Program-made: the position numbers and the translations under genes | The notes under the pieces: generated by a model | The model's database searches: none | Told to the model about the DNA's origin: nothing | Seen by the model: only the letters and a program-made list of their open reading frames with translations | Source: Setoptus koraiensis | Lineage: Eukaryota > Animalia > Arthropoda | Length of the DNA: 64,000 nucleotides | Reading direction: 5' to 3' | Assembly (NCBI GenBank): GCA_048013815.1 | Contig: CM106585.1 | Coordinates: 16,988,001-17,052,000 of the forward strand | Shown: positions 1 through 64,000 of the stretch, in pieces | How positions within the stretch are numbered: position 1 is the stretch's first letter | How the letters are laid out: each line of letters starts with the position of its first letter

Positions 1-60
1 ATGACAATGATGCATTTATCAGCTCACTAGTTTAAGTGTGTGTTATTCAAATTATGATCC

Positions 61-1845
61 ATGGTGATGCCAGATGAAATGACGGAAGTAAGTAATATTA
101 TTTGTCGAACACACATATTTTTATTTGGCTGGCGTAGGTCACCATGCAAATCAATCGCCACAAACAATATCAGTCCAACCACGAGCACAACATATGACCA
201 TCTCAACAGAATATCACCAAACTGAATTTGTCCATTCGCTGTTATAATATTCTCTTATTCTATCATGTTCATTAGGGTTTGCCTGCCGGCACAGAGGTCG
301 TGGCCAGGTATGACTTTGAGGGAAACTCCGACAAGGACCTGCCATTTGACAAAGGCGACATACTCACTATAGTATCACAGGCAATGGACACTAATTGGTA
401 TCATGCACAACATGTCGACGGCAGAAAGGGTCTCATACCAGCCAATTATATACAAAAAAGGTCCGAGGTCAAACTAAATTCTATGCCATGGTTTCATGGA
501 AAAATAACCAGAGACGAAGCAGAAACACTACTTCAGCCAAGAGAGGTAAACACAAACACCACCCGATCATTGCCAGTGACTTGTCACGGATGCTTTTGAA
601 CGATTCAACATTGTATTTTCTTCTAACATTATTTCTTGCATTCTTTTTTTTTCTAACTATGCAATCAGGATGGCTTGTACTTGGTCCGAGAGAGCACCAA
701 TTTTCCAGGAGACTATACCCTGTGTGTTTGCTGCAACAACAAGGTAGAACATTACCGAATTATATTTATGAACGCTAAATATACCATCGATGAAGAGGGC
801 TTCTTCAGCAGTTTAACAGAATTAGTTGCGGTGAGTTCTAACTACGAGGAAAAAATAACTCTCTTGTAGTTTCCGGCCTGACATCTATTTCATCATGATC
901 ATTTCTATCATCTTTCCACTCTGCCCCTACTCAATGATACAGCATTATCGACACGACGCCGATGGTCTTTGCACAGCACTCAAAGTTTCAGTACCTAAGA
1001 AAAGCGATAGGGGTGACCTCAAGGCTTTCGAGGCAGCCGGATGGGTCATCAAAACGAAAGATCTCAAATTTTCAGGTGAAAGTCTTGGCAAGGGCGAGAC
1101 TGGCGATGTTGAATTAGCTCTCTATGGACACCAGAAAGTAGCAGTGAAAAAGATGAAGGATTGTAAAGAGGCCATCAATAGCTTTCTCACCGAGGCCAGT
1201 GTCATGACATCACTGAGACATAAGAATCTAGTTCAATTACTTGGAATAACAATCGACAGTCCAACCATTTGCTTGGTCACAGAATATATGGAAAAGGGAT
1301 CTATAGCAGAATATTTGCGCTCTCGTGGACGCTCAAGAGTTTCTAAGTATGATCAAATCAAGTTTGCCACCGATACATGCGCGGGAATGGCTTATCTAGA
1401 GTTGAAGAAAGTTGTACATAGAGATCTAGCAGCCAGGAATGTTTTAATATCCGAAGATAATACAGCCAAAGTCTGTGACTTTGGCTTAGCCAGCTACGAT
1501 AAATTGGTCCAACTCTCTGGCCCAGTTCCAGTAAAATGGACAGCCCCCGAAAGTTTGAAATTTGGAAAATTCTCATCGAAATCGGACATGTGGTCTTTTG
1601 GAATTCTACTGTATGAAATATATTCATTTGGTCGCATGCCATACCCCAAACTTCTCGCAGACGATGTTGTTAAGCGCGTTGAAAATGGGTACAGGATGGA
1701 CGCTCCAGATGGTTGTCCAAGTGAAATCTATGATATCATGAAACAAGCATGGTCGGCTGATCCAAACAAGAGGCCCACGTTCGCTCTTGTTCTAAGCAAA
1801 CTCGAGCAGTTAAAAGAAACCACAGATGCATCTATTTTTACATGA
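61..1845 (+). CDS. Csk: C-terminal Src kinase (SH3-SH2-tyrosine kinase), ~453 aa
   Basis: Exons 61-87, 276-545, 669-830, 943-1845, all phase 0 with GT..AG. SH3 (ARYDF..DLPF..W..G.IPANY), SH2 ([14 protein letters not shown]), kinase [23 protein letters not shown]. No C-terminal regulatory Tyr tail, as expected for Csk. First exon is least certain. Confidence 0.93.
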
Positions 1846-2796
1846 CCGTCCACACCAAGTACATATGATAAAATGCAACTTGATATTTGTAAAGATTTTG
1901 TTGCATCAACTTTCTTTTACAGACTGACCAACAGGTACCTAGAAATATTTTAAACTAAACACGCACCATGATGGCTCCTACATTTTAACTGGTGCTATGT
2001 TAATATGAACACATTCCACACCAACTGCGTTCAGCTCGATTTGAGAATACTTCCGATTAATATTCAAGAGTACGAGATCTGACTGCTGGTAATTCTTTGA
2101 GCCGTTCGTTGCGAGATTCACACTGTGATCATTAACATTGTAAAAAAATCTTGAAATTGATAACCATTAACGCACATAATCTAAACATGATGCAAGTTTC
2201 ACTGGTCTGACATCTGTTTGTAAAAATGTCTAATGATGCCGTCCAGACGATATATGTTCATTAAATTCTTGGTTGTGAGTCCTGTATTATCCAACCACAA
2301 ATCAGGCATGTTCCTTACATGTTGGAAAACATATCACATTATGGTCGCATTAATCTGATTCCATCACAAATCAATGACAATAAAAATGTTGACATGATTT
2401 ACTCAATCAATCAGTTCGAAGGCAGGAGGTGGACTACGCTGTAAACGAATCAGGAAAAAATTATCAATAAACTCGTGGTATCTACTCTTTTCCGCACACT
2501 TTTGGTATGAAACAAGAAAAAAAATACACAATGAAAGAAATTGTACCAAGGTTATAATAAACTAAGACGACGAGTCGTGTAAATGAATGTATGACTTTTA
2601 TTATTAAGCTAACAACTATGACTAGAGAAAAGATTAGTTCGTGACTGCGATCGGAATTTTTCCGATTCGAATATCTGGTGACATTGCCCCGTTACCAGTA
2701 TCAAATCGATCTCTACCGAATCACCTATATTTAGCATAACTCTGTGTGATTGGATGTGATAGTAACATTTGAGTTTTTTCCTGTTTGATGTGGGAT

Positions 2797-3574
2797 TTAC
2801 AGTTTGTTTGGCTCATTGTCGTAAGAGTATATTTCTAGGGGTTCATGTTCACACAAGAGCAAAATAATACTTCCGAATAATATAATTGAAGATCCCCATC
2901 CCTGTAAGAACGATGAAATTTTAGTGGGTGAAAATAATTAGTATGCAAACAAAATTCTGAATTAGAGAATTGTACTTAAGAAGACATGGACATAATAATC
3001 TTACCAAGCCGTACGCAAAATTGAGTTCCCATGTGTCTCTGTTGGAATCTTCAATCTCAGCTAAAAATTGAGTGGGGTATAGAATTAATGCGATAAGATT
3101 GCAAACTAAACCAAGAATCATCGCATGCATGGATATTCTGTATAGCTTGAATTTGTTGTTGGATGGCGAACATAATCCTATGGCCAACATAACTGATGCC
3201 ACCAATGTAGATAATACTGTTATGAGGCACAAAAGGGTTGCAATCTTTATGTAACCTGTAAATCGTAATGAAATGAAGGTCAGTAGAATATCTCTGGTCA
3301 TCTGGACTCAAAATCTGAGGCCATCTCTAAATAGTACAAAATGCTTACCAGCGTCTCTGTTGGGATAGCAACCTGGCTCTAGGCTGTCCAATCCGAAAGG
3401 AGATTTCAAATTAGAAAAACCCGGTTCTACACAGAGATATATCAAGCCTTGACGGAACTTTTCTGCAGTTATCCAATATGAGGAGGTCAGACAGACGATC
3501 ATGAAGATGAGTACGATCAAAGTACAACAGAGCACCATGATCGATATCTGTCTTGGTGTCATTGATAGCGCCAT
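2797..3574 (-). CDS. TMEM47: Four-TM claudin/PMP22-superfamily protein, TMEM47/VAB-9-like, ~193 aa
   Basis: Exons 3574-3349, 3255-3005, 2901-2797 (GT-AG, frame-consistent). W...RQGL..LC motif in loop 1, four hydrophobic segments, AYGLGWGSS motif before TM4. Confidence 0.75.
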
Positions 3575-4613
3575 TTGGGGATCTAAACCCACTGCTATTG
3601 CTATCTTCGTCTAGGCCTTCAATCGGAGCTGTTTTTCAGGTTTCACACTAACATTAACGCTAGATTAACTCAGATGTCGAATTAATCCGGGCAGACTATC
3701 CATTATGGTTGCTAATCTGTGATCCGCTATGTTCTATCACCATCTATTGTTAATTCACTCTTGCAAGTCAAACATAATTTCCCAATAAAAATAGCATTAA
3801 ATCTTGCATAACCATCCGTTGTTATGAATTATCTATATTTTTTTTTATATTATTTGAATATAACTCGGATTTCTTTCAACTAGTCGCAAATGAGGCCACT
3901 TTCGTCAGCGTAGCTGTTCTACAATATAATTTAGATGAGAACGCCATGAGAGGCTCTCCATTCATTGCGAGTTCTCGTGCACGAGCTTCATGCTTCGATT
4001 TGAGCTGCTAATACGACAATTGCCATACATCATTTAGTTCCCGTTAGTTCCAGATGAGGTCGCTCGATGTGATCACACTATCACTAAAGTCGATGGCTGT
4101 GATGTCAAGGTAATCGCTTTGTCAGCCGATGGTTCCGGTATGATTTGTGCTAATACTGTAAGATTTAATTAATTTACTCATTAATCATTCAATATTCTTC
4201 AACTGGTTGATTGGTACGCTGGTTGCACTGATTAATATAGAACTTAGAACAACATTTACACGCCCCCTCTCGGACTTCACCGGTATCATCGATAATAATT
4301 TCAGTGATCTTTCATTTTTTTTTTCTCAACGACATCCCAAACAACAACAATTGTATTACCAGAACATATTATCAATAATCTCGTGCAAACCTACACCTTC
4401 ATTTGTAACAAGAATGATCCATCATTCTTCGGGCACCCAATTGGATCTATTTAGTTTTGAACTCTCCGGATCATTTTGGTAGAATTGAACGTTGCTTGGT
4501 TGCTAGATATTATATGTTCTATCTTGTTTTACAACGACAATCAAAACAACCATATTTAATCATACACTGGCCATTCTCCGACTATTGATAGTACACAGAT
4601 AAATCAAACAAAA

Positions 4614-5224
4614 ATGAGCCAAAGAGACAAAGAAGGAAAAGCTGTCGACAGATTAAAGGTTAGTACCCACAATGTAATAAGTTATCTATGAAGCACGAAT
4701 AATCTCTATTAAAAAGGTTCTCTCGCATACGGCGCCCCAATAAAATTCCACCAGCTATTAATTAACAATGTGCTCACTCCCACCCCCTCATATCACTGTA
4801 TCATTTCTAGGTTTGTCCTCTGTTACTGAGGCTTTTTCTCAGCAAAAATCGCCACCACACTCCCATGGAATTCAAAGATGGCAAAACCCCACCTCCCATA
4901 AGCGAGTTGCAAATCTACACATGGACAGATGCAACTCTGACAGAATTAATGGGTCTAGTTCGAGAGGTTAGAGAGGAATACCGCCAAAAAGGTACAACCT
5001 TCAATTTCTCTGTAGTGTACCCCGAGCCAAGGTCTCCTGGTTACCGAATGAGAGATATTGGAGAGACATGTGGTGGGAAGACTGGTCCAGATGATGACAT
5101 AACATTAGCCCAATCGAGATTCCAGATAGGAGACTACATTGATGTTGCCATTAGGCCGCCGGGGCAAACACAGCGCCCAAGGGGCAAAGGTCCCATCCTT
5201 ACTGGCAATCGAAAAAATAAATAA
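4614..5224 (+). CDS. SAP18: Sin3/HDAC-associated protein 18 (ASAP/PSAP subunit), 152 aa
   Basis: Exons 4614-4658 and 4811-5224. Spliced product reads VDRLK|VCPLLLRLF...ELQIYTWTDATLTELMGLV...FQIGDYIDVAI, the SAP18 signature. Confidence 0.95.
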
Positions 5225-5694
5225 TTTTGAATATTTTAATATAGACTCAATACATGCTACAGTAACTGGTCAAAGTATAATACTTTCATCTATTTATTTA
5301 AAAAACTTATCTTGTTAGAGTACAAAATGGTTTATTGACTAGCTATTGATAACTGTTTTTATTTATTTTCAGGATTTTTAGAGAGCAGCCCCGGAAACTC
5401 TCCCTTTTAAAAGTTCGCGCCTCCGCTTCTTGGGAGCATTTGTAATTGATTTTTAGTTTGTGTGAACTGTATTGTCATTGTGATTGCGCATTTTGGTCAA
5501 AAAAATCTATCGATCAGTAGTCAATTTCTGGAATTACCTTGTAAATGACATATGCATAGATATCCGATAACCAAATATCGTCTCAAGCATAAGGATACAC
5601 ATTCACATATTATCACCAACACACATTGATCTTTTGTATGTTTGCGTAATACACTGTGGTATAATTTTGTTCTATTAAAGCAATCTCATCAAAT

Positions 5695-8529
5695 ATGACT
5701 ATCAAGATCACAATAAAGACCTTGGACTCAAGAAATTATGATTTCGAAGTGGAGGATGATCTTACTGTGTCGCAGTTTAAGCAAAGAATTGAGCCTTCTG
5801 TCAATGTCTCTGCCAGTGAACAAAGGTTAATCTTTTGTGGTCGAGTACTTCAAGATAATAGCAGGCTACTAGATTATGATTGCCACGGCAAAGTCATTCA
5901 TCTTGTACAAAGAGCTCCACCTTCTTTGAGGAATAACGGAAATGATTCAATAGCTGCCAATGATAGTAATAACAATAATGACAACGTGCAGGATCTATAC
6001 TTGAATGGTCAAAACCAGCCTAGATTCCGTCTTTTGGGTGATGACATTGTTTCATTTAGTGCAATGACCCTCTCACCTGATGGTGCTATAGATGCCGACA
6101 CAATGCGTCAGATAATCCAGGGTCTTCTAACTTATGCCAACCAAAACAATATTTCTAGAATATTACCCGATGGGCCATCTGTAGAGTTCAATAATGGCTT
6201 GCCCACTAATGATGTCCAGAGACGATTGCTCAATGCTGGCCGTATGTTAAGATTCACTTTCATTGCGATCGATGAGTGTAGAAGACAATTGAATGCATTA
6301 GAGGCTCTGGCAACTGGCAGGGGCCCGAACTTGAACCTCTCGACTCAAGAAATTCCAAATATTCCTACATTGGAATTCGTTAACAATGAACGTCTAGATT
6401 CGGTTTACAATCAACTGCTGGAGAGTCTCGCTCAAGCTGAGGATTTGTTTCGACCTTTGTCAGCGAGACATCGCGAAATGCTCAATCTATCAGTGGCCAG
6501 CACTACTACTGACAGTAATCAACAGAACTCTATGACCCCTCAAGTTCCGCATTCGTCCCATCAAGAACCATCAACTTCCAGCCAACCATCTGTGTCGGAT
6601 GAATCACCTCTTGAGTCCAAAAAAGAAGAACCTAGTGAGGACAATCAAACTCGACCTGCGATATCTGAGAGAAGCTATCAAGAGGCACGGATTCTTTGCC
6701 GATTTGTACCAAGAATTTTGCATCATCTAGGTCACGCGTGCCACGCCCTAAGTGACTTTTCTACGGATCTCAGACGGCAATCTACAACAACAAATAGTCA
6801 CAATGTTCATCAAGAGACAGTTCAGATGGTGGGAGTGCCCGCTTCCGGTTTACCTATTCCACATGTCTCTTTTGGCTTTGGACCGATACCGTTGTCTAAT
6901 GTTAGAGTGCATTCTTCCACATCCAGTTCGTCAAATAACGAGACTAATAATCGAGTTCAGGGCCAAGTAACAGTGAACTTTGAATCACCACGACAAACTA
7001 CTGGGCAAAATCGCCCTGAACAAGCTTCATCAGAGCAGACACCCTCAGGATCGGGGCCTACAGCACCATCATCAACTGGACAAGTACCATCTGGACCAAC
7101 ACCTACAGAACAAGCACCGTCAGGACAAGCACCGTCAGGACAAGCACCGTCAGGACAAGCACCGTCAGGACAAGCACCGTCAGGACAAGCACCGTCAGGA
7201 CAAGCACCGTCAGGACAAGCACCGTCAGGACAAGCACCGTCAGGACAAGCACCGTCAGGACAAGCACCGTCAGGACAAGCACCGTCAGGACAAGCACCGT
7301 CAAGACAAGCACCGCCAGGACAAGCACCCATAGGACAAGCACCATCCGGACAAGCACCGTCTGGGCAAGCACAGACCCGGAATGTACCTCGTGGTAGACG
7401 GCAACCAGTGGGTTTAATCTCCGGGAATATACCCACATCCGATCCATTTGATTATTATCTTCCATGCAATTCTAGGTGGGCTAGACCTGTGATGCCTCAG
7501 AACAGAACCAACAATTCTGGAGATAGGCAAAGAACGGGATCAGAGCCGCCTTCTGTTGTAAGACAGACTCAATCCGCGAATCAAGCCACCGCTCCCCCGA
7601 CCTCTCAATCGGCGCCCAGACAACCCAACGCCCCCCTCAACCAGCAAACTCAAACAAGGCCTACCTCAGTAAATACTAGTATTGGACATATACCTATAAA
7701 TCTAGGTGGTCTCATTGAGAACGCTATGAACTCTTTCATGTCAGCGGCGAATGGCCAGCAAAATAATTCTACTACTAGAACTCACAATATAAACATTATT
7801 CAGAACCTTGGTGTTATCCCGGAAATCGCCAGGAATGCAGCTAGTGCTGCGGTTAGTCAGTTTTTCGCGGCGGCTACAGCAAATCCGACGGCCACCGTTG
7901 CCAATGATCAGTCGAGTCGTCCATCAGCTCCAAGCATGCCTGATCCAGTAACTCCTCCATCCAGAGTGGACGTCAATGTTGAAATGATGGATCTTGATAA
8001 CGATTCAAGCACAGACAATTTCGTGGATGCCTCTGATAGTAGACCACAGCAAGTGACAGGAAACAGAAGTCCTTCGCAACAACCAGCATCAAGCCGTTTG
8101 CACATGCATGCCGAGGCTTTGAACCGAGTTATCGAACGCCATCAAGGGTGGTTACCCATAATAGAAGAGGATATTCGTATACAGGAGCGTCTCATCTCAC
8201 TGGAAAATAGGCCCCTGAGCGATGGTTATATAAATTCCGTTCCCAAGAAAAAGAGGCGATTGTTGGCAATACATTCTGAGTCAGCCTCCATTCTTCAACC
8301 TTCTTCATCACAGTCAATAGAATCACTGCTAATGCGAGCAATCAATTCAGCTAACATACCTAACCAAGCAAACTCGTCAATGATGCCTATCATTTCAGAA
8401 TTGGCTGCTGACCCTGATGTTCAAGTTGCTTATGACGCTCACATCCGGAACGCTGTTGGACAAAGGCTGAGGAGCGACTCGGATTACAACCCAACCAAGT
8501 TTGAACATAGTAACATATATTTCAAGTAG
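5695..8529 (+). CDS. BAG6: BAG6/Scythe: N-terminal UBL, low-complexity middle, C-terminal NLS and BAG-similar domain
   Basis: Intronless 944 aa ORF. UBL (IKTLDSRNYDF...EQRLIFCGRVL). C-terminal WLPIIEEDI...LSDGYINSVPKKKRR and RSDSDYNPTKF match the BAG6 C-terminus. Confidence 0.92.
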   Translation: MTIKITIKTLDSRNYDFEVEDDLTVSQFKQRIEPSVNVSASEQRLIFCGRVLQDNSRLLDYDCHGKVIHLVQRAPPSLRNNGNDSIAANDSNNNNDNVQDLYLNGQNQPRFRLLGDDIVSFSAMTLSPDGAIDADTMRQIIQGLLTYANQNNISRILPDGPSVEFNNGLPTNDVQRRLLNAGRMLRFTFIAIDECRRQLNALEALATGRGPNLNLSTQEIPNIPTLEFVNNERLDSVYNQLLESLAQAEDLFRPLSARHREMLNLSVASTTTDSNQQNSMTPQVPHSSHQEPSTSSQPSVSDESPLESKKEEPSEDNQTRPAISERSYQEARILCRFVPRILHHLGHACHALSDFSTDLRRQSTTTNSHNVHQETVQMVGVPASGLPIPHVSFGFGPIPLSNVRVHSSTSSSSNNETNNRVQGQVTVNFESPRQTTGQNRPEQASSEQTPSGSGPTAPSSTGQVPSGPTPTEQAPSGQAPSGQAPSGQAPSGQAPSGQAPSGQAPSGQAPSGQAPSGQAPSGQAPSGQAPSGQAPSRQAPPGQAPIGQAPSGQAPSGQAQTRNVPRGRRQPVGLISGNIPTSDPFDYYLPCNSRWARPVMPQNRTNNSGDRQRTGSEPPSVVRQTQSANQATAPPTSQSAPRQPNAPLNQQTQTRPTSVNTSIGHIPINLGGLIENAMNSFMSAANGQQNNSTTRTHNINIIQNLGVIPEIARNAASAAVSQFFAAATANPTATVANDQSSRPSAPSMPDPVTPPSRVDVNVEMMDLDNDSSTDNFVDASDSRPQQVTGNRSPSQQPASSRLHMHAEALNRVIERHQGWLPIIEEDIRIQERLISLENRPLSDGYINSVPKKKRRLLAIHSESASILQPSSSQSIESLLMRAINSANIPNQANSSMMPIISELAADPDVQVAYDAHIRNAVGQRLRSDSDYNPTKFEHSNIYFK
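7111..7365 (+). repeat. 15-bp coding minisatellite CAAGCACCGTCAGGA (QAPSG)n in BAG6
   Basis: 12 identical units (7111-7290) followed by 5 diverged units, read directly from the sequence. Confidence 0.98.
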
Positions 8530-9103
8530 CATGGGTTTTATACAGAAACGGTGAGACCCTTTTAATCCGGAACCTTATTTGATATATCACAAACAGAATA
8601 AATAATCTAACAGCTGTTCTCGTGAAGCAGCACAATCATATAATCACAAATTGGTAGCTGATGGTATTCGGATCGTTCTTCTTTCCTCTTCTGTCTGGTG
8701 CATTTAAGACGAATCTTTTTCCTTCTGTTAGCTTGCTATAGAAACACGGTTCTATACTTTCATCACAGCAAGAGGCATAAGAACGTCAAAATCCGCCCCT
8801 TAGAAACTTTTACTGTTTAAGCCGGCGCAGCCTTGTCATAATATTTTCGCAACTACGCTTCATCGGCACACATGAAATCACATGTGGTAAGATCAAGCAT
8901 GCACTTGATATTACAACTTTCATATCAAATGATGTCCACAAAATGAGAGATAATCATCAATCATCTCATTTTGATTATACTAAGTGCTCGTAACTATTTC
9001 AGGTAGAAGTTATTTTTTCATTTTGTAATTTATTTGCGACATGAAATGGCATAAAGAGGTACAACATAAGTTGAAAGAGACATAAAATTGATCCTTTCCA
9101 ATT

Positions 9104-12100
9104 TCAGCCTTTTTGGGCCGAGACGGTGTTCTGAACGCAACAACTCCGAGCAACGGATTCGAAGAGCCTAAAATAAATAGATATGACGATAACAGATGGG
9201 AGAAATAATAGTTAATATGAATGAAAATTAGCTCGTGACTGTGTAAAGTGCGTACTCGCTCATGAATCTTCTTCTCTACTTACTTTTCTATCTCTGGGGC
9301 ACACCGCACAAACTCGTGATTCCAAAACTTGAAGATGGGATTCTTTATAAGTTCAATAAAAGTTACTAGCAGGCCCCATGGGTGTGGCCTCATGATAATT
9401 AGTCGTTCAACCAAAACTCGAGTTATTTGTTCTTGAATCTGATTCATATTCGCTTCGGCGAACAAGTATAGCAATGCAGAGCTGAAGTAGTGGGTATGCG
9501 AGTTGGGGTATCTTAGTTGATTGGCGATGGCATTCAAAAGAAGATATCTTCCCTCAGTGTCCAAAGTTATAGCGAGATGGTGGAAAATGTCTATGTGGGC
9601 TGTGTTGGCGATACTAGACATTGTAATCGGTCTGGGAGCGATAGCGTTTATAGCTGACTGGCCAACGTATAAAACGACTGCGTTCAGCAGTGGAACGTTG
9701 AGCGATTCATTGGATGATGCCGAATCAGCCACATTAACAAGATACTGTGGTTTTGCCCTGAGATAGAAAGCCAATATGTTAGGGAAACCATGAGGTGTCC
9801 TAGTTCGTAGGTAAATATCGAGCTCATCTTTGAATGTTATCTGATTGAATATGTTAAGTTGAATCGAGCTTGTTTTGGGTGGTTGTGACATTTCAGGCAA
9901 CTGTTCCATCTTCAGATTTGGTGTGAACGGGTCGGGAAGTCGCATTTTTCGCGGGAAAGCACTCAGTACCAAGTTCCGCATTTGTATTGCATTACATGGT
10001 ATGACATCACATAGACTGTAGCAATATTCGCAGAGGAATTCCGGAAAGTCATGTAATAGAACCAAGAATACCTTGAGAGTTCCTTTATAGAGCAAATCAA
10101 CAGATGGTGGTAGTTCGACGTTGCGTAGGAAAGGCGCTTCAAATTTCACCAAATCTATGAGGAGTTGAGCGTAAAGTGCCCATCCTCTGGTGCGATTGTT
10201 CGGGAAGCCATTCAAACATTTTTCGGCGAATATTCGATGTGCCAGAAAATCTAACCAAGCAAAAGCGAATGATGGTACCTTGCTGGGTCTTAGAGTCCGC
10301 AACGTTTTGCAAAATTGGTTCAATACCTGGAATTGAATGTTTTCAGTAAGCGCATCTAAAGTGGGGTTTAATTGATTGAAATTGAACGAAGCTTGAGTTG
10401 GTATCCCTAGAGAAGAAGGTGTAAGTGTAAGCTCTATGAATAGCAATATCAGGATGCGGTAGTAAGCTAGATGCTGAAATTCCGCTTGGCGTGACTCTTG
10501 GTCTCTTATCGCGACCGAAGCTATGATGGATAGTATCTTGGAGAGCAGATGTATTTTTGCAGTTGGTCCAGGTGAACCGCTTGATGGGCTGGAAGAACCA
10601 GAATTCTTGATCAACAAGACAATCAGATGTGTGAAGGCATCCAAAGTGCCATAACACTTGTTTCTGAGGTCAAGAGAATTAAAACCATTCTGAGTTTGAT
10701 TAGCAAATAAGCGATAGCAGGATTCGACGCACATCTCGGTCGAGAGACGAAAGAATCTTGTTATGAGGTCATCAGTCTTGAGTATACCATGTGCATTCAT
10801 TTGTTGAACGAAAACAGGAAACATTTTGGTTGCATGAGGCGAGGTTTGATAAATTCCAATCCATTCACGCAATAATCGTTCTGTCTTTTCAATTAAACCT
10901 GGTGGATCACCATCAGCAGTCTCGCGCTGGAGTGCAATATTGAGGCTAGAATTTCCCAGTTGATTCTGAGGACTGGCATTTGACAGTTCAGTGAAAGCAT
11001 TAGAAGACTGCAGCACCGTATTGTTCTGAGATACGTAACTGGACGGTGTATGCCTACTACTCGATTGAAGTGTTTCCAGGCAGCTTTGAATTTCCAACAA
11101 AAGACCCGGACTAGCAACAGATTTGAGCCTTGAAAGCAATTCAACTGTCTTCGGTAAGCTTGACTCAGAGAACGAACCACCGAATCTGTGAATAAATCGT
11201 ATTACAACAGAAGGATTCATGGATTGTTCGGTCACTCTGACGAGTTCTTCATCGAAAGTTGCAGAATTTGTCAAGTTATTTTGTACAAGATGGTCCAGGA
11301 ATATCTCTGGTCCAGTAGACTTTTTCAGGTCGTGAATGTTGCTTATTAATTTGCTCCAAGCGTGACGAGTTATGTGTCTCGTTGTCGGTACAAATCCAAA
11401 GGTTTCGGCCAGTGCTTTCAGGAGAAGCATATGTAGCTCGCGACCTCGGCAGATTGTATTGTAATCTAGAGTAGTGGTGTAATCGAAAACCAATTCATAC
11501 ATAGAATCCAGTATTTTTGAAATAAGTAATTTATAAGTTCTGTCTAGTGGATTACTTCGCATAACACCGAGCAATTGTATTATTTGAGCTGTGTTACTTG
11601 CTAAAGTTGGGGCTGGTAGAGATTGTACGAGTTGTTGCAATTGAGGAACAAGTTCGCTCAGAAGTTCCTCCAAGAAGCTCATGCTGGTATCAGTGTTTGC
11701 GACACTCGGTGTAGTGGCGGTTTTAGGTTGGTCTCCTAGTAATTGTGAGAAAGCTGGGAGTCTTTCGGGCTGAGGAGCAAATTGGTTCGGAGTCATGACT
11801 CTTGATGAGAACAGTTGATTCACCAGGCTGTTTGCTGTGGTAGCGTTTAACGGACTTCCACTCCGAACATTGTTAGAGGGCGCGTTCCCTAATAGAATAT
11901 TTGACGTAGATGATGCGCTACTTACAGTAACATCTTTGAAAGGTGAGTTAGTGTTCAGGCTGGGCATAGGTTGATCTATGACTGCGTTCTTTGGTTTTTT
12001 GAAACCGGAAATATTTTGACCTAATTCCTCGTACATACGCAACTGATCTTGAAGTATGGGTCCAGTCTTCAGCCTTATTGGCTCTGGTATAACCTTAGTA

Positions 12101-13852
12101 TGATAGGCCAAAACCTCTTGATCGCAATAATGACGGCCCTCGGCTTTAGCATTGCGCCGAAGTTCATATTCATTCTGGAGAAGTTTGTCAAGTTCAGAAA
12201 CCGCTTTTTCTACAGCAGTTTTGATGATGAATGCGCGTGCAAGATCTAGGTTATCTTTGGCAATGACTGTTGCCGCATGATCTGACTGCTCGATTGGGAT
12301 GCATGCGCTGGCTCTGCTGAAAGCCATTTTTATGTTTGCAGATAGAGAGGTTTCGAGATGATCAGTGTCTCTGCAAGAAATCATCGCCATGTATGATACG
12401 AGGTGCCTGATTAGATAGTGTGCAGCTATACCCATACGGTTTTCTTCAGGGTCCAATGCAAAGTCTTTCTTGACAATCTGTTCTGCTGTTGATAAGCATA
12501 TTTTAAGAGATCTTTCAAGTACAGCTGGCAGCCATTCTGAGATAGCTAGCTCTATGGCAGGTCTTACAGCAGACCGCAAACCAGGTTGCAGGTTGAAAAT
12601 AGTCAAGCTAGGGTGTATTGTGATTAATGAATGAAGACTACTAGTATTAGTCACATCCAACTCACTGTAATTGAACTTACTGACCCAAGTCACAGGTGCT
12701 CGCTCGACTGTACAGGGTAGCACCGTGCCAAGCGGTCCTATGACCGAGCTAGTGACAGGTTGTGAGGCCATTGACGTCAGTGGTGGCGTTGTTAGTGGAG
12801 ACAAAGAGGAACCGAATTCATTTTGTCGCATCATGATTGAGTTGATTCCAGGGGTTATATGCTGTTGAGAGGCGGGAACTTGTGGAAGTGATGAAGCTTT
12901 GAATGCATGTTGTTGTTGGATTGTTTGCATTGTCTGCTGTGTAGATTGTTGTGTCTGTTGCTGTTTTCCACCCAATTGACATTCAATTCGTGAGTAATAC
13001 TTCTCATCATTCAAGATATTGCTCTGGCCGACTAACCTATTTAAATCCATGTTGAGGTTATTGAATAAAACCTCAACTTGGAACTCTAAATTTAGTTTCA
13101 GATTCGGCTGCTGTCTTAATTCGACCAATGCTTTTAGTAGTCCTAGAACAAATGGGTTGGTAGGCTTAAAAATCTTTGATTTTTGAGTAGTCCTCAGTAT
13201 CTCGGCCAGAAACGGGACAACGTATAACAACTCTTGTGTGCCCTTATGGTATGCCTCAACAAGCAAACCTTTCAAGTCAAGATCGACATGAAGGATGGGT
13301 TTATTACGGGCAAGAGTGAGAAGACCTAACCATTGTCCCAGGTTCTTAAGTAAAGTTCGGTCGCTAATATTGTCAACCTTCTTATCTATTCTTAAGAGGA
13401 GCTTGATGTTGCGGTAGGTTTCCCTCGTTATAACTTCTATCAATTTTGGTATCTTCAGCTCGTACAGGAAAATCGCGTACAAGGGCTGAAAATTTTGTTC
13501 CAGAGCGGCTCTTTTGGTCGAGAAATATTGAGCTATCCATCCATAATAAGTATCGTCGGTTCCGAAGAGCTCTTTGAACTCTTCGGCTTTCTGTTTTAGA
13601 TTCATCAATGATAAATTGTTGATAATGAAGAAGACTTTGTCTTGGACATACTCAGGAGGTGCGGGATAATTTGCAGTGCTGCCAGCAGCTAGCAGGTTGT
13701 CTATATTAGCATTATTAGCGATCGAGGGTCTGGTCGCAACGGGTGCAGGGGGCCCTCCAGTAACAACGCGTCGTTGTTGAGCCTGTTGATGAGTTTGGAG
13801 TTGTTGTAGAGGTTGTTGCTGCTGCAGAGGCTGCTGAAGTTGCTGCTGCTGT

Positions 13853-13884
<32 letters not shown>

Positions 13885-15972
13885 TTGCTGCTGCTGTTGT
13901 TGTTGTTGCTGTTGTTGTTGTTGTTGTTGCTGTTGTTGTTGTTGCTGCTGCTGTTGTTGATGCTGCTGTTGTTGTTGTTGCTGCTGCTGTTGTAGTTGTT
14001 GCTGCTGTAGTTGTTGTTGCTGCAGTTGTTGTTGTTGCAGTTGTTGCTGTTGCTGAAGTAGCTGTTGCTGAAGTTGTTGTTGCTGGGGCTGTTGCTGGGG
14101 CTGCTGAGGCTGCTGTTGCTGAGGCTGAGGCTGCTGTTGTTGTTGGGGCTGCTGAGATATAACTTGATTCTGTATTTGCTGTTGTAAGACTTGCTGTGCG
14201 GATGGCTGTTTGACACCAATCTGATCCGGTCGAGAGAAATATTTTTCATCACTGATCATATTTGCTACTACGCCTGGAGGAGGTTGCCTTGGGGCTCTCT
14301 GCAACAGAATGGAGGAGTTACCAACCAAAGTGAAAACCTCTTTCTGCACGTTTTGAGAAATTTCAGGTAGGTTATGGTGGGAATTAGTTGAAAGGACTCG
14401 TTGCTGTAAAAATGTAAGCATCACAGCTAGAGTTTCTGCGGGTAAGCTTGGACCCCCCATCGCTATCGATCCGACATCATTCTCTTTATTTGATCCCCCT
14501 AGTAAAGATAGATAGCGCCTGTTTAGAAATGACGCGATAGCCCTAATAAAGTTTTCTCCATTCTCACTGAACTTATCCATCAGCCATTTATCCAGTTTAA
14601 GATATTCTCTTCTTGATGCTAGACAAGCTAAATCTATAACGAAGGGGTAGCATGTGCCATCGAGCAATCTGAATAAGGTTTTGATATCTTGCGCTACATC
14701 CAAAATTCGTGATAGCCGTTGTTGCTGCTCTTCAGGTGATGATTTGATATAATGATCACAAAGTGCATGAAGGAGTGCTTGCTGTGACCACGACAACGGA
14801 GTGCTTGGCTTTTGTTGATTTGGAGCAATACTAGAGGATTCACACTGTAAGTTACTATTCCAGATACTATGCAGTATAATAGCCGCATTAGGATGAGATG
14901 CATTAAGAAATGAAGGTATGGCCATACTGAGTATTTCAGACTTAGCGGCTGATGTTTGACCAGAGACACCTAACAAACCTAAAACAACAATATCGGGGCA
15001 ACTTTGAACAGGCCATCTAAATATCTCCAGGACCCGACCGTAGCAAATATTATTGGATTGTAGATTCGGTAGATTGCCTGGTATAGTAAAATCAATGAGA
15101 ATCTGATACAGCCGCTGGAACTTCCAATTCTTCAATCCTGGCAGAGAGTCGAAATCTGGATGGCATTTTAGCAAGTCATAATATTGAACTTGTTGACCGA
15201 TATTGGGTGTGCCTGCTTGTTGCACTGAATTGGAGAGTTGAGGTTGGGTTAATAATTTAGCAATCAAATTATGTTCGATACAGTTGGCAATGAAGTTGAA
15301 TTGAAAATCGTGATTGTGTTGCCAAATTTTGCTGAAGAAGGCACTCCCAATTATGTAAGGTCCAAGCTTATGTGACGAGGCTAGATTCATGAAAAATTGC
15401 CAGAAATGTTGAAAGGCGGTTGATGGCGATGATGATATGTGCTTGCTAGCAGGTATTGTATAAGAGGTATTCCTGAAAATTCTATCACTTATAAAATCCT
15501 CATCATCAAAGGCATGAAGTAGTTCATGAATTGGCGATGACAAATGTTCGCGGCAGATATCTGCAAACAAATCAATTTCCTCACTCCTATTGGATGTATC
15601 TATACTGGACGTTACTGATGATTGGCCGTGATTGTTACTTGATGGCGATGTCGCCTGTTGGTCATTATCTTGCTGTAGATGAAGTAATGAGGACATCGAT
15701 CCACTACTTGACATTCCGCTGTTATTGGTATGTAAGGGGGAGTTTGATTTTTGTGGTATCTCGCACAATGCACACAATATTTTGCAGGCCAACTTTGGAG
15801 TAAAATCAAATTGTCGAAGTATTTCGACATTGAGGTGGTTATTGCCAACATTTTCGTTGACTACCAATGCCGCTATCTGCGTCTCCGTTAGCGACAAATG
15901 GTTCGAGTTTGGATCAATGGTGGTCATAGTTGTATGGTCCCCAATATGATGATCCTCATATTTCAACCACAT
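9104..15972 (-). CDS. CNOT1: CCR4-NOT scaffold subunit 1, lacking the TTP-binding domain
   Basis: Exons 15972-9284 and 9167-9104 (phase-2 intron; joined ...APEIEK|LFESVARSCC). Motifs DLACLASRREYLKLDKW, CAF1-binding MIF4G (KVFFIINNLS), DUF3819, and the NOT1 C-terminal domain (RPHPWGLLVTFIELIKNP). Start may be the later MTTIDP codon. Confidence 0.96.
13780..14185 (-). repeat. CAA/CAG polyglutamine tract in CNOT1
   Basis: Gln-rich block of ~130 codons, including 40 uninterrupted Gln codons at 13840-13959. Confidence 0.97.
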
Positions 15973-16670
15973 GAACTAATAGAGTTTGTATTTTGTATTA
16001 TTAATGGCTACCAATAATAATAATAATGTCTGTGATAATCTCGGGATAGTGATTGATTATAAAATAATACAGATTTTGTGTGTGTATATATCTTCTATTG
16101 TATATAATTATGTGTGATTATAATAATAATAATAATAATAATAATACATATGCTACCAACAAAAAATAGATAATAATAATATGCGTTGTAATTACACGAC
16201 AGTGTCGTAAATGGATGTAATAGCCCTAGATAATTACATATATATATAATTAGAATGTATCAAGTGGCTGGAGCTCTCTTGTGGTTATACGCGAGTGATG
16301 TTATAAGAGCACGACAGCAGAGAGAAATACAAATGTAATCAAAGGTCTGAAAAATAATAGAACGCGAACCACCAATCGGTGCACCGATAGAAGAAAGGGA
16401 GAAACGGCGAACGAGAGGGGAATTTTGTCAATTCAGGGTGAACAAAAACTTTTGTATGTTTCACCCGATAAAGAGCATGTGATATTGAGGATCAAAATAA
16501 AGTGTAAGTCTGTCGCTAAAATCGCAAATCTGTGCAAAAAAATCTACTCCAATGTGCACGCATTCGCTCGTAACTCCGGCGGTTTATTCGAATTTTTCAA
16601 GTTTTTCCCTGCTGATTCAGTTAGAGTTTGCAACAATGTATACCAAAGTTATCTCGTGATCAGTATGCGC

Positions 16671-16743
16671 GGCCTTGTAGTATAATGGACATTACGCCTG
16701 ACTACGAATCAGGAGGTTCCAGGTTCGACCCCTGGCAAGGTCG
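16671..16743 (+). tRNA. tRNA-Arg-ACG: tRNA-Arg (anticodon ACG)
   Basis: Cloverleaf: acceptor GGCCTTG/CAAGGTC, anticodon stem CCTGA/TCAGG with loop CT-ACG-AA, T-arm CCAGG-TTCGACC-CCTGG, D-loop AATGG. No intron. Confidence 0.95.
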
Positions 16744-16751
16744 ACGGCTAC

Positions 16752-16756
16752 TTTTT
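16752..16756 (+). terminator. RNA polymerase III terminator (T5)
   Basis: TTTTT 9 nt downstream of the tRNA 3' end. Confidence 0.8.
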
Positions 16757-18039
16757 GCCGACTTATATCTAGAAGTTCTTTTTCATTTTCATTCATTCAT
16801 CTTATGGCTCACTTCATCTTTCTTTCCACTAACAATTGTACTTTTAATTCTATCTAATATTATATGGTATTTTTACAACTTGTTCGAAAAATTGGTAATT
16901 TTGACCGCGGCTATTCTATCACTACTATATCATCGCCCCACACTCAGTAGTATAGCGTCCGCTAGCTAAAGTCAGCTACTCACTTCCATAAGCTCCAATG
17001 CCCAGCCAACTAGCAAACAGAAACCTTTTTAGCGCGCAATCTCGCCTATCTCAAAACTAAAGTGGCGCTGCCTAGATAGATGCACATAGTTGCGGGGAGT
17101 GCGTGAACTAGAGCACACAAGCTAGATTTTACATGGAAAAAAAGAATGAAAGTATGCTCATACGCAACATCAAAGCTTGCCCACCGAAGGAAGAAGTGAT
17201 CCAGTGCGCAAGATTGTAACTTATGGCCAGGCTAGCTAACGGATTGATGAGCAAGCAGCACAAGTCTATAGCATGGAGACCCGTATCAGTCTTATCAACA
17301 TCGAGCTCCCTAAATCGAATGTTGGAGCGAATGCAGCATACATCCAGAGAGCAACCGTGTATATGTAATAGTTTGGATATTCTCTGTAGCTCGGCACTGT
17401 ATAAAATCTGAGGATGCACACAAAAATACACAAGCACATAGACACACAAGCACACAGGTCGAAACTGCGACGATGGTGCGACTTGATGATTCGCAAATCC
17501 AACTAAATTGTTGTACGTTGCGTCACAAGTGCATCAAGCTATGATTGCTGTGTTACGTCAGTACAAGCTGTGCCAATGCGCACCACTTGTCGTGCCATGT
17601 GCAATCATTATGCATATAGTCGTAGTCACACTAAAGCCATTGGAATGTGTCTAGATGGTTGGCACAAATAATATAATTGGCACACTTTGTACCAGTGAGC
17701 AGTGTCAGAATGGCGAACTGCACTATTCTCTGTTACGCTAAAAGTCTACGAGAGAAAGAAACATGATGGTCACACTCACTAAAACTCGCTCAACCACTAA
17801 CGCGCTTGTGTACGTTACATCTAGTTCGCTGAGTGCTTGTGTGAGCAACGAAATGTATGCCCACGGCTGCATTCATAACGCTATCATGCTTGCCTTCTTT
17901 ACCATCAACCATTCCAGTTTCTTCTCCTTCTCTTCTAGTGCTTGTGAGATTATCAGGAGCCTTTATATTATTGGGTGCCTGTGTACAATTGAAGCGATCA
18001 TTCGCATATATTTATACAAGATGCAATTTAATTCCTAAT

Positions 18040-18370
18040 TATCAATTATATATCTATCACTATTTCGCTGGACTATATATTATTATAATTTTATATATAT
18101 CTATATATACATATATATGTATATTATATCTAAATATATCTATATATAAATATATAATTATGATCACTTTTAGTATTATCACATTATTATTACTATAATT
18201 GATATTATTATTATAACCACTAAAACAATCATTATTGCTACCCAAATACGGACAATTATTATTATTATCACTGGCAACTATTATTATAACTATCACTATT
18301 ACTACTGTACAATTATATTGACATTGTTGATACGTTGCCACTACGATAACTACAACGCATTTTAACAACT
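18040..18370. repeat. Very AT-rich low-complexity (TA/ATT) tract upstream of the CBP-like gene
   Basis: Runs of TATATA and ATTATT visible throughout. Confidence 0.85.
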
Positions 18371-18435
18371 GTTACTATTACCAAAAACACTAAAGTAAAC
18401 AATCTTTCTTCCATGTTGATACTAAACTTATTAAC

Positions 18436-21400
18436 ATGGAAGAGAGAATATCCAAGGAATTCTTACCTGTATTGGATAAACTCTACAATGCTGAGCCAGC
18501 TGGTGGCCCATTCAGGAAACCTGTCGATCCTGAATTGTACGAGTGCTACGACTATTATCTCAAAATAAAGCACCCAATAGATCTGTCTACCATCAGGGAG
18601 AAGCTCAACAATCGCAAATATGACGATGCCTGGAGACTTATCGCAGATATTAATCTCATGTTCAACAACGCGTGGCTGTTCAACAAACGACAAACCCCCG
18701 TTTACGAATACACTACCAAACTTAGTAAATTGTGGCAACAAGAACTTTCACCCGTTATGCAACGTCTTGGCTACTGCTGCTCAACACTCCACAGATTCGG
18801 ACCACAATTATTATTTTGTCATGGTACAACAACAGACCGTTACTGTCAAATTGCTGTTTCAGCTCGATACAAGTGCTATAATGATCAATATTCATATTGT
18901 ATACCTTGTTTTTCAAAAATTGAATCTAATTCAGTACAAATTCAGGATTTTTCTTCAGAGACTCCTCGAGGGGAACTTCCGTCACAACCGATAGATAAAG
19001 ATAAATTTGTCGATTGTACTAATGACCAGTGGCAATATGAAAGCTTTGTGAAGTGTGTTAGTTGCTCAAGACGAGTACATCAAGTTTGCAGCCTTTATCC
19101 AGCATCTGACGAAGAGATAGAAAATTGTATTCAGCATGCTGATTTGGAGCAGCAACAAAAAGATCAGTGCCAAGTACCGGAACAATTTAGATACTTGTTA
19201 GACCCAGATGTAGTGAACGAGAAACTTATAAATCTTAAAAACAGGAGGCAATCATGTAATGGTGCTGTGTCCTCCAAGAAAGCACATAACATTAATAAGA
19301 ATCAACAAAATCACGAGCAGAAATTGTTCGCCGAAAAAAATCCCTCGCGAAAATCAATCACCCAATACAAAAAAGAAGAAGGAATTAAGGAAAAAGAGTC
19401 TCATCAATTAACAAGCTTTATCAACTCTCTTGTTAATCCAAACTCAAATGAAGCCCAAGTTACTTCATCTTCACTTGACGACGAGCTGTTGGCTTTTGCC
19501 CGCGACGCGGCCGATAAACACCTTACTATTTCTGCCCCGACATCACCAGCTGCTCCTCATAGTTCTGGAGACTCAAGTATAAGTTTCAGCTCATCCGATG
19601 TCATTTCAACTACAAGCTGCGATTTCCTCAAGAGAATAACGGAAAAGGCTGAACCCAGTCTTACAAATACAAGACGTGATAGATTTTTGTGCAATCTCTG
19701 CTGCAATCAACAAACTTATGGTCGCGAGAATAGGCACCGCAAATGGAGTGCTCGCAGAATACAACAAAGCAGGATGTCTAGATATATAGAAGTTAAAGTG
19801 AACGAGTTCATTAAAAGCAGCGCCCCATCTGCTGGACCTATAACAATTCGAGTTCTTGCTGCATACAATGATAGGGTCGAGGTTAAACCTCAGATGCGAA
19901 ATTATGTTCAGCATTGTGCTGCAACTGACAAGCATCCTTTTTCAAAAGACTATCCAGAAGAATTCAAATACACAAATCGTGCCATATTTGCCTGGCAAGA
20001 AATAGATGGTGTGGACGTATGTGTTTTCGGCATGCATGTTCAAGAGTATGGCGTTGATTGTCCTGAACCCAACAAGCAAGTTATTTATCTGTCTTATTTA
20101 GATTCTGTGCATTTCTTCAGGCCCAAGGAGTATCGGACTGCAGTTTACCATCAAATACTTCTGTCATATTTTCGCTATGTCAAGAAACTAGGTTTCTTAC
20201 GGGCATTCATATGGGTGTGTCCTTCAAGGAAAGGAGATGACTATATTTTTTACCGCCACCCAACGGAACAAAAGATGCCAACTCTCAAAAGGCTTTCTGA
20301 TTGGTATGTCGATTTACTCGATAAAGGTATTATAGCCGGTGTAATCGAGCACCATCAAAACATATATCAATATGCGAACTCTCAAAATTGGAAATCCATA
20401 CTCAGCATGCCTTACCTTAGTGGTGACTACTGGCCAGGCGAATTCGAAAGACTTCTTAAGATTAAAGTAGAATCTCAGAGAGAATATGATGAATTCAAAT
20501 CAGCCCAAGATCGTACAACGAATGATTTAGACTTCGATTCCGAACTCCCATTGGATCTGAGTATAAATGCAAGTCATACTAGTCCCGAGTATTACGAGAG
20601 TGATGACAGCTCTAGTAAGAATTCATTCAGTCATGGTTTTAAAAACAATCGACGAAAGCGGAGGAAATCGAACACCTTATCAGGATATTTGAATAAAAAA
20701 AGGTATAGGATGTCGAGTATGTATCAAGAAACATCTTCCCAGAAGGATCATTCAGTTTCAGAGGCTTCGGATAGAAGCCGTGTATTAGTTGATCCAGAGG
20801 TAGAGTTTTCTCGTAGTTTAGAGAGATCACTCAAAAGGCAAAAAGAGGGATTCATAGTCGCTCATTTGAACGAATGTGATTGTTCCTCTTACTTTGAGCA
20901 GAAGCGTCGCGATGCTGAGCCCATGATTAAATGCGATCTAATGAAAGGCAGAGAGCCATTTCTGCAAACTGCCAGATTAAAGAATTATGAGTTTTCTACT
21001 TTGAGGCGTGCTAAATTTTCTAGCCTCGCCATGGTAAAACATCTTAGTCTGACATCTAAACTGACCCCACTGTGCAGCGTTTGTTATTCTTCAGACTGTC
21101 ATTCTAGCATCCACTACGCTTGCCCGACTTGCGAAGATTTCTACCTCTGTTCTTCATGTCATTTGAATACTCATCACGACCACAAATTAGAATTGACATC
21201 TCCTACTTTACTTCCGGACATTGATGACGATCATTTACAATGCTCAACCACTTCACATAAATCATCTACATCCTCCTCCTCCTCATCATCATCTACAGCT
21301 ATATCAACAAGTGTAACCTCTAAGTCATCATCTCTGTTAACATCCACATCGACACTCAAAAACAACGCAACTATAGAGAATCTCCATCACAGTACCAGGA

Positions 21401-21861
21401 GAGCCACATCATCTTTATCACATCAAGCCTTATTGCCCATACCTTCTCATCAGAATCAGGAGAAGCATAGAGCTGAAGACGAAGAAAACAATAAGAGGGT
21501 TTTATCAGACAGGCATACTATCTCAAGAGCACTAACATCTTCGCCACCGCCATCAACTATGAGCAATCCGTCGTACGAATCTTTAAATTTAGAGATCATT
21601 GGAAGTCTTATCACCCGAGCTCAAATTTTTCATGATGTTGATTTTGAAAAGATGAAAAACGAGTCTAAAGCATTGATAACCCATTACTGGTATTGTAAAG
21701 CTAAAGATAATTGCCAGATGTGCAGGTTTGTTATACTAAGTTGCAGCTTTATGAGTTTGACTCTCACCGGCCACAAACCCCCCTCAAATAATCACAACAA
21801 TAATAACAATAATAGTGGCAGTGGTGGCAACTCAAACAAATCCTCAGGCATAATGAACTAA
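18436..21861 (+). CDS. CBP: CBP/p300-family (KAT3) acetyltransferase core: bromo-RING-PHD-HAT-ZZ-degenerate TAZ2
   Basis: Intronless 1141 aa ORF. Bromodomain (PFRKPVDP..FNNAWLFN), GYCC linker, HAT motifs YLSYLDSVHFFRP, TAVYHQIL, IWVCP..GDDYIF, DWY, PYLSGDYWP, EFSTLRRAKFSS, and ZZ finger. Confidence 0.93.
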   Translation: MEERISKEFLPVLDKLYNAEPAGGPFRKPVDPELYECYDYYLKIKHPIDLSTIREKLNNRKYDDAWRLIADINLMFNNAWLFNKRQTPVYEYTTKLSKLWQQELSPVMQRLGYCCSTLHRFGPQLLFCHGTTTDRYCQIAVSARYKCYNDQYSYCIPCFSKIESNSVQIQDFSSETPRGELPSQPIDKDKFVDCTNDQWQYESFVKCVSCSRRVHQVCSLYPASDEEIENCIQHADLEQQQKDQCQVPEQFRYLLDPDVVNEKLINLKNRRQSCNGAVSSKKAHNINKNQQNHEQKLFAEKNPSRKSITQYKKEEGIKEKESHQLTSFINSLVNPNSNEAQVTSSSLDDELLAFARDAADKHLTISAPTSPAAPHSSGDSSISFSSSDVISTTSCDFLKRITEKAEPSLTNTRRDRFLCNLCCNQQTYGRENRHRKWSARRIQQSRMSRYIEVKVNEFIKSSAPSAGPITIRVLAAYNDRVEVKPQMRNYVQHCAATDKHPFSKDYPEEFKYTNRAIFAWQEIDGVDVCVFGMHVQEYGVDCPEPNKQVIYLSYLDSVHFFRPKEYRTAVYHQILLSYFRYVKKLGFLRAFIWVCPSRKGDDYIFYRHPTEQKMPTLKRLSDWYVDLLDKGIIAGVIEHHQNIYQYANSQNWKSILSMPYLSGDYWPGEFERLLKIKVESQREYDEFKSAQDRTTNDLDFDSELPLDLSINASHTSPEYYESDDSSSKNSFSHGFKNNRRKRRKSNTLSGYLNKKRYRMSSMYQETSSQKDHSVSEASDRSRVLVDPEVEFSRSLERSLKRQKEGFIVAHLNECDCSSYFEQKRRDAEPMIKCDLMKGREPFLQTARLKNYEFSTLRRAKFSSLAMVKHLSLTSKLTPLCSVCYSSDCHSSIHYACPTCEDFYLCSSCHLNTHHDHKLELTSPTLLPDIDDDHLQCSTTSHKSSTSSSSSSSSTAISTSVTSKSSSLLTSTSTLKNNATIENLHHSTRRATSSLSHQALLPIPSHQNQEKHRAEDEENNKRVLSDRHTISRALTSSPPPSTMSNPSYESLNLEIIGSLITRAQIFHDVDFEKMKNESKALITHYWYCKAKDNCQMCRFVILSCSFMSLTLTGHKPPSNNHNNNNNNSGSGGNSNKSSGIMN

Positions 21862-22963
21862 GCCCAACGAAAATATTATTATAAAAAAAACTTATCGTTA
21901 TGATACTCGAAATAATTTAATAACAAAGTATGTCCTGCATATTTATTTACTTCATTGTCTAGGTCATTGTCTCTGATACTAGAGGTCATCAGTGAATGAT
22001 ACCTAGTTATCATGCTCCCACGGTTGTTGTATTTTTTATTTGTTCGGTTATGTTGTCAGTGGACTCTTTAATCGTTGTTGTGATGTTGGTTATGACTTCA
22101 TGTTGGCTACTTAAGTGGCTTGACCATAAAAGGTAGCTGACAGTTCTGGAGTATTGAGGTGATAAAAAGAATTGATATTTGTTGTAAAATTTGGCCAGTG
22201 TAAGTTCATCGTGTGTCGGAAGATTCTAAATTTCACGAAATGCTAATGAAATTTTTGTTAACTTACGACGCTATGAGCACCCCCAAGATGAGACCCAAAA
22301 GGCACCCGCAAAATCCTGAGTACTCCATCTAATAATTGACTAGTTTCGACTATATTGATGAGAAATAGAATATTCTCTAGAATTCCCGTCGAAGCGTGGA
22401 ATAAAAGATACGGTAGTAACGCGACAATGCTTTAATCTAAAGTTTTACATTGAATCACGCGATAACAGGCGATACAACAACTGAAAATGTTTAGAGTCAA
22501 ACGACTTGAGGGGTCAGGTTAACGTCTGCAACATTAACTACACAACACAAGCTCATCGAGTGATGCATTTAAATCAATCGTTGTGTCCGTGCTAACTTAT
22601 CTAACATTTACATTTGATCCATTAGTATCAGCATTTTTTGGAGAGTAGCATTAGATCAGTTACTAATTCTTAGTTACTATGTGAACGGCAGTGATTGATA
22701 TACACACAGACAAAAAGTCGATCGATTGAATAGTCGAAATAGATTCGGATGATTCTATTCTTGATTCTAAATTACAATATGTATATAGTGTACAATGTAC
22801 ACTAATGAAACATCATGTACAGGTATATAGTCGACCAATAACATGCCAAATTGACTGGGCATCTACAATTGATTTTGAACTCGCTGAAATGTTGCACATC
22901 TAGTGACCAGTATGTCGCTATAGTCGCTATTTTACATGAACAGTTATACGGTTTTTGCCAATG

Positions 22964-25393
22964 TTAGGTTAATTGTGAATTGTTTGATAGCGATGGACGT
23001 TGTGGCTTTTTGGTCAGCATACGCTTAAATCTCAGTCTAATTTTAGGATGCGAGATACCATAGACAAAAACATCAAAAGCTGGCCCCATTTTTGTCAAAC
23101 AAGAAGCTATCACTATTGCCACGGGCGACAGCCAAAAATCTTCTATTAGGTTATTTAATATGGCTATCAATGCTATAGGTGTCCATGATATTATCCACAA
23201 TAGTATCAAATAGAAGGACATTTTAGCCAATCTATATTCAACTAGTTTTCTCTTGTGAATTACCTTTCCCATTTTGTTTGTTGAGAATGTTTTACTATTT
23301 GATTTAGCAGAACGACTCGAGCAATCACCACTATTGTTGCTACCTGAATATTTCAAATTGAAACTGTCCAGGCTAGATTGATTCGAAATAGCTGGCCTGA
23401 TATGCTGATGTAGATGCTTTGGTAGATGTTGCAACACTTTGTTGGACTCTCCGATTCGTGTCGACGTGACTCTGCTTCTGTTAAACAATGGCATACAATA
23501 CGAAGATAATTGATCGTCTTCCTCGAGATCATCATCGGATTGCCTTGTACTCAAAGCCACTGATGCTTTTCTATTGCCATTATTGGTAGCAGTGGTGGTG
23601 GCAATGAAGCTGGCAGCGCTAGTTCCGGCTTCCAAATTGTCTCCATTCGGCTCACAAACATCCAAATTACCTTGCTGCTGTTTGTCATCAGTTGGCCCAG
23701 CCAGGGACACGTTGCTCGAGCTGCCAATTATCGCTACTGGTTTGGGTGCCAAAGATTGCAAGCCATCAAGAGGCCGACGAATAAAACCTAGCTCTGTACT
23801 TACGCTTACTATGGTTTTGGAAATATGATGTGTATCGGTTTCGTTCAACTCATTGAGTTCGAGTTCATGCTGTCTCAAATTGAGCTGTTGGATACTCACA
23901 GGCATCGAGGATAAACTACGACGTCGATGAAAATGATGATGATTGTTTCTGTTGATTGCCGATTGCAGTTTGCAGTGCTGAAATTGTTGTTGGTGGTGAT
24001 GTTGGTGGGGCGATGACAATTGATAGCCACCAATCAATGGGGAGTTCACAAAGAATCTTTTTCGCTCGCTTGGTTGACGAATTAGTTTCATCGAGTTAGT
24101 GGTGGCCACCAACGACACCTGTCTGATTGTTTTTAGTCGTCCCGAATGGGAACGGTCAACATCAACTACTGTCTGGACAGTTTGTTTTTGCGTTTCCTCC
24201 ATTGTTTGTTCCGTTGGAATTTGAAAGATTTTTGTTGGCGTGTGATCATGTGAATTCTGGGCCTCGCTCAATTCTTTTCTAGAGCGTCTAACGGCAATTA
24301 TTATCAGCGTGTACGATATGATCATCGTTACTGCCGGCAGCAGCCATACCAGCACGAAGAAAACAGAAATGTACGTCTTGTATTCTTTTCTGCGAGTCAG
24401 ATAATCAACTGCCAGTCAACAGGATGGTAACAGATGGAACGGACACAAAAAATGAGATTGAAAGTTGGTTACAATATAAATATAATATGGTTATAATGTG
24501 ATGGATTGAATATGCTCGATGAACTAAATTCAGCTACTCACGCGTGCAAGTGGTTGAAGATGGGTCCATTACGTAACGGTTGACTCCAGAGAATAGTGGA
24601 GGTATGCACAATGCAAAAGCGTATAACCAAATGAGTGCTATTACCACTAGAGCGACATTCATGCTGAATTTTTTTCTGCCGCTTATCGGATATAAGATTA
24701 CGTAGCAGCGTTCAACTGACATGGCTGCAATGGTCATTATGGACACGATGGCGGTTGCCACGGACAAGAAACCCAATACCTGACAGCCTATTTAAGCGGG
24801 AGAGAATTCCAGCATATAATTCAGCAATAAGCAATTAGTATATTTGTCTAAATAACAAAACTAGAGATTTGTAAACAGTTGGTGTCATTCCGTTGGGGTT
24901 GCAACGATCAAATCGGATTTTATTTCCATTCGACTTACCTATCTCCTCGTTGAATGCCCTGTCTTTAAACAGACAGTTGTGTATCACGATGGGCATCTGG
25001 ATACAGTATACCAGATCGCTAACGGATAAATTCATAACCAAGATACTTGATGGAGTACGCAAGTTAGGAGTTCTGACGGTGTCGTAAAATGTAAATGGCA
25101 TGCAAAGTTAGTTAGATTGCTTGTATGTTACTATATTGGCTAATGGAGAAGTACTGCTGTACTCACCTGGAGAATATCGATATGATCATTATGTTAGATA
25201 TTAGGGACACTAAGAGACCCCCAAAAGAGGCTAACGCCAAAACTGCGTACCACAATATGTCTATTTTAACTATTGTCGGCTTATCGTGATCAACAGTTTC
25301 ATTGCGACAACAAGCGCCGCAATCTATGCCTGAGAAGTTGGTAGTGATATTCCTGTAAGAATCTTCCAATATCATCTTTGAACACTCAAACAT
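22964..25393 (-). CDS. Rhabdomeric-type opsin (Rh7/UV/arthropsin-like) with very long ICL3
   Basis: Exons 25393-25167, 25072-24939, 24787-24542, 24408-22964 (frame-consistent GT-AG). Seven TMs, LRTP-SSILVMNL in TM2, TM3 Cys plus ERC, EL2 TTCTLDYL, TM7 Lys (CLTKMG) and r-opsin HPK motif. Confidence 0.9.
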
Positions 25394-25792
25394 TGACTAT
25401 TTATTTTTATATTTCGCTGTAAACGGTCATTTATGAAGAATGATCCGATTGGTTCGCGATCATCATTTAATAAATTAAGTAGATAATAACTTGGATAGTT
25501 GCGAAACTCATATCTGATCGCAGCCAACTTTCGGAAAGTGACCGTTCGTTTATCGAGGAGACCTGGATGATCGCTACACCAACATTTCATAGTGTGCATA
25601 TTCGATTGTTTGATCAGTGAGTCGATCTCACACCATGGTGCGCCGTCTCCGTACCTCTCTCTCTCCATGGCCCCAGCAGGAGCCCCTTATGTCGTTCCTG
25701 GATATGCCCAAGCCTCTTGAGCACTTGAACCTGGACTAACACATCCCGTGGATAACAGCTACCGCTGGAAGGAACATGTTAGAATAGCGAGG

Positions 25793-25815
25793 GAGAGAGA
25801 GAGAGAGAGAGAGAG
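25793..25815. repeat. (GA)n microsatellite between the divergent opsin and MAM/LDLa genes
   Basis: About 11 GA units read directly. Confidence 0.9.
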
Positions 25816-26304
25816 CAACTGCTCCAATATCTAATAATAATCAACCAACGGTGTCATTTTTTACCAGGACAATGAGAACAGAACTAATCAGTCCGAAAAC
25901 TCGACCTTCGCACTTTTGTTTCAGGTGAGGCGAGCTCTGCAAAGGAATGTTGTTTACAATTGCCAAAAAAACTTGATGCAAACTTATAGTAAATTGCACA
26001 TGTTGCTATCATAAAGTGAGATATTTATCTACGTTGGGATTCCAGTGAACAAAATTAACAGGTGATGTTCATTGATGCCATGATGCGATTGCAGAACGCC
26101 TGAATATCAAGCCTGATCATTAGTTTGATAACGTGAAGGTTGGCATAGCATTTGTTTTCTTTTAGTCATTGTCAATTTTATCTTACTACTGTCGAGTATC
26201 ATTGCCATGAACTGCCTAAATACAACAGATTTCGCACTTTTTCTTGTTTGTTTGCATCGAAGACAAATAGGCAGAGGCCACCCATTCAGATTGTACTATA
26301 AAAT

Positions 26305-29300
26305 ATGGTCGGAATTCTCCACACAATAGTGGGTTACATTTGGTTCAACATACTAATACTATGGTGTCTAGTATCTGTTCATGGAAATAGCGGTGTCATT
26401 AATTGCAGTGATATCGACTTTGTTCCAAACAACATATCGAAAGCCAACAATGAAGCCAATCAATTGGAAGATAAATTTATCTGCTCAAAAAATTTTCAAG
26501 TTCTTGGGTTCAGCACGACAGATCCCAGAAAACATATTGAGTTTATTGAAATGCCAACGAAGAAGCTTTGCGATTGCTTTTTAATATCAGTTGGGATTAA
26601 CAATATCAGTGAGAGGACTAAAGATTTGTTCTGTCAACAGTTCACAAAATTAATCGTGGAACTGTGTTCGGATCACCATGGGATTGCAGAATCTGATCTG
26701 GCCAACTTTACAAATATTTGCATTTCTCCCATTTGCACCTCTATGAACAATTCATCAGTTAATGCAGAAATTTGTGACAGCATTGCAGAGAAATTTGATC
26801 TGGCAAGCAAACGCGGCAACAACAATTCAACGAGCATAGAGAGCTATTATGATGCGATAATTATCAGAGTACAGGAAATTGGTCAACTAGAAACACCAGT
26901 AGCAATATTGAAATTATTCCATCGATCAGGTTTTGACTTCAATGTGAGCCCCTACAGAGCCATCGGAGAATGCAAGATTAAATGCTATAAGATCAATATT
27001 GATACAGCTGAAGCTACCAAACAGCCCAAACCCATAAGTTATTATATAAATAATCTGACTACTGATGTTTCTCCGAGGAACAAATCTGCCAACAGAAGCG
27101 ATAAAAACGTCGACTGTATTCACACCACACCGAGTGATCATGACTACCTACATGTTGTTTCGATAGAATTTGCAACAGCTAAGCAACTAATTAATTATTT
27201 GCGAGCTAATATTGAAGTGTTTAAGCAGTATTGTGTGACAAATTTGGTCGAGAAAGAAGCGAATTTATTACGAACTTGGCCCGAAAATGCTGACACAGGT
27301 GATGAAATTAATCGGAAATCACTCATATATCATCGTAACAGGCCCTCACTGAAAGAGGCAGAAAGATCAATTCTTTATTCTTTTCCAAATAAACAGCCTA
27401 AAAATGTGACAATGGGGACAGAAAATTCGCAGTTGTCGAAACGAGTCTCTATACGATCAGTGGGATCCGGTGTATGCGATGAAAGAACTGAATTTTATTG
27501 TCTTTTAGACGATTCTTGCATAACTAAGCAAGCCATCTGTGATTTCACTGAACAATGTTCGGACGGGTCTGACGAAAGAGGTTGCACTGAGGCCCAATGC
27601 GACTTTGAAAACGATCTCTGCAACTGGATCATTTGGCCCATCAGGCCCCACATAAAAGATTTCTCTTGGCGACGTCTCAGGGCAAATCAAGAAGGTGAGC
27701 CTCCTGGACTAGCATCCGTAGGAGCCAATCGTCAATTATGGCAAGCGGTTCGGGCAAAAAGAACGTTTTCAGGTCATCATTTTATGATGATTGAGTCAAC
27801 GTTTAATGCCAAGCCCCAAGGCACAACTGAGGTTGATCAGGCTACCATAACTACACAGCTGAGCACAACAATTTTGGCTAGAACATCTAGTGATTGTTCG
27901 TTAGAATTTAGATACTATTGCAGATTCATTGAACGCTGCAATTTTTGGCTCTCGAAACAGGATAATATTCAGCAGCAGAGTGACTCAGAAATGGACGAAG
28001 CCTCCATAGTGCAGCAGATGATATGGAATCCGACTCACAGTTCAATGATGTTCGCTGATGAGCCAATTGAATCGAGCGCAAATAGTGACAGATTATACTG
28101 GAGGCATGCCAAAGTTCACCTAGGTCGGCTGCAATATTCCAGATTGACGTTCGTGAGCTCCCTGACGATTGTATCTGCTCATCCAGACGTAGACACGGGT
28201 AACAATGTATTTTTTGTTGCATTGGACGACGTCAAATTCATCAATTGCCACTGGCCTCTGATCGAGAAGCCGCAGACCAATTCTTTGAGTCCGAATAGCT
28301 CCCATATCGGTCAATTTCAATGCTCAAATAAACATTTGATCGATTGGTCGAAAGTCTGCGATTTTGTCGACGATTGTCTAAATAGTGATACTATTGTCAC
28401 AAACTCTAATGAAAACTTCAAAATTCATGGCACATTGGATGACAGTGATGATGAAAATAGCCAACTATGTTCAAATGTGCCAGGCAGAGAGGATTTTGAA
28501 AATTTCAAAAGAGATAGCTCTTTTTGGGTCATTGCGTCAGACCCTGAGGATAATCAAGCCGAAGTAGTGAACAATCTACAGGGTGACAGGTCCTTGCCAA
28601 GGCTAGATCATACCCTTGGCACACAACAAGGTCATTATTTGAGCATTAGATTTGATCAGAGTATTTCTTGGAGAAAAACTGCCACGAGCAATGTTAGATT
28701 TCGGAAGGTAACCATCAGATCGCCTTGGTTGGAATCGTCAGCAAATGATTCGGCCTGTTTTGTCAAGTTCTTTTACAACATATTGAGTACCAACACAAAT
28801 TTAAATTGTTTTATAATGATAGAGCACATAATCGAGGTTAAAGACAAGCAACATGTCGTCAGAAGTTTAGATGGCTTGATAAGTAAAAATCGCCATTCGC
28901 AAATAGATTATTGGACGAGAGCAAATTTCAAGATATTAAATACATTCAATAGTGAATCAGCAAGATATTGCATAAGATTGACCGTGGGCGCTTACGAATA
29001 TCACAACGACAAACAACCTCTACGCGTGACAATCAATATCGACGATCTCACCACTCATGCTGGTTGCCGTTTGTATAAAGGTGAGATAAATCAAATATTT
29101 CACGACGAAGAATCTGGAAAAAGTTGCGAGGAGCTTGGATTGTTCTCTTGTCAAAATCAAGCACGTTGCTACGGCGAACAAGATATATGTGATTTCACTG
29201 ATGGATGTGGCGATTTAACGGATGAAAGGTCGTGTCCAGCCAAATGTGACTTCGAAAGTGGCGACAATTTGTGTGGCTGGTCAGACATGCCAAACGACGG

Positions 29301-31182
29301 CTTAAATGGCACAAATAATGAAAAAGATAGCTCTAGTTTCGTCATAGTCAGGGCGTTAGACAACAGGTTTTTCGGGCCAGACAGTGACCATTCTTTGGGT
29401 CATTTCGGTCACTATGTGACATTAGGTAGCAGCACGATAGCAGGCGAGGCAAGATTTATTTCTTCCAAATATCAACGGTCCTCGAGTGGGTGCCATTTCA
29501 GATTATGGTACAATTTCCACAGGTTGCCGATGGGCTTGGATGTTGCTGTTAGATCAAGCTCGAGCAAGGACAGAATTGAGCTGATTTGGAGCAATTATAA
29601 GCAAGTTGTCGGAGATGAACAGCAGATGGACAACGCGAAGAATATTTCATCAATGGAATTCTTTCATAATTTGAACGAAAAAATGTCCTTACTCAATCAA
29701 TGGTTACCTGCCACAGGTAAAATAGGATTACAGTTGTCACCATTTGAGGTTATAATATCTGTGCGATCGCTACACTTCGTCAATACTAAACAATTATCAA
29801 TAATCGACACAATAGTGGGGAATGTTAGTTTAGATGATTTTGAATTTTACGATTGTGCCTCGAGTGATTCTGGGAAATGCAAAAAGTACGAATTTGCTTG
29901 CTCGCACGACGATATTTGCGTGAAAGATTTGTTTAGATGTGACGGAAAATTTGATTGCGGAGACGGAAGCGATGAATATGGCTGCCAAAACTACATGCCG
30001 AACCCAATAAATTATGCTAATTATGCCGATTGTGATTTCAATGATGAACATTTGTGCAATTGGCTCAATGTAGATGGCATCCAATCTCTCGGCAATAATA
30101 GATTCAAGTACCTGTTTAATAGTAGAAAATGGCAACATTTCCATCAGGTATCGCCGAATAAAATCACTGGACCTCAGACGATGTTTGATAGAGAATTCTC
30201 TCGGTTAGCTCTTACTAAAGACAGTTATCTGGGGCTCACTTGTGACGGAAATAATTATGATAGAGCCATACTGAGGAGTCCGCCCTTCAAGGCACCTTCC
30301 AACCAAACAAACAGATGCTCGCTATCCCTTTTCACCTACCTATTTGGCCGAAGCGTGGGTAGTTTGAGGGTAAGTTGACCAGCTCTAGAATGATTCTGTT
30401 TTTTTTTTCAATTCTTTAATCTGAACCTGTATCCTCCCAAAAATGTGTTGCAGATATTTGCGGTCGATCTAGATGGCAAGGAGTACGAATTGATTGAGAT
30501 GATTGGTGATCAAGGGTCGATTTGGAAACAATCAGCCATTGATTTGCCGCCAATCAATTCGGACTATTATATCTTCATCGAGGGCCGATGTGATCTGGGC
30601 CAAGAATCTGTCCTGGCTATAGATATGATTCACATGTTGCCTGATTGTTCTATAAATTCAATCAATGAAACTCAATGCGATCATCTAAAACAATTTCAAT
30701 GCCTTACAACCAGACACTGTATCCCATTGAGATTTGTTTGCGACGGATTTGTTGATTGTTCGGAAGATGGAAGCGACGAAAAAGACTGCTCAGCAAAGCA
30801 GTTCAACAACAACAAAACCGCAAGAGATATTCTGGTTGTCAAACAAGATGATGGAGATTCCATGAATAGTCAGCAACAAAAACAGCACAGCTACCTCAGT
30901 ATATTGTCGGTTTTGTTTGGTTTGTTATTAATAACATGCGGCATGTCGATAGCTGGTTTCATAGTGATACCTTCAATTTATGAATGGTTGTCATTGCATT
31001 ACATGATGAGCAGTCGGGATAATAGTGTGGATAGCTGCGTGATTGATTGTAACAATGAGGATTTACTGTCGTCGTCGTCATCAGTGTTTAATAATCAATT
31101 GTATGGCAAACAACAAGATGACAACAACAACAATATCATTGGTGACAGCATGATTATGAACGAGCTTACACATGACAATTGA
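26305..31182 (+). CDS. Type I membrane protein with alternating LDL-receptor class A and MAM domains (MALRD-like), ~1597 aa
   Basis: Exons 26305-30369 and 30454-31182 (phase 0). Signal peptide, LDLa repeats (C..F.C....CI....CD...C.DGSDE), MAM starts (CDFENDLCNW, CDFESGDNLCGW, CDFNDEHLCNW), one C-terminal TM. Confidence 0.85.
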
Positions 31183-31826
31183 GTGATACAAAAGTAAATT
31201 TTGGACAAGGCCTGATAATGGATAGGCATGAAGCGAAAAAGAATTGCACCATGGCATAGTACAGCGATGAAACCAAATACTGCTACTTAGAATCGCTAAT
31301 CAATGTACAAGTGGTGATTGCTTGCATGAGCGTCGACACTCCCATGAATATCTATGACAGGTGAATTGTATCGTGCCCTCTCTAATTGTCATTGTGTCAT
31401 CGGTTGTTGTCGCTTTAATTGTGATTGGAGGGAGAACCGCTCACAATCAGGCAAGACTAAGTTGCATCAGGTAGAATCAGTAGCAACTGGTTAACAGATC
31501 AGACAAGTCAACAATGAAAAAAAAAACAGTATCAATAAATCGTATCCAATAGCTAGTGCAATGATATTGAAATAGGGATAAAATTGCGAGCTGCAGTCTG
31601 GAATTCACAGCGATAAATACAGGTCTCTTTGTGAGAGAGGGTTACACTTGTGCTCCAGAATCACAAATGTTGTTGATGTTGCAGCAAAACATATATCATT
31701 AGCGATGACGATACTATTGACGCGGCAGGTGATCTGTCGGTTTGTCTGTCCCGCAGCCGATCTGTTGTAACAATGTGACATTTGCATATAGTACTCTCCC
31801 AACTAAGATTGTTAGCTAAATGAATT

Positions 31827-32810
31827 ATGGCCAAGACATTTAGTTGCTGTGGATTAATAATTCCAGCAATTAAATTCTTCCCAGTAGCATTGACATGTTT
31901 ACTATTTATCTGGGGCTGGTATGCGTACATTTGTATTGTGGTCCTACCTGATTTCATCAACTTTTCCCTCCCGCACTTCGTCTGCTTAACGGTTTTGCAA
32001 ATTTTGTATGTGCTGGCATTTTGGTCTTATTTGCAGACAGCATTTACACCGGCCGCTATTATACCCTCAAAATTTCACCTAACTACTGAAGCTAAAGATC
32101 AATTGATTAATTCAAAAATGCAACAGCAAGATGAAATATTAGCCAATGTAGCAAAGAGCCGTGATTTACCTGTGGCCTGTAGAGCACACTCGGGTGGTAT
32201 ACGTTATTGTGAAAAATGTAATCTGATCAAACCGGATAGGGCCCATCACTGTTCGACATGCAAAATGTGTGTTCTTAAATTAGATCATCATTGTCCATGG
32301 GTCAACAATTGTATATCATTCACAAATTATAAATGTTTCGTACTGTTCCTTGGTTACACATTTGCATTATGCCTGTTCAGTGGCGCTACAACACTACCAT
32401 ATTTTATACGATTTATACGAAATATCAACAGCAACGACAATTTCAGTGAAAACGTCAGCAACATGCAACTGACATTTATAACGGTGATTTCAGGGAAATA
32501 TAATATATTGTTCCTATTCTCAATACCTACGCTGTTATCAATTGGCCCAGGGTTTTTGTTCCTCTATCACATACACTTATTGTTGAAAAATAGATCTACC
32601 CTGGAAACGTTTGCTCCACCATTAATGCAATACGGGCCTGACAACAATGCTTTCAATCTGGGCAAATACGAAAATTTTGTTCAAATATTTGGTACTAACA
32701 AACTATTATGGTTCATTCCTGTGCGAACTGAATTGGGCGACGGATTGAGTTTCAAGCAACGAAAACGACTAGAATCAGGCGATGAAGAGCTTGCGGCATT
32801 CAAAAGATGA
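31827..32810 (+). CDS. DHHC palmitoyltransferase, ZDHHC2/15/20 group
   Basis: Intronless. RYCEKC...[30 protein letters not shown] (TTxE) and [11 protein letters not shown] (PaCCT) motifs, four TMs. Confidence 0.95.
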
Positions 32811-33842
32811 TACATTTCAAATCAATACTCGCAAATCGCTGATGTATAAAAGTTGGTTTACTATGACGCCACACCAATGAATATCCATGACAGGTGAATT
32901 GCAGTAGATATGTGTGCTTCTGATGTAAACCAACGATGATTGTAATCCAATCGTTGGTTGCTGCCGCCTGAATTGTAATTAGACGAAGAATTACCCATGC
33001 ACAAACACACACACACAAAGACTAAACTTGCTAGCAGATCAGACAAGTTGACAATAAACAGAACAATATCAATTAATAACTTGTTGTTGCTACTCTGACA
33101 GTTGTCAGTTTGCATCAACAGACTAAACAAGCTGCATTCTAATATCTACAACGACAAATACAGGTCTTCCTGAGATAGGGTTACTCAAGCATTACAAACT
33201 TCGTCGTCGTCGTCGTCGTCGTCGTTGTTGTTGTTGTTGTTGCTGCTGCCGCCGACGAATATACATCACTGGCGACGACGAAGGGAAATGATTCCCTCGA
33301 TCAATTTATATCAGTTAGCTAATACTAAGCAACAACAGCAACTTCTCATGAGAATGTCTCCCCCTCTCGTACCTGTGAAATGCCTATAATTCCAGGTAAC
33401 TTTGAGCAAGCAACGTGGGAGAACAGCATATATAACGTCGTTAGAGCGAGATAGATGAAATTATTGTGTGTACGTCGGGTTCTGTTAGTTAGAAAGGTTC
33501 CAGCCCAAGTTAAACAGGCAAAGTGTTGCTGCCGACAAAGTATCAATTGTCCACAGTGAGTTGTATTTGACCAACTACATTATTAAACTCTGGTGAGATT
33601 GTTTTTTACTCTTCTCTTTCGCCAAAAGTCCATCTCTTTCTGCGACATTTCCGCACGATAATTCCACACCCATCACCCATCGCATCAACATCTATTTGCA
33701 CCCGATTGGCTATTAAAAGGTGCCCAACTTGGCGTGACCTCGACACTAATTGATAGATAAGTCAACAACAAAATAACAAATAATAAATAAAAATAAAAAA
33801 GAACAAGTTAACAACAAAAGTGTTGCATAATAATTGTAATTA

Positions 33843-35502
33843 ATGCAGATCGCAAGTCGCGAGAAACGAGCAAACACAAATTGGGACATGGCAAACTACG
33901 ACGGCGTCGGCAGCGCAAACAGCAACAGTAACGACGTAACAGTCAGCGGTGTTGTCGAAAATAACGTTGACGTAGTTGAAAAAAGCGCAGTTAAACAAGG
34001 CTGCCGTCGCGACTGTTTCACATCATTATCATATTGCGATAACGATATTTATATCGGCAATGGCCAAGATGAATTTTATGGCGAAACAGGACACAATAGC
34101 GCTCTCAATAATAGGATAGAAAATAACAACGAAGCATTTAGAGGAAAAATTTATAATAATCACCAATCAAGACCATTCATAGATATTGGCAGCCGCAAGG
34201 TTTTGATATTTATCGCAAATGCGCTTCTTATTCACTGTATTACTAGTGTTGAGCCTCTTGACAATCTTAATCACTACACTGATTATGTAAGTAGTTACTA
34301 TCACATTCGATCATTACATTGATCAATTAATGTGAAATAAAATGAGGCTTCCCTTCACCCCCCAGCAAACAGCTGATTTCACGCGATCGAGGATATGCAT
34401 GTGAACTCGTATTTATATGAATCCCAACTCACGGCTCATTACAACTATGACTATCTCTCTCATTCAATAATATCCGATTAATCTAACCATCTTATAGCCC
34501 AATTTCTTTAACCTGATGAAACAACACATTCGACAATTTAGATACAATGGAAACAACAACGGTAACTGGACTGACGAATCTGAGAGTAAGATGGTCCCGA
34601 TATTCAACCAATATGTTGCTGGAGGCGAGAAGGTGACTCGATTAAAGAATCACATCAACAATATACTTGTGCCTAGAGTTTCGGGCACTCAAGGAAACCT
34701 TGATGTCAGGAATTATATTGTTCAACAGTTGAACCAATTGGGATACAATGTCTATTTGGACCAATTCAGGGATAGAACACCATTGGGAGAAGTAGCATTT
34801 GGCAATGTAATTGCTGAATCCAATCCTAAAGCCTGCAAGCAACTTGTACTGGCCTGCCATTATGATTCCAAGAAATTGGACGGTTTCTTGGGAGCCACTG
34901 ATTCGGCTGTGCCATGTGCAATTTTATTAGAGATAGCGCGCACCATCAAAGATCATAACCTCGTCAATCCTAGCAACTCTCTATTGACTCACGGTGTAAG
35001 ATTTATATTCTTTGATGGTGAGGAGGCGTTTGTCGAGTGGACCGATACTGATTCTCTTTATGGATCCAGGCATCTTGCCGACAAATGGAGCAAACAAGCT
35101 ATGCCCAGAGAGTGTGGCGTTGGGAACGAATTGAAAAGAATCAGCCTGTTTGTTTTGTTAGATTTAATTGGGGCCAGAGATACTAGAATTCCACGTTATT
35201 TCGAAACAGAGTCCTACTACAAGCTCATGACGTTAGAGAGGCAATATCTGACTGAGTATAGAGAATCGAAACGTGATGTAATATTCAACGGATATTATGA
35301 TGTAATAAATCGTGGGGCTCAAGACGATCATGTACCATTCCTTAGACGACACGTGCCAATATTGCTATTGTTGTCTCACCCGTTTCCTTCCGTTTGGCAC
35401 ACTGCCGACGACAACCACGAATGTATAGACTACAAGAAAACTGTCAGAACGCTAGCAGTGATGGATAAATTTACGATTGACTATTTGAATCACGGCAAAT
35501 AA
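33843..35502 (+). CDS. QPCT: Glutaminyl-peptide cyclotransferase (M28 family) with N-terminal membrane anchor (isoQC-like)
   Basis: Exons 33843-34286 and 34498-35502 (phase 0). [49 protein letters not shown] motifs. Exact start codon uncertain. Confidence 0.88.
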
Positions 35503-36012
35503 TTAGTTCTATCCCAAAACTAAGGTTGTTTGGGGATAAATAAATCTTAAACAATAAAAAACTATTATACGGAAGCGACTAGAGGGATAAACAAGATACA
35601 ATCCGATTATTTTCAACTTCTGTTCGTTGACTTTTGATTGCGCGCATGTGTAATGGTAGATTTGACATGTGTCTAAACGAAGTTCAATGAGGACAGATCT
35701 AGCTTGATCGGCATGTTGTTGGGATAATTTTTGCATTCATGTAGCCAAAAGCTGAGCTCATCACATTTTGCTCTCTCTCTCTTTCTCTCCCTAACACATG
35801 AAAAACATGCTTAACAAGCTTCATTAACATCGGTTACGTAATTGTACGAATGACTACATTCAAGTAATTAGGGATCAGCATGCCGATGCGAGATTAAAGG
35901 AGAACTTGACTATTTGGTAGTGAGAGACACTAGAGGATTACTATTATGATAGCTAACATGGTAGTTTTTAATTTCGCTGATGCTATACAACACAGCCTGT
36001 GCTCACATGGCT

Positions 36013-37206
36013 TCACTTGTTTTTTCGCCCTTCTTGGTGAATATTGTGGTAAGCATTCGAGGAATCTTGGAGGTTTTGCTTCGTATTAAGTTCAGATCTA
36101 TTTTTGGACAATGTTCCTGTTGTCACTTTTTGAGGCCAGCTATTATTGTTGACATTATTATTATTGATACTATTAATTTCGTTATTGTTGTTGTTCCATT
36201 CAGATGTAAAGTGTCCATTTTTTTTAATGTAGTTGTTATTGTTGGTGAGATGATTATGATCGCCGTTTTGCATGAGTTTTGTTGTATCCGGTGTACAGAC
36301 TGAGCCTAGCTTTGAAAAAACCGAACTAATACTAAAAATTGTAGCGGCGCTTGATCTGAGTGGGGAGCTTTTCTGATGTTTCTGTGATTCAGTAGCTAAA
36401 AGGTTAGCTTTAGCTCTTATGGCGGCGCCTTTCTTTCGGTGGTATTCCTCCTTGTAGAAGTCCCAGAATAGAAACCAGAACAATATCGCGTGAAAGCCTA
36501 TGAACCACATGAATCCTTTTGGGTAATCACATGAACGAAATATTAGTTGAAACGAATGTACAAATATAAGTATAAATTGTATCATTTGCGCCGCCGTCAT
36601 ATACTTCTTCCACCATAGGTATTTATACATTTGCGGTCCAATAGCAGCTATACCATAATAAGTATACATTAATATATGAATAAATGAATTAATGAAGGCA
36701 AAAAATGAACTATGTCCACCTGGTGTAAATTTAACACCCCACCAAACGCTCATTGGCATGATTCCGTGGTGTATGACATGTAACGTGCTAACGTGATCAT
36801 ATTTTTTTCTTAATACAAAAAAGATAGTATCGAAAAATTCAACAAATTTACTAATATAGTACCAGTAGGCAATATTTGCCATACCAATAGCATCTCTATG
36901 GTTAGAATAATCCACTGGCTGGCATTTGAAATTATATTTGCCGAACCAGCCGTGTATACCTAGCCTGTAGAATAAGTATAGGCTTGCGAAGATCATGGTA
37001 AAATTGTAGATTATCATAAGATATCTAATATCAAATGGTTTCCTATTCCTCATCAATTTTGGTCCAGCTACTTTAACAGTATAAACATACAATAGACAGA
37101 TAATAATAGTTGCGAGGGGTGTTTGCATAAGAGGCCAATCTTTGACCCGTTCATCACCATGTTCCCAGAGTTCGTTGTAGCTTCTGTAAAGTTGCTGGAG
37201 TAGCAT
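36013..37206 (-). CDS. ELOVL: Very-long-chain fatty acid elongase (ELOVL1/7-like)
   Basis: Intronless CDS. KFVEFFDTIFFVLRKK, HVIHHG histidine box, NSFIHILMYTYY, KKYMT..QMIQF, basic C-terminal RKNK. Confidence 0.96.
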   Translation of the reverse strand: MLLQQLYRSYNELWEHGDERVKDWPLMQTPLATIIICLLYVYTVKVAGPKLMRNRKPFDIRYLMIIYNFTMIFASLYLFYRLGIHGWFGKYNFKCQPVDYSNHRDAIGMANIAYWYYISKFVEFFDTIFFVLRKKYDHVSTLHVIHHGIMPMSVWWGVKFTPGGHSSFFAFINSFIHILMYTYYGIAAIGPQMYKYLWWKKYMTAAQMIQFILIFVHSFQLIFRSCDYPKGFMWFIGFHAILFWFLFWDFYKEEYHRKKGAAIRAKANLLATESQKHQKSSPLRSSAATIFSISSVFSKLGSVCTPDTTKLMQNGDHNHLTNNNNYIKKNGHFTSEWNNNNNEINSINNNNVNNNSWPQKVTTGTLSKNRSELNTKQNLQDSSNAYHNIHQEGRKNK

Positions 37207-37796
37207 CTTGTGGGTTTTGAGTTAAGTTAGTAGTTAAGTACACTGCAGTAAGTCCGAGGTATCTGATTGTTTGTGTGCTGCGGATACTTGATTTTCTATG
37301 CTAGTTGTCGCCAGTGTAGTAGCAAACAAGTCCGAAAGTCTTGAAAGCCGTTTTCTCGTACTCTAATTGGCTGCGTTTTCAAGCAAACATAGCGACCTCG
37401 ACAGGCTATAGATGATGGAAATAGAAGTTGACTGGCGATGAGGTCCGGCTTGACAGGGTCTAAACAGTTTGTACCAGATGTGACGCGAGAGGGGTGTGTC
37501 TAGCGGGGTGTTTCTGGCTGTCTAGTTTGGTTCAATCTGGTGTGCTTCGTTGTTGTCACTGGGGTGTGTGTTTGGGTAAGCGCGTGTGAGATTCTATCTG
37601 ATATATATATATATTATATAATCTTTTATCTCCTATTGAGTAGTAGAAGCTGAACTATTTAAATATTCTAGGATAATAATTATATAACAAAATATAAGTT
37701 TTTTGTTTGTTTATATATATATATATGAATATTATTGGGCGATGTAAATAATAATAATAATTCTCTCTTTCTTTTTGCCAATCTATATAAATGGTT

Positions 37797-37865
37797 GTGG
37801 CGTGCGTGTGTGTGTGCGTGTGTGTGTGCGTGTGTGTGTGCGTGTGTGTGCGTGTGTATATGTGT
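37797..37865. repeat. (GTGTGTGTGC)n compound microsatellite
   Basis: Read directly. Confidence 0.9.
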
Positions 37866-38759
37866 GGATTTTTGTAGCGTAGCGCTCTCCCGGACGAGCT
37901 AGGCTATGTATCAATCGAATAATAAAATGTTGACGATCTACTACTATTTTATTGCATCATAATAATAGTAATAATAATGATATTGTTGGCCTCATTGGTT
38001 AGGTTAGGTGTTGAATTTTGTTTTGTTTATCATCTTGATCAATTATTATTATTATTATTATTATGATGGTTGTTGCTGTTGTTGTAAACTGAGAGTGAGT
38101 AAAGTGTCAACATGTTGGCGTGTCATCATCACTACACAACTAAAAACTGATGGCTCGCTATGAGATTTGTATAGTGGTAGCTGGCTCGAGATGATCTCCA
38201 CTGACAACTAACTATGTTTGAGCTCTGTTTGCACTCTAATTAGATGGTATTTAGACTATTCGAGCATTTGGATATCGGTTGTCCATGTAGTTTGTTATTG
38301 ACTGCTTTGTCGTCGTCGTCGTCGTCGCCGGCTTGTTGTTGACGCTGTCGGAGTGGCTGCGACTTGTGTGATAACTTATGCGACGAGCCGCTTTAAAGCT
38401 GGGATGAGCTAAAATAACTTGTCAGCTCTAAAATAACTATCAGCAAAAGAGCCGAGCGAGCCAATTGAGCCCTATCGAGCCAACGATCGACCAATGATCC
38501 GGTGATCCTGTCCAACGCAATCTTGCGAGTGCTAGCGTCTCTGTTCACACTGCACACTTGGTGTAAGATCTCTGTTTTGGGCAAGACAACTCACAACACA
38601 ATATCTCGTAGGCTCTGAAAAATAGCAATAATAATAATAATAATTGAATAGTGATAGTAATTATAGCAATAGCGCGGATAAATAGATCTAGTTGTTGTTT
38701 TCTTTCATGCTCACTGGTGCAAACAAGGGGTGACGATCATTACACACACTGCAACTACT

Positions 38760-39400
38760 GCTCTGGCTGCCATTGTGCCGTTTATGCCAGGCCACCCTCT
38801 CGCACTGTTCGCCACTTTGTTGCCTGCGTGCGTTTGTCCGTCCGCCAATGCGCTTGCCGCTCTGTCCCGCTCTCCCGATCGCTCGCTGTCCCGCTCTCCC
38901 GATCGCTCGATGCTCGTTAACTGCCAGCGGCGCTGCCCGTGATTGCTTGCTGTTGGGTCGGGTCTGGCCGAGTTGCGCACCCGCTCTGTGGCCTAACTGC
39001 CGCCCAACTGCGGCCAAACTGCCGCCGAGCTGCCACCGCCGCCGAACTGTCGCCAAACTGCCGGCCCGACTGGTCGCCCGAGCCGCTCGGGCCGCTCGAC
39101 TGCGCGCCCATCAATACTGCCGAACGCCGCTGAACGCTGCCGAACGCCACCGAACACAGCGGTCCGTGTGTGCGGCTATTCGGAATTAGAAAAATTCGAC
39201 AGAGAAGCTCTCCGTCGAATTGTGCACGCCAGTTCTGCAGTTTACGCGCCCAGGCTCGCCCAACTGCCTTCGCGTAACTGCCAAGCCGCCCCCCCCTCGA
39301 CAAATGGCTGCCACCGGCCGACTGGCCATGCAACACAACGCAGTCTGTCGGACAGACCCGACAAATCTGACAAGACTCACACATTGCATAAGCAAGCAGC
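38760..39400. promoter_or_regulatory. GC/CpG-rich island with short direct repeats and same-strand YAACTGCC motifs
   Basis: Visibly GC-rich versus flanks. 24-bp duplication CTGTCCCGCTCTCCCGATCGCTCG near 38862-38909; perfect YAACTGCC at 38918, 38994, 39261, 39275. Regulatory role is inference. Confidence 0.4.
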
Positions 39401-39840
39401 TTGTTATATACAGTGGAGTGTGAGCATATCAATTGTTATACAACAATAACAACCAATAATAACAATCTGATTGTCTGCTCGCTGTCACATGAACAAGCTC
39501 GAGAAATAGGGGGCGTCGTTTGTGTGTTGTGTTGTGTCGGATCGTATCGCTCTCGCACTGCGGATATCGGTTGTTGTTCAACTCTCAACTGTGCTGGCCC
39601 CAATGCACAATGACCCATGATGAACGATTCCAATAATTCATCCTAACACCGTGATAGCGCCGCCTTTTTTGCCGCTCAACGGCGCCGCTCCATCTATTTG
39701 CCGTGTCCAATCTCTCCGTTAGTCTGGCCAATGCGCCAGTGCAGCGCCAAAAGCAGGTATAATGGGGCCAGATCCGCACCGAAAAGAGCCAGGCGTATCC
39801 GTCGATGCGCCGAGCCTCAATTGTTTTGGTTCTGTGGCCC

Positions 39841-39900
39841 CCTCTCGCGTACATCTCTCTCGCGTACATCTCTCTAGCATGCATCCCTCTCGCATGTATC
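39841..39900. repeat. ~15-bp degenerate tandem repeat CTCTCGCGTACATCT, 4 copies
   Basis: Read directly: two near-identical and two diverged units. Confidence 0.8.
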
Positions 39901-42900
39901 ACACAAGCGCCGTGACCATACGTGATCAGGTTAATTATAGCGGAATCATCATCAGCAGCGCTAATCATTGTTTAACGTGCCTCTCTTCATCACTTGCAAT
40001 GTGACCGGGCCAATGTGCTCGAACGAATGGCTCAAATGTTCCAGTTTTTAGATACACATGCACTCATCAGTTAGGAGTAACTATTCGCTTGTATATCAAC
40101 TGTATCAATGGCAGTTTTGTTCAATGAAACGAAACGATAGGCGCGCATAGGTACACGACCCGTGTTTGAGGCCGACCGAAACGGAACGAACCAAACCGGC
40201 ACAAACACAAACTTAAATACACCAACTTTGCCATATAACGGTCTACGCGACCATACCTCCTATTAACGCAACCAATATGGCGTGCAATCGCAACAAACAT
40301 AAATACAGTATATATACGTACGAGCCATAAACCATCGGTGCAAGTGTTGTCGAGCTTGCTTCGGTCAATCACTACACAAATCCACTACACAAGTACAATC
40401 ATGTCAGATGTCACACACTTTTTGAGACGCCACGTTCGTCCTCATTGTCTAGTCACACACTGTCTAGACGGGCCAGGCAGAGTCGATCGAAACTTTTACT
40501 TTTGGTCTTGCCGTCATACTGACACCGGCAACAATACTAATCTATTCCATCAACTGTGACAACCGATGATCCTTTACTGTTCGTGATCGGGTGCTTTCGC
40601 GTCATAGTGTTTGCTTGAAGATTGTTTGTTTCGATTGATCCACAGATATTGTTATCCACTTGTATCTAGACGACGACGACGACAACAAAAGCAAACTTGA
40701 TCATGTATGCCCCAGGCGCACCACCAATAATATCCGCTCAGTGAAGCGGCAGTGTCAGCCCCAAGCTACCTAGTGGAAGAACTGTGCATCTCGCAAGATA
40801 AAATTACCACTTCATGTCAATAGTCAAATTTAAATAAGAGTAATAATGGTAATAATTTGTAAATGTCACACAATGCCAGCTACAACTGATTCAATTTGCG
40901 AATTGTCTACAGTAACACCGAGACAGTCGTTCGAGCTTTTGCAAATCATACCGATCATGATGATACACGCCGTGATTATTCCGTTTCAGGCTAGAATCAG
41001 ACTTTACGGGCTACGAGATAGTAATTCGGCAAATAATACAATTGTCTGAGCCTCTACTTTCGCTCTGCAGATAGACAAAAACTTTGAAACTGGAAATATA
41101 ACTAACAGTTGTATGAAAAGAGAAAGACAAACAAATATTTATTTTTATATCAATCGAAAAAGAAAAATCGCTCGTTGTAACTCGACTTATAATCAAACCA
41201 GATCTTTAATGACTCCCATGGTAGAATTGATACCAATGTACAACCAACAATTATTCTTCCATACTGATTGTTGTGTCTATATCAACTACTGATCAAGTGA
41301 ACCAGCTCACTACCATTGGAACGGCGCCCTCGAAATTAACTTCGCAGATAGACATAATCTGTAGATATAATTTTATTATATCTAGATGGCTATCATTTTT
41401 TTCTTCTAAAACTTTGAAAACTGAATGAAAATTTGGAATCGATAGAGTGTCAGTGATCGACGAGTCAATACAGTTAATTGTTGATTATTCGATTTGAGTC
41501 GACAGATCTACAGAGAAGAAGATCAGGCCAGTTTGAGAGATGGCTCTCTCACGGACAGAGAGCTCAAGTTGATTTACACAGATTTTAGGGGGAACCATAT
41601 TAATGTTTGGCGAAAATTCGATTTGACATGGAGCCACAATGCAATCATCAAATCAGCTCTACAAATTCATTCATGGACAGCTATCAAATAGAAAGACATA
41701 ATGCTACAACTATCGCATAACAACAGCTTTCAGTGTATGTTGTGTCAGACTAAGCTAGAGAAGTAGCTATCAATCAAACAATTATGGCCAGTCTATTGAT
41801 CTTGGCCATGACCGTCTGTTTTATTTTTCTCGAAACAAGACTGTCCTGTAGTTGGAGCTTGTGTGTCTGTCCATGAATAATGGTAGTGGTCATAAATGAG
41901 AAGCAAACAGACAAATTCTTTGGCTGTAAATTAGAGTCTCTTTAAAGTCATCACATCTAATAATCGTCCTTGATCTATTTTACTTATTGAGGTTCTAGAA
42001 TAGATAACTGAAAATATTAGACAGAAAAGAAACAAGAGACAGAGAGACTGCCCAGTTTCAGACATTACATCTTAATTCGATGCCTATAAACAGTCCGGTT
42101 CGCCAGCTAGACTGCTGGTGTGTCTACAAGCAACAAGTAACAAATACAATTGTTATTGTCTGATACAATTGCAAAGACTAAGGAGAAAAAATGGTCTAAA
42201 ATCCATCTCGGCCGCTTGTTATAACATTACATGCAACAGCAACAATAATACAGCATGTGTTACGTTATTGTTGACCGTTCAAGATTGTCTATCGGTATGT
42301 GTCCAACTAAGGTATTGACGACGAGTGACTGAGGTGGGAATACAAATTTACAGTTACAACAACGCTTGTTAATCTTATCTTATCACTGCTTACTATTGCA
42401 AACTCTCACTATTCATAATACTCTAGTGGATTAAACAATGGATAGTTGCTGTAGTTTTATCACCAACAAAGTGTTACTAAGTGACGCTCTTTAGACGATA
42501 ATGATTGAAGATTATAATTAAAGTTGGCAAAACTTGAATGATTGATACAACTTAATTTATCCATCAGTCCGCCAATTAATTTGTCTGCGTGGCCGCAAAC
42601 AGTTTAATAAATCTGCCACAACTGATCAGTGCCATTTAAAACAAGTTTCAATTAGATGATCTATGATTAATTAAATTGTTAACGATTAACTAGGCGAACG
42701 TTGTCAAGGTAAAAATTTAATATTGACTGTTCATACCTTCCATTGCAACAAAAACAAAAATAAGCCTGCGATACTGTAACACTCGGACTCATTGTTAATC
42801 AACAAACAACAACCCGTTGTCTCTGTCACAGGTAATATAATATCTTATAATTGAGTTGTTATTAGCTCAATATACACACAACATTGGAACAACAAACCGG

Positions 42901-45189
42901 CCAATGGTCCAGTAATTGAAACAGTCGAAACAGTATCCATTTACACATCATAATGCTTGCAACATGTTGGCACGGTTCGAATGGCTTAAGTTGAGACGAG
43001 CATTATGTGAGGGGTAATGAGATATGACGATTTCAACTCATTATCTGTCAGTCAGTGTATCACTTAATTGATTCTGGGAATGTTTGAAAAATTTAGTTCT
43101 AAGCACATGTTTGTACTCGTGATGTCGGACCATCAAGAGTTACATGTTTGTGACAGTGTGATACTAGTTTTGGCGCAATTGAATGACCATTAACCCTCAG
43201 TATCGTCATGCCAGATCGGGGGGCGGCGGCTCGGCTGCTCACATAATACATGTATTCATGTAATCATCAATCATCAGTAGATCATCATCTCTTGATATGA
43301 GGGAGGGAGAGATTGTTTTGTGGGGCACCATCGAAGTTTTTCCTTCAAACTGATGAGAACAACAACTTAACTCTTGACTTACTCAACATGAGTGAACCTC
43401 CCGGGGAAATTCATCTGATGGTGGTGATCAGCAGCCATCTGGAACTAATTGATTCGGCCGATCTAACTATATAAACAGTTTTTATTGTTTGTTTGTGCCA
43501 GCCGAAAGAGTTGCAAACAGTCGACTATTCTTCCGCTAGCGATGATTAGTAGCGTAATCAAGATGGCGATTTTTGCTGAGCAAACACGTATCATAAATGT
43601 GTCATGCATGATGAAACAATGACACTACATGATTAGATGAAAAACAACAACAATAGATTGCCAAAAAGTGGTTGTTGTTACGCATACAGTGTAAGATAAG
43701 TATCAGCAGTTTCGGGTTCATCAGTCGATGACTAGCAAGACCGGGTTGAGTTTCGACGGGCCGGGGACCGTGTGACTTGCGATCGTTGGATCCATCAGCC
43801 GGCGATTTCTGGTGTATTCAGCTATTGTTAGCCTCGGAAGAAGAAGAAATTTTGCGAGAGCTCACAGGCTAGAATATTGTTAGAATAGTATCCATGATAT
43901 ACAATTACAATTATAATTACAATTATATGAAGATTCACACGGGCAAAGTGTCTTTAGGGACAAAGTGTCGACTGCGTTACATCGAGGTGCAACACGATAG
44001 ACCTCTGGTGACGGAATCAGACACTAGTTTTCAAATCCATGTGCAGTTACTTTTCAAGGGATTTGCCCACAACAAGTGACTCACCAACAGTTGCAGTTGT
44101 AAAAACGAAACCAAAAATATATGCATTATGCTGTGCCATTGTTCGTGTGCATAGCGGCACTACTCATGTGCTAGTGCTAGTACAGGGTGTATCATATTTA
44201 TTAGCATAGTTATGCCAACAAATCACAGCCTTTTGTGTGTCACTATTGGCACGACAATGATGATGTTGCCCGACAAGTGAATGTTGGTTTGTAACTCTTT
44301 GTACTGTGGGGAGGTTACGAACGCAGATACTCATAACTGTATTGCATAAGCTAAGCTTCTTTTTTGATTGATAATGATCGATTGTGTCGTGATGTGACAA
44401 TTTAGCTTGGTAAGCAGTGTCTGCGTCGGCACACGATCCCGTCAAGTAGCCGAGTCATCGGGTGGGACACAATTTGAGCTGCAACACAATTTCAAAATAT
44501 ATTGCCCTACCATTGCTGTCATGAACCGTTTCTGAGCTCGCCATAATTAATATTAGTGACATGTACAAACCATGTCAATGTGTTAAATAAATAGTGGAAA
44601 TCACATTAGTCATTCCGGATGTGGGTGTGGTGACGCACGAGACATTCGGACAATGGTGAATCCCGCTATGGCTAGCGTTTTGTTTGTGTCCATTGATATC
44701 ATCGCGAATCGCAAGTGCGCTGTATGGGCTTCACTGCGGTGAGTGAACAAATTTTTGAAGCACCCAGTACAAAAATCATTTGCGCTGAGTTGTGCATACA
44801 GTTGTGTGTGTACTTTGTTTGATTTGTGCTATGGCAAATGCAATGCATTTCTCTGGAATTTCTCTCACAATTTGTCAGTGTTTAAATCTTTATATTGCTG
44901 CTCTCTTTGGCGTATCGTCGTCATCAGACATCATTAATATTTGCCGACCTTTGGATCAGATATCATTAGCTATGATCGAGTACGTCAATTGCAGCGTTTA
45001 ATCGCTCACATAGACAGGCCAACCAAGCAACAGGACTTGCATCCGAGGTAGATCTGCATTTGGAAACACTGTTACCAGCCAACCAAGTCTATCTATTATG
45101 AACTTATTATTGATAGTAATTTAAGTAATATCATTCTACTATACTATATATAATCCAGGATTTGACATAGCTAGCCCCTATGAGCGACA

Positions 45190-46131
45190 TTGTCGATGGC
45201 CACTCAAATGAGCACCCAAGCATCAACCATTGCAGCATGTAGCATTGGTGCAACTGGTATCATGCAAAAATGTAATCAATTGCAACCTAATCTTATTTGT
45301 CCCATTGAGGCATCATTCGATCCATACGATGAGGATAGCTGGTTCTTTGGCTCTATGGGTCGCAATGAAGCAACAGACCTTTTATTGACAGAGCCAGAAG
45401 GAGTTTTTATTGTAAGAGAAAGTACAACAAGTCTCGGTGATCTCGTGTTGAGCGTTAAAGAAAGCGCCGACAAAGTTAGTCATTACATCATCAATAAGAT
45501 TACTGTTAAAAAAGATTCCTCAAAAACGCATCAAATCAGATTTAAAATCGGTGATCAATCCTTCCTAGATGTGCCATCATTATTAACATTTTATAAAAAA
45601 CATTTTCTAGATACAACCTCATTGAAAAAACCCGCTAAAGTCAGAGAGAAAAAATCACAAATGTTCATCTGTGATTATCTTGAGACATTATCACAAAATT
45701 CAAATACTACCACCTCGTCTACGTCAGATGACCAACTGTCACAAAGCCAACAATCTAACAAGAGCCATACAATTAGTGTTTCACCATTAGATATGAGTGG
45801 CCAACTAATTACAACTTCCAATCAGGATACCTTCAATCACCCACCGACTCACTTTGGCATTCATGATAACTTCGATCATGCAATCAGTCATCACTCCACC
45901 ACTTTAAAGAGACACCACAATTTACCTCGTCTTGCACGAGTTATTAGATCAAAGATTCCTAACGCCTACGATAAGACCGCTTTAACCTTGAAATTAGGCG
46001 ACATAATCAAAGTAACTGAGACTCAAGTTAGTGGCCAATGGGAGGGAGAGCTCAACGGTAAAAAAGGCCATTTCCCCTTCACACATGTTGAATTTATTGA
46101 AGGACCTGAAGTACAGCCCGATGTCTCCTGA
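45190..46131 (+). CDS. Crk: Crk adaptor with SH2 and C-terminal SH3 only (N-terminal SH3 absent)
   Basis: Intronless 313 aa. Crk-type SH2 (WFFGSMGR..GVFIVRESTT..LSVKE..KVSHYIIN..FLDTT) and the Crk-specific SH3C (IPNAYDKTAL.L..GDIIKV..GQWEGELNGKKGHFPFTHV). Confidence 0.93.
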   Translation: MSMATQMSTQASTIAACSIGATGIMQKCNQLQPNLICPIEASFDPYDEDSWFFGSMGRNEATDLLLTEPEGVFIVRESTTSLGDLVLSVKESADKVSHYIINKITVKKDSSKTHQIRFKIGDQSFLDVPSLLTFYKKHFLDTTSLKKPAKVREKKSQMFICDYLETLSQNSNTTTSSTSDDQLSQSQQSNKSHTISVSPLDMSGQLITTSNQDTFNHPPTHFGIHDNFDHAISHHSTTLKRHHNLPRLARVIRSKIPNAYDKTALTLKLGDIIKVTETQVSGQWEGELNGKKGHFPFTHVEFIEGPEVQPDVS

Positions 46132-46511
46132 ATACCACCAATTGTCCCTTCAAAGGTACAATTGAAGACAGAACTGACTCTTCTGCCGGTTTTACGTATT
46201 CTGTTTCTTGCGAATGTATTCTTTAATACTGTCACATATTGTTCTTATTCATTAGATATAGGTACTAATGATTTCATCCAGGATCTCAATGAGGGCGCAT
46301 CCTATTGTATAGTATGATGAATCAATACAATACTGATCAACCTTACATATTGCACGTGTTGACCCTAATGAATTTGTCCATGTCACTTGAACCGACCAAC
46401 TGGTCAATAAATAAAATTTACGAAAATTCCAGCTCACATGTATGAGTTCAAGTATGTGTTCATTCGCAAATAATACATACGATATGTATTCTTTAATAGT
46501 ATCACAAGAGT

Positions 46512-47639
46512 TCAGTCGTCGAGAAAAGTTATCTGACTGGGTCCACCTTTGCGCATATACCTTCGATATCGTTTAAAACAGGCATTTTGACTTAGAGCTG
46601 ACTTGATTTCATCTTCTTTCCTTTGTCGCCAGCTTTGAAAACTTTCCTTACACCAGAGCTTTTGCTTGAGCATCCAATCAAGGTCTGTTTTATTGTTGAT
46701 ATCGGGCAGCAAATTCGTTAAATACGTTGGAGCTAAACTGCACTCCTCTTGTTGTTTGCAGAAAGCCACCAAACCTTTCATGTTTTTCTTAATTAAATAT
46801 ATCTGCTCTTCCAAACCATAGGCTTGTTTGTTGATATTGAATTTCCAAATCCATCTCAAGAACCAGATAATGTTGTAGAGCATTAACCACGGTGCAAGCA
46901 ACAGTTGTACCCATAAAATGTTTTTGAAATCGGGTAAAGTAGCATATCCCTCTGAGACGACCATGCCCTCCGATACAATCACATCCCTAACTGTTTGCTC
47001 CTCCAAAATGCGTAACAACTTTCTATTTGGCCTCTTCTTACTATTAGTGGTTTCGTGTTTTATATGTGAGCTTGATGGTGGCCAGAGACCACGTTTTGTC
47101 GCAAGATCTAAAGCCTGATTTCTGTAACGGGGTATGGTGAGTAGAAAATTAACGGCATCATTATACCTTGTTTCCTGTATCCAGTACTGGTAGCCGGATA
47201 TCAGAGTGATGAGCATTGCCAAAGCGAGACGAGCGTCTACTTTAGCACCATAAGCTCTTTTATAGTATCTATAATAATGTTGGTAATAATCTTCAGGGTT
47301 TTCTAGCATGTCATCATAATCTTGCTTTTTGCCGGGATCCTTCAGAGTCTCATAAGCAGAAGCTATTAATCTAAATTTCTCGGTTGCAATTTCTTTTTCC
47401 TTCTCGCTCTTGAAACGATCAGGATGCCATTTTTTGGCCACGGCACGATACAATTTTGCGATCTCATCTTTAGTTGATTCTCTCGTTGCTCCTAGGACGT
47501 CATAACAATTGTTCAAACCACAATATAAACCGGGTATACCTTCAAATTGTTTGCTATGCACAAAATCAACCGAAATTGTTAAACTAATAAATATGCAACT
47601 AAAGAGTGTAACAAGTATGCTATTAAAAAAATCCAACAT
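46512..47639 (-). CDS. DNAJC25: DnaJ homolog subfamily C member 25
   Basis: Intronless. Signal/TM, LYCGLNNCYDVLG, J-domain WHPD, central TMs, C-terminal YRRYMRKGGP..F.DD. Confidence 0.93.
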   Translation of the reverse strand: MLDFFNSILVTLFSCIFISLTISVDFVHSKQFEGIPGLYCGLNNCYDVLGATRESTKDEIAKLYRAVAKKWHPDRFKSEKEKEIATEKFRLIASAYETLKDPGKKQDYDDMLENPEDYYQHYYRYYKRAYGAKVDARLALAMLITLISGYQYWIQETRYNDAVNFLLTIPRYRNQALDLATKRGLWPPSSSHIKHETTNSKKRPNRKLLRILEEQTVRDVIVSEGMVVSEGYATLPDFKNILWVQLLLAPWLMLYNIIWFLRWIWKFNINKQAYGLEEQIYLIKKNMKGLVAFCKQQEECSLAPTYLTNLLPDINNKTDLDWMLKQKLWCKESFQSWRQRKEDEIKSALSQNACFKRYRRYMRKGGPSQITFLDD

Positions 47640-48843
47640 GACGGAATATGAACTATGCTTCGAGTTGATAGCGATATTTCCTCGGTTCCACTATTAGTTA
47701 TATTTCACTATTTGTTTCGGATATTCTGGGGTTACTTTGGACTCAAGTTATTTGGCGAAGCTGATAAAATGACTGAGGCAACGAGAACAAAATTGCGCAT
47801 CATCAAAGTTGCGACAATTCATTCAACTTGCACTAGTGGCGGTTCAATCATCCATCATGAAGTTGGAACATTGTCTAAACAATTGCAGTGGTTCAGTTCA
47901 ATAAATGTCCGCGAGAGACGCTCTCCATCGTCTAACAATGCTCTAGTCGATGGACGTTTCAATGCTCATGTGTCCCACTACTAGAAAAAGTGTATCAATC
48001 ATGAAACAAGTGCAAAGTTGAAACGTTGTTCGGAACACCCTACAACTTCGGTCTGTAAATTTAAGTGCGGCACAAACGCCTCTAGCGAACTTTTATCAAA
48101 CGAAAAGTAACTGCGTCGAAAATTGTCAACTGGGCATACGCAATGACGAAAAGAACAACAATGGCAAGTGGATGTAGAGCAAGTGGAACAATTTACCTGC
48201 CAACTTTCAGTCTTACCTTTGTAAGAAGAACTAGAAAGTCACGATTGGTGGGATGATTCGTTGAATTACTCCCAGGTGACTAGTCGTAATCGGATGTACT
48301 TGAATGCGAGATCTAGTACGGAAAGAAACCTCGCCAAGACGGAATGTCGTAATGCTCGAATTAAAATCACCAGTGACACATTTCTTCTCATGGTACAAAT
48401 TATCTCATAGAAAAGTCACACCTCTTAACTAACATTGAGCTCGACTTTATTTGTGCGATAAAAGTGCTGATCACAGAACAAACTAATTTTCAATTATTGA
48501 GTTGAGCATCCACGAGTTATTTTATTTTTCTCCAACATTTTGTTGACGATTGAATACTATATTAAGCGAAGAACGTCTATCTATTTAACACTCTCAACAT
48601 GAAGTTATAATGTCCACCCTAGCTCGGTCTCTGAAAGCTCCAGTAGTAGACATTATCAACAATCAGTTTAGACTTCGATAATTTTCAAAGTGATATTCGT
48701 CCATGAATATTCACACAGAAAATAGTCGCTCTAAATTTCTCAAGTCGAGATACCTGATCCATAAAAAATCTGTCATATTATATCGTTTGTCTCACATGGT
48801 CTGGACATACGTTTTGATCCAATAATTTAAATGTTTTTTTACA

Positions 48844-50981
48844 TTATCGTAAAATGTTCTTCGTGGTTGGTAAAAGACGCTGCAGATCACCAATAAGTCC
48901 GCCTTTAAATATCCAAGGTTCTTGCTCATCGGATGTATATGTTTCTTTGTATCCCTTGGCGTATGCGACGGGGTCATAGAAGTCATCTAATGAGGCATTT
49001 CTACAGCCTAAACACGAGTGGCAAGAAACGAAATAGTGAACTAATAAGATATCATGCTTCGGTATGGAATGAGGAAAAAAGAAGAGAACTGCTGATACTT
49101 ACCTACACATTTGACATAGTTACTCAATAAAGTTGTTATGTCACGTACCTCTAAAAGATAAGGATATATGTCATGCAGCAAAGACTTATTTTGACATTCT
49201 GATGTTAGTCTATAGAGTAACTCGGCGATTGATGAGCTCATATTCTCGAAGTTTTTCGCGTGATCGAACCACATTTCAGGTGTTCTCGTTTCACTATGCT
49301 TCCCTGAATACTCTTCATCAGACACTGATGCAGTTTTATTTGACGGTTCGCTACTTTTTGAAATATCAGTTTCTTTACCAGAGTCGTCGCCAGCGTTGCT
49401 AGATAAGAGGTCACAATTGGCTCTTAACCATTGAAACTCTCTTAAAAGTTGCAAGCCTCTAGGTCCATGTTCGAATGGCAAATAAAACAAGTCAACCAAC
49501 AAGGCGAGATGGTTAGAGCTAAGTTGCTTGTGCTTTGAAGAATCCTCGGAAATTCTTTGGGAGTCAATGCACAATGGACAATCTTCGCTGGTCTGTGTCT
49601 GATCTCTGAAATTCGGATTGTTGATATCCATAGGCTCACTATCTTTCTCTTTGGATGAATCATACGGTGGTTCTGAGTGCATTCCTTCATGATCAAAATT
49701 AGATTGACTCAATGAGGTTTTACGGATATCAAACAAACTCTCATCTGATGAATCAATTCTTATATGATCCGAGGAACATGCCGACTCTTCCTCAACCATT
49801 GAGTCAGCTACCATAGGCTCCTCCTTCTGGAATAGATTCATGGCAGCAGATAGAGCGACGTTTCCGGATTGACGACATTCGCCAAGTCTTTCGCCAGCAG
49901 GAGACTCTTTATTCTCGGCAAACATTGGCAACCAATCTTTGATAGCCTCTTCGAGCGCTAGCTTGGGATCATAGACACACGACATCTGATTTTCATTGGA
50001 CTCAGGATTGTCGTTCACATATTGCATACTAGATTGATCTTGTATTTTAAGATTAAGGCCTAACAAATCACAGAAATTCTCAGTCTTGGGCTTAGCATCC
50101 TCCGAGCATTTACTCCATCGTGCAAATGTATGTATAGGTATGTAATTAGCCTCGTATTCACAATTGGGGTTGGTGAGTACACCTCTTAGTTTAGGTATTA
50201 GTTTGGTAGATCGGCCGCAGTAAGGTCCAAGAAACATTCTTTTCTTGTCGTAATCGTTTGCGTGTAAATTCTCCCAAATCAACGGAGGTCTGCGAATGAC
50301 TTGTGTCAATATCATGATAGAGTCCTCAGTGATAACTTTTGAAATAACACGTGAACCACTCCACATAATATCAATGTTTGGTTTAAGTTCTCTACCTATA
50401 GTATTGAGATATTCAGATTCCGGTACATTTGGTACTGCTCTAGACTCGCAATACTCTGTCGGGCAGAACAAGAATTTCGGCTCGCCGAGGTGTTCATATA
50501 TGAGGTTAGTGATGGAAACTTGAGCTGTGGCGTATGTCTTGAATACTTCTTTATCATCGTTATTGTTGGTGGGTTCTATGTCGTCAAATAGCAAAGCAAA
50601 TGAGGTACAACCTAGCTCAACTAATTGATCGAATTTTTTTATTAGACAGGTAACGTCTTTCGAATTTGAATATACCATGTCTAATCCTGGTGCCAGTGAA
50701 TAGTAAAAGTCTATATTGTATTTACCCGCTTCTTCAATCAGTGATTTAAGATGGTCAGCCTCATCTTTGTTGTAAGGCTCACGCCAATTGGCACGATGTT
50801 TTAGATCATCCTTTGGGGCATACATAAAAGAATTCAATCCAAACGAATGCATCTTCTTAAAGAGGTCTTTCCTTTGTTCGCATGTCCACGGCTTACCATA
50901 AAAGCCCTCAACCACGCCACATAAAAATCTCGATTGACCCTCGCTACATGTGACGGATGTTGGCTTAATTTCCTCATCCAT
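48844..50981 (-). CDS. OGA: O-GlcNAcase (GH84), ~680 aa, no pseudo-HAT domain
   Basis: Exons 50981-49103 and 49007-48844 (phase 1). GVVEGFYGKPW, YAPKDD, catalytic FALLFDDI, PTEYC, HANDYD. Exon 2 encodes the last stalk helix EPWIFKGGLIGDLQRLLP, then TAA. Confidence 0.93.
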
Positions 50982-52140
50982 ATTGGTGGCAGTTGTTGTT
51001 GTGCCTATGTCTCATACCAGTGAAATAAACTGTCTCTATAACTGTGTCACTTATATAAGCTGATATTGACAATTCAGCCAAATGAGTTCCTATGTGAAAT
51101 AACAGAAATAGATAACTGTAATACTAGTAATTGTAAATGACAATTGCTTGATGAAATCTATCTCACAGCGGGCTATTCCATTGTTCTATGATCTTATCGA
51201 TGATAAGTCCTGAATAGAAACCGGGATATCTTGTGCATTTGGATGTCGAATTCTGTTGTGCTTCCATTGTGCCAACAACACAGTATTTGAATTATGTGCA
51301 AATGCACAATTTTGCCACAAAATCAATCTCATGTACTTTTCAGTGAATGATTCTTAATTTGATATTTCGAATGACTTGAGACTTTTCGAAAAAAACCAAG
51401 TTACGTTCATCTTGTCGTTCTCTTTTGATCTGGCCTGTAAATATATTTTAGGATAATGTATCGAGAGTGATGTTCATATAAGTTTAAATTGATTCAACCG
51501 ACGACACTGGAGTATTTTGATAAGCTAGCACACAAGGTGTGGAATGCTGTGCAAAGCTCACGAGAAAAGCTTTTATTTGTCATCTGTGCTTGTTGTGCTT
51601 ACTGTTTGCGCTTTTCCTAATGTCCGATGATTATTTTCTTTTTTTGATTAGGCTAGGAGCGCGCAGAGCGTTTCGGATGCAGACTCAAATAAAGAGTGTT
51701 ACGTTAAATGTTTATTTACTTCAATTCAGTTTCGCATGGATTCAAGCAGATGAGTGTACGTGCAATTCGACGCGAGGTGGCGCATCGGCCGTTCATATTA
51801 TTGTACGCGATCCTGCAGATAAGCACTCCCCGAGATCACTGGTTTGCACTGCAAAAGATGGACCAAGTGAGCCGCCCTGGCGGAATAAAAAGAAACAATC
51901 ATCGAACGTTGAGAAAAGCGCACACAACACGGTTGTGAATGGTTATCAGACAACCGAAATCACAACCGAATTTAGCGCAAATTCTAGAAAGTGAGCACGC
52001 GCAATCATAAATGTTGCACGTATCAATTTCGGCCGCCATAAACCACTGTAACAAGTGTCACAATTAATACGCCAAACGATTCTCTATTACTGTAATAAAA
52101 ATAATAAATTTCATGTAAAACAAAATATCAATCAACTACA

Positions 52141-52539
52141 ATGGATAAAAGAGACGACCGTCCTTCTTATGAGCAAAGATCTCAGTTGGCAGATCTGTTG
52201 AAGAAGAGATTGGATGAAACTGGTTGGACACGTGACTTTGAGAGATCAATAAAAGATATTGTAACGGGCAAACTCGATGAAAATGGGAAAATAGATATAA
52301 ATAAAGTCATCCACGAGGTCATGCCGACAGCCATAGATAGCATCCCGAAAGATTTCAAAGAAGACTTCAGAATAAAGATGAGCTCAGTACATGCCAAGAA
52401 ATCAGAAGCCGCACTACCGCCACCACCACCTCCACCAAAACAACAACAACAACCATTAATGCAGAGGACTACCCACATGAACCCTTCAATTGTTAACCAA
52501 ACCATTCTCGAAAACGTGACCATGTGTATGTCGCCATAA
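52141..52539 (+). CDS. ENY2: ENY2/Sus1-like (SAGA DUB module / TREX-2 adaptor), divergent
   Basis: QLADLLKKRLDETGW...I..V..EVMP.A...IP..FKED resembles ENY2 RLKELLRAKLIECGW...LVAEITPKG..LVP..VKKEL. Extra Pro/Gln C-terminal tail. Confidence 0.7.
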   Translation: MDKRDDRPSYEQRSQLADLLKKRLDETGWTRDFERSIKDIVTGKLDENGKIDINKVIHEVMPTAIDSIPKDFKEDFRIKMSSVHAKKSEAALPPPPPPPKQQQQPLMQRTTHMNPSIVNQTILENVTMCMSP

Positions 52540-52815
52540 TTATTAATCGCCGTAAGCCCAAATTAAAGCAATCACCAATACAAACCAGTTCTACTTATAT
52601 CTCTACCGATATGAACTTTCGGTTTTCTCCTCCTCCTAAAATTCACTAATATTGCTACTTCGTGAATAATCTTTTAGTCTGTAACATTCCAATTAGAGAT
52701 TAGATTGATATTCATTGATGGTCAGAGAAAAACTAGGCCATAATCGCATCACATCCTTGACTGATACACTGTATGATCACATGTATTGAGTTCACATGTT
52801 GTCTATTTAATTATT

Positions 52816-54787
52816 CTATAATTGGTTCAATCTTATCTGAACTGGCGTAACAAAACCATCTGGTTTCCTTTCTAATTTTGTGGAAAAATTACAAAGACTA
52901 AACAAATAGGGGTGCCTGTATGTTGAGACGATAACAAAGTTTTGATTTACCATCAGTCTTCAAGCACAATGTCGCTACTTTACTTAAAGTAAAATTTTTT
53001 TGTACTCCATCGAGGAAGGGATTGTATTTCCTATCGTACCTCATGTCTTGAGCTTCCAAACTTGGACAAGTGTTTTGATAATCATCAATACTGAACCGTT
53101 TGATATGCTTTGCTCTCGGTTTTTCATCAAAATCTTCGTCATCTTGAGACACCATTCTCTTTTGATTGGCCGACTTCTTTAAGCTTAAATTTAATGGAAG
53201 TAGGTGACCTTCGGTTGAAAAAACGTAGTCGTCTAAGTCTACAAAAGTCTCGTTGGGCGCACTGAACAATAAGTATAGATACTTGAGAGTTTCCGCAAGG
53301 ACAAAAGATGCCATCCTATCGTCGTGTACACCAGTTCTGACATCTTTCAAGCCTGCGAAACCACAATCCACCTTCAAGTCTTTGAGATTTTCGAGGGCTT
53401 TCTTACCTATCTCTAGATAGTAATCTTCATTTGTTGCTTTATGCAGAAAGTAGGTCGACTCTAGAAATTCTGGCCTCATCTGATGATTTGCCCAGTAAAC
53501 TTGCAAGTCGGTTGTGAACGCCTCAGGTAAATAAGTGTGTTTCTTGATTACTTCATTGAACATAGAATGAGTTGATATTGCAGATCGTAGATCACCCTTC
53601 AATACTTGTAAACCTGGCCAAAAAGCAGACAGAGCGTCCATAAATCCTTTGGCTAACCTGCTCGGACGGTGCATTTGAACATCAACGAGGAAAGGCCCCC
53701 TACTTACGTATCGCATAACGCTGGCATAGTGACGGTTGAAACGCTTGAGAAAAACGTCATCGCCCAGCAATATGTAAGCTTTGAGCAAATATTCGTAATA
53801 ACTATCGGATCCAGCACCGACTCCAGATTCGCGGTGGATCCATTCTCCACTTTCTATATCCAATACTGTTCCTACCAAGTCGGTGCTTCTATGGCGATGT
53901 TCCCAAAGAGAATCCATAGCAAGTCTGGCTTTATCTTCATAAATCGGTTCACCTGTGAGACGACTTAAAGTAGCGAACTCTAATATAAGCGAGCCGGCAC
54001 AAGCGGTGCATGTCTTTTGCAATGATTTAAGCTCTCTTGTATTGATACCATGTCGGAGATTTACTCTCGGATGAGGTATACCAGTCTTGGTATCGAAAGC
54101 AGGAAGTAGCCTGTCGCCGAGATCTTTAGCTAGGTCTAGCAATTGGGAGCTGTACCAATCGAGGCTGTTATTGGTGGGGTTGTAAGGCACATTCTTGTTA
54201 TAATTTTTATCTTGTATGGACTTGGCTAACATGTGAGCGCTCAGTAAACCGCCCAACATCCTGATATTTGTCTCGAACACCGATACAACGATATCTATAT
54301 CAAAAGTGAGGTCCTGGGTAAGACGCTTGACGGCAGATTCGAATTCGTACAGTTCGCCCATTAGAACGAGAGTGTCAAGGCTATCGACTAGTGTTAATGA
54401 AAAATTACCAATTGAATCATCTATATCACTAGAATCTTCTATCTGTCTATACCTACCTTGACAAGATATGGGCAAAATCTCGTCAGCAGGGTAGGTATTG
54501 ATGTACGAATTGTAGGCATGAAAGAACATGGACTTCACTTCATCTCTCAATCGGAGCCTTTCAATTTGATCAAACGTCCTAACAGAATCTATTATAGTGG
54601 TCACCAAGACTAAAGATATAAATAGATAAATCAATAAATGCCTGGTATCTGTGAGATTGGAAATCCTCCGATTGCACATTGTCTGCTGAAGATCGGTATT
54701 GGATTGTGGTCCGTTGCGGAAAGATTCATCACAGTTGGTCAATCGTTTCTGGAATTCAGTATTGCTGTTGCACGTTGGTTCTTTCAT
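52816..54787 (-). CDS. EDEM3: ER degradation-enhancing alpha-mannosidase-like 3 (GH47), C-terminally short
   Basis: Main exon 54787-52951 plus probable exon 52871-52816 (phase 1); unspliced frame stops at 52898. PADE..P.SC.GR, FSLTLVDSLDTL, VSVFETNIR, EDEM3-type TCTACAG, DSYYEYLLK, RPEFLESTY, STEGH. Confidence 0.9.
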
Positions 54788-55977
54788 CTTGCCTATGATT
54801 TTATCAATATAGATCTGATCTGCTAGTTGTTAGTATATCATATCAGTCAAATCCATTAATTTGTCGATTACTATTGTTGTGTTTGGTTATCAATCGTTTT
54901 GGCGTGGTTTCGTGTAGACTTGAAGATAAGCTAGTATCTGGTAACTAAATATAAATATATTAATGATTATAACTTATATATATCTTGATATGGGGGAATG
55001 CTAGTCTAGGGAACAGCGGTTGGTTAAATTATAATCTATCTATGGTCTAACTTTGTGTGATTTATATGCATAGCTGTTGATTCATATTTGATGTCCCGAT
55101 ACTTTGATCCATGTTAAAACAATACACTATTTTATATCCCTGGAGATGGATCCTCTTATGTGTAAATCTGCGAGAGCTCAAATCAAGCATCACATGTGGG
55201 TGTGTTTGCTCTAGTTGAGTGTTAAAATAATTATTAATTGAATTTGTCTGATGCAAATAACTGTCTTGACACAAGATGCGTATATAATGCAGTATTGTAA
55301 CAAGGGCAACGTCGCAGTACATGTACTCATTGGCAATAAATATAAACAAATGACAATGCTCACCTTGGAAATGCTGTAGTTCAGCAGTCAATATGGAAGC
55401 TGAAAATGATGGAGGATAAAGAAAGGTACGCCGGGTTCGTCTCGTCTACATACACGCCCTCATAGTGCAAATTTTGCCCGATGGATCTCTCGTGAAATAT
55501 CCCTCGCGATATTTTTGGCCAATAGATCGGCACTAGATCCGACATCGTGAAATATAACTAGTGATTAGAAAATGAGGTCTCAACCTCAAACAACCGGCTA
55601 TCGGGCTCGGTAAGATTATTCCGCTTAATGGGTAGATTTATCCAGTGTGTGGGCGTGTCAAGATAAGAAATATCGCTGCCGGTTCTTTTGCACACTATGC
55701 TGGTCCTTTCGCTTGTACATGTGTATAAAATACTATGATGTAAAATATCAGCTGTCTTTCGCTCTGGATACGCAAAGTCAATTGTTAGTCGAAGTTTGCC
55801 TACAAAAGTCCAGATATCCCCCAGTGAAGAGAGGAAACATATCATGATTATGTGCTCGTTATTATTGTTATCCATGTAGCAGTTAACGAATCGAGGGATA
55901 AATTACATCCAGTCACCCTTCAAGCAGCCCACTATTTAGAAAGTTAACCCCATCATTTTCTAAGTCACATAAGTAAA

Positions 55978-58172
55978 ATGCAAATTCAATCTGATAATAA
56001 CATCAAAGGCGACGAAATAAAAACTCAATTTAGAACTAGAGAGGGCTATTACAAGCTGATGACTTCGCCTGATTATTCGCAAAGATCACAAAGAGCCATA
56101 GGATTTAGTAGCACGGGAACATCTAGTAGCGGCACATCAAGTAGTGGCACCTCTTGTAGTGAAAAGACTTGTATCAAGATATCATTGGTTCGCATCAATA
56201 GTCCAAAGAATAATGGCAGCAATGCTAAATGGAGACTCGGAGACAAGAAGATCTGCTTTAATGTTGGACGCGATCTATTTGTCTACAACTATGAAGGTGT
56301 GAGACGTGGCCCCGACGCCAGTAAACCAATATACAAGAGAGCTTACAAAGGATCACTACCTACATGTCATGATTTTAATCAAACAACTGCCACATTAGAG
56401 TCAATACCGTTACTCATAGGATTCTCTCATGGTCAAATACAATTGATTGATCTACTTCGCAAAAACGAACAGGAAATTGTCAAAGAATTTAATGTTGACA
56501 GATTGATAGATAAAACCAAAGTTACCTGCATCAAATGGGTACCTAATTCATCTAATTTATTCCTCGTGTCACACGTTAGTGGTCAATTGTACCTTTACAA
56601 AGACGATTTACCTTGTGGAGCCACCGCCCCTTCTTACCAGCAGCACAAGCAAAATGAAGGAGCCACTATATATACTTGCAAGACAAAAACTACTAGGAAT
56701 CCAATTCATAGGTGGTCGCTAGGAAATAACAATAGTAGTAATAATAGTTCCTCGTCAAATTTACAATCAGCGAATGTTAATAGTTCCTTGAACGAATTTT
56801 CATTTTCACCTTGTGCCAAATATTTGGCCTGTGTCAGTCAAGATGGTTTTTTGAGAGTATTCTGTTATGATACAATGGATTCAATTGGTAGAGTACGCAG
56901 TTATTACGGTGGCTTATCTTGTGTCTGTTGGAGTCCAGATGGGAAATATGTTGTGACAGGCGGCGAGGATGACCTCATAACAGTGTGGTCTTTCTTGGAG
57001 AAGCGCGTTGTTGCTCGTGGACAAGGTCACAAATCATGGGTTAGTGTAGTGGCTTTCGATCCTTACTACACAGGCTACGATGATGTCTCTGATGACAATG
57101 ATAATGATGATGACGACGACGACGATGAAGACGACACCGATGATATGATTCATGATCTCAATGATAGTGACAATGAAGAACATGGTAGCATACAGCAAGA
57201 TGATAGACATTTTCGGCATTCGACAATGACACGACGATCTCGGACAACCATGGAACAGAAGTCACCGTCTCATACTATCGTATCATCGGACAGGCGCTCA
57301 TTACCCACGATGACATCATACAGGTTTGGTTCGGTGGGCCAAGATACACATTTGTGTTTCTGGGATCTCAATGACGACATCATCACACAGCCGGTCGCTA
57401 AATCACGAACTAGTGTTCTTATCAATAGTAATAACTCGACAATCCCGATGAACAAATCTAGTTTTCTACCAAATTCGTCGGCACACATTAGTACATTTAA
57501 CCAAATGAATTCTAGGCAAACTAATGAATTATGTCCAACGAATAGTAGTGGAACTCTCTATCAGTCCCACCATCATCAACAGTCCAACCAGGTAGCAATA
57601 AACAAAACAAGCAATCAAACCCCGAGCGTGTTGTCAAGTAACCTCGTGAAAACAAATTCCGACTCTGCTCACCCGCAGCAAAATCATGGTATCTACAGTA
57701 GTAAATCTTTCACTTTAGGTAAGAAAGATAAAAGGAGTTTCAGCCTTACTTCGAGAAACAGCGACAAGAGTACTATGAATAGGTCAAATCATGCAAAATC
57801 CCTCGATGACCCAGTCAGATTGTTGGGATCCCCTGTTTGCCCCTATATAGATGATGTGCCTGTGCTAGAGCCAACAGTTTGTAAAAGGATATCTTATGAA
57901 CGATTAACCTCGCTCATATTTTGTCAAGACGGCTTCATAACCTCTTGCCAGGAGGGAGTTGTATTCTCATGGGCGAGACCGATGCGGGTAAGTGATAGTT
58001 AACGTCATACTTTCGTTGATCATTATAAAACCAATCGAGTTTCGACAATATTCAAACAATTTAATCTTTCTTTTTGTATTCACTGCAGGCTAATAACCAT
58101 TTGCTCTCAAGTGCTGGCCAAAGCAACGAGGAGCTGCATGTCATCGACGTGGGCACTAGTTCTGTGGTCTAA
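55978..58172 (+). CDS. WDR20: WDR20/DMWD WD40 protein (USP12/46 cofactor)
   Basis: Exons 55978-57987 and 58089-58172 (phase 0); unspliced frame stops at 58002. EIKTQFRTREGYYKL, PTCHDFN, SYYGGLSCVCWSPDGKYVVTGGEDDL, YRFGSVGQDT.LC.WDL, ERLTSLIF...ITSCQEG. Confidence 0.94.
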
Positions 58173-58402
58173 AAATAAAATTTCTCTCTTCAACCAGTTT
58201 AGATCAACCATTAAAATATATTTCTGTGTCACTACTAGAATAGCATTCCTTGTTTCTCTATTTTTAGCTTGAATCTGAAAATCATGAATCGCAATTTGAG
58301 AGTACAATTAACATTTCGTTTGTACGACCACTGTCACTGAATTACTGACTGAGATTATCATCACTATTGATCATTGATTAGAATTTCAAGTAGAACTTGA
58401 TC

Positions 58403-60238
58403 ATGTTGAACCTAAGCTCAAAATTGATTGTGACAGCAATCATACTATCTGTTGGTTGCTGTGAGGCCATAGTAGATAATTCTAAAATAGATTTGAGCAT
58501 ATACAAACTGCGTCCAGTTAAGAAAACATCACCAGCTAATTGCAAACAATGTGTGACCGATTTCGTTGAGGCCTCCAAAGTACTTGGCGAGTCTCTGTTT
58601 GTTCTGCGAATCAAATCGAGATGCTCTAGTTTTGGTTACCTATTTGAACTCATTCGTGAGGGAAAACAGCTACGTCGGGAAGATATAATCAATCTAGCGG
58701 TAGTAACTACTGTTGAACATCAGGACTATCGTAAAAGATATGAGAAAAATTTGCCTGGATTGAAGAAGAATTTCATTGATACTGTTCAGGAATTGGAAAA
58801 CAAAGAAGATATAGCTGAATACAGAAACACTTGGCGTGATCTAATATTTTGTCTAATCGACGATTACAGCTCACATCAAGATGTTAAGACGTTTCTATTG
58901 AATACGAAACGTGCAAAAGAGATCAATACCCTCAATGAATTCAAATCTGTACCAACACAAGTGGTTGCCAAAGGATGCAACCCTGATGAATTGGCACCTT
59001 TGGGTTATGTAAGAACGATTGTTGAAATGATAGAGGGTAGAAATCGCGGCGTGAGTATCGATCTGCTGACGGCTCATGGATCGTCATCAGATGAATCTGT
59101 GGCCGAGCGAATTCTCGATACTAAATTGCTCAATGCAGATACGAAGTCGCACGTTCTAGCAATGGTAGAAGAAATCGAAAAGAGGCTCAAAGGCCAGAAC
59201 TCTGGGGCTGAAGGTAACACTGACCGAGCAGCCAAGGCTTTGGATAATATTGAAAAAGGTACTGTAAGAGATCTTGTTAGCGCCATCGAAGAGAGATGGG
59301 ATGGAACTGAAGAAGAGAAAACTAAAACCAAAGCCCAACTATATATGGAACTGATGAAAAACAATGAGAGGCCGGGTGATGCCAATCAGTCCGAACCTAA
59401 ACACCAAGAACAACAAGCTCCTGTTGAGATAGAGCCTAGAAAGAAGGACATCAATTCATTCTTTGGCCGAAGCAAAAAAACTTTCGACACATCAGCTTCA
59501 GGTAAATCGAAAGACGGCAAGTCTGGTCTGAAATTGGACGAGATTCGTCCACCCGAACCAATAATCGTGCCACACATTTCAATTGGTGAAAATGAAATAC
59601 TACCCGAAAATGATGAGGACACAACATCTGATGATAAGGACACAACATCTGATGCTAAAGACACGACATCTGATGCTAAGGACACGACATCTGATGTTAA
59701 GGACACAACGTCCGATGATTATGCAAGTGATGGTACCGTTTCGGAAACAGTTTCTGACACGACTGAACCTTTCCCTACAGCATTAGAGGATCTCATGATT
59801 AATAAGCTGAGCTATGTCAGGTTCAGACTGTTGATGAGACCCTCTAGATTTGGATTGGCCCGATTAGATTTGAAATTGTTGGGAGATTGGGTGAATGCTT
59901 TTGATGATTTGAAATACGAGAGATTTGGACGAATAAGCATTAAGGCAAGAACATTCTTAGCCGATGCAACTAACAACGATATTGATCGAAGAATCCGTAA
60001 CGACCTCGATATCAAAGCGAAAATAGATGCTGTGTTGATAGAAATGAAGAAGGTACACGACAATTTAACTGATTTGAATGACATGAAGCAATTGTTGACC
60101 GAATGCGGACGATTACTGGCATCATTGGATCTCGACATCGACGTCGATGATCTACGTCGTGTGTATAATATCTGGTCTGCTAAATACACCAGCTACGAAG
60201 TAACCCAGAGACTAATTGACAGCAGAGGGCTATGGTAA
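58403..60238 (+). CDS. Orphan secreted protein (~611 aa), largely helical, with acidic Thr/Ser repeat
   Basis: Long stop-free ORF (track starts at TTG 58397, first ATG 58403). Signal-peptide-like MLNLSSKLIVTAIILSVGCCEA, no TM. No family recognised. Confidence 0.8.
   Translation: MLNLSSKLIVTAIILSVGCCEAIVDNSKIDLSIYKLRPVKKTSPANCKQCVTDFVEASKVLGESLFVLRIKSRCSSFGYLFELIREGKQLRREDIINLAVVTTVEHQDYRKRYEKNLPGLKKNFIDTVQELENKEDIAEYRNTWRDLIFCLIDDYSSHQDVKTFLLNTKRAKEINTLNEFKSVPTQVVAKGCNPDELAPLGYVRTIVEMIEGRNRGVSIDLLTAHGSSSDESVAERILDTKLLNADTKSHVLAMVEEIEKRLKGQNSGAEGNTDRAAKALDNIEKGTVRDLVSAIEERWDGTEEEKTKTKAQLYMELMKNNERPGDANQSEPKHQEQQAPVEIEPRKKDINSFFGRSKKTFDTSASGKSKDGKSGLKLDEIRPPEPIIVPHISIGENEILPENDEDTTSDDKDTTSDAKDTTSDAKDTTSDVKDTTSDDYASDGTVSETVSDTTEPFPTALEDLMINKLSYVRFRLLMRPSRFGLARLDLKLLGDWVNAFDDLKYERFGRISIKARTFLADATNNDIDRRIRNDLDIKAKIDAVLIEMKKVHDNLTDLNDMKQLLTECGRLLASLDLDIDVDDLRRVYNIWSAKYTSYEVTQRLIDSRGLW
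59618..59722 (+). repeat. 21-bp coding repeat (DTTSDxK)x5
   Basis: Units GACACRACRTCYGATGNTAAR read directly. Confidence 0.95.
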
Positions 60239-61446
60239 TCGGTGTGATAGGCCTAAGTCTATTCATAGCGCATTTTCAACAATCTACAATATCTCGTAGC
60301 TTCAATGTGACCAAATGGTCGCGGAAGTCTAGGATGAACTAATTCAATGGCACAAATTGTGCAACAGTTTCCATGTATGACGGTCTATATGAACAACGAT
60401 GGTAGTATGAACTTTTGTTGCATTACATAATATAAAATAATTACGCAAGATAATTGTGATCTTTATCGTACATTGTTGTTTAAATTAACCTGACAATCAC
60501 TTACAGCAGATTTGTTATCGAATGCGCATAGTACTTTTAATAGGTAGTAATAGTTTCGGTGAATTTCCGTGCCTCGATCGCATGCAAATTCAAGTTGACT
60601 CATGTTTATTGTTGCATAATTGTTATAGAAATTTTGATTTTTGATAACTCAAGAGCATCGACGACCGGTAGTAACAGCGGCATCAGACTCAATTGAGACC
60701 AGACACTGATTATCTGCTCTGATATGAATTCACAGTCATTTCGTCTGATTGACTATTACATATCAAGCGATAGAGGTGGCGAGCATAGAAAACCAGACAT
60801 AACAAAACCTATTGTTTTTCGTAGTTACTGGTATATCAAGTTGGCGCCATTTCTAGGAATGCACACAGTCTTTCTATCATTTTTACCATGGCTCAAGCCT
60901 GGCGAGCTAAATAGTTGAAAGGTGGAGATATTTTTTCGCACCACATCGGCACATCTCATCTAGTTTGTTTGCAACTTGAAAAAATAAGTGAAAATAAAAA
61001 CAGCATTATGTCTCCAATGTGTTTGCATTTGTTCGTTTGTGTCAAGTGACTGTCTAATCTAACTTGTAATCAAATAACTATCGTCATCAAAAAAACAACA
61101 CTATCTCCATGGACAGACTATATCTGGCTACATGTTGCTGGTGAGAGTTGAATAGCAGCGCACATAGCAGCAGCAAAACAATGATGAAATAAGATACAGT
61201 TTCATATCATGCATACATGTAATATCCCGGCAAAATGTAGTGTACAAATGTTGATATCAGCATAATCGGTCTAATGTTGTGAACCATTGAATGCGTGATT
61301 TGATTTGTGTTGGTCGGTGCAAATAATAAAAGTCAAGCTACAAACGAAATATGATTTACACAAAACGATTTGTTTTATTTTGAAGCGATACACCAAAACC
61401 TAGGCGAGACGATTGTGAGCACAATATTTTGTAACTTTTCATCGGC

Positions 61447-64000
61447 ATGGCCACCAATCATATTAAGCCACTGTTGCTGTTTGTGGCACTGACCACTTTG
61501 GTGACCATTGACAGAGTCAACTCGAGGTCGAGGCCAATCGAATGGGAAGATTATGCAAGCGATACTGCTGGCCAGCAGCTGGGCCAGAATGAGCCGCCCA
61601 AATGTGGCTATAGTAGCTGCCCAAAGACACAAGAGAACAAGTTAAACATTCATTTGGTCGCCCATACCCACGACGATGTTGGCTGGCTCAAGACAGTGGA
61701 CGAATACTATTACGGAACGAGAAAAAATTATGACCTAGCCGGTGTTCAATATATTCTGGATACGGTGATACCCGAATTGGTCATGGATAGAAGCAAGCGT
61801 TTTATTTATGTCGAGATGTCATTCTTTAGCAAATGGTGGGACGAACAAGATGACAAAATGAAACAAATTGTCCGTCAATTGGTCAACAATGGCCAATTGG
61901 AATTTATAAACGGCGGCTGGTGCATGAACGACGAGGCCACCACCACATATCAGTCTATCATTGATCAGATGACCATTGGACTGAAATTTTTAGAGGACAA
62001 CTTTGGCCAGTGCGCCAGACCTAGAGTTGGCTGGCAAATAGATCCGTTTGGGCACAGCAACGAGCAGGCGTCATTGTTTGCCCAATTTGGATTTGATGGC
62101 ATGTTCTTTCAGCGGATACATTTTCTAGACAAATGGTCACGATCAATGAGCAAATCGTTGGATTTGATCTGGCGCGCCGACGAGGCACTAGCCAGCGATT
62201 CGGGCTCTATTTACACAAACGTATTTATAGACACGTACAATGCGCCCTCGACATTTTGTTTTGATACGTTCTGTTTGGACGCCAATCTAGTGGACAACAA
62301 CAAATCGTACGAGTACAACATCGAGGAGCGAGTGTCCAGTTTCGCTGGCTACGCCAAATACTATGCGCAACACAAGCGAACCAACCACATAATGATACCG
62401 ATGGGGGGCGATTTTCAGTACACTTCCGCCAGGCAAAATTTCAAGAATCTCGACAGACTGATCAAGTATTTGAACAAGATGCGACCCGATCAGATTCATG
62501 CCTTTTACAGCACACCCAGCTGCTATCAGTACGCGCTGAACGAGGCCGGCAAGGCGGCCAATGTGAGCTGGCCCCAAAAACTGAACGATTTCTTTCCGTA
62601 TGCCACGGATCAGCACACCTATTGGACGGGTTATTTCACCAGCAGGCCGGCGCTGAAATTGTTTGAACGAAAATCGTCGACAATATTGCAAGTGAGCAGA
62701 CAAATGGCTCTCATCAAGATGATAGACAACCTGAGAGCAACGCCGGCATACAGTAACAATAATAGCGACACCAGCGCCAATTGGAACTACGATCTACTCA
62801 TGCACCAAGAGCAATGTTTGGACCGGATGTGGCAAGTGATGGGCGACATGCAACATCATGACGCCGTCACAGGTACGGAGAAACAGCACGTGGCAAACGA
62901 TTATTTGAGACGGGCCACTGATGCAATCAATCAGTGTATCGGTGCTATTACGTTGAGTCCATTGCAACAGCAACAGCAATCAAAAGCAACAACAGCAACA
63001 ACAACAAAAGATGCGACTAGCTTGCCAAACAAACTGGCCACCGAATCAACCACCGGTATGTGGTGTCCGGCGCTAAACATAAGCAACTGCTGGGCCACAG
63101 AATATTATCTCAGGCCACTGTCGGACAGCAGCGACGGCATCAGAGTGAACCTGTTCAATCCTTTGAGCGAGAAACTCGTCCAGACACCCATAAGGTTGCC
63201 CTGTCCCAGCCCGTGCGAACTGGACAAGCTGTCCATTAGGGACATGTCAACAGGTGAACAGGTCAGTGTCATAGTGAAAGTGCCCCTCAATGCCGGCTTA
63301 GAGAAGCTCAGATATAGAGTGTCGCTAGCTGATGAAGAGATTCAATTTTATGCAAATCTTCCACCTGTTGGCTACAACTCGTACGAGATAGTTGTCAAGC
63401 CGGGCCAAAACGACAGCCAAGAACAAGCATTCACAATGGGGCCCACACCGGCACCAGCGCTCCCAACAAACAATAACAATAATCCTTTTGAGCACATATA
63501 CAACAGTGACAGATGGATAAGAACGTCGCCCAATTACAATGATCAGGATTTGGGTGTGACGAGTAAGTGGAGCGACGACGAAACAAACACCAACAACAAA
63601 GACCAACAGCAAGTCAATAAACTGGTCAAGTTGGCAATTGGTTTGCAGCAAGCAAGCGCCAACAACAACAGATATCTGTCTGTCAATTTGGCCACGGGTC
63701 TAGTGGAGGCGCTCCATGTTGGCGACAAATATTTGCCAGTGAAACAAAAATTTGGCTTTTATTTGCCCGTAAAAGGAAGCAGATCGTCAGGCGCCTACAT
63801 AATGAGGCCAAATTCTAGCGAGCCGCAATTGTTCCAACAGCCAGAGAGATTTAAAATATTCGTATCGGAATATATTCTAGAAATTCATCAGCAATGGAAC
63901 GAATGGATATGGCAAACAATTAGAGCAGACGCCTATTTGGATTACATAGAATATGATTATGTTGTTGGACCGTTGCCCAAAGACGAAACAAGCAAGCTTG
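61447..64000 (+). CDS. MAN2B1: Lysosomal alpha-mannosidase (GH38), 3'-truncated by window edge; absent from the ORF track
   Basis: ATG 61447, frame open to the window end (851 codons). Signal peptide, HLVAHTHDDVGWLKTVDEYY, WQIDPFGHS nucleophile motif, DFFPYA...YWTGYFTSRPALK, MQHHDAVTGTEKQHV, SGAYIMRP. Confidence 0.95.
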   Translation, partial: MATNHIKPLLLFVALTTLVTIDRVNSRSRPIEWEDYASDTAGQQLGQNEPPKCGYSSCPKTQENKLNIHLVAHTHDDVGWLKTVDEYYYGTRKNYDLAGVQYILDTVIPELVMDRSKRFIYVEMSFFSKWWDEQDDKMKQIVRQLVNNGQLEFINGGWCMNDEATTTYQSIIDQMTIGLKFLEDNFGQCARPRVGWQIDPFGHSNEQASLFAQFGFDGMFFQRIHFLDKWSRSMSKSLDLIWRADEALASDSGSIYTNVFIDTYNAPSTFCFDTFCLDANLVDNNKSYEYNIEERVSSFAGYAKYYAQHKRTNHIMIPMGGDFQYTSARQNFKNLDRLIKYLNKMRPDQIHAFYSTPSCYQYALNEAGKAANVSWPQKLNDFFPYATDQHTYWTGYFTSRPALKLFERKSSTILQVSRQMALIKMIDNLRATPAYSNNNSDTSANWNYDLLMHQEQCLDRMWQVMGDMQHHDAVTGTEKQHVANDYLRRATDAINQCIGAITLSPLQQQQQSKATTATTTKDATSLPNKLATESTTGMWCPALNISNCWATEYYLRPLSDSSDGIRVNLFNPLSEKLVQTPIRLPCPSPCELDKLSIRDMSTGEQVSVIVKVPLNAGLEKLRYRVSLADEEIQFYANLPPVGYNSYEIVVKPGQNDSQEQAFTMGPTPAPALPTNNNNNPFEHIYNSDRWIRTSPNYNDQDLGVTSKWSDDETNTNNKDQQQVNKLVKLAIGLQQASANNNRYLSVNLATGLVEALHVGDKYLPVKQKFGFYLPVKGSRSSGAYIMRPNSSEPQLFQQPERFKIFVSEYILEIHQQWNEWIWQTIRADAYLDYIEYDYVVGPLPKDETSKL

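Follow-up and report, generated by a model that had tools for sequence, protein, structure and literature searches.

Five conserved hub proteins encoded in one 64-kb window of the Setoptus koraiensis genome (the window being the whole stretch of DNA analysed), CNOT1, CBP/p300, Crk, O-GlcNAcase (OGA), and EDEM3, each lack a whole partner-binding or regulatory domain, as confirmed by Pfam, PDB, and alignment, and the mapped losses fall within 46 kb. A sequence-only reading of the window had claimed six genes, each without one module; all six lie where that reading had placed them, each as an open, conserved ORF, and the claim held for these five and is weak for the sixth, ENY2, which is only ~10 residues short. 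As had also been proposed, the stripped modules are ones that dock partners or regulate, while the otherwise conserved proteins keep their cores, including the OGA Asp-Asp pair, the Trp and Tyr of the CBP HAT domain, the bromodomain Asn, and the 'FIVRES' arginine motif of the Crk SH2 domain. We consider it quite probable that an eriophyoid ancestor deleted accessory domains from conserved hub genes under relaxed constraint. The features on which this rests are as follows, with the basis of each in parentheses.

9280..15972, minus strand: CNOT1 orthologue, 2230 aa, one ORF (Pfam, homologue search, alignment)
13723..14268, minus strand: CNOT1 deletion site, 181 aa, mostly polyglutamine (alignment, tandem repeat)
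13814-14156: CAG/CAA tandem array (polyglutamine) inside the CNOT1 gap (tandem repeat analysis)
16671..16743, plus strand: tRNA gene in the CNOT1-CBP spacer (Rfam, 61.8 bits)
18436..21861, plus strand: CBP/p300-like gene, 1141 aa, one ORF (Pfam, PDB, tblastn, alignment)
21073..21180, plus strand: ZZ zinc finger of the CBP-like protein, about aa 880-915 (PDB alignment)
21640..21753, plus strand: C-terminal HCCC zinc motif (H1083, C1087, C1093, C1096), then 'SCSFMS' (alignment)
45190..46131, plus strand: Crk orthologue, 313 aa, with SH2 at about aa 41-152 and SH3C at about aa 244-304 (PDB, alignment)
45643..45918, plus strand: Ser/Thr/Gln-rich Crk linker, at the SH3N position of other animals (alignment)
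48844..49006, minus strand: last exon of OGA, with the stalk end ('PWIFKGGLIGDLQRLLPTTKNILR') and stop codon (sequence, RNA-like contigs)
49007..49101, minus strand: last intron of OGA, 95 nt, GT..AG (sequence, spliced contig of run X6)
49102..50981, minus strand: exon 1 of OGA, with the GH84 catalytic domain and most of the stalk (Pfam, PDB)
52138..52536, plus strand: ENY2 orthologue, 133 aa, with a Pro/Gln-rich C-terminal tail (Pfam, alignment, transcript contig)
52898..54787, minus strand: EDEM3 orthologue, 629 aa, GH47 only (aa 87-531) (Pfam, homologue search, tree)

Losses in CNOT1, CBP/p300, Crk, and EDEM3

In homologue searches the closest named matches of the window proteins come from Fragariocoptes setiger and Aceria tosichella, and the source lineage is, judging by its sequence, an intron-poor eriophyoid (gall or rust) mite, with one intron in OGA and several in an opsin-like gene. 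The losses in CNOT1, CBP, Crk, and EDEM3 are present in all 6 to 30 nearest relatives, including Aceria and Fragariocoptes, most of these eriophyoid-like relatives being metagenome- or SRA-derived ORFs placed by similarity alone. The same domains are kept by other mites, ticks, and insects. Sharing across all detectable relatives marks these four losses as apparently old, clade-wide deletions and not artefacts, and to this extent the earlier view of them as real, lineage-specific, and ancient stands; OGA and ENY2 were examined in S. koraiensis only.

The CNOT1 ORF encodes a HEAT domain (aa 346-523), the CAF1-binding MIF4G domain (aa 769-991; Pfam E = 7.6e-72), the CNOT9-binding DUF3819 (aa 1130-1276; 3.8e-36), and the C-terminal Not1 superfamily homology domain (aa 1874-2230; 2e-122), so that the scaffold domains are all present. 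Pfam gave no match in CNOT1 to PF16417 (TTP_bind), the metazoan TTP-binding HEAT domain that lies between HEAT and MIF4G, and at its position in other animals the window protein and seven relatives show a clean alignment gap. PF16417 was found in 0/24 of the nearest CNOT1 matches (63-71% identity), compared to all 96 of the remaining, non-eriophyoid matches. The deletion site is bounded by the conserved motifs 'PPGV' and 'SIANxxNID', whose separation is 181 aa here, 55-63 aa in eriophyoid relatives, and 340-391 aa in other animals, the last including the TTP-binding domain of ~190 aa.

In the CBP/p300-like protein, Pfam found the bromodomain (aa 12-94), the RING (aa 107-148), and the HAT_KAT11 domain (aa 455-770) with its catalytic Trp and Tyr and conserved 'IWVCP' and 'DWY' motifs, together with a partial PHD match below the curated cut-off. 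The ZZ zinc finger was recovered by PDB alignment to p300/CBP, HAT C-terminus included (E = 7e-19), and its cysteines and histidine are invariant in the alignment of relatives (A3). These retained domains score low, the window HAT reaching 146 bits compared to the usual value of about 275. No Pfam match to TAZ1, KIX, or NCBD was obtained in the protein, and tblastn with seven full-length CBPs, all of which carry these three domains, matched only Bromo-PHD and HAT-ZZ in the 64-kb window and in a 26-kb relative locus (L004), with TAZ1, KIX, and NCBD found in neither. Pfam likewise gave no zf-TAZ match in the window protein or its relatives, and the C-terminus aligns to p300 TAZ2 with only -0.9 bits; the HCCC motif, invariant in 7 eriophyoid-like sequences, is the sole remnant of TAZ2 and corresponds to one of its three zinc sites.

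The CBP ORF opens at the bromodomain, and six relatives (911-1350 aa) begin at the same Met and share the HCCC remnant; since the start codon is conserved in these six relatives, the protein probably does start at the bromodomain. In two species the start codon is closely preceded by an in-frame stop, and in L004 the stretch from this stop to the ATG contains no AG; the tRNA gene in the CNOT1-CBP spacer indicates that normal intergenic sequence precedes CBP. Upstream exons carrying the missing domains were considered and ruled out by the tblastn null, the conserved start codon, the in-frame stops, and the tRNA. A scan of JGI metagenomes for TAZ1/KIX returned 80 loci; those holding the HAT region are full-length CBPs, with matches to the window HAT of no more than about 34-47% across the main stretch, and none came from the sample of the eriophyoid-like contigs, a weak negative given that the scan used two exact peptide patterns.

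For Crk, PDB alignments recovered the SH2 domain with its phosphotyrosine-binding Arg (79.6 bits) and one SH3 domain, which matched human SH3C with 87 bits (87.2) and SH3N with 8 bits. No alignment to the linker was obtained for SH3N, the PxxPxK-binding effector domain whose position the linker occupies. SH3N is absent from 7/7 eriophyoid-like Crk sequences and kept in Halotydeus, Panonychus, Leptotrombidium, and Ixodes. The linker is 99 aa long here, a length seen in species that retain SH3N, compared to the short linkers of the eriophyoid relatives. The first listed start codon of this ORF is TTG, and an internal ATG may be the true start.

The EDEM3 protein contains a GH47 domain (Pfam E = 7.6e-112) and ends in 'PLFV'. 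The PA domain (PF02225) is absent from it and from 30/30 of its nearest matches and present in 82/90 of the others, while an xDEL ending, the ER-retrieval signal, was found in 0/31 eriophyoid-like EDEM3 sequences compared to about 45/90 others. In a tree confined to EDEM3 sequences, a branch supported at 100/100 separates the 31 PA-less sequences from the rest, and a single loss of PA would therefore suffice. In relative locus L001, EDEM3 is duplicated in tandem, and PA is missing from both copies. The possibility that an EDEM2 or EDEM1 had been misread as EDEM3 was rejected, as the best named matches are nearly all EDEM3 with a PA domain (53-62% identity), a few of the same PA-bearing group being labelled 'like 2'.

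OGA and ENY2

The GH84 domain of OGA was matched by Pfam with E = 4.5e-84, and the catalytic Asp-Asp ('FDD') and the stalk align to their human counterparts in the PDB. The stop codon lies about 8 residues past the 'RLLP' motif, right after the stalk. RNA-like contigs continue unspliced beyond this stop to about 48500; further downstream there is no RNA-like cover at 47650-48445 and no long ORF before the next gene. In S. koraiensis at least, OGA thus lacks the pseudo-HAT domain with which the long metazoan form ends. An OGA without pseudo-HAT is already known as a paralogue or isoform (PMC12494797). A separate metagenome scan, with OGA, found no relatives, and in relative loci L001-L003, which were fetched via EDEM3 and Crk relatives, the neighbouring genes differ and OGA/ENY2 synteny is absent.

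Contigs from runs X6 and X8, whose RNA nature was judged from gene-restricted cover and one spliced contig only, support OGA at its splice and 3′ end, ENY2 at its 5′ end, and EDEM3 at its 3′ end. Runs X2 and X3 looked like genomic DNA and were uninformative on splicing, and DNA contigs of other runs reproduce the OGA-ENY2-EDEM3 stretch. The ENY2 protein matches positions 13-75 of the 83 in the Pfam EnY2 profile (E = 1.3e-10), and its N-terminus, in a poorly conserved region, is about 10 residues shorter than that of Drosophila e(y)2b or yeast Sus1. Its transcript contig begins at about 52057 and aligns colinearly to the genome, and an in-frame stop lies at 52105-52107. From its sequence, ENY2 is best described as a small truncation and a weak case, not a lost module.

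Rarity, timing, and probable cause of the losses

An artefact of gene models or assembly, with the domains residing in missed exons or another frame or lost by repeat collapse, is a highly improbable source of these absences and is largely refuted. Introns do occur in this genome, and a repeat array, in principle open to mis-assembly, sits at the CNOT1 gap; against this, the flanks of each deletion are joined in one continuous ORF, the same joins recur in 6 to 30 related taxa assembled independently, the window gave no tblastn match to the N- or C-terminal modules of CBP, and the RNA-like contigs are colinear with the genome over the OGA, ENY2, and EDEM3 ends, in agreement with DNA contigs of other runs. 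We also regard it as improbable that the modules are supplied elsewhere, by full-length paralogues or split genes carrying TAZ1-KIX, SH3N, PA, TTP_bind, or pseudo-HAT, with the window copies subfunctionalised. Such arrangements have parallels in Trichoplax, which has both short and long OGA genes, in the short OGA or SH3N-less Crk isoforms of vertebrates and insects (PMC12494797; Nilaparvata isoform X2, P0115), and in the tandem EDEM3 duplication at L001. Both L001 copies lack PA, however, and protein sets of 5.8 billion and 1.8 billion entries, including many from eriophyoid contigs, yielded no relative of at least 50% identity with the missing domains; the TAZ1/KIX metagenome scan, a weak negative, returned only non-eriophyoid loci.

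The losses could alternatively reflect ascertainment, such domain loss being ordinary for fast-evolving, small-genome arthropods and the affected genes merely picked, with no lineage-wide tendency. The sampling lends itself to this argument, as 5 or 6 of roughly 20 window genes were flagged and the flagged genes alone were audited, and the very long eriophyoid branches and low scores of the retained domains lead one to expect Pfam-level absences more often; the domain is also missing from a few EDEM3 or Crk entries outside the eriophyoids, most of them partial models or isoforms. The losses are nevertheless true alignment gaps and not weak matches, they are essentially unique compared to 90-118 other animal matches per family, and five of them fall within 46 kb, so that we give ascertainment little chance. 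Five losses in roughly 20 genes is far above the background of non-eriophyoid matches (CNOT1 domain kept in 96/96, EDEM3 PA in 82/90), an arthropod background estimated from these five families only.

Deletion by an eriophyoid ancestor under relaxed constraint, the reading that we prefer, departs from the earlier one on cause. Low-complexity sequence does sit at the missing domain in CNOT1 and Crk, as had been reported; as the manner of loss it does not hold, since it is later and species-specific, the relatives having short linkers, and the fillers thus appear particular to this species. Streamlining in the sense of compaction finds no support in the 181-aa CNOT1 spacer, compared to 55-63 aa in relatives, or in the 99-aa Crk linker. 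Because the CNOT1 and Crk deletion sites were later re-expanded with repeats here, the sequences suggest that the losses were driven by relaxed constraint more than by selection for compactness.

Under this reading, single conserved hub genes would have lost entire accessory domains by in-frame deletion in the clade ancestor: CNOT1 its TTP-binding HEAT domain; CBP/p300 its TAZ1, KIX, NCBD, and two of the three TAZ2 zinc sites; Crk its SH3N; and EDEM3 both PA and the ER-retrieval signal, with the OGA pseudo-HAT also gone, at least in this species. The parts removed would be those through which particular partners dock or the core is regulated, and the remaining cores would stay under purifying selection, presumably still functioning as a deadenylase scaffold, an acetyltransferase with chromatin readers, a phosphotyrosine adaptor, an O-GlcNAc hydrolase, and a mannosidase, and probably no longer recruited or regulated via the classical partners. 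The likely cause would be a relaxation of constraint in an animal both simplified and miniaturised, whose genome is prone to deletion, and not DNA economy. We infer that the pattern is genome-wide. More tentatively, this lineage may have as its only CBP/p300 one without classical transcription factor docking domains, and as its only Crk one without SH3N, within a genome-wide pruning of interaction modules.

Comparison with known systems

If these are the only copies, they are natural, selection-tested separation-of-function versions of proteins usually studied by engineered deletions: CBP without transcription factor docking, Crk with SH3N gone and SH3C strongly conserved, CNOT1 lacking the TTP site, OGA lacking pseudo-HAT, and EDEM3 lacking PA and the KDEL signal. 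The set would then allow a direct test of module-independent hub functions and of which partners were lost alongside. If the more tentative reading is true, coactivator recruitment via KIX/TAZ/NCBD and signalling from Crk SH3N to DOCK180 or C3G would be dispensable for building an arthropod, and SH3C, the HCCC motif, and the chromatin-reader core would serve essential functions that do not depend on the modules lost. Known eriophyoid genome reduction (fewer genes, fewer introns) would thereby be extended to protein architecture.

Protein shortening and domain loss occur in microsporidia and other reduced eukaryotes. As there, the evolution described here is reductive, with accessory regions gone and catalytic cores kept, but this is a free-living, plant-feeding bilaterian, and its signalling and transcription hubs have lost discrete, entire domains instead of undergoing general trimming. 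Within the same clade, the searchable text on Aculops lycopersici (Greenhalgh et al. 2020, PMC7738191) and on later assemblies (PMC11879100, bioRxiv 10.64898/2026.08.24.746826) describes very small, intron-poor genomes with massive gene loss, and that on A. lycopersici mentions 'simplification by domain loss' in certain developmental transcription factors. The searchable text of these three papers contains no mention of CBP or Crk and no general statement on domain pruning, and Tis11, CrebB, C3G, and mbc do not occur in the searchable supplements of PMC7738191. In contrast to those papers, the losses in four genes are placed here at the level of the clade, and the re-expanded linkers speak against simple compaction.

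The window CBP shares with metazoan KAT3 proteins, such as Drosophila nejire, the Bromo-RING-PHD-HAT-ZZ core and the catalytic Trp and Tyr, and differs from them in lacking TAZ1, KIX, NCBD, and two thirds of TAZ2 and in its far lower core scores. The OGA resembles the short vertebrate isoform and Trichoplax TaOGA53 (PMC12494797), which consist of the GH84 core without pseudo-HAT, but in those animals a long form coexists, whereas the window gene itself stops past the stalk. Crk elsewhere takes the forms SH2-SH3N (CrkI) and SH2-SH3N-SH3C (CrkII and CrkL). An SH2-SH3C arrangement like that of the window protein is predicted for a minor isoform in some insects (Nilaparvata X2, P0115); unlike that isoform, it is the sole form found across the eriophyoid clade, with no SH3N sequence in the gene. 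The Nilaparvata isoform also prompts the speculation that the Crk deletion arose from an exon-skipped cDNA.

Module losses in the window genes

Long and mostly intronless ORFs of animal genes are tightly packed across the window, and the closest named relatives of their proteins are from the eriophyoid mites Fragariocoptes setiger and Aceria tosichella; the window DNA was also found in phyllosphere and air metagenomes. Its source is thus an eriophyoid mite. Eriophyoid (gall or rust) mites have genomes of ~23-35 Mb with massive intron and gene loss (PMC7738191, PMC11879100, bioRxiv 10.64898/2026.08.24.746826). Six genes had been proposed from the sequence alone to lack one module each, and for five of the six the loss is solid, with ENY2 the weakest case. 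The features concerned are:

9280-15972, minus strand: CNOT1, 2230 aa
16671-16743, plus strand: tRNA gene (61.8 bits in Rfam), upstream of the CBP-like gene, in the spacer that separates it from the divergently transcribed CNOT1
18436-21861, plus strand: CBP/p300-like gene, 1141 aa
45190-46131, plus strand: Crk
49007-49101: OGA intron, GTAAGT...TTTAG, leading to the last exon
52138-52536, plus strand: ENY2
52898-54787, minus strand: EDEM3

Deletions in CNOT1, the CBP-like gene, Crk and EDEM3

Pfam assigned HEAT, CAF1_bind, DUF3819 and Not1 domains to the window CNOT1 and gave no match for CNOT1_TTP_bind. In a homologue search, this TTP-binding domain (PF16417) was found in 0/24 of the nearest CNOT1 homologues (63-71% identity) as compared to 96/96 of the other matches, which include Tetranychus, Leptotrombidium, Dinothrombium, Oppia, ticks, insects, and vertebrates. 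In the alignment, the window protein and seven relatives have a clean gap that coincides exactly with the ~190-aa domain and has well-aligned flanks; the proposed absence of the domain is thus confirmed. Between the conserved motifs 'PPGV' and 'SIANxxNID' the window protein has a spacer of 181 aa. The relatives have 55-63 aa at this place and other animals 340-391 aa, and the extra length of the window spacer is an imperfect CAG/CAA array. Since the gap and the short spacers are shared by the relatives, the deletion dates from a common ancestor, and the polyglutamine tract grew afterwards in S. koraiensis alone. The low-complexity sequence noted where the domain should be is therefore a later, species-specific expansion and not the way in which the domain was lost. 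NOT1_connector and ARM_Cnot1 also gave no Pfam match at E <= 0.01 in the window CNOT1 (aa ~1400-1870), and they are recorded in about half of the eriophyoid-like relatives and in all outgroups; S. koraiensis may have diverged unusually far in this region.

For the CBP-like protein, Pfam found a Bromodomain, RING_CBP-p300, a partial PHD and HAT_KAT11, and in a PDB search p300/CBP aligned over the ZZ finger and the HAT C-terminus (E = 7e-19), with a TAZ2 match of only -0.9 bit. A tblastn search of the 64-kb window and of the 26-kb locus of a relative (L004) with seven full-length CBPs, which carry TAZ1, KIX, TAZ2, and NCBD, matched only Bromo-PHD and HAT-ZZ. An in-frame stop lies 14 codons before the ATG, the homologous ATG in L004 has a stop 6 codons before it and no AG between the two, and six eriophyoid-like CBP proteins (911-1350 aa) all start M-[DE]-E-[KR]-I-[SC]-K at the bromodomain. 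The tblastn and PDB results, together with this conserved start, confirm the reported lack of TAZ1, KIX, NCBD, and most of TAZ2. What is left of TAZ2 is a C-terminal H-x3-C-x5-C-x2-C, equivalent to one of its three zinc sites, which with the following 'SCSFMS' is invariant in 7/7 aligned proteins (one a fragment without the N-terminal part). The bromodomain still has its Asn, and the HAT its catalytic Trp ('IWVCP') and Tyr ('DWY'). The retained domains score far below those of other animals (HAT 146 bits compared to ~275), indicating that the core is also fast-evolving.

Residues 41-152 of Crk align to human CRK SH2 in the PDB search and residues 211-309 to the linker and SH3C (87 bits), the same SH3 scoring only 8 bits against SH3N. 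In agreement with the predicted loss, SH3N is absent from the alignment in the window Crk, a 90%-identical relative, Fragariocoptes, Aceria, and three further relatives, and present in Halotydeus, Panonychus, Leptotrombidium, and Ixodes. SH2 and SH3C are separated by 39-52 aa in the Aceria-like sequences and by 78 aa in Fragariocoptes. The window protein has 99 aa between them, and this Ser/Thr/Gln-rich linker equals in length that of SH3N-bearing species. A predicted Nilaparvata isoform (P0115) skips SH3N, so the SH2-SH3C form exists elsewhere as a minor product, whereas all window and eriophyoid-like Crk sequences aligned are without SH3N.

The 30 nearest matches of EDEM3, Aceria among them, contain GH47 only; the next are chelicerate and insect EDEM3, with a PA domain in 82/90, indicating that the orthology call was right and the PA domain is missing. 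In a maximum-likelihood tree, a branch supported at 100/100 separates the 31 PA-less sequences from the rest, the window protein being sister to the other 30, and a single change suffices for the loss. The lack of a KDEL-type ending was likewise upheld, with an xDEL C-terminus in 0/31 eriophyoid-like sequences compared to about half of other EDEM3 proteins, and RNA-like contigs match the genome colinearly through the EDEM3 stop codon. Contig L001, from an eriophyoid-like metagenome relative, carries two EDEM3 copies (10001-11686 and 15619-17709; 561 and 696 aa) in a ~5.6 kb tandem duplication, both without the PA domain.

The ends of OGA and ENY2

The 646-aa OGA ORF comprises most of the stalk and the GH84 domain, in which the catalytic Asp-Asp pair is present, and the last exon encodes 'PWIFKGGLIGDLQRLLPTTKNILR' followed by a stop codon. 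Contigs from sequencing runs X6 and X8 cover genes only, and X6 has exactly the 49007-49101 splice, so both runs were treated as RNA. These contigs continue unspliced past the stop to ~48500, no X6/X8 coverage was found at 47650-48445 between OGA and the next gene, and this interval contains no minus-strand ORF >79 aa. The OGA gene of S. koraiensis thus stops at the stalk without the pseudo-HAT domain, as had been read from the sequence. OGA without pseudo-HAT is already known, as a paralogue in Trichoplax and as an isoform in vertebrates (PMC12494797). In runs X2 and X3, contigs of DNA type join 48501 to 48888, skipping 386 nt and inserting CATC; in the variant or relative with this junction, OGA would be without its last ~14 codons and 3′ UTR. 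Many other X2/X3 contigs are 90-95% alike.

ENY2 matches positions 13-75 of 83 of the Pfam EnY2 profile, and its alignment with Sus1 and Drosophila e(y)2b begins ~10 residues inside those proteins. The N-terminus is indeed short, but by a small truncation, which makes the claimed loss of helix 1 the least secure. A missed upstream coding exon was excluded by a transcript contig that starts near 52057, is colinear with the genome and has an in-frame stop upstream of the ATG. The Pro/Gln-rich tail (52412-52455) differs in length between runs, which show a deletion of 6 nt and several loose ends at a short repeat there.

Origin of the losses and other features of the window

The losses in CNOT1, CBP, Crk, and EDEM3 are common to diverse relatives and not found in outgroup mites, and so go back to ancient in-frame deletions within the eriophyoid lineage. 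Each loss took out partner-docking or regulatory modules and left a conserved core; we infer from knowledge of these families that the hub proteins would work on without their classical partners. Less probably, paralogues or split genes elsewhere in the genome may supply the missing modules; a TAZ1/KIX scan of JGI metagenomes returned non-eriophyoid loci only. The idea of proteome streamlining at the domain level is consistent with lost modules and kept cores, but the re-expanded CNOT1 and Crk sites speak against shortening, and relaxed constraint on the modules would fit better than pressure for shorter genes. More speculatively, the Crk and OGA losses may have arisen by recombination with cDNAs of exon-skipped isoforms, tied to intron loss. 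Domain loss in some Aculops transcription factors was briefly mentioned by Greenhalgh et al. 2020 (PMC7738191), in whose text CBP and Crk do not appear, and no general claim of domain pruning was found, as far as searched, in the eriophyoid genome papers (PMC7738191, PMC11879100, bioRxiv 10.64898/2026.08.24.746826).

Elsewhere in the window, a BAG6-like ORF (5695-8529) contains a 15-nt unit repeated 19.7 times (7078-7372, plus strand; 91% matches), giving an in-frame pentapeptide repeat. A multi-exon rhodopsin-type GPCR lies at 22964-25400 (minus strand), where the 7tm_1 match is confined to the C-terminal part of a 463-aa ORF, with more transmembrane exons upstream. A ~1.6 kb block at 38400-40000 has ~50% GC compared to ~40% elsewhere, with ORFs overlapping on both strands and a 24-nt direct repeat at 38862-38909. 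Two plus-strand ORFs, at 33843-34322 (159 aa) and 58397-60238 (613 aa), have zero Pfam matches; the latter contains a 21-nt tandem repeat (59610-59719) and weakly matches an L001 ORF (26% identity).

What the first reader, a model, noticed from the sequence alone, without database searches (positions are those of the whole stretch)
13660..14340. CNOT1 TTP-binding domain replaced by a polyglutamine tract
Seen: one frame runs from ...RQPPPGV (end of the N-terminal region) through ~130 Gln-rich codons (40 pure Q) to RPSIANNANIDNLL and the CAF1-binding MIF4G. No DEANSYFQRIY/FFPQYP-like segment lies between. Known: that HEAT-type domain (human ~820-1000) binds tristetraprolin and contributes to GW182 contacts, and is conserved from yeast to human. 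Inference: AU-rich-element decay recruitment is rewired, and the polyQ may act as a spacer or promote condensates.
Basis: partly seen in the sequence, partly recalled or inferred. Interest (0 to 1): 0.75.

Follow-up and report, generated by a model that had tools for sequence, protein, structure and literature searches.

The report
Mite CNOT1 without its TTP-docking domain
The main scaffold protein of the mRNA tail-shortening machine (CNOT1) in this gall/rust-type mite and in all 24 of its closest relatives has lost the small domain that normally docks tristetraprolin and GW182; the long glutamine run is a later, local addition to the leftover linker.

Summary
Window 9280-15972 (minus strand) is one intron-free 2230-aa CNOT1 gene. 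Pfam finds CNOT1_HEAT, the CAF1-binding MIF4G, DUF3819/CN9BD and the Not1 superfamily homology domain. It finds no CNOT1_TTP_bind (PF16417), even at E<=10 on the isolated linker. The Tetranychus control scores 1.4e-73.

Between PPPGV and PSIAN lie 190 residues, 113 of them Gln, including a pure Q40 run.

All 24 closest relatives (an eriophyoid-type clade within acariform mites) also lack the domain. They bridge the gap with a 64-76-aa linker that has no polyQ. So the domain was deleted in the clade's ancestor, and the polyQ is a later expansion in this lineage.

All 26 other acariform CNOT1s keep a 152-155-aa domain. Assembly collapse is therefore not the explanation, although short-read contigs do not span the Q40 run.

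No second CNOT1 carrying the domain was found, but the test was indirect. The state of Tis11 and of the GW182 motif in this genome could not be tested.

Published work shows that TTP recruits CCR4-NOT through several redundant contacts, which makes the loss plausible.

I rate it a new variant of a known kind, of moderate interest. This scan has already noted similar domain losses elsewhere in this genome.

The parts
9280..15972 (-). CNOT1/Not1 orthologue, a single intron-free ORF of 2230 aa. The likely true start is Met16 at 15927, by alignment with the relatives' N-termini.
14404..14937 (-). CNOT1_HEAT domain (PF16418), aa 346-523
   Evidence: 6.8e-30; confidently folded in the AF2 model
13714..14283 (-). 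Linker from PPPGV to PSIAN, aa 564-753. It sits where other animals have about 150-200 aa of low-complexity sequence plus the 153-aa TTP-binding HEAT domain.
13774..14154 (-). Q-rich core, 104 Q in 127 aa, with mixed CAA/CAG codons. It is an expansion specific to this lineage and absent from the 24 relatives.
   Evidence: close relative X8 also has a repeat here, with an in-frame 24-nt insertion at 13772
13840..13959 (-). Pure Q40 run, aa 672-711. Its length is not confirmed by independent contigs.
13000..13668 (-). CAF1-binding MIF4G domain (PF16415), aa 769-991
   Evidence: 7.6e-72
12145..12585 (-). DUF3819 / CNOT9-binding domain (PF12842), aa 1130-1276
   Evidence: 3.8e-36
9283..10353 (-). 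Not1 superfamily homology domain (PF04054), aa 1874-2230. This is the NOT2/NOT3-binding part.
   Evidence: 2e-122

Best explanation
This is the CNOT1 scaffold gene of an eriophyoid-type (gall/rust) mite.

Shown: in the common ancestor of the sampled clade, the 153-aa HEAT-like domain that carries the TTP/GW182-CIM1 docking groove (human 800-999) was deleted, together with most of its low-complexity flanks. What remains is a roughly 60-70-aa linker, predicted to be disordered, between the CNOT1_HEAT domain and the CAF1-binding MIF4G.

Shown: in the lineage of this window, which is sister to the other 24 sampled relatives, that linker later gained about 115-130 extra residues. They are almost all Gln, encoded by mixed CAA/CAG codons.

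Inferred: the expansion arose by replication slippage. It is tolerated because the segment is a flexible tether.

Shown in the sequence: all module-docking parts are kept (MIF4G for CAF1/CCR4 and DDX6, CN9BD for CNOT9, the superfamily homology domain for NOT2/NOT3). Inferred: the deadenylase complex therefore assembles normally.

Inferred: what is lost is one peptide-docking site. If TTP/Tis11-type and GW182-type adaptors are still used, they must recruit the complex through their other, redundant contacts (NOT module, CNOT9 tryptophan pockets).
For: Gene identity and domain content:
- Searches show the four conserved CNOT1 domains and no PF16417.
- One search gives the positive control (Tetranychus 1.4e-73) and nothing for the window's or P0010's linker at E<=10.
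- hhalign of the linker profile against the domain profile gives probability 0.05%.
- the AF2 model folds the HEAT domain and the MIF4G confidently, with low-pLDDT segments and Q-rich helices between them and no globular domain.

The loss is clade-wide:
- the 24 best hits (76-88% identity) all lack PF16417, and every other acariform hit has it.
- the relatives carry 64-76 aa between PPPGV and PSIAN within one continuous ORF, while other animals carry a 152-155-aa domain there.
- the 25 domain-less rows form one clade (support 100*) inside Acariformes, with the window's protein sister to the rest (99*).
- the orthologues lie on 94-kb and 35-kb contigs. Both have CDC37 beside CNOT1, and the 94-kb one also has the core-only CBP/p300 gene nearby, as the window does.

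The polyQ is secondary. One search adds that a relative about 95% identical also has a repeat here, with an in-frame 24-nt difference.

No paralogue was seen:
- One search shows no in-clade hit with the domain.
- of 57 metagenome loci that encode the domain, none comes from the metagenome holding the 94-kb eriophyoid contig.

The loss is plausible: in PMC12350847, deleting TTP's CNOT1-binding motif gives only modest relief of repression, because TTP also binds the NOT and NOT9 modules.
Against: - No RNA data were available, so expression of this exact form is inferred from the intact ORF and its conservation.
- Short-read contigs do not bridge about 126 nt of the Q40 run.
- The search for a second CNOT1 in this genome was indirect. 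It relied on protein-database hits and one metagenome, not a whole-genome search.
- Whether Tis11/TTP and the GW182 CIM1 motif still exist in these mites was not tested, so the functional consequence is inferred.
Confidence: 0.82

Rival explanations
1. Assembly artefact: the repeat collapsed in assembly, and the missing domain is encoded by sequence lost inside the CAA/CAG tract.
For: Short-read contigs from three studies end inside the repeat and leave about 13869-13994 unbridged. A collapse of a trinucleotide repeat would keep the reading frame.
Against: Twenty-four orthologues with no repeat at this site read straight from PPPGV to PSIAN in 64-76 aa, with no domain. Any hidden sequence would have to lie within a pure Q run. 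The codons are mixed CAA/CAG, and the tract is in frame on both sides.
Confidence: 0.02
2. Subfunctionalised paralogue: these mites keep a second, complete CNOT1 with the TTP domain, as reported for their CBP/p300 and as in Plasmodium NOT1 versus NOT1-G. This gene would then be a specialised copy.
For: Plasmodium has one NOT1 with the domain and one without (PMC8562791). The genome itself could not be searched here.
Against: - Among the hits listed, every sequence of the eriophyoid clade lacks the domain.
- The domain-bearing acariform sequences fall into ordinary mite subclades, mostly from soil or other metagenomes. None forms a clade that mirrors the 24 eriophyoid samples.
- The metagenome with a 94-kb eriophyoid contig yielded no domain-encoding contig.
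- This gene keeps all the core docking domains and is the only CNOT1 noted in the genome.
Confidence: 0.07
3. Functional replacement: the polyQ tract took over a role of the lost domain, as a length-restoring spacer or as a condensate-promoting module that recruits Q-rich partners.
For: The tract lies exactly at the deletion site. It uses mixed codons, so it is not a fresh pure-CAG slippage product. A close relative shares it. AF2 draws part of it as long helices. GW182 condensates recruit CNOT1 through this region in vitro (bioRxiv 10.64898/2026.07.16.738963).
Against: - Twenty-four relatives function with a 64-76-aa linker and no polyQ, so neither spacing nor Q content is required after the loss.
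- The tract varies in length between close species.
- The AF2 helices have no alignment support.
- No experiment or covariation bears on the idea.
Confidence: 0.09

Closest known systems
Human CNOT1(800-999) HEAT-like domain bound to the TTP C-terminal peptide (PDB 4J8S; also present in 8FY3; yeast equivalent in 4B8B)
   Same: The rest of the protein is a clear orthologue of the same scaffold. The flanking CNOT1_HEAT and MIF4G domains align residue for residue.
   Different: The whole domain that forms the TTP / GW182-CIM1 groove is absent here and in the entire clade. The domain is otherwise 152-155 aa in every arthropod, mollusc, brachiopod and chordate row examined, and it is recognisable in yeast at 5e-28.
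Predicted bee CNOT1 'isoform X4' (Megalopta genalis, Halictus rubicundus, Lasioglossum baleicum; P0073, P0077, P0078)
   Same: These CNOT1 forms lack exactly the PF16417 segment and keep all the other domains.
   Different: In bees it is one predicted splice isoform beside full-length forms. In these mites it is the only form an intron-free gene can encode. The mite deletion also removes the flanking low-complexity linkers.
Plasmodium NOT1 (no detectable TTP-binding domain) versus its paralogue NOT1-G (PMC8562791)
   Same: It is a NOT1 scaffold with no detectable TTP-binding domain. Experimental deletion of the domain in NOT1-G is tolerated for most functions.
   Different: Plasmodium is a protist with two NOT1 genes, one of which keeps the domain. 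Here an animal clade shows no sign of a second copy.
Other domain losses in eriophyoid genomes
   Same: The theme is the same: conserved multidomain regulators are simplified by loss of single domains in a streamlined, intron-poor genome.
   Different: CNOT1 and CCR4-NOT are not mentioned in the two eriophyoid genome papers I searched.

Membership tests
CNOT1 / Not1 scaffold of CCR4-NOT | C-terminal Not1 superfamily homology domain (PF04054), which binds NOT2/NOT3 | tested here: met
   2e-122, aa 1874-2230, profile positions 11-366 of 372
CNOT1 / Not1 scaffold of CCR4-NOT | CAF1-binding MIF4G domain (PF16415) | tested here: met
   7.6e-72, aa 769-991; folded with pLDDT above 90
CNOT1 / Not1 scaffold of CCR4-NOT | CNOT9-binding domain (DUF3819 / CN9BD, PF12842) | tested here: met
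   3.8e-36, aa 1130-1276, full profile length
CNOT1 / Not1 scaffold of CCR4-NOT | Orthology: nests with animal CNOT1 sequences in a tree, and the neighbouring genes are shared with relatives | tested here: met
   clade inside Acariformes; CDC37 beside CNOT1 in both relatives' contigs; the core-only CBP/p300 also nearby in the 94-kb contig, as in the window
CNOT1 / Not1 scaffold of CCR4-NOT | TTP-binding HEAT-like domain (PF16417, human 800-999) | tested here: not met
   control P0031 scores 1.4e-73. This domain is typical of the family but is not what defines membership.
CNOT1 / Not1 scaffold of CCR4-NOT | N-terminal CNOT10/11-docking domain (CNOT1_1st, PF22940) | tested here: inconclusive
   It is not detected in the window's N-terminal 345 aa or in Tetranychus, but it is detected in tick and bee. 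It is absent from the precomputed Pfam lists of all acariform hits. The region exists and aligns among relatives, so it may simply be diverged.
TTP/ZFP36-CNOT1 docking system (CIM peptide in the 800-999 groove) | A groove-forming domain on CNOT1 | tested here: not met
TTP/ZFP36-CNOT1 docking system (CIM peptide in the 800-999 groove) | A Tis11/TTP orthologue with the C-terminal CNOT1-interacting motif in the same genome | not testable with these tools
   Only the 64-kb window can be read. No tool gave a Tis11 query sequence, and the scan's notes hold none.

The most novel reading that the evidence does not exclude
A whole superfamily of animals works as a natural knock-out of the CNOT1 800-999 docking groove. 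I propose that Tis11/TTP has in step lost its C-terminal CNOT1-interacting motif and GW182 its CIM1 motif, or that both motifs were retargeted.

The deletion may have been fixed when a cDNA of an exon-skipped isoform, like the bee X4 form, overwrote the gene during the reverse-transcriptase-mediated intron purge of eriophyoid genomes.

If so, this would be a direct evolutionary test of how dispensable this adaptor site is, and an example of intron loss fixing a splice isoform.
Probability: 0.2. Interest if true: 0.65.

Novelty: new variant of a known kind. Interest (0 to 1): 0.45.

Why it matters
The 800-999 domain of CNOT1 is treated as the conserved docking site for tristetraprolin. A 2026 preprint also makes it the site for GW182 CIM1, and a review makes it the site for RESIST proteins. 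It is 152-155 aa in nearly every animal sequence examined here and is recognisable in yeast.

A clade of animals that has removed it from what appears to be its only CNOT1 supports the recent biochemical view that adaptor recruitment is multivalent and that this site is dispensable. It also gives a natural system for asking which motifs in Tis11 and GW182 co-vary with the site.

It adds one more case to the pattern of single-domain losses in streamlined eriophyoid genomes. The polyQ itself appears to be incidental.

Tried and rejected
- Remnant of the domain. MAFFT placed the relatives' 'YNR' and 'EVDKLQ' under 'YFQRIY' and 'ALDRFK' of the domain. hhalign gave probability 0.05% over 4 columns, so I claim no remnant.
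- Reads across the repeat. Only Logan contigs were on offer. They stop 69 nt into the repeat from the low-coordinate side and 148-161 nt from the high side, and no RNA run was listed. The tract length and expression therefore remain unconfirmed.
- Paralogue search by sample. I looked up P0013 and P0047. The sample accessions differ, and without a run-to-species map this route was uninformative, so I dropped it.
- First tree attempt. MAFFT --auto timed out. I redid it with FFT-NS-2 and FastTree, so support values are SH-like only.
- Tis11/TTP and the GW182 motifs. There was no route without typing sequences from memory, so I left this out.
- The large representative-protein search was not used. 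Its top 150 hits would be ordinary CNOT1s and could not show absence in this genome.

Full report
THE OBSERVATION

The window carries one ORF on the minus strand, 9280-15972, of 2230 codons. Pfam identifies it as CNOT1/Not1, with these domains:
- CNOT1_HEAT, aa 346-523
- CAF1-binding MIF4G, aa 769-991
- DUF3819/CN9BD, aa 1130-1276
- Not1 superfamily homology domain, aa 1874-2230

CNOT1_TTP_bind (PF16417) does not appear at E<=1. As a control, Tetranychus urticae CNOT1 (P0031) hits PF16417 at 1.4e-73. The isolated linkers of the window's protein and of relative P0010 hit nothing relevant at E<=10.

The stretch from PPPGV to PSIAN is aa 564-753 (window 13714-14283). It has 113 Gln in 190 residues. 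The core has 104 Q in 127 residues (13774-14154), and there is a pure Q40 run (13840-13959). The core uses 56 CAA and 48 CAG codons. No other ORF of 100 aa or more in the window has a run of six or more Gln.

WHAT THE RELATIVES SHOW

A word-indexed protein search with aa 340-1000 returned 24 close relatives (76-88% identity over the best local alignment). They are unnamed and come from Logan, ENA and JGI assemblies. Every one lacks PF16417 in the precomputed annotation. The next hits all carry it: Dinothrombium, Leptotrombidium, Tetranychus, Oppia and unnamed acariform mites, followed by ticks, spiders, insects, molluscs and vertebrates.

In alignment, the relatives go from PPPGV to PSIAN in 64-76 residues. 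The consensus reads roughly ...ANDYNRxDRLxGF..DRP..SEVDKLQAEFEAKRLAQR..., with no polyQ. Other animals have 150-200 residues of low-complexity sequence plus a domain of 152-155 residues there. One relative, P0020, has a short Q-rich patch at the same end of the linker.

The relatives' genes are single continuous ORFs on contigs of up to 94 kb. On these contigs CDC37 lies beside CNOT1, and on the 94-kb one the core-only CBP/p300 gene is nearby, as in the window. No exon can therefore be hidden in them.

A FastTree phylogeny on 1477 columns puts the 25 domain-less sequences in one clade (support 100*) inside Acariformes. The window's protein is sister to the other 24 (99*). The 26 domain-bearing acariform sequences form the sister group.

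So the domain was lost before the deepest sampled split of this clade. The polyQ arose afterwards, on the window's branch.

Earlier notes of this scan call the genome an eriophyoid (gall/rust) mite. My data are consistent with that: placement within Acariformes, intron-free long genes, and a partial holder among phyllosphere metagenomes. I did not test the species identity directly.

IS ANYTHING LEFT OF THE DOMAIN?

MAFFT aligned short linker motifs under the first and last helices of the domain. A profile-profile comparison of the linker alignment (A2) against the domain alignment (A1) gave probability 0.05% over four columns.

AlphaFold2 on aa 340-1000, with a 41-row alignment, folds the HEAT domain and the MIF4G with high confidence. 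About aa 562-627 and 711-753 fall below pLDDT 50. Part of the Q/L-rich tract is drawn as two long helices. Those helices have no alignment support and should not be trusted. There is no cryptic globular domain.

ASSEMBLY AND EXPRESSION

Only Logan contigs could be laid on the stretch. In three studies they match the flanks perfectly but stop 69 nt into the repeat from one side and 148-161 nt from the other. That leaves about 13869-13994, inside the Q40 run, unbridged.

A relative about 95% identical (X8) also breaks in a repeat here. It differs by an in-frame 24-nt insertion at 13772. The tract length is therefore unconfirmed and probably variable. The absence of the domain does not depend on it, because the repeat-free orthologues lack the domain too. 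No RNA run was listed.

A SECOND CNOT1?

I could not search the genome itself. The indirect evidence is against a second copy:
- No in-clade protein carries the domain.
- The domain-bearing acariform hits form ordinary subclades, not a shadow of the 24-sample eriophyoid clade.
- A scan of JGI metagenomes with the domain profile found 57 loci. None comes from the metagenome that holds the 94-kb eriophyoid contig.
- The scan's own notes list no other CNOT1, although a blank there proves little.

I give the paralogue rival about 7%.

WHAT THE DOMAIN DOES, AND WHAT ITS LOSS MEANS

The domain profile matches PDB 4J8S (human CNOT1 800-999 with the TTP peptide), 8FY3, and yeast Not1 in 4B8B at 5e-28. 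The domain is therefore ancient.

A 2026 preprint maps GW182 CIM1 to the same groove and shows that it competes with TTP there. A 2025 review notes that RESIST proteins bind the same region.

On the other hand, PMC12350847 reports that deleting TTP's CNOT1-binding motif relieves repression only modestly. TTP's disordered regions also bind the NOT module and NOT9. In Plasmodium, the canonical NOT1 has no detectable TTP-binding domain, and deleting it from NOT1-G is tolerated for most functions. Bee genomes have predicted CNOT1 isoforms (X4) that skip exactly this domain.

The most likely reading is that the mite complex assembles normally and that one redundant adaptor-docking site was discarded in a lineage known for genome streamlining and domain loss (PMC7738191). 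Neither that paper nor a 2026 eriophyoid genome preprint mentions CNOT1.

Whether Tis11 and GW182 in these mites have lost the matching motifs is the interesting open question. I could not test it with the tools available.

THE POLYQ

The polyQ is confined to this lineage and its close kin. It sits in a segment predicted to be disordered, and the relatives do without it. A neutral or nearly neutral slippage expansion is the economical explanation. A spacer or condensate role remains speculation.

VERDICT

- I rate it a new variant of a known kind, of moderate interest.

Noticed in passing
P0073, P0077, P0078 (bee CNOT1 'isoform X4'): Predicted halictid bee isoforms skip exactly the PF16417 segment (about 175 aa) and keep every other CNOT1 domain. 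This suggests the TTP-binding domain is a splice cassette in Hymenoptera.
   Followed up: partly
window 14938-15972 (aa 1-345) and all acariform hits: The N-terminal CNOT10/11-docking domain model (CNOT1_1st, PF22940) is not detected in any acariform mite CNOT1, including Tetranychus, but it is detected in ticks and insects. The region may be diverged, or this module may also be altered in mites.
   Followed up: partly
window about 10400-12100 (aa about 1290-1860): The window's CNOT1 gives no hit to NOT1_connector or ARM_Cnot1 at E<=1. Relative P0010 hits them weakly (37-48 bits) and Tetranychus well (103-129 bits). The connector region is unusually diverged on this branch.
   Followed up: no
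window 9280-21861 versus L001 7793-22799: In the relative's contig the order is CDC37(-), CNOT1(+), an AIP-like PPIase(-), then the CBP/p300 core(+). In the window, CNOT1 is inverted relative to the CBP/p300 core gene, and a BAG6-like ubiquitin-domain gene (5695-8529) lies beyond its 3' end. This points to a local inversion or rearrangement between lineages.
   Followed up: no
P0020 aa about 620-636: Another relative has a short Q-rich patch at the same C-terminal end of the linker, so Gln expansion at this spot is recurrent.
   Followed up: no
window 15927-15972: The ORF's first ATG lies 15 codons upstream of the Met that aligns with the relatives' N-termini (MTTIDPNSN... against MNQIVIDPNQ...). 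The true start is probably Met16.
   Followed up: partly
window 13701-14252, minus strand: The 183-aa GTG ORF listed here is only an alternative frame running through the CAA/CAG repeat. It is not a gene.
   Followed up: yes

What the first reader, a model, noticed from the sequence alone, without database searches (positions are those of the whole stretch)
18436..21861. Minimal CBP/p300: catalytic core without TAZ1, KIX or NCBD
Seen: the ORF starts at the first bromodomain helix. An in-frame TAA lies at 18391 with no convincing acceptor before the ATG, and no KIX/TAZ1-like ORF appears in the upstream 2.4 kb. The protein ends soon after the TAZ2 remnant. The acetyl-lysine-binding Asn (AWLFN), HAT residues (LDSVH, IW.CP, DWY) and a Lys/Arg-rich autoinhibitory loop are retained. 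Known: TAZ1, KIX, TAZ2 and NCBD are the transcription-factor docking sites. Inference: a KAT3 enzyme recruited via chromatin rather than activators, either a specialised paralog or a reduced sole copy.
Basis: partly seen in the sequence, partly recalled or inferred. Interest (0 to 1): 0.8.

Follow-up and report, generated by a model that had tools for sequence, protein, structure and literature searches.

The report
Core-only CBP/p300 paralog of eriophyoid mites
This is a real, expressed, intron-free gene for a stripped-down CBP/p300 histone acetyltransferase (catalytic core only, no transcription-factor docking domains) shared by gall and rust mites; those mites also keep a normal full-length CBP, so it is most likely a specialised extra copy, not a reduced only copy.

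Summary
ORF 18436-21861 (+) encodes 1141 aa: bromodomain, CBP-type RING, split PHD, HAT_KAT11 and ZZ, then one HCCC zinc motif where TAZ2 would be. TAZ1, KIX and NCBD are absent from all six frames of the 64-kb window and of five orthologous loci. The same HMMs find TAZ1/KIX at E 1e-15 to 1e-37 in mite control loci.

The start is solid. All 11 aligned orthologs (51-95% identity; about 30 exist in all) begin at the same Met. In six loci an in-frame stop lies 1-15 codons upstream. RNA-like contigs run colinear from 18174 without a splice. The catalytic and acetyl-lysine-binding residues are kept. dN/dS against a sister species is 0.078.

The only named relative is from Aceria tosichella, so the genome is an eriophyoid mite.

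New here: other eriophyoid contigs carry a canonical multi-exon CBP (TAZ1-KIX-bromo-RING | PHD | HAT-ZZ-TAZ2) at a different locus, beside Eaf6 and an MKLP1 kinesin. Canonical-bearing species are interleaved with Aceria, which has the minimal form, in the kinesin tree. The minimal gene is therefore best read as an old, fast-evolving lineage-specific paralog.

I could not show both genes in one genome. Recruitment through chromatin remains an inference.

The parts
18174..18435 (+). Minimum 5' UTR. It holds the in-frame TAA at 18391-18393 and an out-of-frame upstream ATG at 18413 (51-codon uORF, weak context).
   Evidence: RNA-like contigs of runs X3/X4 start at 18174 and of X6 at 18236. They are colinear with the genome and show no joints. 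Stop and uATG.
18436..18750 (+). Bromodomain (aa 1-105). The Met start sits at the first helix; the acetyl-lysine Asn is N83.
   Evidence: Pfam 3.5e-19. 180-bit alignment to the p300 bromo-RING-PHD region. M1 and N83 are invariant in 11 orthologs. pLDDT about 90.
18751..19101 (+). CBP-type RING and first half of the discontinuous PHD finger (aa 106-222).
   Evidence: Pfam RING_CBP-p300 2.4e-7 and PHD_P300 1.3e-4. The Cys/His ligands are invariant. pLDDT 80-90.
19102..19683 (+). Lineage-specific insertion of about 190 aa between the two PHD halves (aa 223-416). It is mostly disordered. A conserved helix motif S-LDDELLxFA plus SxP-SP sits at aa 344-372 (19465-19551).
   Evidence: Alignments A1 and to p300. 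pLDDT below 50 for 275-412, with a predicted helix at 347-359. dN/dS 0.089. The canonical eriophyoid gene has an intron at this position.
19684..20523 (+). Second PHD half and the HAT N-terminal part (aa 417-696). It holds YLDSVH, RT, IWVCP...H...K...R..DWY.
   Evidence: 258-bit alignment to the p300 HAT. Pfam HAT_KAT11 2e-42. Catalytic positions are invariant in A1/A2. pLDDT about 90.
20524..20778 (+). Autoinhibitory-loop equivalent (aa 697-781). It is disordered, with a KNNRRKRRKS...KKRYR basic cluster. It is about 100 aa shorter than in most orthologs.
   Evidence: Gap between the p300-aligned blocks. pLDDT below 50. Alignment A1 columns 800-935.
20779..21060 (+). HAT C-terminal part (aa 782-875).
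   Evidence: Aligned to p300 in block 3. dN/dS 0.020.
21061..21195 (+). ZZ zinc finger (aa 876-920).
   Evidence: Aligned to the p300 ZZ. All eight Zn ligands are invariant: C880, C883, C896, C899, C905, C908, H914, H916. Pfam ZZ is found weakly in orthologs P0022 and P0012. dN/dS 0.024.
21196..21570 (+). Ser/Thr-rich disordered linker (aa 921-1045).
   Evidence: pLDDT below 50 for 932-1052.
21571..21768 (+). C-terminal three-helix module with a single HCCC zinc motif (aa 1046-1111). This is the probable TAZ2 remnant.
   Evidence: H1083, C1087, C1093 and C1096 are invariant. hhalign to the second Zn site of TAZ2: probability 36%, E 4e-4. The TAZ2 HMM gives no hit. Helices 1047-1065, 1070-1086 and 1094-1111 have pLDDT 58-81.
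21769..21861 (+). Asn/Ser-rich tail (aa 1112-1141) and the TAA stop. No NCBD or Q-rich C-terminus follows.
   Evidence: Translation. The NCBD HMM is negative.

Best explanation
The ORF is a functional, transcribed, intron-free gene of an eriophyoid mite. It encodes a 'core-only' KAT3 (CBP/p300-family) lysine acetyltransferase: bromodomain, RING, split PHD, HAT and ZZ, plus a degenerate one-zinc remnant of TAZ2. It has no TAZ1, KIX or NCBD. It is a lineage-specific paralog that arose from the mite CBP gene before the radiation of the sampled Eriophyoidea. It moved to a new locus (CNOT1 - [AIP] - minCBP - opsin) and diverged very fast on its stem. It has since been kept under purifying selection alongside a canonical CBP (TAZ1-KIX-bromo-RING | PHD | HAT-ZZ-TAZ2, next to Eaf6 and MKLP1 kinesin). 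Shown: architecture, start codon, conservation, selection, catalytic residues, p300-core fold, transcription-like coverage, and a canonical gene in eriophyoid-clade genomes. Inferred: it acetylates histone or other lysines like the p300 core. It is targeted by reading chromatin (bromodomain for acetyl-lysine, ZZ for the H3 tail) and/or by a lineage-specific motif, not by activator docking. With TAZ2 degenerate, it probably differs from canonical CBP in autoinhibition and in H3K27 preference.
For: Domains come and the p300 alignment with catalytic equivalents. The AlphaFold model matches p300/CBP core structures at TM (by target) 0.81-0.87. About 30 orthologs have only bromo, RING and HAT in their precomputed Pfam domains, and the one named ortholog is Aceria tosichella. 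All 11 aligned orthologs start at the same Met and end shortly after the HCCC motif. In-frame stops lie 1-15 codons upstream in six loci. In L008 the next upstream ORF is only about 440 bp away. No TAZ1, KIX or NCBD is found in six-frame scans, with positive controls. dN/dS is 0.078 overall and below 0.17 in every region. The X3/X4 contig 18174-21538 is colinear at depth 45, against 4.9 upstream. X6 covers only 18236-21731. No joints are seen. Canonical CBP lies in L009, L010 and L011-13, and a 3' piece in L003/L004. The adjacent kinesin has Aceria tosichella as its best named relative (60% identity, against about 33% for ticks), inside a 38-sequence clade. In that tree Aceria, which has the minimal gene, sits in a 9-row clade (99) with the canonical-linked kinesin of L010. 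L003, L009 and L011 lie elsewhere in the clade. In the gene tree the minimal clade (100) and the canonical eriophyoid clade (95) join at SH-aLRT 93 inside Acariformes.
Against: The two genes were never shown in one genome or sample. The position of the long minimal branch (stem 4.08) relative to the canonical eriophyoid sequences is unresolved. An AU test does not reject minimal + L010-canonical as a clade (p 0.59). The library type of the 'RNA-like' runs is not on record. The 5' contig end at 18174 abuts an AT-rich repeat that breaks assemblies. Enzymatic activity and targeting are untested. Pfam does not call ZZ or TAZ in the window protein.
Confidence: 0.75

Rival explanations
1. Reduced sole copy. 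In this species, or in its sub-lineage with P0001, the canonical CBP has been lost, and this core-only enzyme is the only KAT3.
For: No canonical CBP lies in the 64-kb window. Co-occurrence of the two genes in one genome was not demonstrated. The window + P0001 lineage sits on its own long branch and has further deletions. Eriophyoids have lost many conserved regulators (PMC7738191).
Against: Canonical CBP is retained, and evolves slowly, in at least four eriophyoid-clade lineages that are deeply divergent by their kinesins (61-69% identity to L003's). Those lineages bracket Aceria, which has the minimal gene. Both genes therefore coexisted for much of eriophyoid history. CBP is an essential hub in studied animals (general knowledge).
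Confidence: 0.12
2. Mis-delimited gene. Upstream exons encoding TAZ1/KIX exist and are spliced onto the ORF.
For: Eriophyoid genes preferentially retain 5' introns (PMC7738191). The intergenic space upstream is 2.4 kb.
Against: The RNA-like contigs are colinear for at least 200 nt upstream of the ATG and include the in-frame TAA at 18391. The Met is invariant, with upstream in-frame stops in six species. No TAZ1/KIX coding potential exists anywhere in the window or in five orthologous loci. Upstream neighbours differ between species, and in L008 the gap is about 440 bp.
Confidence: 0.03
3. Decaying or non-catalytic duplicate: a pseudo-enzyme, or a dominant-negative reader that competes with canonical CBP rather than acetylating.
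For: The stem branch is very long (4.08 substitutions per site). TAZ2 is degenerate. HAT_KAT11 scores are much lower than for canonical CBPs (146 against 216-280 bits).
Against: All tested catalytic and CoA-binding positions are retained and invariant across about 30 species. dN/dS is 0.02-0.06 in the HAT. The HAT fold is predicted with confidence. The ORF is intact in every species sampled.
Confidence: 0.07

Closest known systems
Canonical metazoan CBP/p300 (Drosophila nejire; mite CBPs such as Halotydeus destructor P0122, Leptotrombidium P0038; eriophyoid canonical genes in L009-L011)
   Same: Same bromodomain-RING-PHD-HAT-ZZ core in the same order. Same catalytic residues, a lysine-rich loop inside the HAT, and Zn ligands of RING, PHD and ZZ.
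   Different: No TAZ1, KIX or NCBD, and no Q-rich C-terminus. TAZ2 is reduced to one HCCC motif. An insertion of about 190 aa splits the PHD. The gene is intron-free and at a different locus. Only about 35-50% identity remains in the HAT.
Engineered 'p300 core' (bromo-RING-PHD-HAT[-ZZ]) used in crystallography and in dCas9-p300core fusions
   Same: Almost the same domain boundaries. The model superposes on 4BHW, 5LKU and 6GYR at TM 0.81-0.85 by target.
   Different: This is a natural protein, conserved across a clade. It carries extra lineage-specific disordered segments and a C-terminal helical module. The activity of the natural protein is untested.
TAZ2-truncated p300/CBP variants (PMC10475075) and TAZ2-deleted CBP (bioRxiv 10.1101/2020.07.21.214338)
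   Same: Loss of a functional TAZ2 downstream of ZZ.
   Different: Those are mutants of full-length proteins that keep TAZ1 and KIX. The papers report hyperactive HAT (PMC10475075, abstract) and reduced H3K27 specificity and chromatin binding (abstract). Whether either applies here is inference.
Other lineage-specific KAT3 expansions: five planarian CBP genes (bioRxiv 10.1101/2020.09.08.287045) and short Planococcus citri CREBBP-like paralogs (P0031, P0051, P0060)
   Same: Duplication of the usually single invertebrate CBP gene, followed by divergence.
   Different: Planarian paralogs are reported to keep most domains. The Planococcus paralogs still carry ZZ/TAZ and/or NCBD by Pfam. The eriophyoid paralog has lost every activator-docking domain.
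Plant HAC-type KAT3 proteins
   Same: KAT3 enzymes without KIX (Pfam columns).
   Different: Plant HACs keep ZZ and TAZ and a canonical PHD, and lack the bromodomain. They are far away in sequence (about 35% in the HAT).

Membership tests
KAT3 (CBP/p300) acetyltransferases | HAT_KAT11 catalytic domain | tested here: met
   Pfam PF08214 at E 2e-42, 146 bits against a cut-off of 22.5. phmmer to p300/CBP core structures gives E about 1e-147.
KAT3 (CBP/p300) acetyltransferases | Catalytic and CoA-binding residues (equivalents of p300 D1399, R1410, W1436, H1451, K1456, R1462, W1466, Y1467; numbering from memory) | tested here: met
   Residue-by-residue alignment to 8HAG chain K. The positions are invariant or K/R in A1/A2.
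KAT3 (CBP/p300) acetyltransferases | Bromodomain with the acetyl-lysine-binding Asn directly upstream of a CBP-type RING inserted in a PHD finger | tested here: met
   Pfam Bromodomain 3.5e-19 and RING_CBP-p300 31.4 bits (cut-off 25). PHD_P300 at 22.3 bits is below its cut-off of 27, but all ligands are conserved. N83 is invariant.
KAT3 (CBP/p300) acetyltransferases | p300-core three-dimensional fold | tested here: met
   AlphaFold model: pTM 0.61, folded domains at pLDDT 80-94. Foldseek top hits 6GYR, 5LKU and 4BHW at E 1e-45 to 1e-47, TM by target 0.81-0.85.
KAT3 (CBP/p300) acetyltransferases | ZZ zinc finger after the HAT | tested here: met
   Aligned to the p300 ZZ. Eight ligands are invariant. 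Pfam ZZ is sub-threshold in orthologs only.
Canonical metazoan CBP/p300 architecture | TAZ1 and KIX activator-docking domains N-terminal to the bromodomain | tested here: not met
   The ORF starts at the bromodomain. HMM scans of all six frames of the window and five orthologous loci give E of 0.2 or worse. Controls score E 1e-15 to 1e-37.
Canonical metazoan CBP/p300 architecture | Intact TAZ2 (three HCCC zinc sites) | tested here: not met
   Only one HCCC motif remains. The TAZ2 HMM gives no hit. hhalign gives probability 36% over 27 columns.
Canonical metazoan CBP/p300 architecture | NCBD/IBiD and Q-rich C-terminus | tested here: not met
   The protein ends 30 aa after the remnant. The NCBD HMM is negative. 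NCBD is also undetected in the canonical acariform CBPs examined, so this loss is not specific to the paralog.
KAT3 (CBP/p300) acetyltransferases | Acetyl-CoA-dependent lysine acetyltransferase activity | not testable with these tools
   Needs a biochemical assay.

The most novel reading that the evidence does not exclude
Eriophyoid mites have kept, for their whole radiation, a second KAT3 enzyme that is a natural 'p300 core'. It would be an activator-independent acetyltransferase that reads existing acetylation and the H3 tail and writes more. Alternatively it is brought in through its own conserved DDELLxFA helix, which resembles an acidic activation motif and could dock on the TAZ/KIX domains of the canonical CBP or on another hub. 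Either way, it would separate catalysis from transcription-factor docking in a living animal with one of the smallest metazoan genomes.
Probability: 0.25. Interest if true: 0.65.

Novelty: new variant of a known kind. Interest (0 to 1): 0.5.

Why it matters
CBP/p300 is usually treated as one inseparable hub, with catalysis in the middle and activator docking at both ends. Most invertebrates are reported to have one copy. Here about 30 mite species keep a second copy that retains only the chromatin-reading and catalytic core, and it is under strong constraint.

That is a natural separation-of-function experiment. It can show what the core does without TAZ1, KIX, TAZ2 and NCBD: substrate choice, autoinhibition and targeting. 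It also documents gene gain and neofunctionalisation in a lineage known mainly for extreme gene and intron loss.

I found no mention of it in the Aculops lycopersici genome paper or its supplements, or elsewhere in the searchable literature.

If the window's species had lost the canonical gene, the case would be much more surprising. The evidence here makes that unlikely.

Tried and rejected
1. KIX/TAZ1 protein search with a Leptotrombidium CBP. The 120 rows shown were almost all vertebrate, insect and tick CBPs, so it says nothing about eriophyoids.

2. Co-occurrence of both paralogs in one sample. Exact-protein look-ups of the canonical exon 1 of L011, of a neighbour gene of minimal P0012 and of kinesin P0256 gave non-overlapping samples, or a contig that ended 541 bp before the kinesin. 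The listing of cluster members gave no accessions.

3. Second KAT3 locus in P0012's metagenome sample (L090). It is an insect CBP with many introns, 85-89% identical to Nezara in HAT blocks, so it is irrelevant.

4. Using hit counts to argue that a canonical paralog is absent. I rejected this: only 121 of the 8000 scored candidates passed E 0.001, probably because low-complexity words filled the candidate list. The 1178-aa last-exon product of L011 was also missed.

5. The gene tree cannot place the minimal branch within or beside the canonical eriophyoid sequences (AU p 0.59).

6. Earlier scan notes hold nothing on CBP, KIX or TAZ in this genome.

7. The bacterial promoter/terminator scan of the 3' region is not meaningful for an animal gene.

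8. AIP-like gene remnant upstream: tblastn found none in the window.

9. Retrogene origin (5'-truncated cDNA copy). It is attractive because the gene lacks both canonical introns and the 5' half. It cannot be told from ordinary intron loss in a genome where 84% of genes are intron-free.
Full report
WHAT IS THERE

The window has one uninterrupted ORF at 18436-21861 on the + strand, 1141 codons. Pfam finds four domains:
- Bromodomain, residues 12-94, E 3.5e-19.
- CBP/p300-type RING, 107-148, E 2.4e-7.
- First half of the p300 PHD finger, 201-221, E 1.3e-4 (below the curated cut-off).
- HAT_KAT11, 455-770, E 2e-42.

phmmer against solved structures gives the p300 and CBP catalytic cores at E about 1e-147, in three blocks: bromo-RING-PHD, HAT N-part, and HAT C-part plus ZZ.

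In that alignment the query keeps the acetyl-lysine Asn (AWLFN), YLDSVH, RT, IWVCP...H...K...R..DWY. In p300 numbering (from memory) these correspond to N1132, D1399, R1410/T1411, W1436, H1451, K1456, R1462 and W1466/Y1467.

The ZZ finger is not called by Pfam in the window protein. It aligns to the p300 ZZ, and all eight zinc ligands are invariant among orthologs.

An AlphaFold model built on 36 sequences has confident bromodomain, RING-PHD, HAT and ZZ (pLDDT 80-94). Three long segments are disordered: 275-412, 697-781 and 932-1052. The model matches p300/CBP core structures with TM 0.81-0.87 by target.

THE ENDS OF THE PROTEIN

Eleven aligned orthologs, 51-95% identical, all begin at the same Met with M-[DE]-E-[KR]-I..K.FLP. 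In six genomic loci an in-frame stop lies 1-15 codons upstream of that Met. The upstream neighbours differ between species: CNOT1, an AIP-like gene, an HD-domain gene, RPAB4. In L008 the next upstream ORF ends only about 440 bp away.

I built HMMs for TAZ1, KIX, NCBD and TAZ2 from canonical CBPs and scanned all six frames of the 64-kb window and of five orthologous loci. Nothing scored better than E 0.2 for TAZ1, KIX or NCBD. The same TAZ1 and KIX HMMs score E 1e-15 to 1e-37 on canonical mite CBP loci.

At the C-terminus, all orthologs end 30-60 residues after a single invariant H-x3-C-x5-C-x2-C motif. Profile-profile comparison aligns this motif to the second zinc site of TAZ2, but weakly: probability 36%, E 4e-4, 27 columns. 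The TAZ2 HMM does not detect it. The model shows three helices there at pLDDT 58-81. 'TAZ2 remnant' is a fair but not firm label.

IS IT EXPRESSED AND FUNCTIONAL?

Contigs of four public runs were laid on 16800-22300.
- X2 is flat at depth 111, as DNA would be.
- X3 and X4 have depth 4.9 upstream. One colinear contig spans 18174-21538 at depth 45, and depth is about 110 beyond 21509.
- X6 covers only 18236-21731 and nothing in either flank.
- No joints were reported.

The loose ends at 18214 and 18279 belong to contigs that match only 18-23 bases of an AT-rich repeat. They also occur in the DNA-like run.

This pattern is what transcription of an unspliced gene with a 5' UTR of at least 200 nt would give. 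The library types are not on record, and the contig start abuts a repeat that breaks assemblies.

Against the sister species (L005; 95% amino-acid and 87% nucleotide identity), dN/dS is 0.078 overall. It is 0.02-0.06 in HAT and ZZ, 0.09 in the PHD insertion and 0.17 in the C-terminal module.

WHOSE GENOME?

Earlier notes on the window mention an opsin, CNOT1, Crk and OGA, so this is an animal. Nearly all genes in the window are long single ORFs.

The closest relatives of the protein are about 30 unnamed sequences from Logan, JGI and ENA assemblies. One named relative comes from the wheat curl mite Aceria tosichella. Runs holding the sequence include phyllosphere metagenomes.

Eriophyoid mites have genomes of 23-33 Mb, with about 84% intron-free genes (PMC7738191; bioRxiv 10.64898/2026.08.24.746826). 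This fits the window.

THE TURN: A CANONICAL CBP IN THE SAME CLADE

Among the weaker hits were five proteins with HAT-ZZ-TAZ2 but no bromodomain. Their contigs are as compact and intron-poor as the window.

The kinesin gene next to one of them has Aceria tosichella as its best named relative: 60% identity, against about 33% for ticks. It sits inside a clade of 38 sequences on a long stem.

On three further contigs of that clade (L009, L010, L011-13) the whole gene is visible:
- A first-exon ORF of about 1000 aa with TAZ1, KIX, bromodomain and RING.
- A small PHD exon, called as a separate ORF only in L009.
- A last exon of about 1100-1180 aa with HAT, ZZ and a full TAZ2.

On these three contigs the gene is followed by Eaf6 (NuA4; not among the called genes on L009) and then the MKLP1 kinesin.

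The minimal gene sits elsewhere: CNOT1 - (AIP-like) - minimal CBP - opsin in L006 and L007, and, with CNOT1 inverted and AIP missing, in the window.

PARALOG OR REPLACEMENT?

In the kinesin tree, Aceria tosichella, which has the minimal gene (P0022), lies in a 9-sequence clade (support 99) together with the kinesin linked to the canonical CBP of L010. The kinesins linked to the canonical genes of L003, L009 and L011 lie elsewhere in the clade.

The minimal-gene trees contain a 9-sequence clade around Aceria of matching size and internal structure. This suggests that both data sets sample the same species.

In a tree of the bromodomain-to-ZZ region, the 29 minimal sequences form one clade (100) on a stem of 4.08 substitutions per site. 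The four canonical eriophyoid sequences form another (95). The two join (SH-aLRT 93) inside acariform mites.

The exact attachment of the long branch is not resolved. Forcing minimal + L010-canonical together is not rejected (AU p 0.59).

The simplest reading of all this is one duplication before the radiation of the sampled eriophyoids, after which both genes persisted. I could not place both genes in a single genome or sample, nor search the rest of this genome. Loss of the canonical gene in this particular species is therefore not excluded.

OTHER ANATOMY

The two halves of the PHD finger are separated by about 190 residues that p300 lacks. The canonical eriophyoid gene has an intron at exactly that point, after ...HHETIWPEG.

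The insertion is disordered except for a predicted helix at 347-359. That helix carries an invariant D-x-EL...A core in S-LDDELLxFA, followed by an invariant P-x-SP.

The window protein and its sister lack about 100 residues of the loop region, and also a KNSVDSIAARLSINK motif that the other orthologs share.

HOW IT LIKELY WORKS

Shown: an intact KAT3 core, conserved under constraint.

Inferred from knowledge of p300/CBP:
- The HAT domain acetylates lysines using acetyl-CoA.
- The RING and the basic loop regulate it.
- The bromodomain binds acetylated tails, and the ZZ binds the H3 N-terminus.
- Lacking TAZ1, KIX, NCBD and a working TAZ2, it cannot use the known activator-docking surfaces.

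Published work on mammalian proteins reports that TAZ2 promotes nucleosome binding and H3K27 preference (bioRxiv 10.1101/2020.07.21.214338). It also reports that truncation at TAZ2 makes p300 hyperactive (PMC10475075). By analogy, this paralog may be less autoinhibited and less H3K27-focused than the canonical enzyme. That is a prediction, not a result.

NOVELTY

The Aculops genome paper and its supplements do not mention CBP, p300, nejire, KIX or acetyltransferase. The one paper that holds both 'eriophyoid' and 'histone acetyltransferase' has neither term in its title or abstract, and I did not read it further. Lineage-specific CBP duplications are known in flatworms, where most domains are kept. 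Short CREBBP-like paralogs are annotated in a mealybug. A clade-wide, core-only KAT3 paralog that has lost every docking domain is a new variant of a known kind.

Noticed in passing
window 16670-16745 (+): tRNA-Arg (ACG) lies in the intergenic space between CNOT1 and the minimal CBP gene. Its 3' part is also present at the start of the sister-species contig L005 (93% identity).
   Followed up: partly
window 18040-18330: AT-rich low-complexity block (ATATAT / ATTATT runs) just upstream of the 5' UTR. It breaks de Bruijn contigs in all runs, so it limits inference about the true transcript start.
   Followed up: partly
window 18413-18565 (+): An out-of-frame upstream ATG lies 23 nt before the start codon. 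It opens a 51-codon uORF that overlaps the start. Its context is weak (T at -3), whereas the main ATG has A at -3 and G at +4.
   Followed up: partly
window 9280-18435 versus L006:575-10000 and L007:1116-10000: In two other eriophyoids the order is CNOT1(+) - AIP-like PPIase/TPR gene(-) - minimal CBP(+). In the window CNOT1 is inverted, and no AIP-like sequence is found anywhere in the 64 kb by tblastn.
   Followed up: partly
window 20524-20778 and 19552-19683 (protein 697-781 and about 373-416): The window protein and its sister P0001 lack about 100 aa of the loop-region insertion. They also lack a KNSVDSIAARLSINK motif that the other nine aligned orthologs share.
   Followed up: no
L009:3436-3812; window 19102-19683: The second intron of the canonical eriophyoid CBP gene lies exactly where the minimal paralog carries its 190-aa coding insertion in the PHD finger. 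This is either an exonised intron or a shared permissive loop.
   Followed up: partly
window 21509-22300: In runs X3/X4 the depth rises from 45 to about 110 at 21509 and stays high past the stop codon, with small alternative contigs at 21509-21538 and 22038-22067. It could be 3' bias, a long 3' UTR (AATAAA at 22400), or an overlapping transcript from the minus-strand opsin gene.
   Followed up: no
L009, L010, L011 (canonical eriophyoid CBP); P0037, P0038, P0122: No NCBD (Pfam Creb_binding) is detected in the canonical CBPs of eriophyoids or of the other acariform mites examined. Limulus and insects have it. NCBD may therefore have been lost or become unrecognisable before the paralog arose. 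My NCBD HMM rested on only 8 sequences.
   Followed up: partly
L090 (Ga0058701_10003135): The metagenome that holds minimal CBP P0012 also holds a many-intron CBP gene. It is most similar to hemipteran CBP (85-89% to Nezara in HAT blocks), so it comes from an insect in the same sample, not from a mite.
   Followed up: yes
P0031, P0051, P0060 (Planococcus citri): A mealybug has three CREBBP-like proteins of 940-1527 aa that form their own long-branched clade. This is another arthropod lineage with shortened KAT3 paralogs.
   Followed up: no

What the first reader, a model, noticed from the sequence alone, without database searches (positions are those of the whole stretch)
45640..45915. Crk without its effector-binding SH3N domain
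Seen: after the SH2 (LDTTSLKKPA) about 90 Ser/Thr/Gln/His-rich codons with no Trp lead to STTLKR..LP and the SH3C. Both flanks match fly Crk and the spacing is similar, but no ALFDF/DLPF/WW/G.IP..Y motif is apparent in this segment. Known: SH3N binds DOCK180, C3G, SOS and Abl; SH3N-dead Crk is dominant-negative; SH3C does not bind canonical PxxP ligands. Inference: an SH2 decoy, or an adaptor signalling through SH3C only, with implications for CED-2/5/12-type engulfment and myoblast fusion.
Basis: partly seen in the sequence, partly recalled or inferred. Interest (0 to 1): 0.8.

Follow-up and report, generated by a model that had tools for sequence, protein, structure and literature searches.

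The report
Mite Crk adaptor without its SH3N
This is the expressed, strongly conserved Crk signalling adaptor of a gall/rust-type (eriophyoid) mite that, like every relative in that mite group, has lost the domain thought to carry Crk's output (SH3N) but kept its poorly understood second SH3 domain, making it a natural test of what that second domain does.

Summary
Window 45196-46131 (+) is one uninterrupted 311-codon Crk gene: an SH2, a 97-residue disordered Ser/Thr/Gln/His-rich linker, and an SH3C. Pfam, a purpose-built Crk-SH3N HMM and AlphaFold2 find no SH3 in the linker.

An RNA-derived contig crosses the linker colinearly. The only intron spliced out lies in the 5'UTR, so no SH3N exon is hidden there.

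The gene is under strong purifying selection against a collinear relative: omega 0.076 overall, 0.10 in the linker, 0.007 in SH3C.

The loss is lineage-wide. Fifteen protein clusters, including Fragariocoptes setiger and Aceria tosichella, have the same architecture. They form one clade on SH2+SH3C columns (100/99). All also lack the YxxP autoinhibitory motif that other chelicerate Crk proteins have.

No SH3N-bearing protein scores in the clade's range in a 5.8-billion-protein search. The only SH3N-like hit in the window is Csk.

In Panonychus the SH3N is one symmetric exon, and insect gene models (Nilaparvata isoform X2) skip the SH3N core. The mite form may therefore be a fixed exon-loss variant.

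How it functions through SH2 plus SH3C is inferred, not shown.

The scan flagged another 936-letter "Crk without N-terminal SH3" 2.73 Mb downstream in this genome (s1-321416). I could not examine it.

The parts
44835..45045 (+). 5'UTR exon 1 (minimum extent)
   Evidence: A contig of run X7 covers 44835-45045 and is joined to 45157. X7 has no coverage of the flanking intergenic DNA or of the neighbouring gene, so it behaves as RNA.
45046..45156 (+). 111-nt GT..AG intron in the 5'UTR, the only intron of the gene
   Evidence: The joint 45045->45157 appears in X7 only. The DNA runs X1, X2 and X5 read through it.
45196..46131 (+). Crk coding sequence, 311 codons plus stop, uninterrupted
   Evidence: ORF. 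An in-frame TGA lies at 45181-45183, just upstream of the ATG. The collinear relative L001 is 90% identical, with omega 0.076.
45310..45633 (+). SH2 domain (aa 39-146) with an intact FIVRES arginine and VSHYIIN
   Evidence: Pfam PF00017, E 3e-14. AF2 pLDDT is 82-93. Omega is 0.077.
45634..45924 (+). Disordered S/T/Q/H-rich linker (aa 147-243) standing where the SH3N and the YxxP switch would be; it contains the reported segment 45640-45915
   Evidence: No SH3 signal. AF2 pLDDT is below 50. Omega is 0.099. No YxxP motif. The X7 contig 45465-46096 is colinear with no gaps.
45649..45690 (+). Conserved linker motif KKSQMFICDYLETL, matching the clade consensus [KR][KR]SFxxD[YF][LI]xE; predicted as a short helix
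   Evidence: The motif aligns across 9 SH3N-less proteins with an invariant Leu and is present in further members. AF2 predicts a helix at residues 155-165 with low confidence.
45925..46098 (+). SH3C domain (aa 244-301), the most constrained part of the gene
   Evidence: Pfam PF07653, E 5e-13. Omega is 0.007, with 1 non-synonymous against 22 synonymous differences. AF2 predicts it folded.
45958..45984 (+). RT-loop PNAYDKTAL of SH3C; its PNAYD, T, A and L positions are invariant in canonical and SH3N-less Crk alike, and only the Lys varies (Arg in L020)
   Evidence: Invariant columns in alignments A1 and A2. The PNAY motif is implicated in Abl transactivation in vertebrate Crk (PMC2689226).

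Best explanation
This is the orthologous, expressed and functional Crk gene of an eriophyoid-type mite. The canonical effector-binding SH3N, together with the internal YxxP autoinhibitory tyrosine motif, was lost once, in the stem of the mite clade that contains Fragariocoptes, Aceria and this species. What remains is a Crk-type SH2, a flexible low-complexity tether carrying one conserved basic-Ser-Phe..Asp-Tyr-Leu..Glu motif, and the atypical SH3C. Shown here: the architecture, the absence of any SH3N remnant or exon, transcription without an SH3N exon, strong purifying selection on every part (strongest on SH3C), and a single clade of at least 15 such proteins. Inferred: the protein can no longer recruit PxxPxK effectors (DOCK180/Mbc, C3G, Sos, Abl) through an SH3. 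It lacks the pTyr switch that closes the SH2, so it probably acts as a constitutively open two-module adaptor. In that model the SH2 docks on pYxxP sites, and the conserved RT-loop/WEGE/GHFPF face of SH3C provides the output by binding an unknown non-PxxP partner or acting as a phospho-PNAY docking site. Inferred with lower confidence: the loss arose by deletion or fixed skipping of a frame-preserving SH3N exon, during the massive reverse-transcriptase-mediated intron purge at the base of Eriophyoidea.
For: Architecture and absence of SH3N. RNA: the X7 contig is spliced only at 45046-45156 and is colinear over 45465-46096. Selection against the collinear locus L001: omega is 0.076 overall, 0.077 for SH2, 0.099 for the linker and 0.007 for SH3C, with dS 0.57. 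Lineage-wide loss: Fragariocoptes setiger, Aceria tosichella and 13 further clusters lack PF00018. Uninterrupted or nearly uninterrupted genomic ORFs are seen in L001-L006, L020 and L035. One clade: 8 versus 22 rows at 100/98 and 15 versus 19 rows at 100/99, on SH2+SH3C columns only. No SH3N-bearing protein falls in the clade's score range; scores drop from 310 bits to 286 bits at the first canonical Crk. The YxxP motif is present in Halotydeus, Panonychus, ticks and a scorpion, but absent in all 10 SH3N-less proteins first examined and in the linkers of all but one of the further members. Exon logic: the Panonychus SH3N is exactly one 183-nt phase-0/phase-0 exon, and Nilaparvata isoform X2 and a Blattella model lack just the SH3N core exon. 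The 5'-intron-only structure matches the 3'-biased RT-mediated intron loss described for eriophyoids (PMC7738191), and massive intron loss is reported on the eriophyoid stem (bioRxiv 10.64898/2026.08.24.746826).
Against: The whole genome could not be searched, so a divergent canonical Crk elsewhere is not formally excluded. An unexamined first-stage note (s1-321416) reports a second 936-letter SH3N-less Crk 2.73 Mb away, so copy number is unclear. No binding partner of SH3C is known apart from CRM1 (PMC2689226), so the output mechanism is conjecture. The exon-loss origin is only circumstantial. The one intron kept in an eriophyoid relative (L006:3336-3416) lies in a different phase and position from the acariform 'RP|A' intron. 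The linker motif does not score as a relic of SH3N strand a. The eriophyoid identity of the window rests on named homologues, not on a taxonomic marker.
Confidence: 0.75

Rival explanations
1. SH2 decoy or pTyr-site masker. The protein only occupies pYxxP sites, as an SH3N-dead dominant-negative Crk does. SH3C serves at most for folding, localisation or nuclear export, and there is no downstream output.
For: There is no PxxP-binding domain and no PxxP motif in the protein. The SH2 phosphotyrosine-binding residues are intact. The only reported direct SH3C ligand in vertebrates is CRM1 (PMC2689226).
Against: SH3C is the most constrained segment, with omega 0.007 against 0.077 for SH2. Its RT-loop, WEGE and GHFPF positions, which form the usual SH3 ligand face, are invariant across canonical and SH3N-less Crk. 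The linker is also constrained, at omega 0.10. A mere decoy would not need these.
Confidence: 0.13
2. Subfunctionalised paralogue. A canonical SH2-SH3N-SH3C Crk still exists elsewhere in eriophyoid genomes, and this gene is an extra regulatory copy.
For: The genome could not be searched as a whole. A second Crk-like locus is noted 2.73 Mb downstream (s1-321416), though it too was described as lacking the N-terminal SH3. The hit lists were truncated at 120 rows.
Against: The named eriophyoid entries (Fragariocoptes, Aceria) appear only as SH3N-less proteins. No SH3N-bearing protein scores between the clade (at least 310 bits) and generic arthropod Crk (at most 286 bits). In the JGI metagenomes with 62-kb and 173-kb eriophyoid-type contigs, the only Crk locus among the 80 kept is SH3N-less. 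The clade sits where the single arthropod Crk orthologue is expected, next to acariform Crk.
Confidence: 0.1
3. Artefact: a mis-assembly, a decaying pseudogene, or an SH3N degraded in place that still folds as an SH3.
For: AF2 ran on a shallow alignment of 13 sequences.
Against: Independent DNA runs and an RNA run reproduce the sequence colinearly. Omega is 0.076. Relatives have much shorter linkers of 51-70 aa. The SH3N HMM does not exceed shuffled controls.
Confidence: 0.02

Closest known systems
Canonical invertebrate Crk (Drosophila Crk, C. elegans CED-2, tick/mite Crk; vertebrate CrkII/CrkL)
   Same: Crk-type SH2 (42-47% overall identity; FLVR arginine and VSHYIIN present). Atypical SH3C with PNAYDKTAL, QWEGE and GHFPF. 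The '[KR]xLP' lead-in to SH3C. Placed in the tree with acariform Crk.
   Different: It lacks the whole SH3N, which is otherwise the most conserved Crk domain from choanoflagellates to humans (PMC5043372). It also lacks the chelicerate Y[NT]TP autoinhibitory motif. It has an N-terminal low-complexity extension and an intronless CDS.
Predicted SH3N-skipping Crk isoforms of insects (Nilaparvata lugens isoform X2, P0132; Blattella germanica model P0056)
   Same: The same domain order, SH2-linker-SH3C, produced by removing a frame-preserving SH3N exon.
   Different: The insect forms coexist with a full-length isoform from the same gene and keep SH3N strand a (AKYDFEGS, 9-10 bits on the SH3N HMM). 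In the mite the SH3N is absent from the genome, no strand-a relic is detectable, and this is the only form seen. The insect isoforms are gene models, and I could not verify their expression.
CrkI / v-Crk (SH2-SH3N, no SH3C)
   Same: A two-domain truncation of the Crk architecture that removes intramolecular regulation (PMC2689226).
   Different: It is the opposite truncation. CrkI keeps the effector SH3N and loses SH3C and the YxxP motif, which makes it hyperactive. The mite protein keeps SH3C and loses the effector domain.
Experimental SH3N-dead Crk mutants used as dominant negatives
   Same: An SH2 able to bind pYxxP, with no PxxPxK effector recruitment.
   Different: Those are engineered point mutants expressed over wild-type Crk. 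Here the state is natural, ancient and maintained under purifying selection, apparently without a wild-type copy.

Membership tests
Crk/CrkL adaptor family | N-terminal Crk-type SH2 with the FLVR arginine and the SHYIIN strand | tested here: met
   PF00017, E 3e-14. FIVRES and VSHYIIN lie in invariant alignment columns.
Crk/CrkL adaptor family | Central canonical SH3 (SH3N) that binds PxxPxK ligands | tested here: not met
   No Pfam SH3 between SH2 and SH3C at E<=10. The custom SH3N HMM scores canonical Crk at 100-118 bits and gives nothing in this linker above shuffled controls. AF2 predicts disorder. No SH3N-coding DNA occurs in the window except Csk.
Crk/CrkL adaptor family | C-terminal atypical SH3 (SH3C) with the PNAY RT-loop | tested here: met
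   PF07653, E 5e-13. The PNAYD, T, A and L positions of PNAYDKTAL, W-EGE and GHFPF are invariant.
Crk/CrkL adaptor family | Internal YxxP site between the SH3 domains (the autoinhibitory switch) | tested here: not met
   No YxxP in the linker. Halotydeus, Panonychus, Ixodes and Centruroides have Y[NT]TP. The motif is not universal: only 21 of 120 arthropod hits carry it near SH3C.
Crk/CrkL adaptor family | Orthology: placement within arthropod Crk in a tree | tested here: met
   On SH2+SH3C columns the protein falls in a clade whose nearest neighbours are acariform Crk proteins (Halotydeus). The root was not inferred.
SH3N-less Crk clade of eriophyoid mites (defined here) | SH2-linker-SH3C order with no SH3N, forming one clade | tested here: met
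   15 SH3N-less rows form one side of a branch against 19 canonical rows, with support 100/99. The top 15 profile hits all lack PF00018.
SH3N-less Crk clade of eriophyoid mites (defined here) | Shared SH2 signatures (SVKExxDK[VI]SHY with one extra residue; a lengthened DE-loop region) and the linker motif [KR][KR]SFxxD[YF][LI]xE | tested here: met
   SVKESADKVSHY and KKSQMFICDYLET in the window. The motif here has a two-residue insertion, and Fragariocoptes is more degenerate.
Alternative-splice SH3N-skipping isoform (insect type) | Produced from a gene that still holds the SH3N exon, and retaining SH3N strand a | tested here: not met
   There is no SH3N exon in the locus or window. The RNA is colinear with the DNA. 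No strand-a match was found, against 9-10 bits in P0132 and P0056.

The most novel reading that the evidence does not exclude
The SH3C of Crk has an ancient effector or docking function of its own that does not need SH3N. Eriophyoid mites are a roughly 200-million-year natural separation-of-function experiment that retains only that arm (SH2 plus SH3C). The arm corresponds to a real SH3N-skipping splice isoform still made by insects, and the mites fixed it when spliced cDNA overwrote the gene during their intron purge. If so, Crk-dependent DOCK180/C3G recruitment through PxxPxK is dispensable for building an arthropod, and the partner of SH3C could be found by comparing mite and fly SH3C interactomes.
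Probability: 0.3. Interest if true: 0.75.

Novelty: new variant of a known kind. Interest (0 to 1): 0.57.

Why it matters
Textbook Crk signalling runs from the SH2 (input) to the SH3N (output to DOCK180, C3G, Sos and Abl). SH3C is regarded mainly as a regulator of SH3N, and its only reported ligand is CRM1 (PMC2689226). SH3N is the best-conserved Crk domain from choanoflagellates to humans (PMC5043372).

A whole superfamily of animals keeps Crk under strong selection with SH3N and the YxxP switch deleted, and with SH3C as the most constrained part. That implies SH3C does something on its own, and that the SH3N-effector link can be dispensed with or rewired.

This gives a concrete handle on the long-standing question of SH3C function, through SH3C interactomes and fly rescue with an SH2-SH3C construct. 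It is also a clean example of domain-level streamlining in the smallest arthropod genomes.

The value is tempered in two ways. First-stage notes suggest domain loss is common in this genome, and the functional consequence here is inferred only.

Tried and rejected
1. A degenerate SH3N hidden in the linker. Pfam at E<=10, a custom HMM of 110 arthropod SH3N domains with shuffled controls, and AF2 were all negative.

2. The conserved linker motif (KKSQMFICDYLET; KRSFTKDYLAE in relatives) as a relic of SH3N strand a (AKYDFEGS). The F-x3-Y spacing resembles the insect exon-skip junction. However, the HMM gives no score there, while the insect skipped isoforms score 9-10 bits. This is left as unsupported speculation.

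3. A second Crk at the start of the window. The SH3N-like tblastn hit at 246-467 plus the SH2 hit at 657-761 belong to a Csk gene, with SH3-SH2-kinase order.

4. A hidden SH3N exon or alternative splice. The RNA contig is colinear over 45465-46096, the only joint is the 5'UTR intron, and no other SH3N-coding DNA occurs in the 64 kb.

5. An N-terminal extension from the upstream exon. This is excluded by the in-frame TGA at 45181.

6. The L006 intron as the retained SH2|SH3N intron. Its position and phase differ from those in Panonychus and Halotydeus.

7. Looking up the window protein by exact sequence gave no record.

The second locus could therefore not be inspected.

9. Literature searches for Crk plus eriophoid, and for Crk lacking the N-terminal SH3, found nothing relevant.

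10. Checking DOCK180/Mbc, C3G, Sos and Abl for PxxPxK motifs was not possible. No tool-supplied query sequence was available, and the genome could not be searched.

Full report
THE GENE

Window 45190-46131 (+) is one open reading frame. The first ATG is at 45196, an in-frame TGA lies at 45181, and the stop is at 46129-46131, giving 311 codons.

Pfam finds an SH2 (PF00017, E 3e-14) and a C-terminal variant SH3 (PF07653, E 5e-13). It finds nothing SH3-like in between, even when the 100-residue linker is scanned alone at E<=10.

The reported segment 45640-45915 is codons 149-240. It is 48% S/T/Q/H, with no Trp and one Tyr. There is no PxxP motif anywhere in the protein.

IS AN SH3N HIDDEN THERE?

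- I built an HMM from the SH3N domains of 110 arthropod Crk proteins returned.
- It scores canonical Crk at 100-118 bits and the Csk SH3 encoded at the start of this same window at 64.7 bits.
- In this protein and in all its SH3N-less relatives it produces only a weak cross-hit on SH3C (about 2-9 bits).
- The linkers never exceed shuffled controls.
- AlphaFold2 folds the SH2 (pLDDT 82-93) and the SH3C (about 70-82). Residues 164-240 stay below 50, and there is one low-confidence helix over MFICDYLETLS.
- A tblastn scan of five canonical Crk proteins against the whole 64 kb finds SH3N-like coding DNA only at 246-467. That belongs to an SH3-SH2-kinase gene, Csk, at 279-1845.

TRANSCRIPT EVIDENCE

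Of four public runs laid on 43500-48500, X7 behaves as RNA.

- Its contigs cover only 44835-46096 and leave the flanks and the neighbouring gene at zero depth.
- One contig skips 45046-45156 with GT..AG ends. That joint is absent from the DNA runs X1, X2 and X5.
- A second X7 contig runs colinearly, without gaps, from 45465 to 46096. It therefore crosses the end of the SH2, the whole linker and the SH3C.

The mature mRNA thus carries the linker as it stands in the genome, and the only intron is in the 5'UTR.

SELECTION

The closest database protein is P0001, at 90% identity. It comes from a Logan contig (L001) that is collinear with the window from 43422 to 46899, including the convergent DnaJ-domain neighbour, at about 77% nucleotide identity.

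Nei-Gojobori estimates on the codon alignment give dS 0.57 and the following omega values:

- overall: 0.076
- SH2: 0.077
- linker: 0.099
- SH3C: 0.007 (1 non-synonymous against 22 synonymous differences)
- N-terminal extension: 0.22

This is a working gene, and SH3C is its most constrained part.

DISTRIBUTION

In one search the proteins lacking an SH3_1 hit were P0001, Fragariocoptes setiger (P0002), Aceria tosichella (P0020) and several unnamed Logan/JGI proteins. The only other was a Blattella gene model. Every other arthropod Crk had SH2-SH3N-SH3C.

A profile search with the SH3N-less alignment A2 returned 15 clusters at 310-408 bits, and all of them lack PF00018. Scores then drop cleanly to 286 bits for the first canonical Crk. 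No SH3N-bearing protein scored in the clade's range.

Genomic contigs for eight members (L001-L006, L020, L035) show compact, gene-dense contexts. The SH2 and SH3C are 50-110 codons apart in one ORF, or, in L006/L035, separated by a single 81-nt intron.

Among 79 metagenome loci, every other contig holding both SH2 and SH3C has an SH3N between them.

Trees were built on SH2+SH3C columns only, so that the missing domain cannot drive the result. They put the SH3N-less proteins on one side of a branch: 8 versus 22 rows at 100/98, then 15 versus 19 rows at 100/99. The acariform Halotydeus is the nearest canonical neighbour.

The named members are eriophyoid mites. The window's gene density, about 40% G+C, intronless CDS and retained 5' intron fit published eriophyoid genomes (PMC7738191; bioRxiv 10.64898/2026.08.24.746826). 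I therefore read the window as an eriophyoid-type mite, and the SH3N loss as a single event on the stem of that group. The root was not inferred.

A COUPLED LOSS

Canonical chelicerate Crk proteins (Halotydeus, Panonychus, Ixodes, Centruroides) carry a Y[NT]TP motif about eight residues before the RKLP lead-in to SH3C. The 10 SH3N-less proteins examined have none, and neither do the linkers of the further members that could be examined, with one exception: P0128 carries a YPIP elsewhere in its linker. Two further members (P0127 and L006's relatives of that type) could not be delimited by the same pattern.

In vertebrates this YxxP is phosphorylated by Abl, which docks on SH3N, and it closes the SH2 (PMC5043372, PMC2689226). 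Its disappearance together with SH3N suggests the whole autoinhibitory loop was discarded.

WHAT IS CONSERVED INSTEAD

- The clade shares a linker motif, [KR][KR]SFxxD[YF][LI]xE. It reads KKSQMFICDYLET in the window and is degenerate in Fragariocoptes. One Leu is invariant.
- The RT-loop PNAYD-TAL positions, W-EGE and GHFPF of SH3C are invariant across canonical and SH3N-less proteins. The Lys of PNAYDKTAL is replaced by Arg in one member.
- From general SH3 knowledge, these three elements make up the usual ligand face of an SH3 domain.
- The PNAY motif has been implicated in Abl transactivation, and SH3C mutations alter DOCK1/ELMO complex turnover (PMC2689226).

ORIGIN

- In Panonychus citri the SH3N is exactly one 183-nt exon flanked by phase-0 introns (L086:4251-4433). 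Halotydeus shares the upstream intron.
- In insect-type loci the SH3N core is a separate exon.
- RefSeq isoform X2 of Nilaparvata lugens (P0132) equals isoform X1 (P0135) minus that 43-residue exon. A Blattella model (P0056) shows the same deletion.
- Removing the SH3N exon therefore keeps the reading frame, and an SH2-SH3C product may already exist as a splice form in arthropods.
- Eriophyoids lost thousands of introns on their stem branch, in a pattern attributed to recombination with spliced cDNA.

Fixation of an exon-skipped copy is therefore a plausible route. It is not demonstrated. The mite linker shows no strand-a relic, and the single intron retained in L006 does not match the acariform intron in position or phase.

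MECHANISM

Shown: an intact Crk SH2, a disordered tether and an intact SH3C, all under selection. There is no SH3N, no PxxP and no YxxP.

Inferred: the protein cannot recruit PxxPxK effectors through an SH3 and cannot be closed by an internal pTyr. It most likely couples pYxxP docking to whatever the conserved SH3C face binds.

A pure SH2 decoy is less likely because SH3C is the most constrained segment.

Published work shows that direct Crk-DOCK180/Mbc binding is dispensable for engulfment in LR73 cells and for fly myoblast fusion (PMC2689226; Balagopalan 2006, cited in PMC6741062). This makes loss of SH3N less catastrophic than the textbook scheme suggests.

OPEN POINTS

- I could not search the whole genome.
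- A first-stage note (s1-321416) reports another 936-letter 'Crk without its effector-binding N-terminal SH3' 2.73 Mb beyond the window's end. It may be a duplicate, and I could not read it.
- Other unchecked notes on this genome report many domain-less orthologues, for example a Vav lacking CH and its C-terminal SH3 (s1-314319) and a run of domain-less genes (s1-303165). The Crk case is probably one instance of general proteome streamlining.
- Partner motifs in DOCK180, C3G, Sos and Abl could not be examined.

NOVELTY

Full-text searches found no paper linking Crk to eriophoids and none describing a natural Crk without the N-terminal SH3. The eriophyoid genome paper mentions neither Crk nor SH3.

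I class this as a new variant of a known kind. It is a real, lineage-wide change in the architecture of a well-known adaptor, of moderate to high interest because it isolates the unexplained SH3C.

Noticed in passing
window 279-1845 (+): A Csk-type tyrosine kinase gene with SH3, SH2 and kinase parts, split by short introns. Its SH3 scores 64.7 bits on the Crk SH3N HMM and is the only SH3N-like sequence in the window.
   Followed up: partly
window 46512-47639 (-): A 375-aa DnaJ-domain protein with predicted membrane segments, convergent with Crk and only about 380 nt from its stop. The same neighbour lies beside the relative's Crk in L001.
   Followed up: partly
window 45180-45242 (+): An out-of-frame upstream ORF of 20 codons in the spliced 5'UTR. 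It starts 16 nt before the Crk ATG and overlaps it, so it may act as a translational regulator. A second in-frame ATG lies at codon 5 in a better context.
   Followed up: no
L006:3336-3416 (same in L035): An eriophyoid-type Crk on 62-kb and 173-kb JGI metagenome contigs keeps one 81-nt intron between the SH2 and the KRSFTKDYLAE motif. Its phase and position differ from the 'RP|A' intron of Panonychus and Halotydeus.
   Followed up: partly
L086:4251-4433 (Panonychus citri); P0132/P0135 (Nilaparvata lugens); P0056 (Blattella germanica): The SH3N of spider-mite Crk is exactly one 183-nt phase-0/phase-0 exon. RefSeq isoform X2 of the planthopper, and a cockroach gene model, lack just the 43-residue SH3N core exon. 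An SH2-SH3C splice form may therefore exist in insects.
   Followed up: partly
P0123-P0126, P0130, P0053, L020 (relatives): Many SH3N-less Crk proteins carry long Q/S/T/N-rich N-terminal extensions of 37-125 residues before the FDPYD start of the SH2. The window protein has 38 such residues at omega 0.22. Canonical Crk has about 4.
   Followed up: no
P0127 (relative, 223 aa): About 16 extra residues are inserted inside SH3C, between WEGE and GRKGHFPF. This may be an unspliced in-frame intron or a real loop insertion.
   Followed up: no
same genome, other windows (s1-314319, s1-303165, s1-321343, s1-325911): First-stage notes describe many other orthologues missing canonical domains, including Vav, ARID1/osa and a mini-spectraplakin. 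This suggests genome-wide domain streamlining. All of these notes are unchecked.
   Followed up: no
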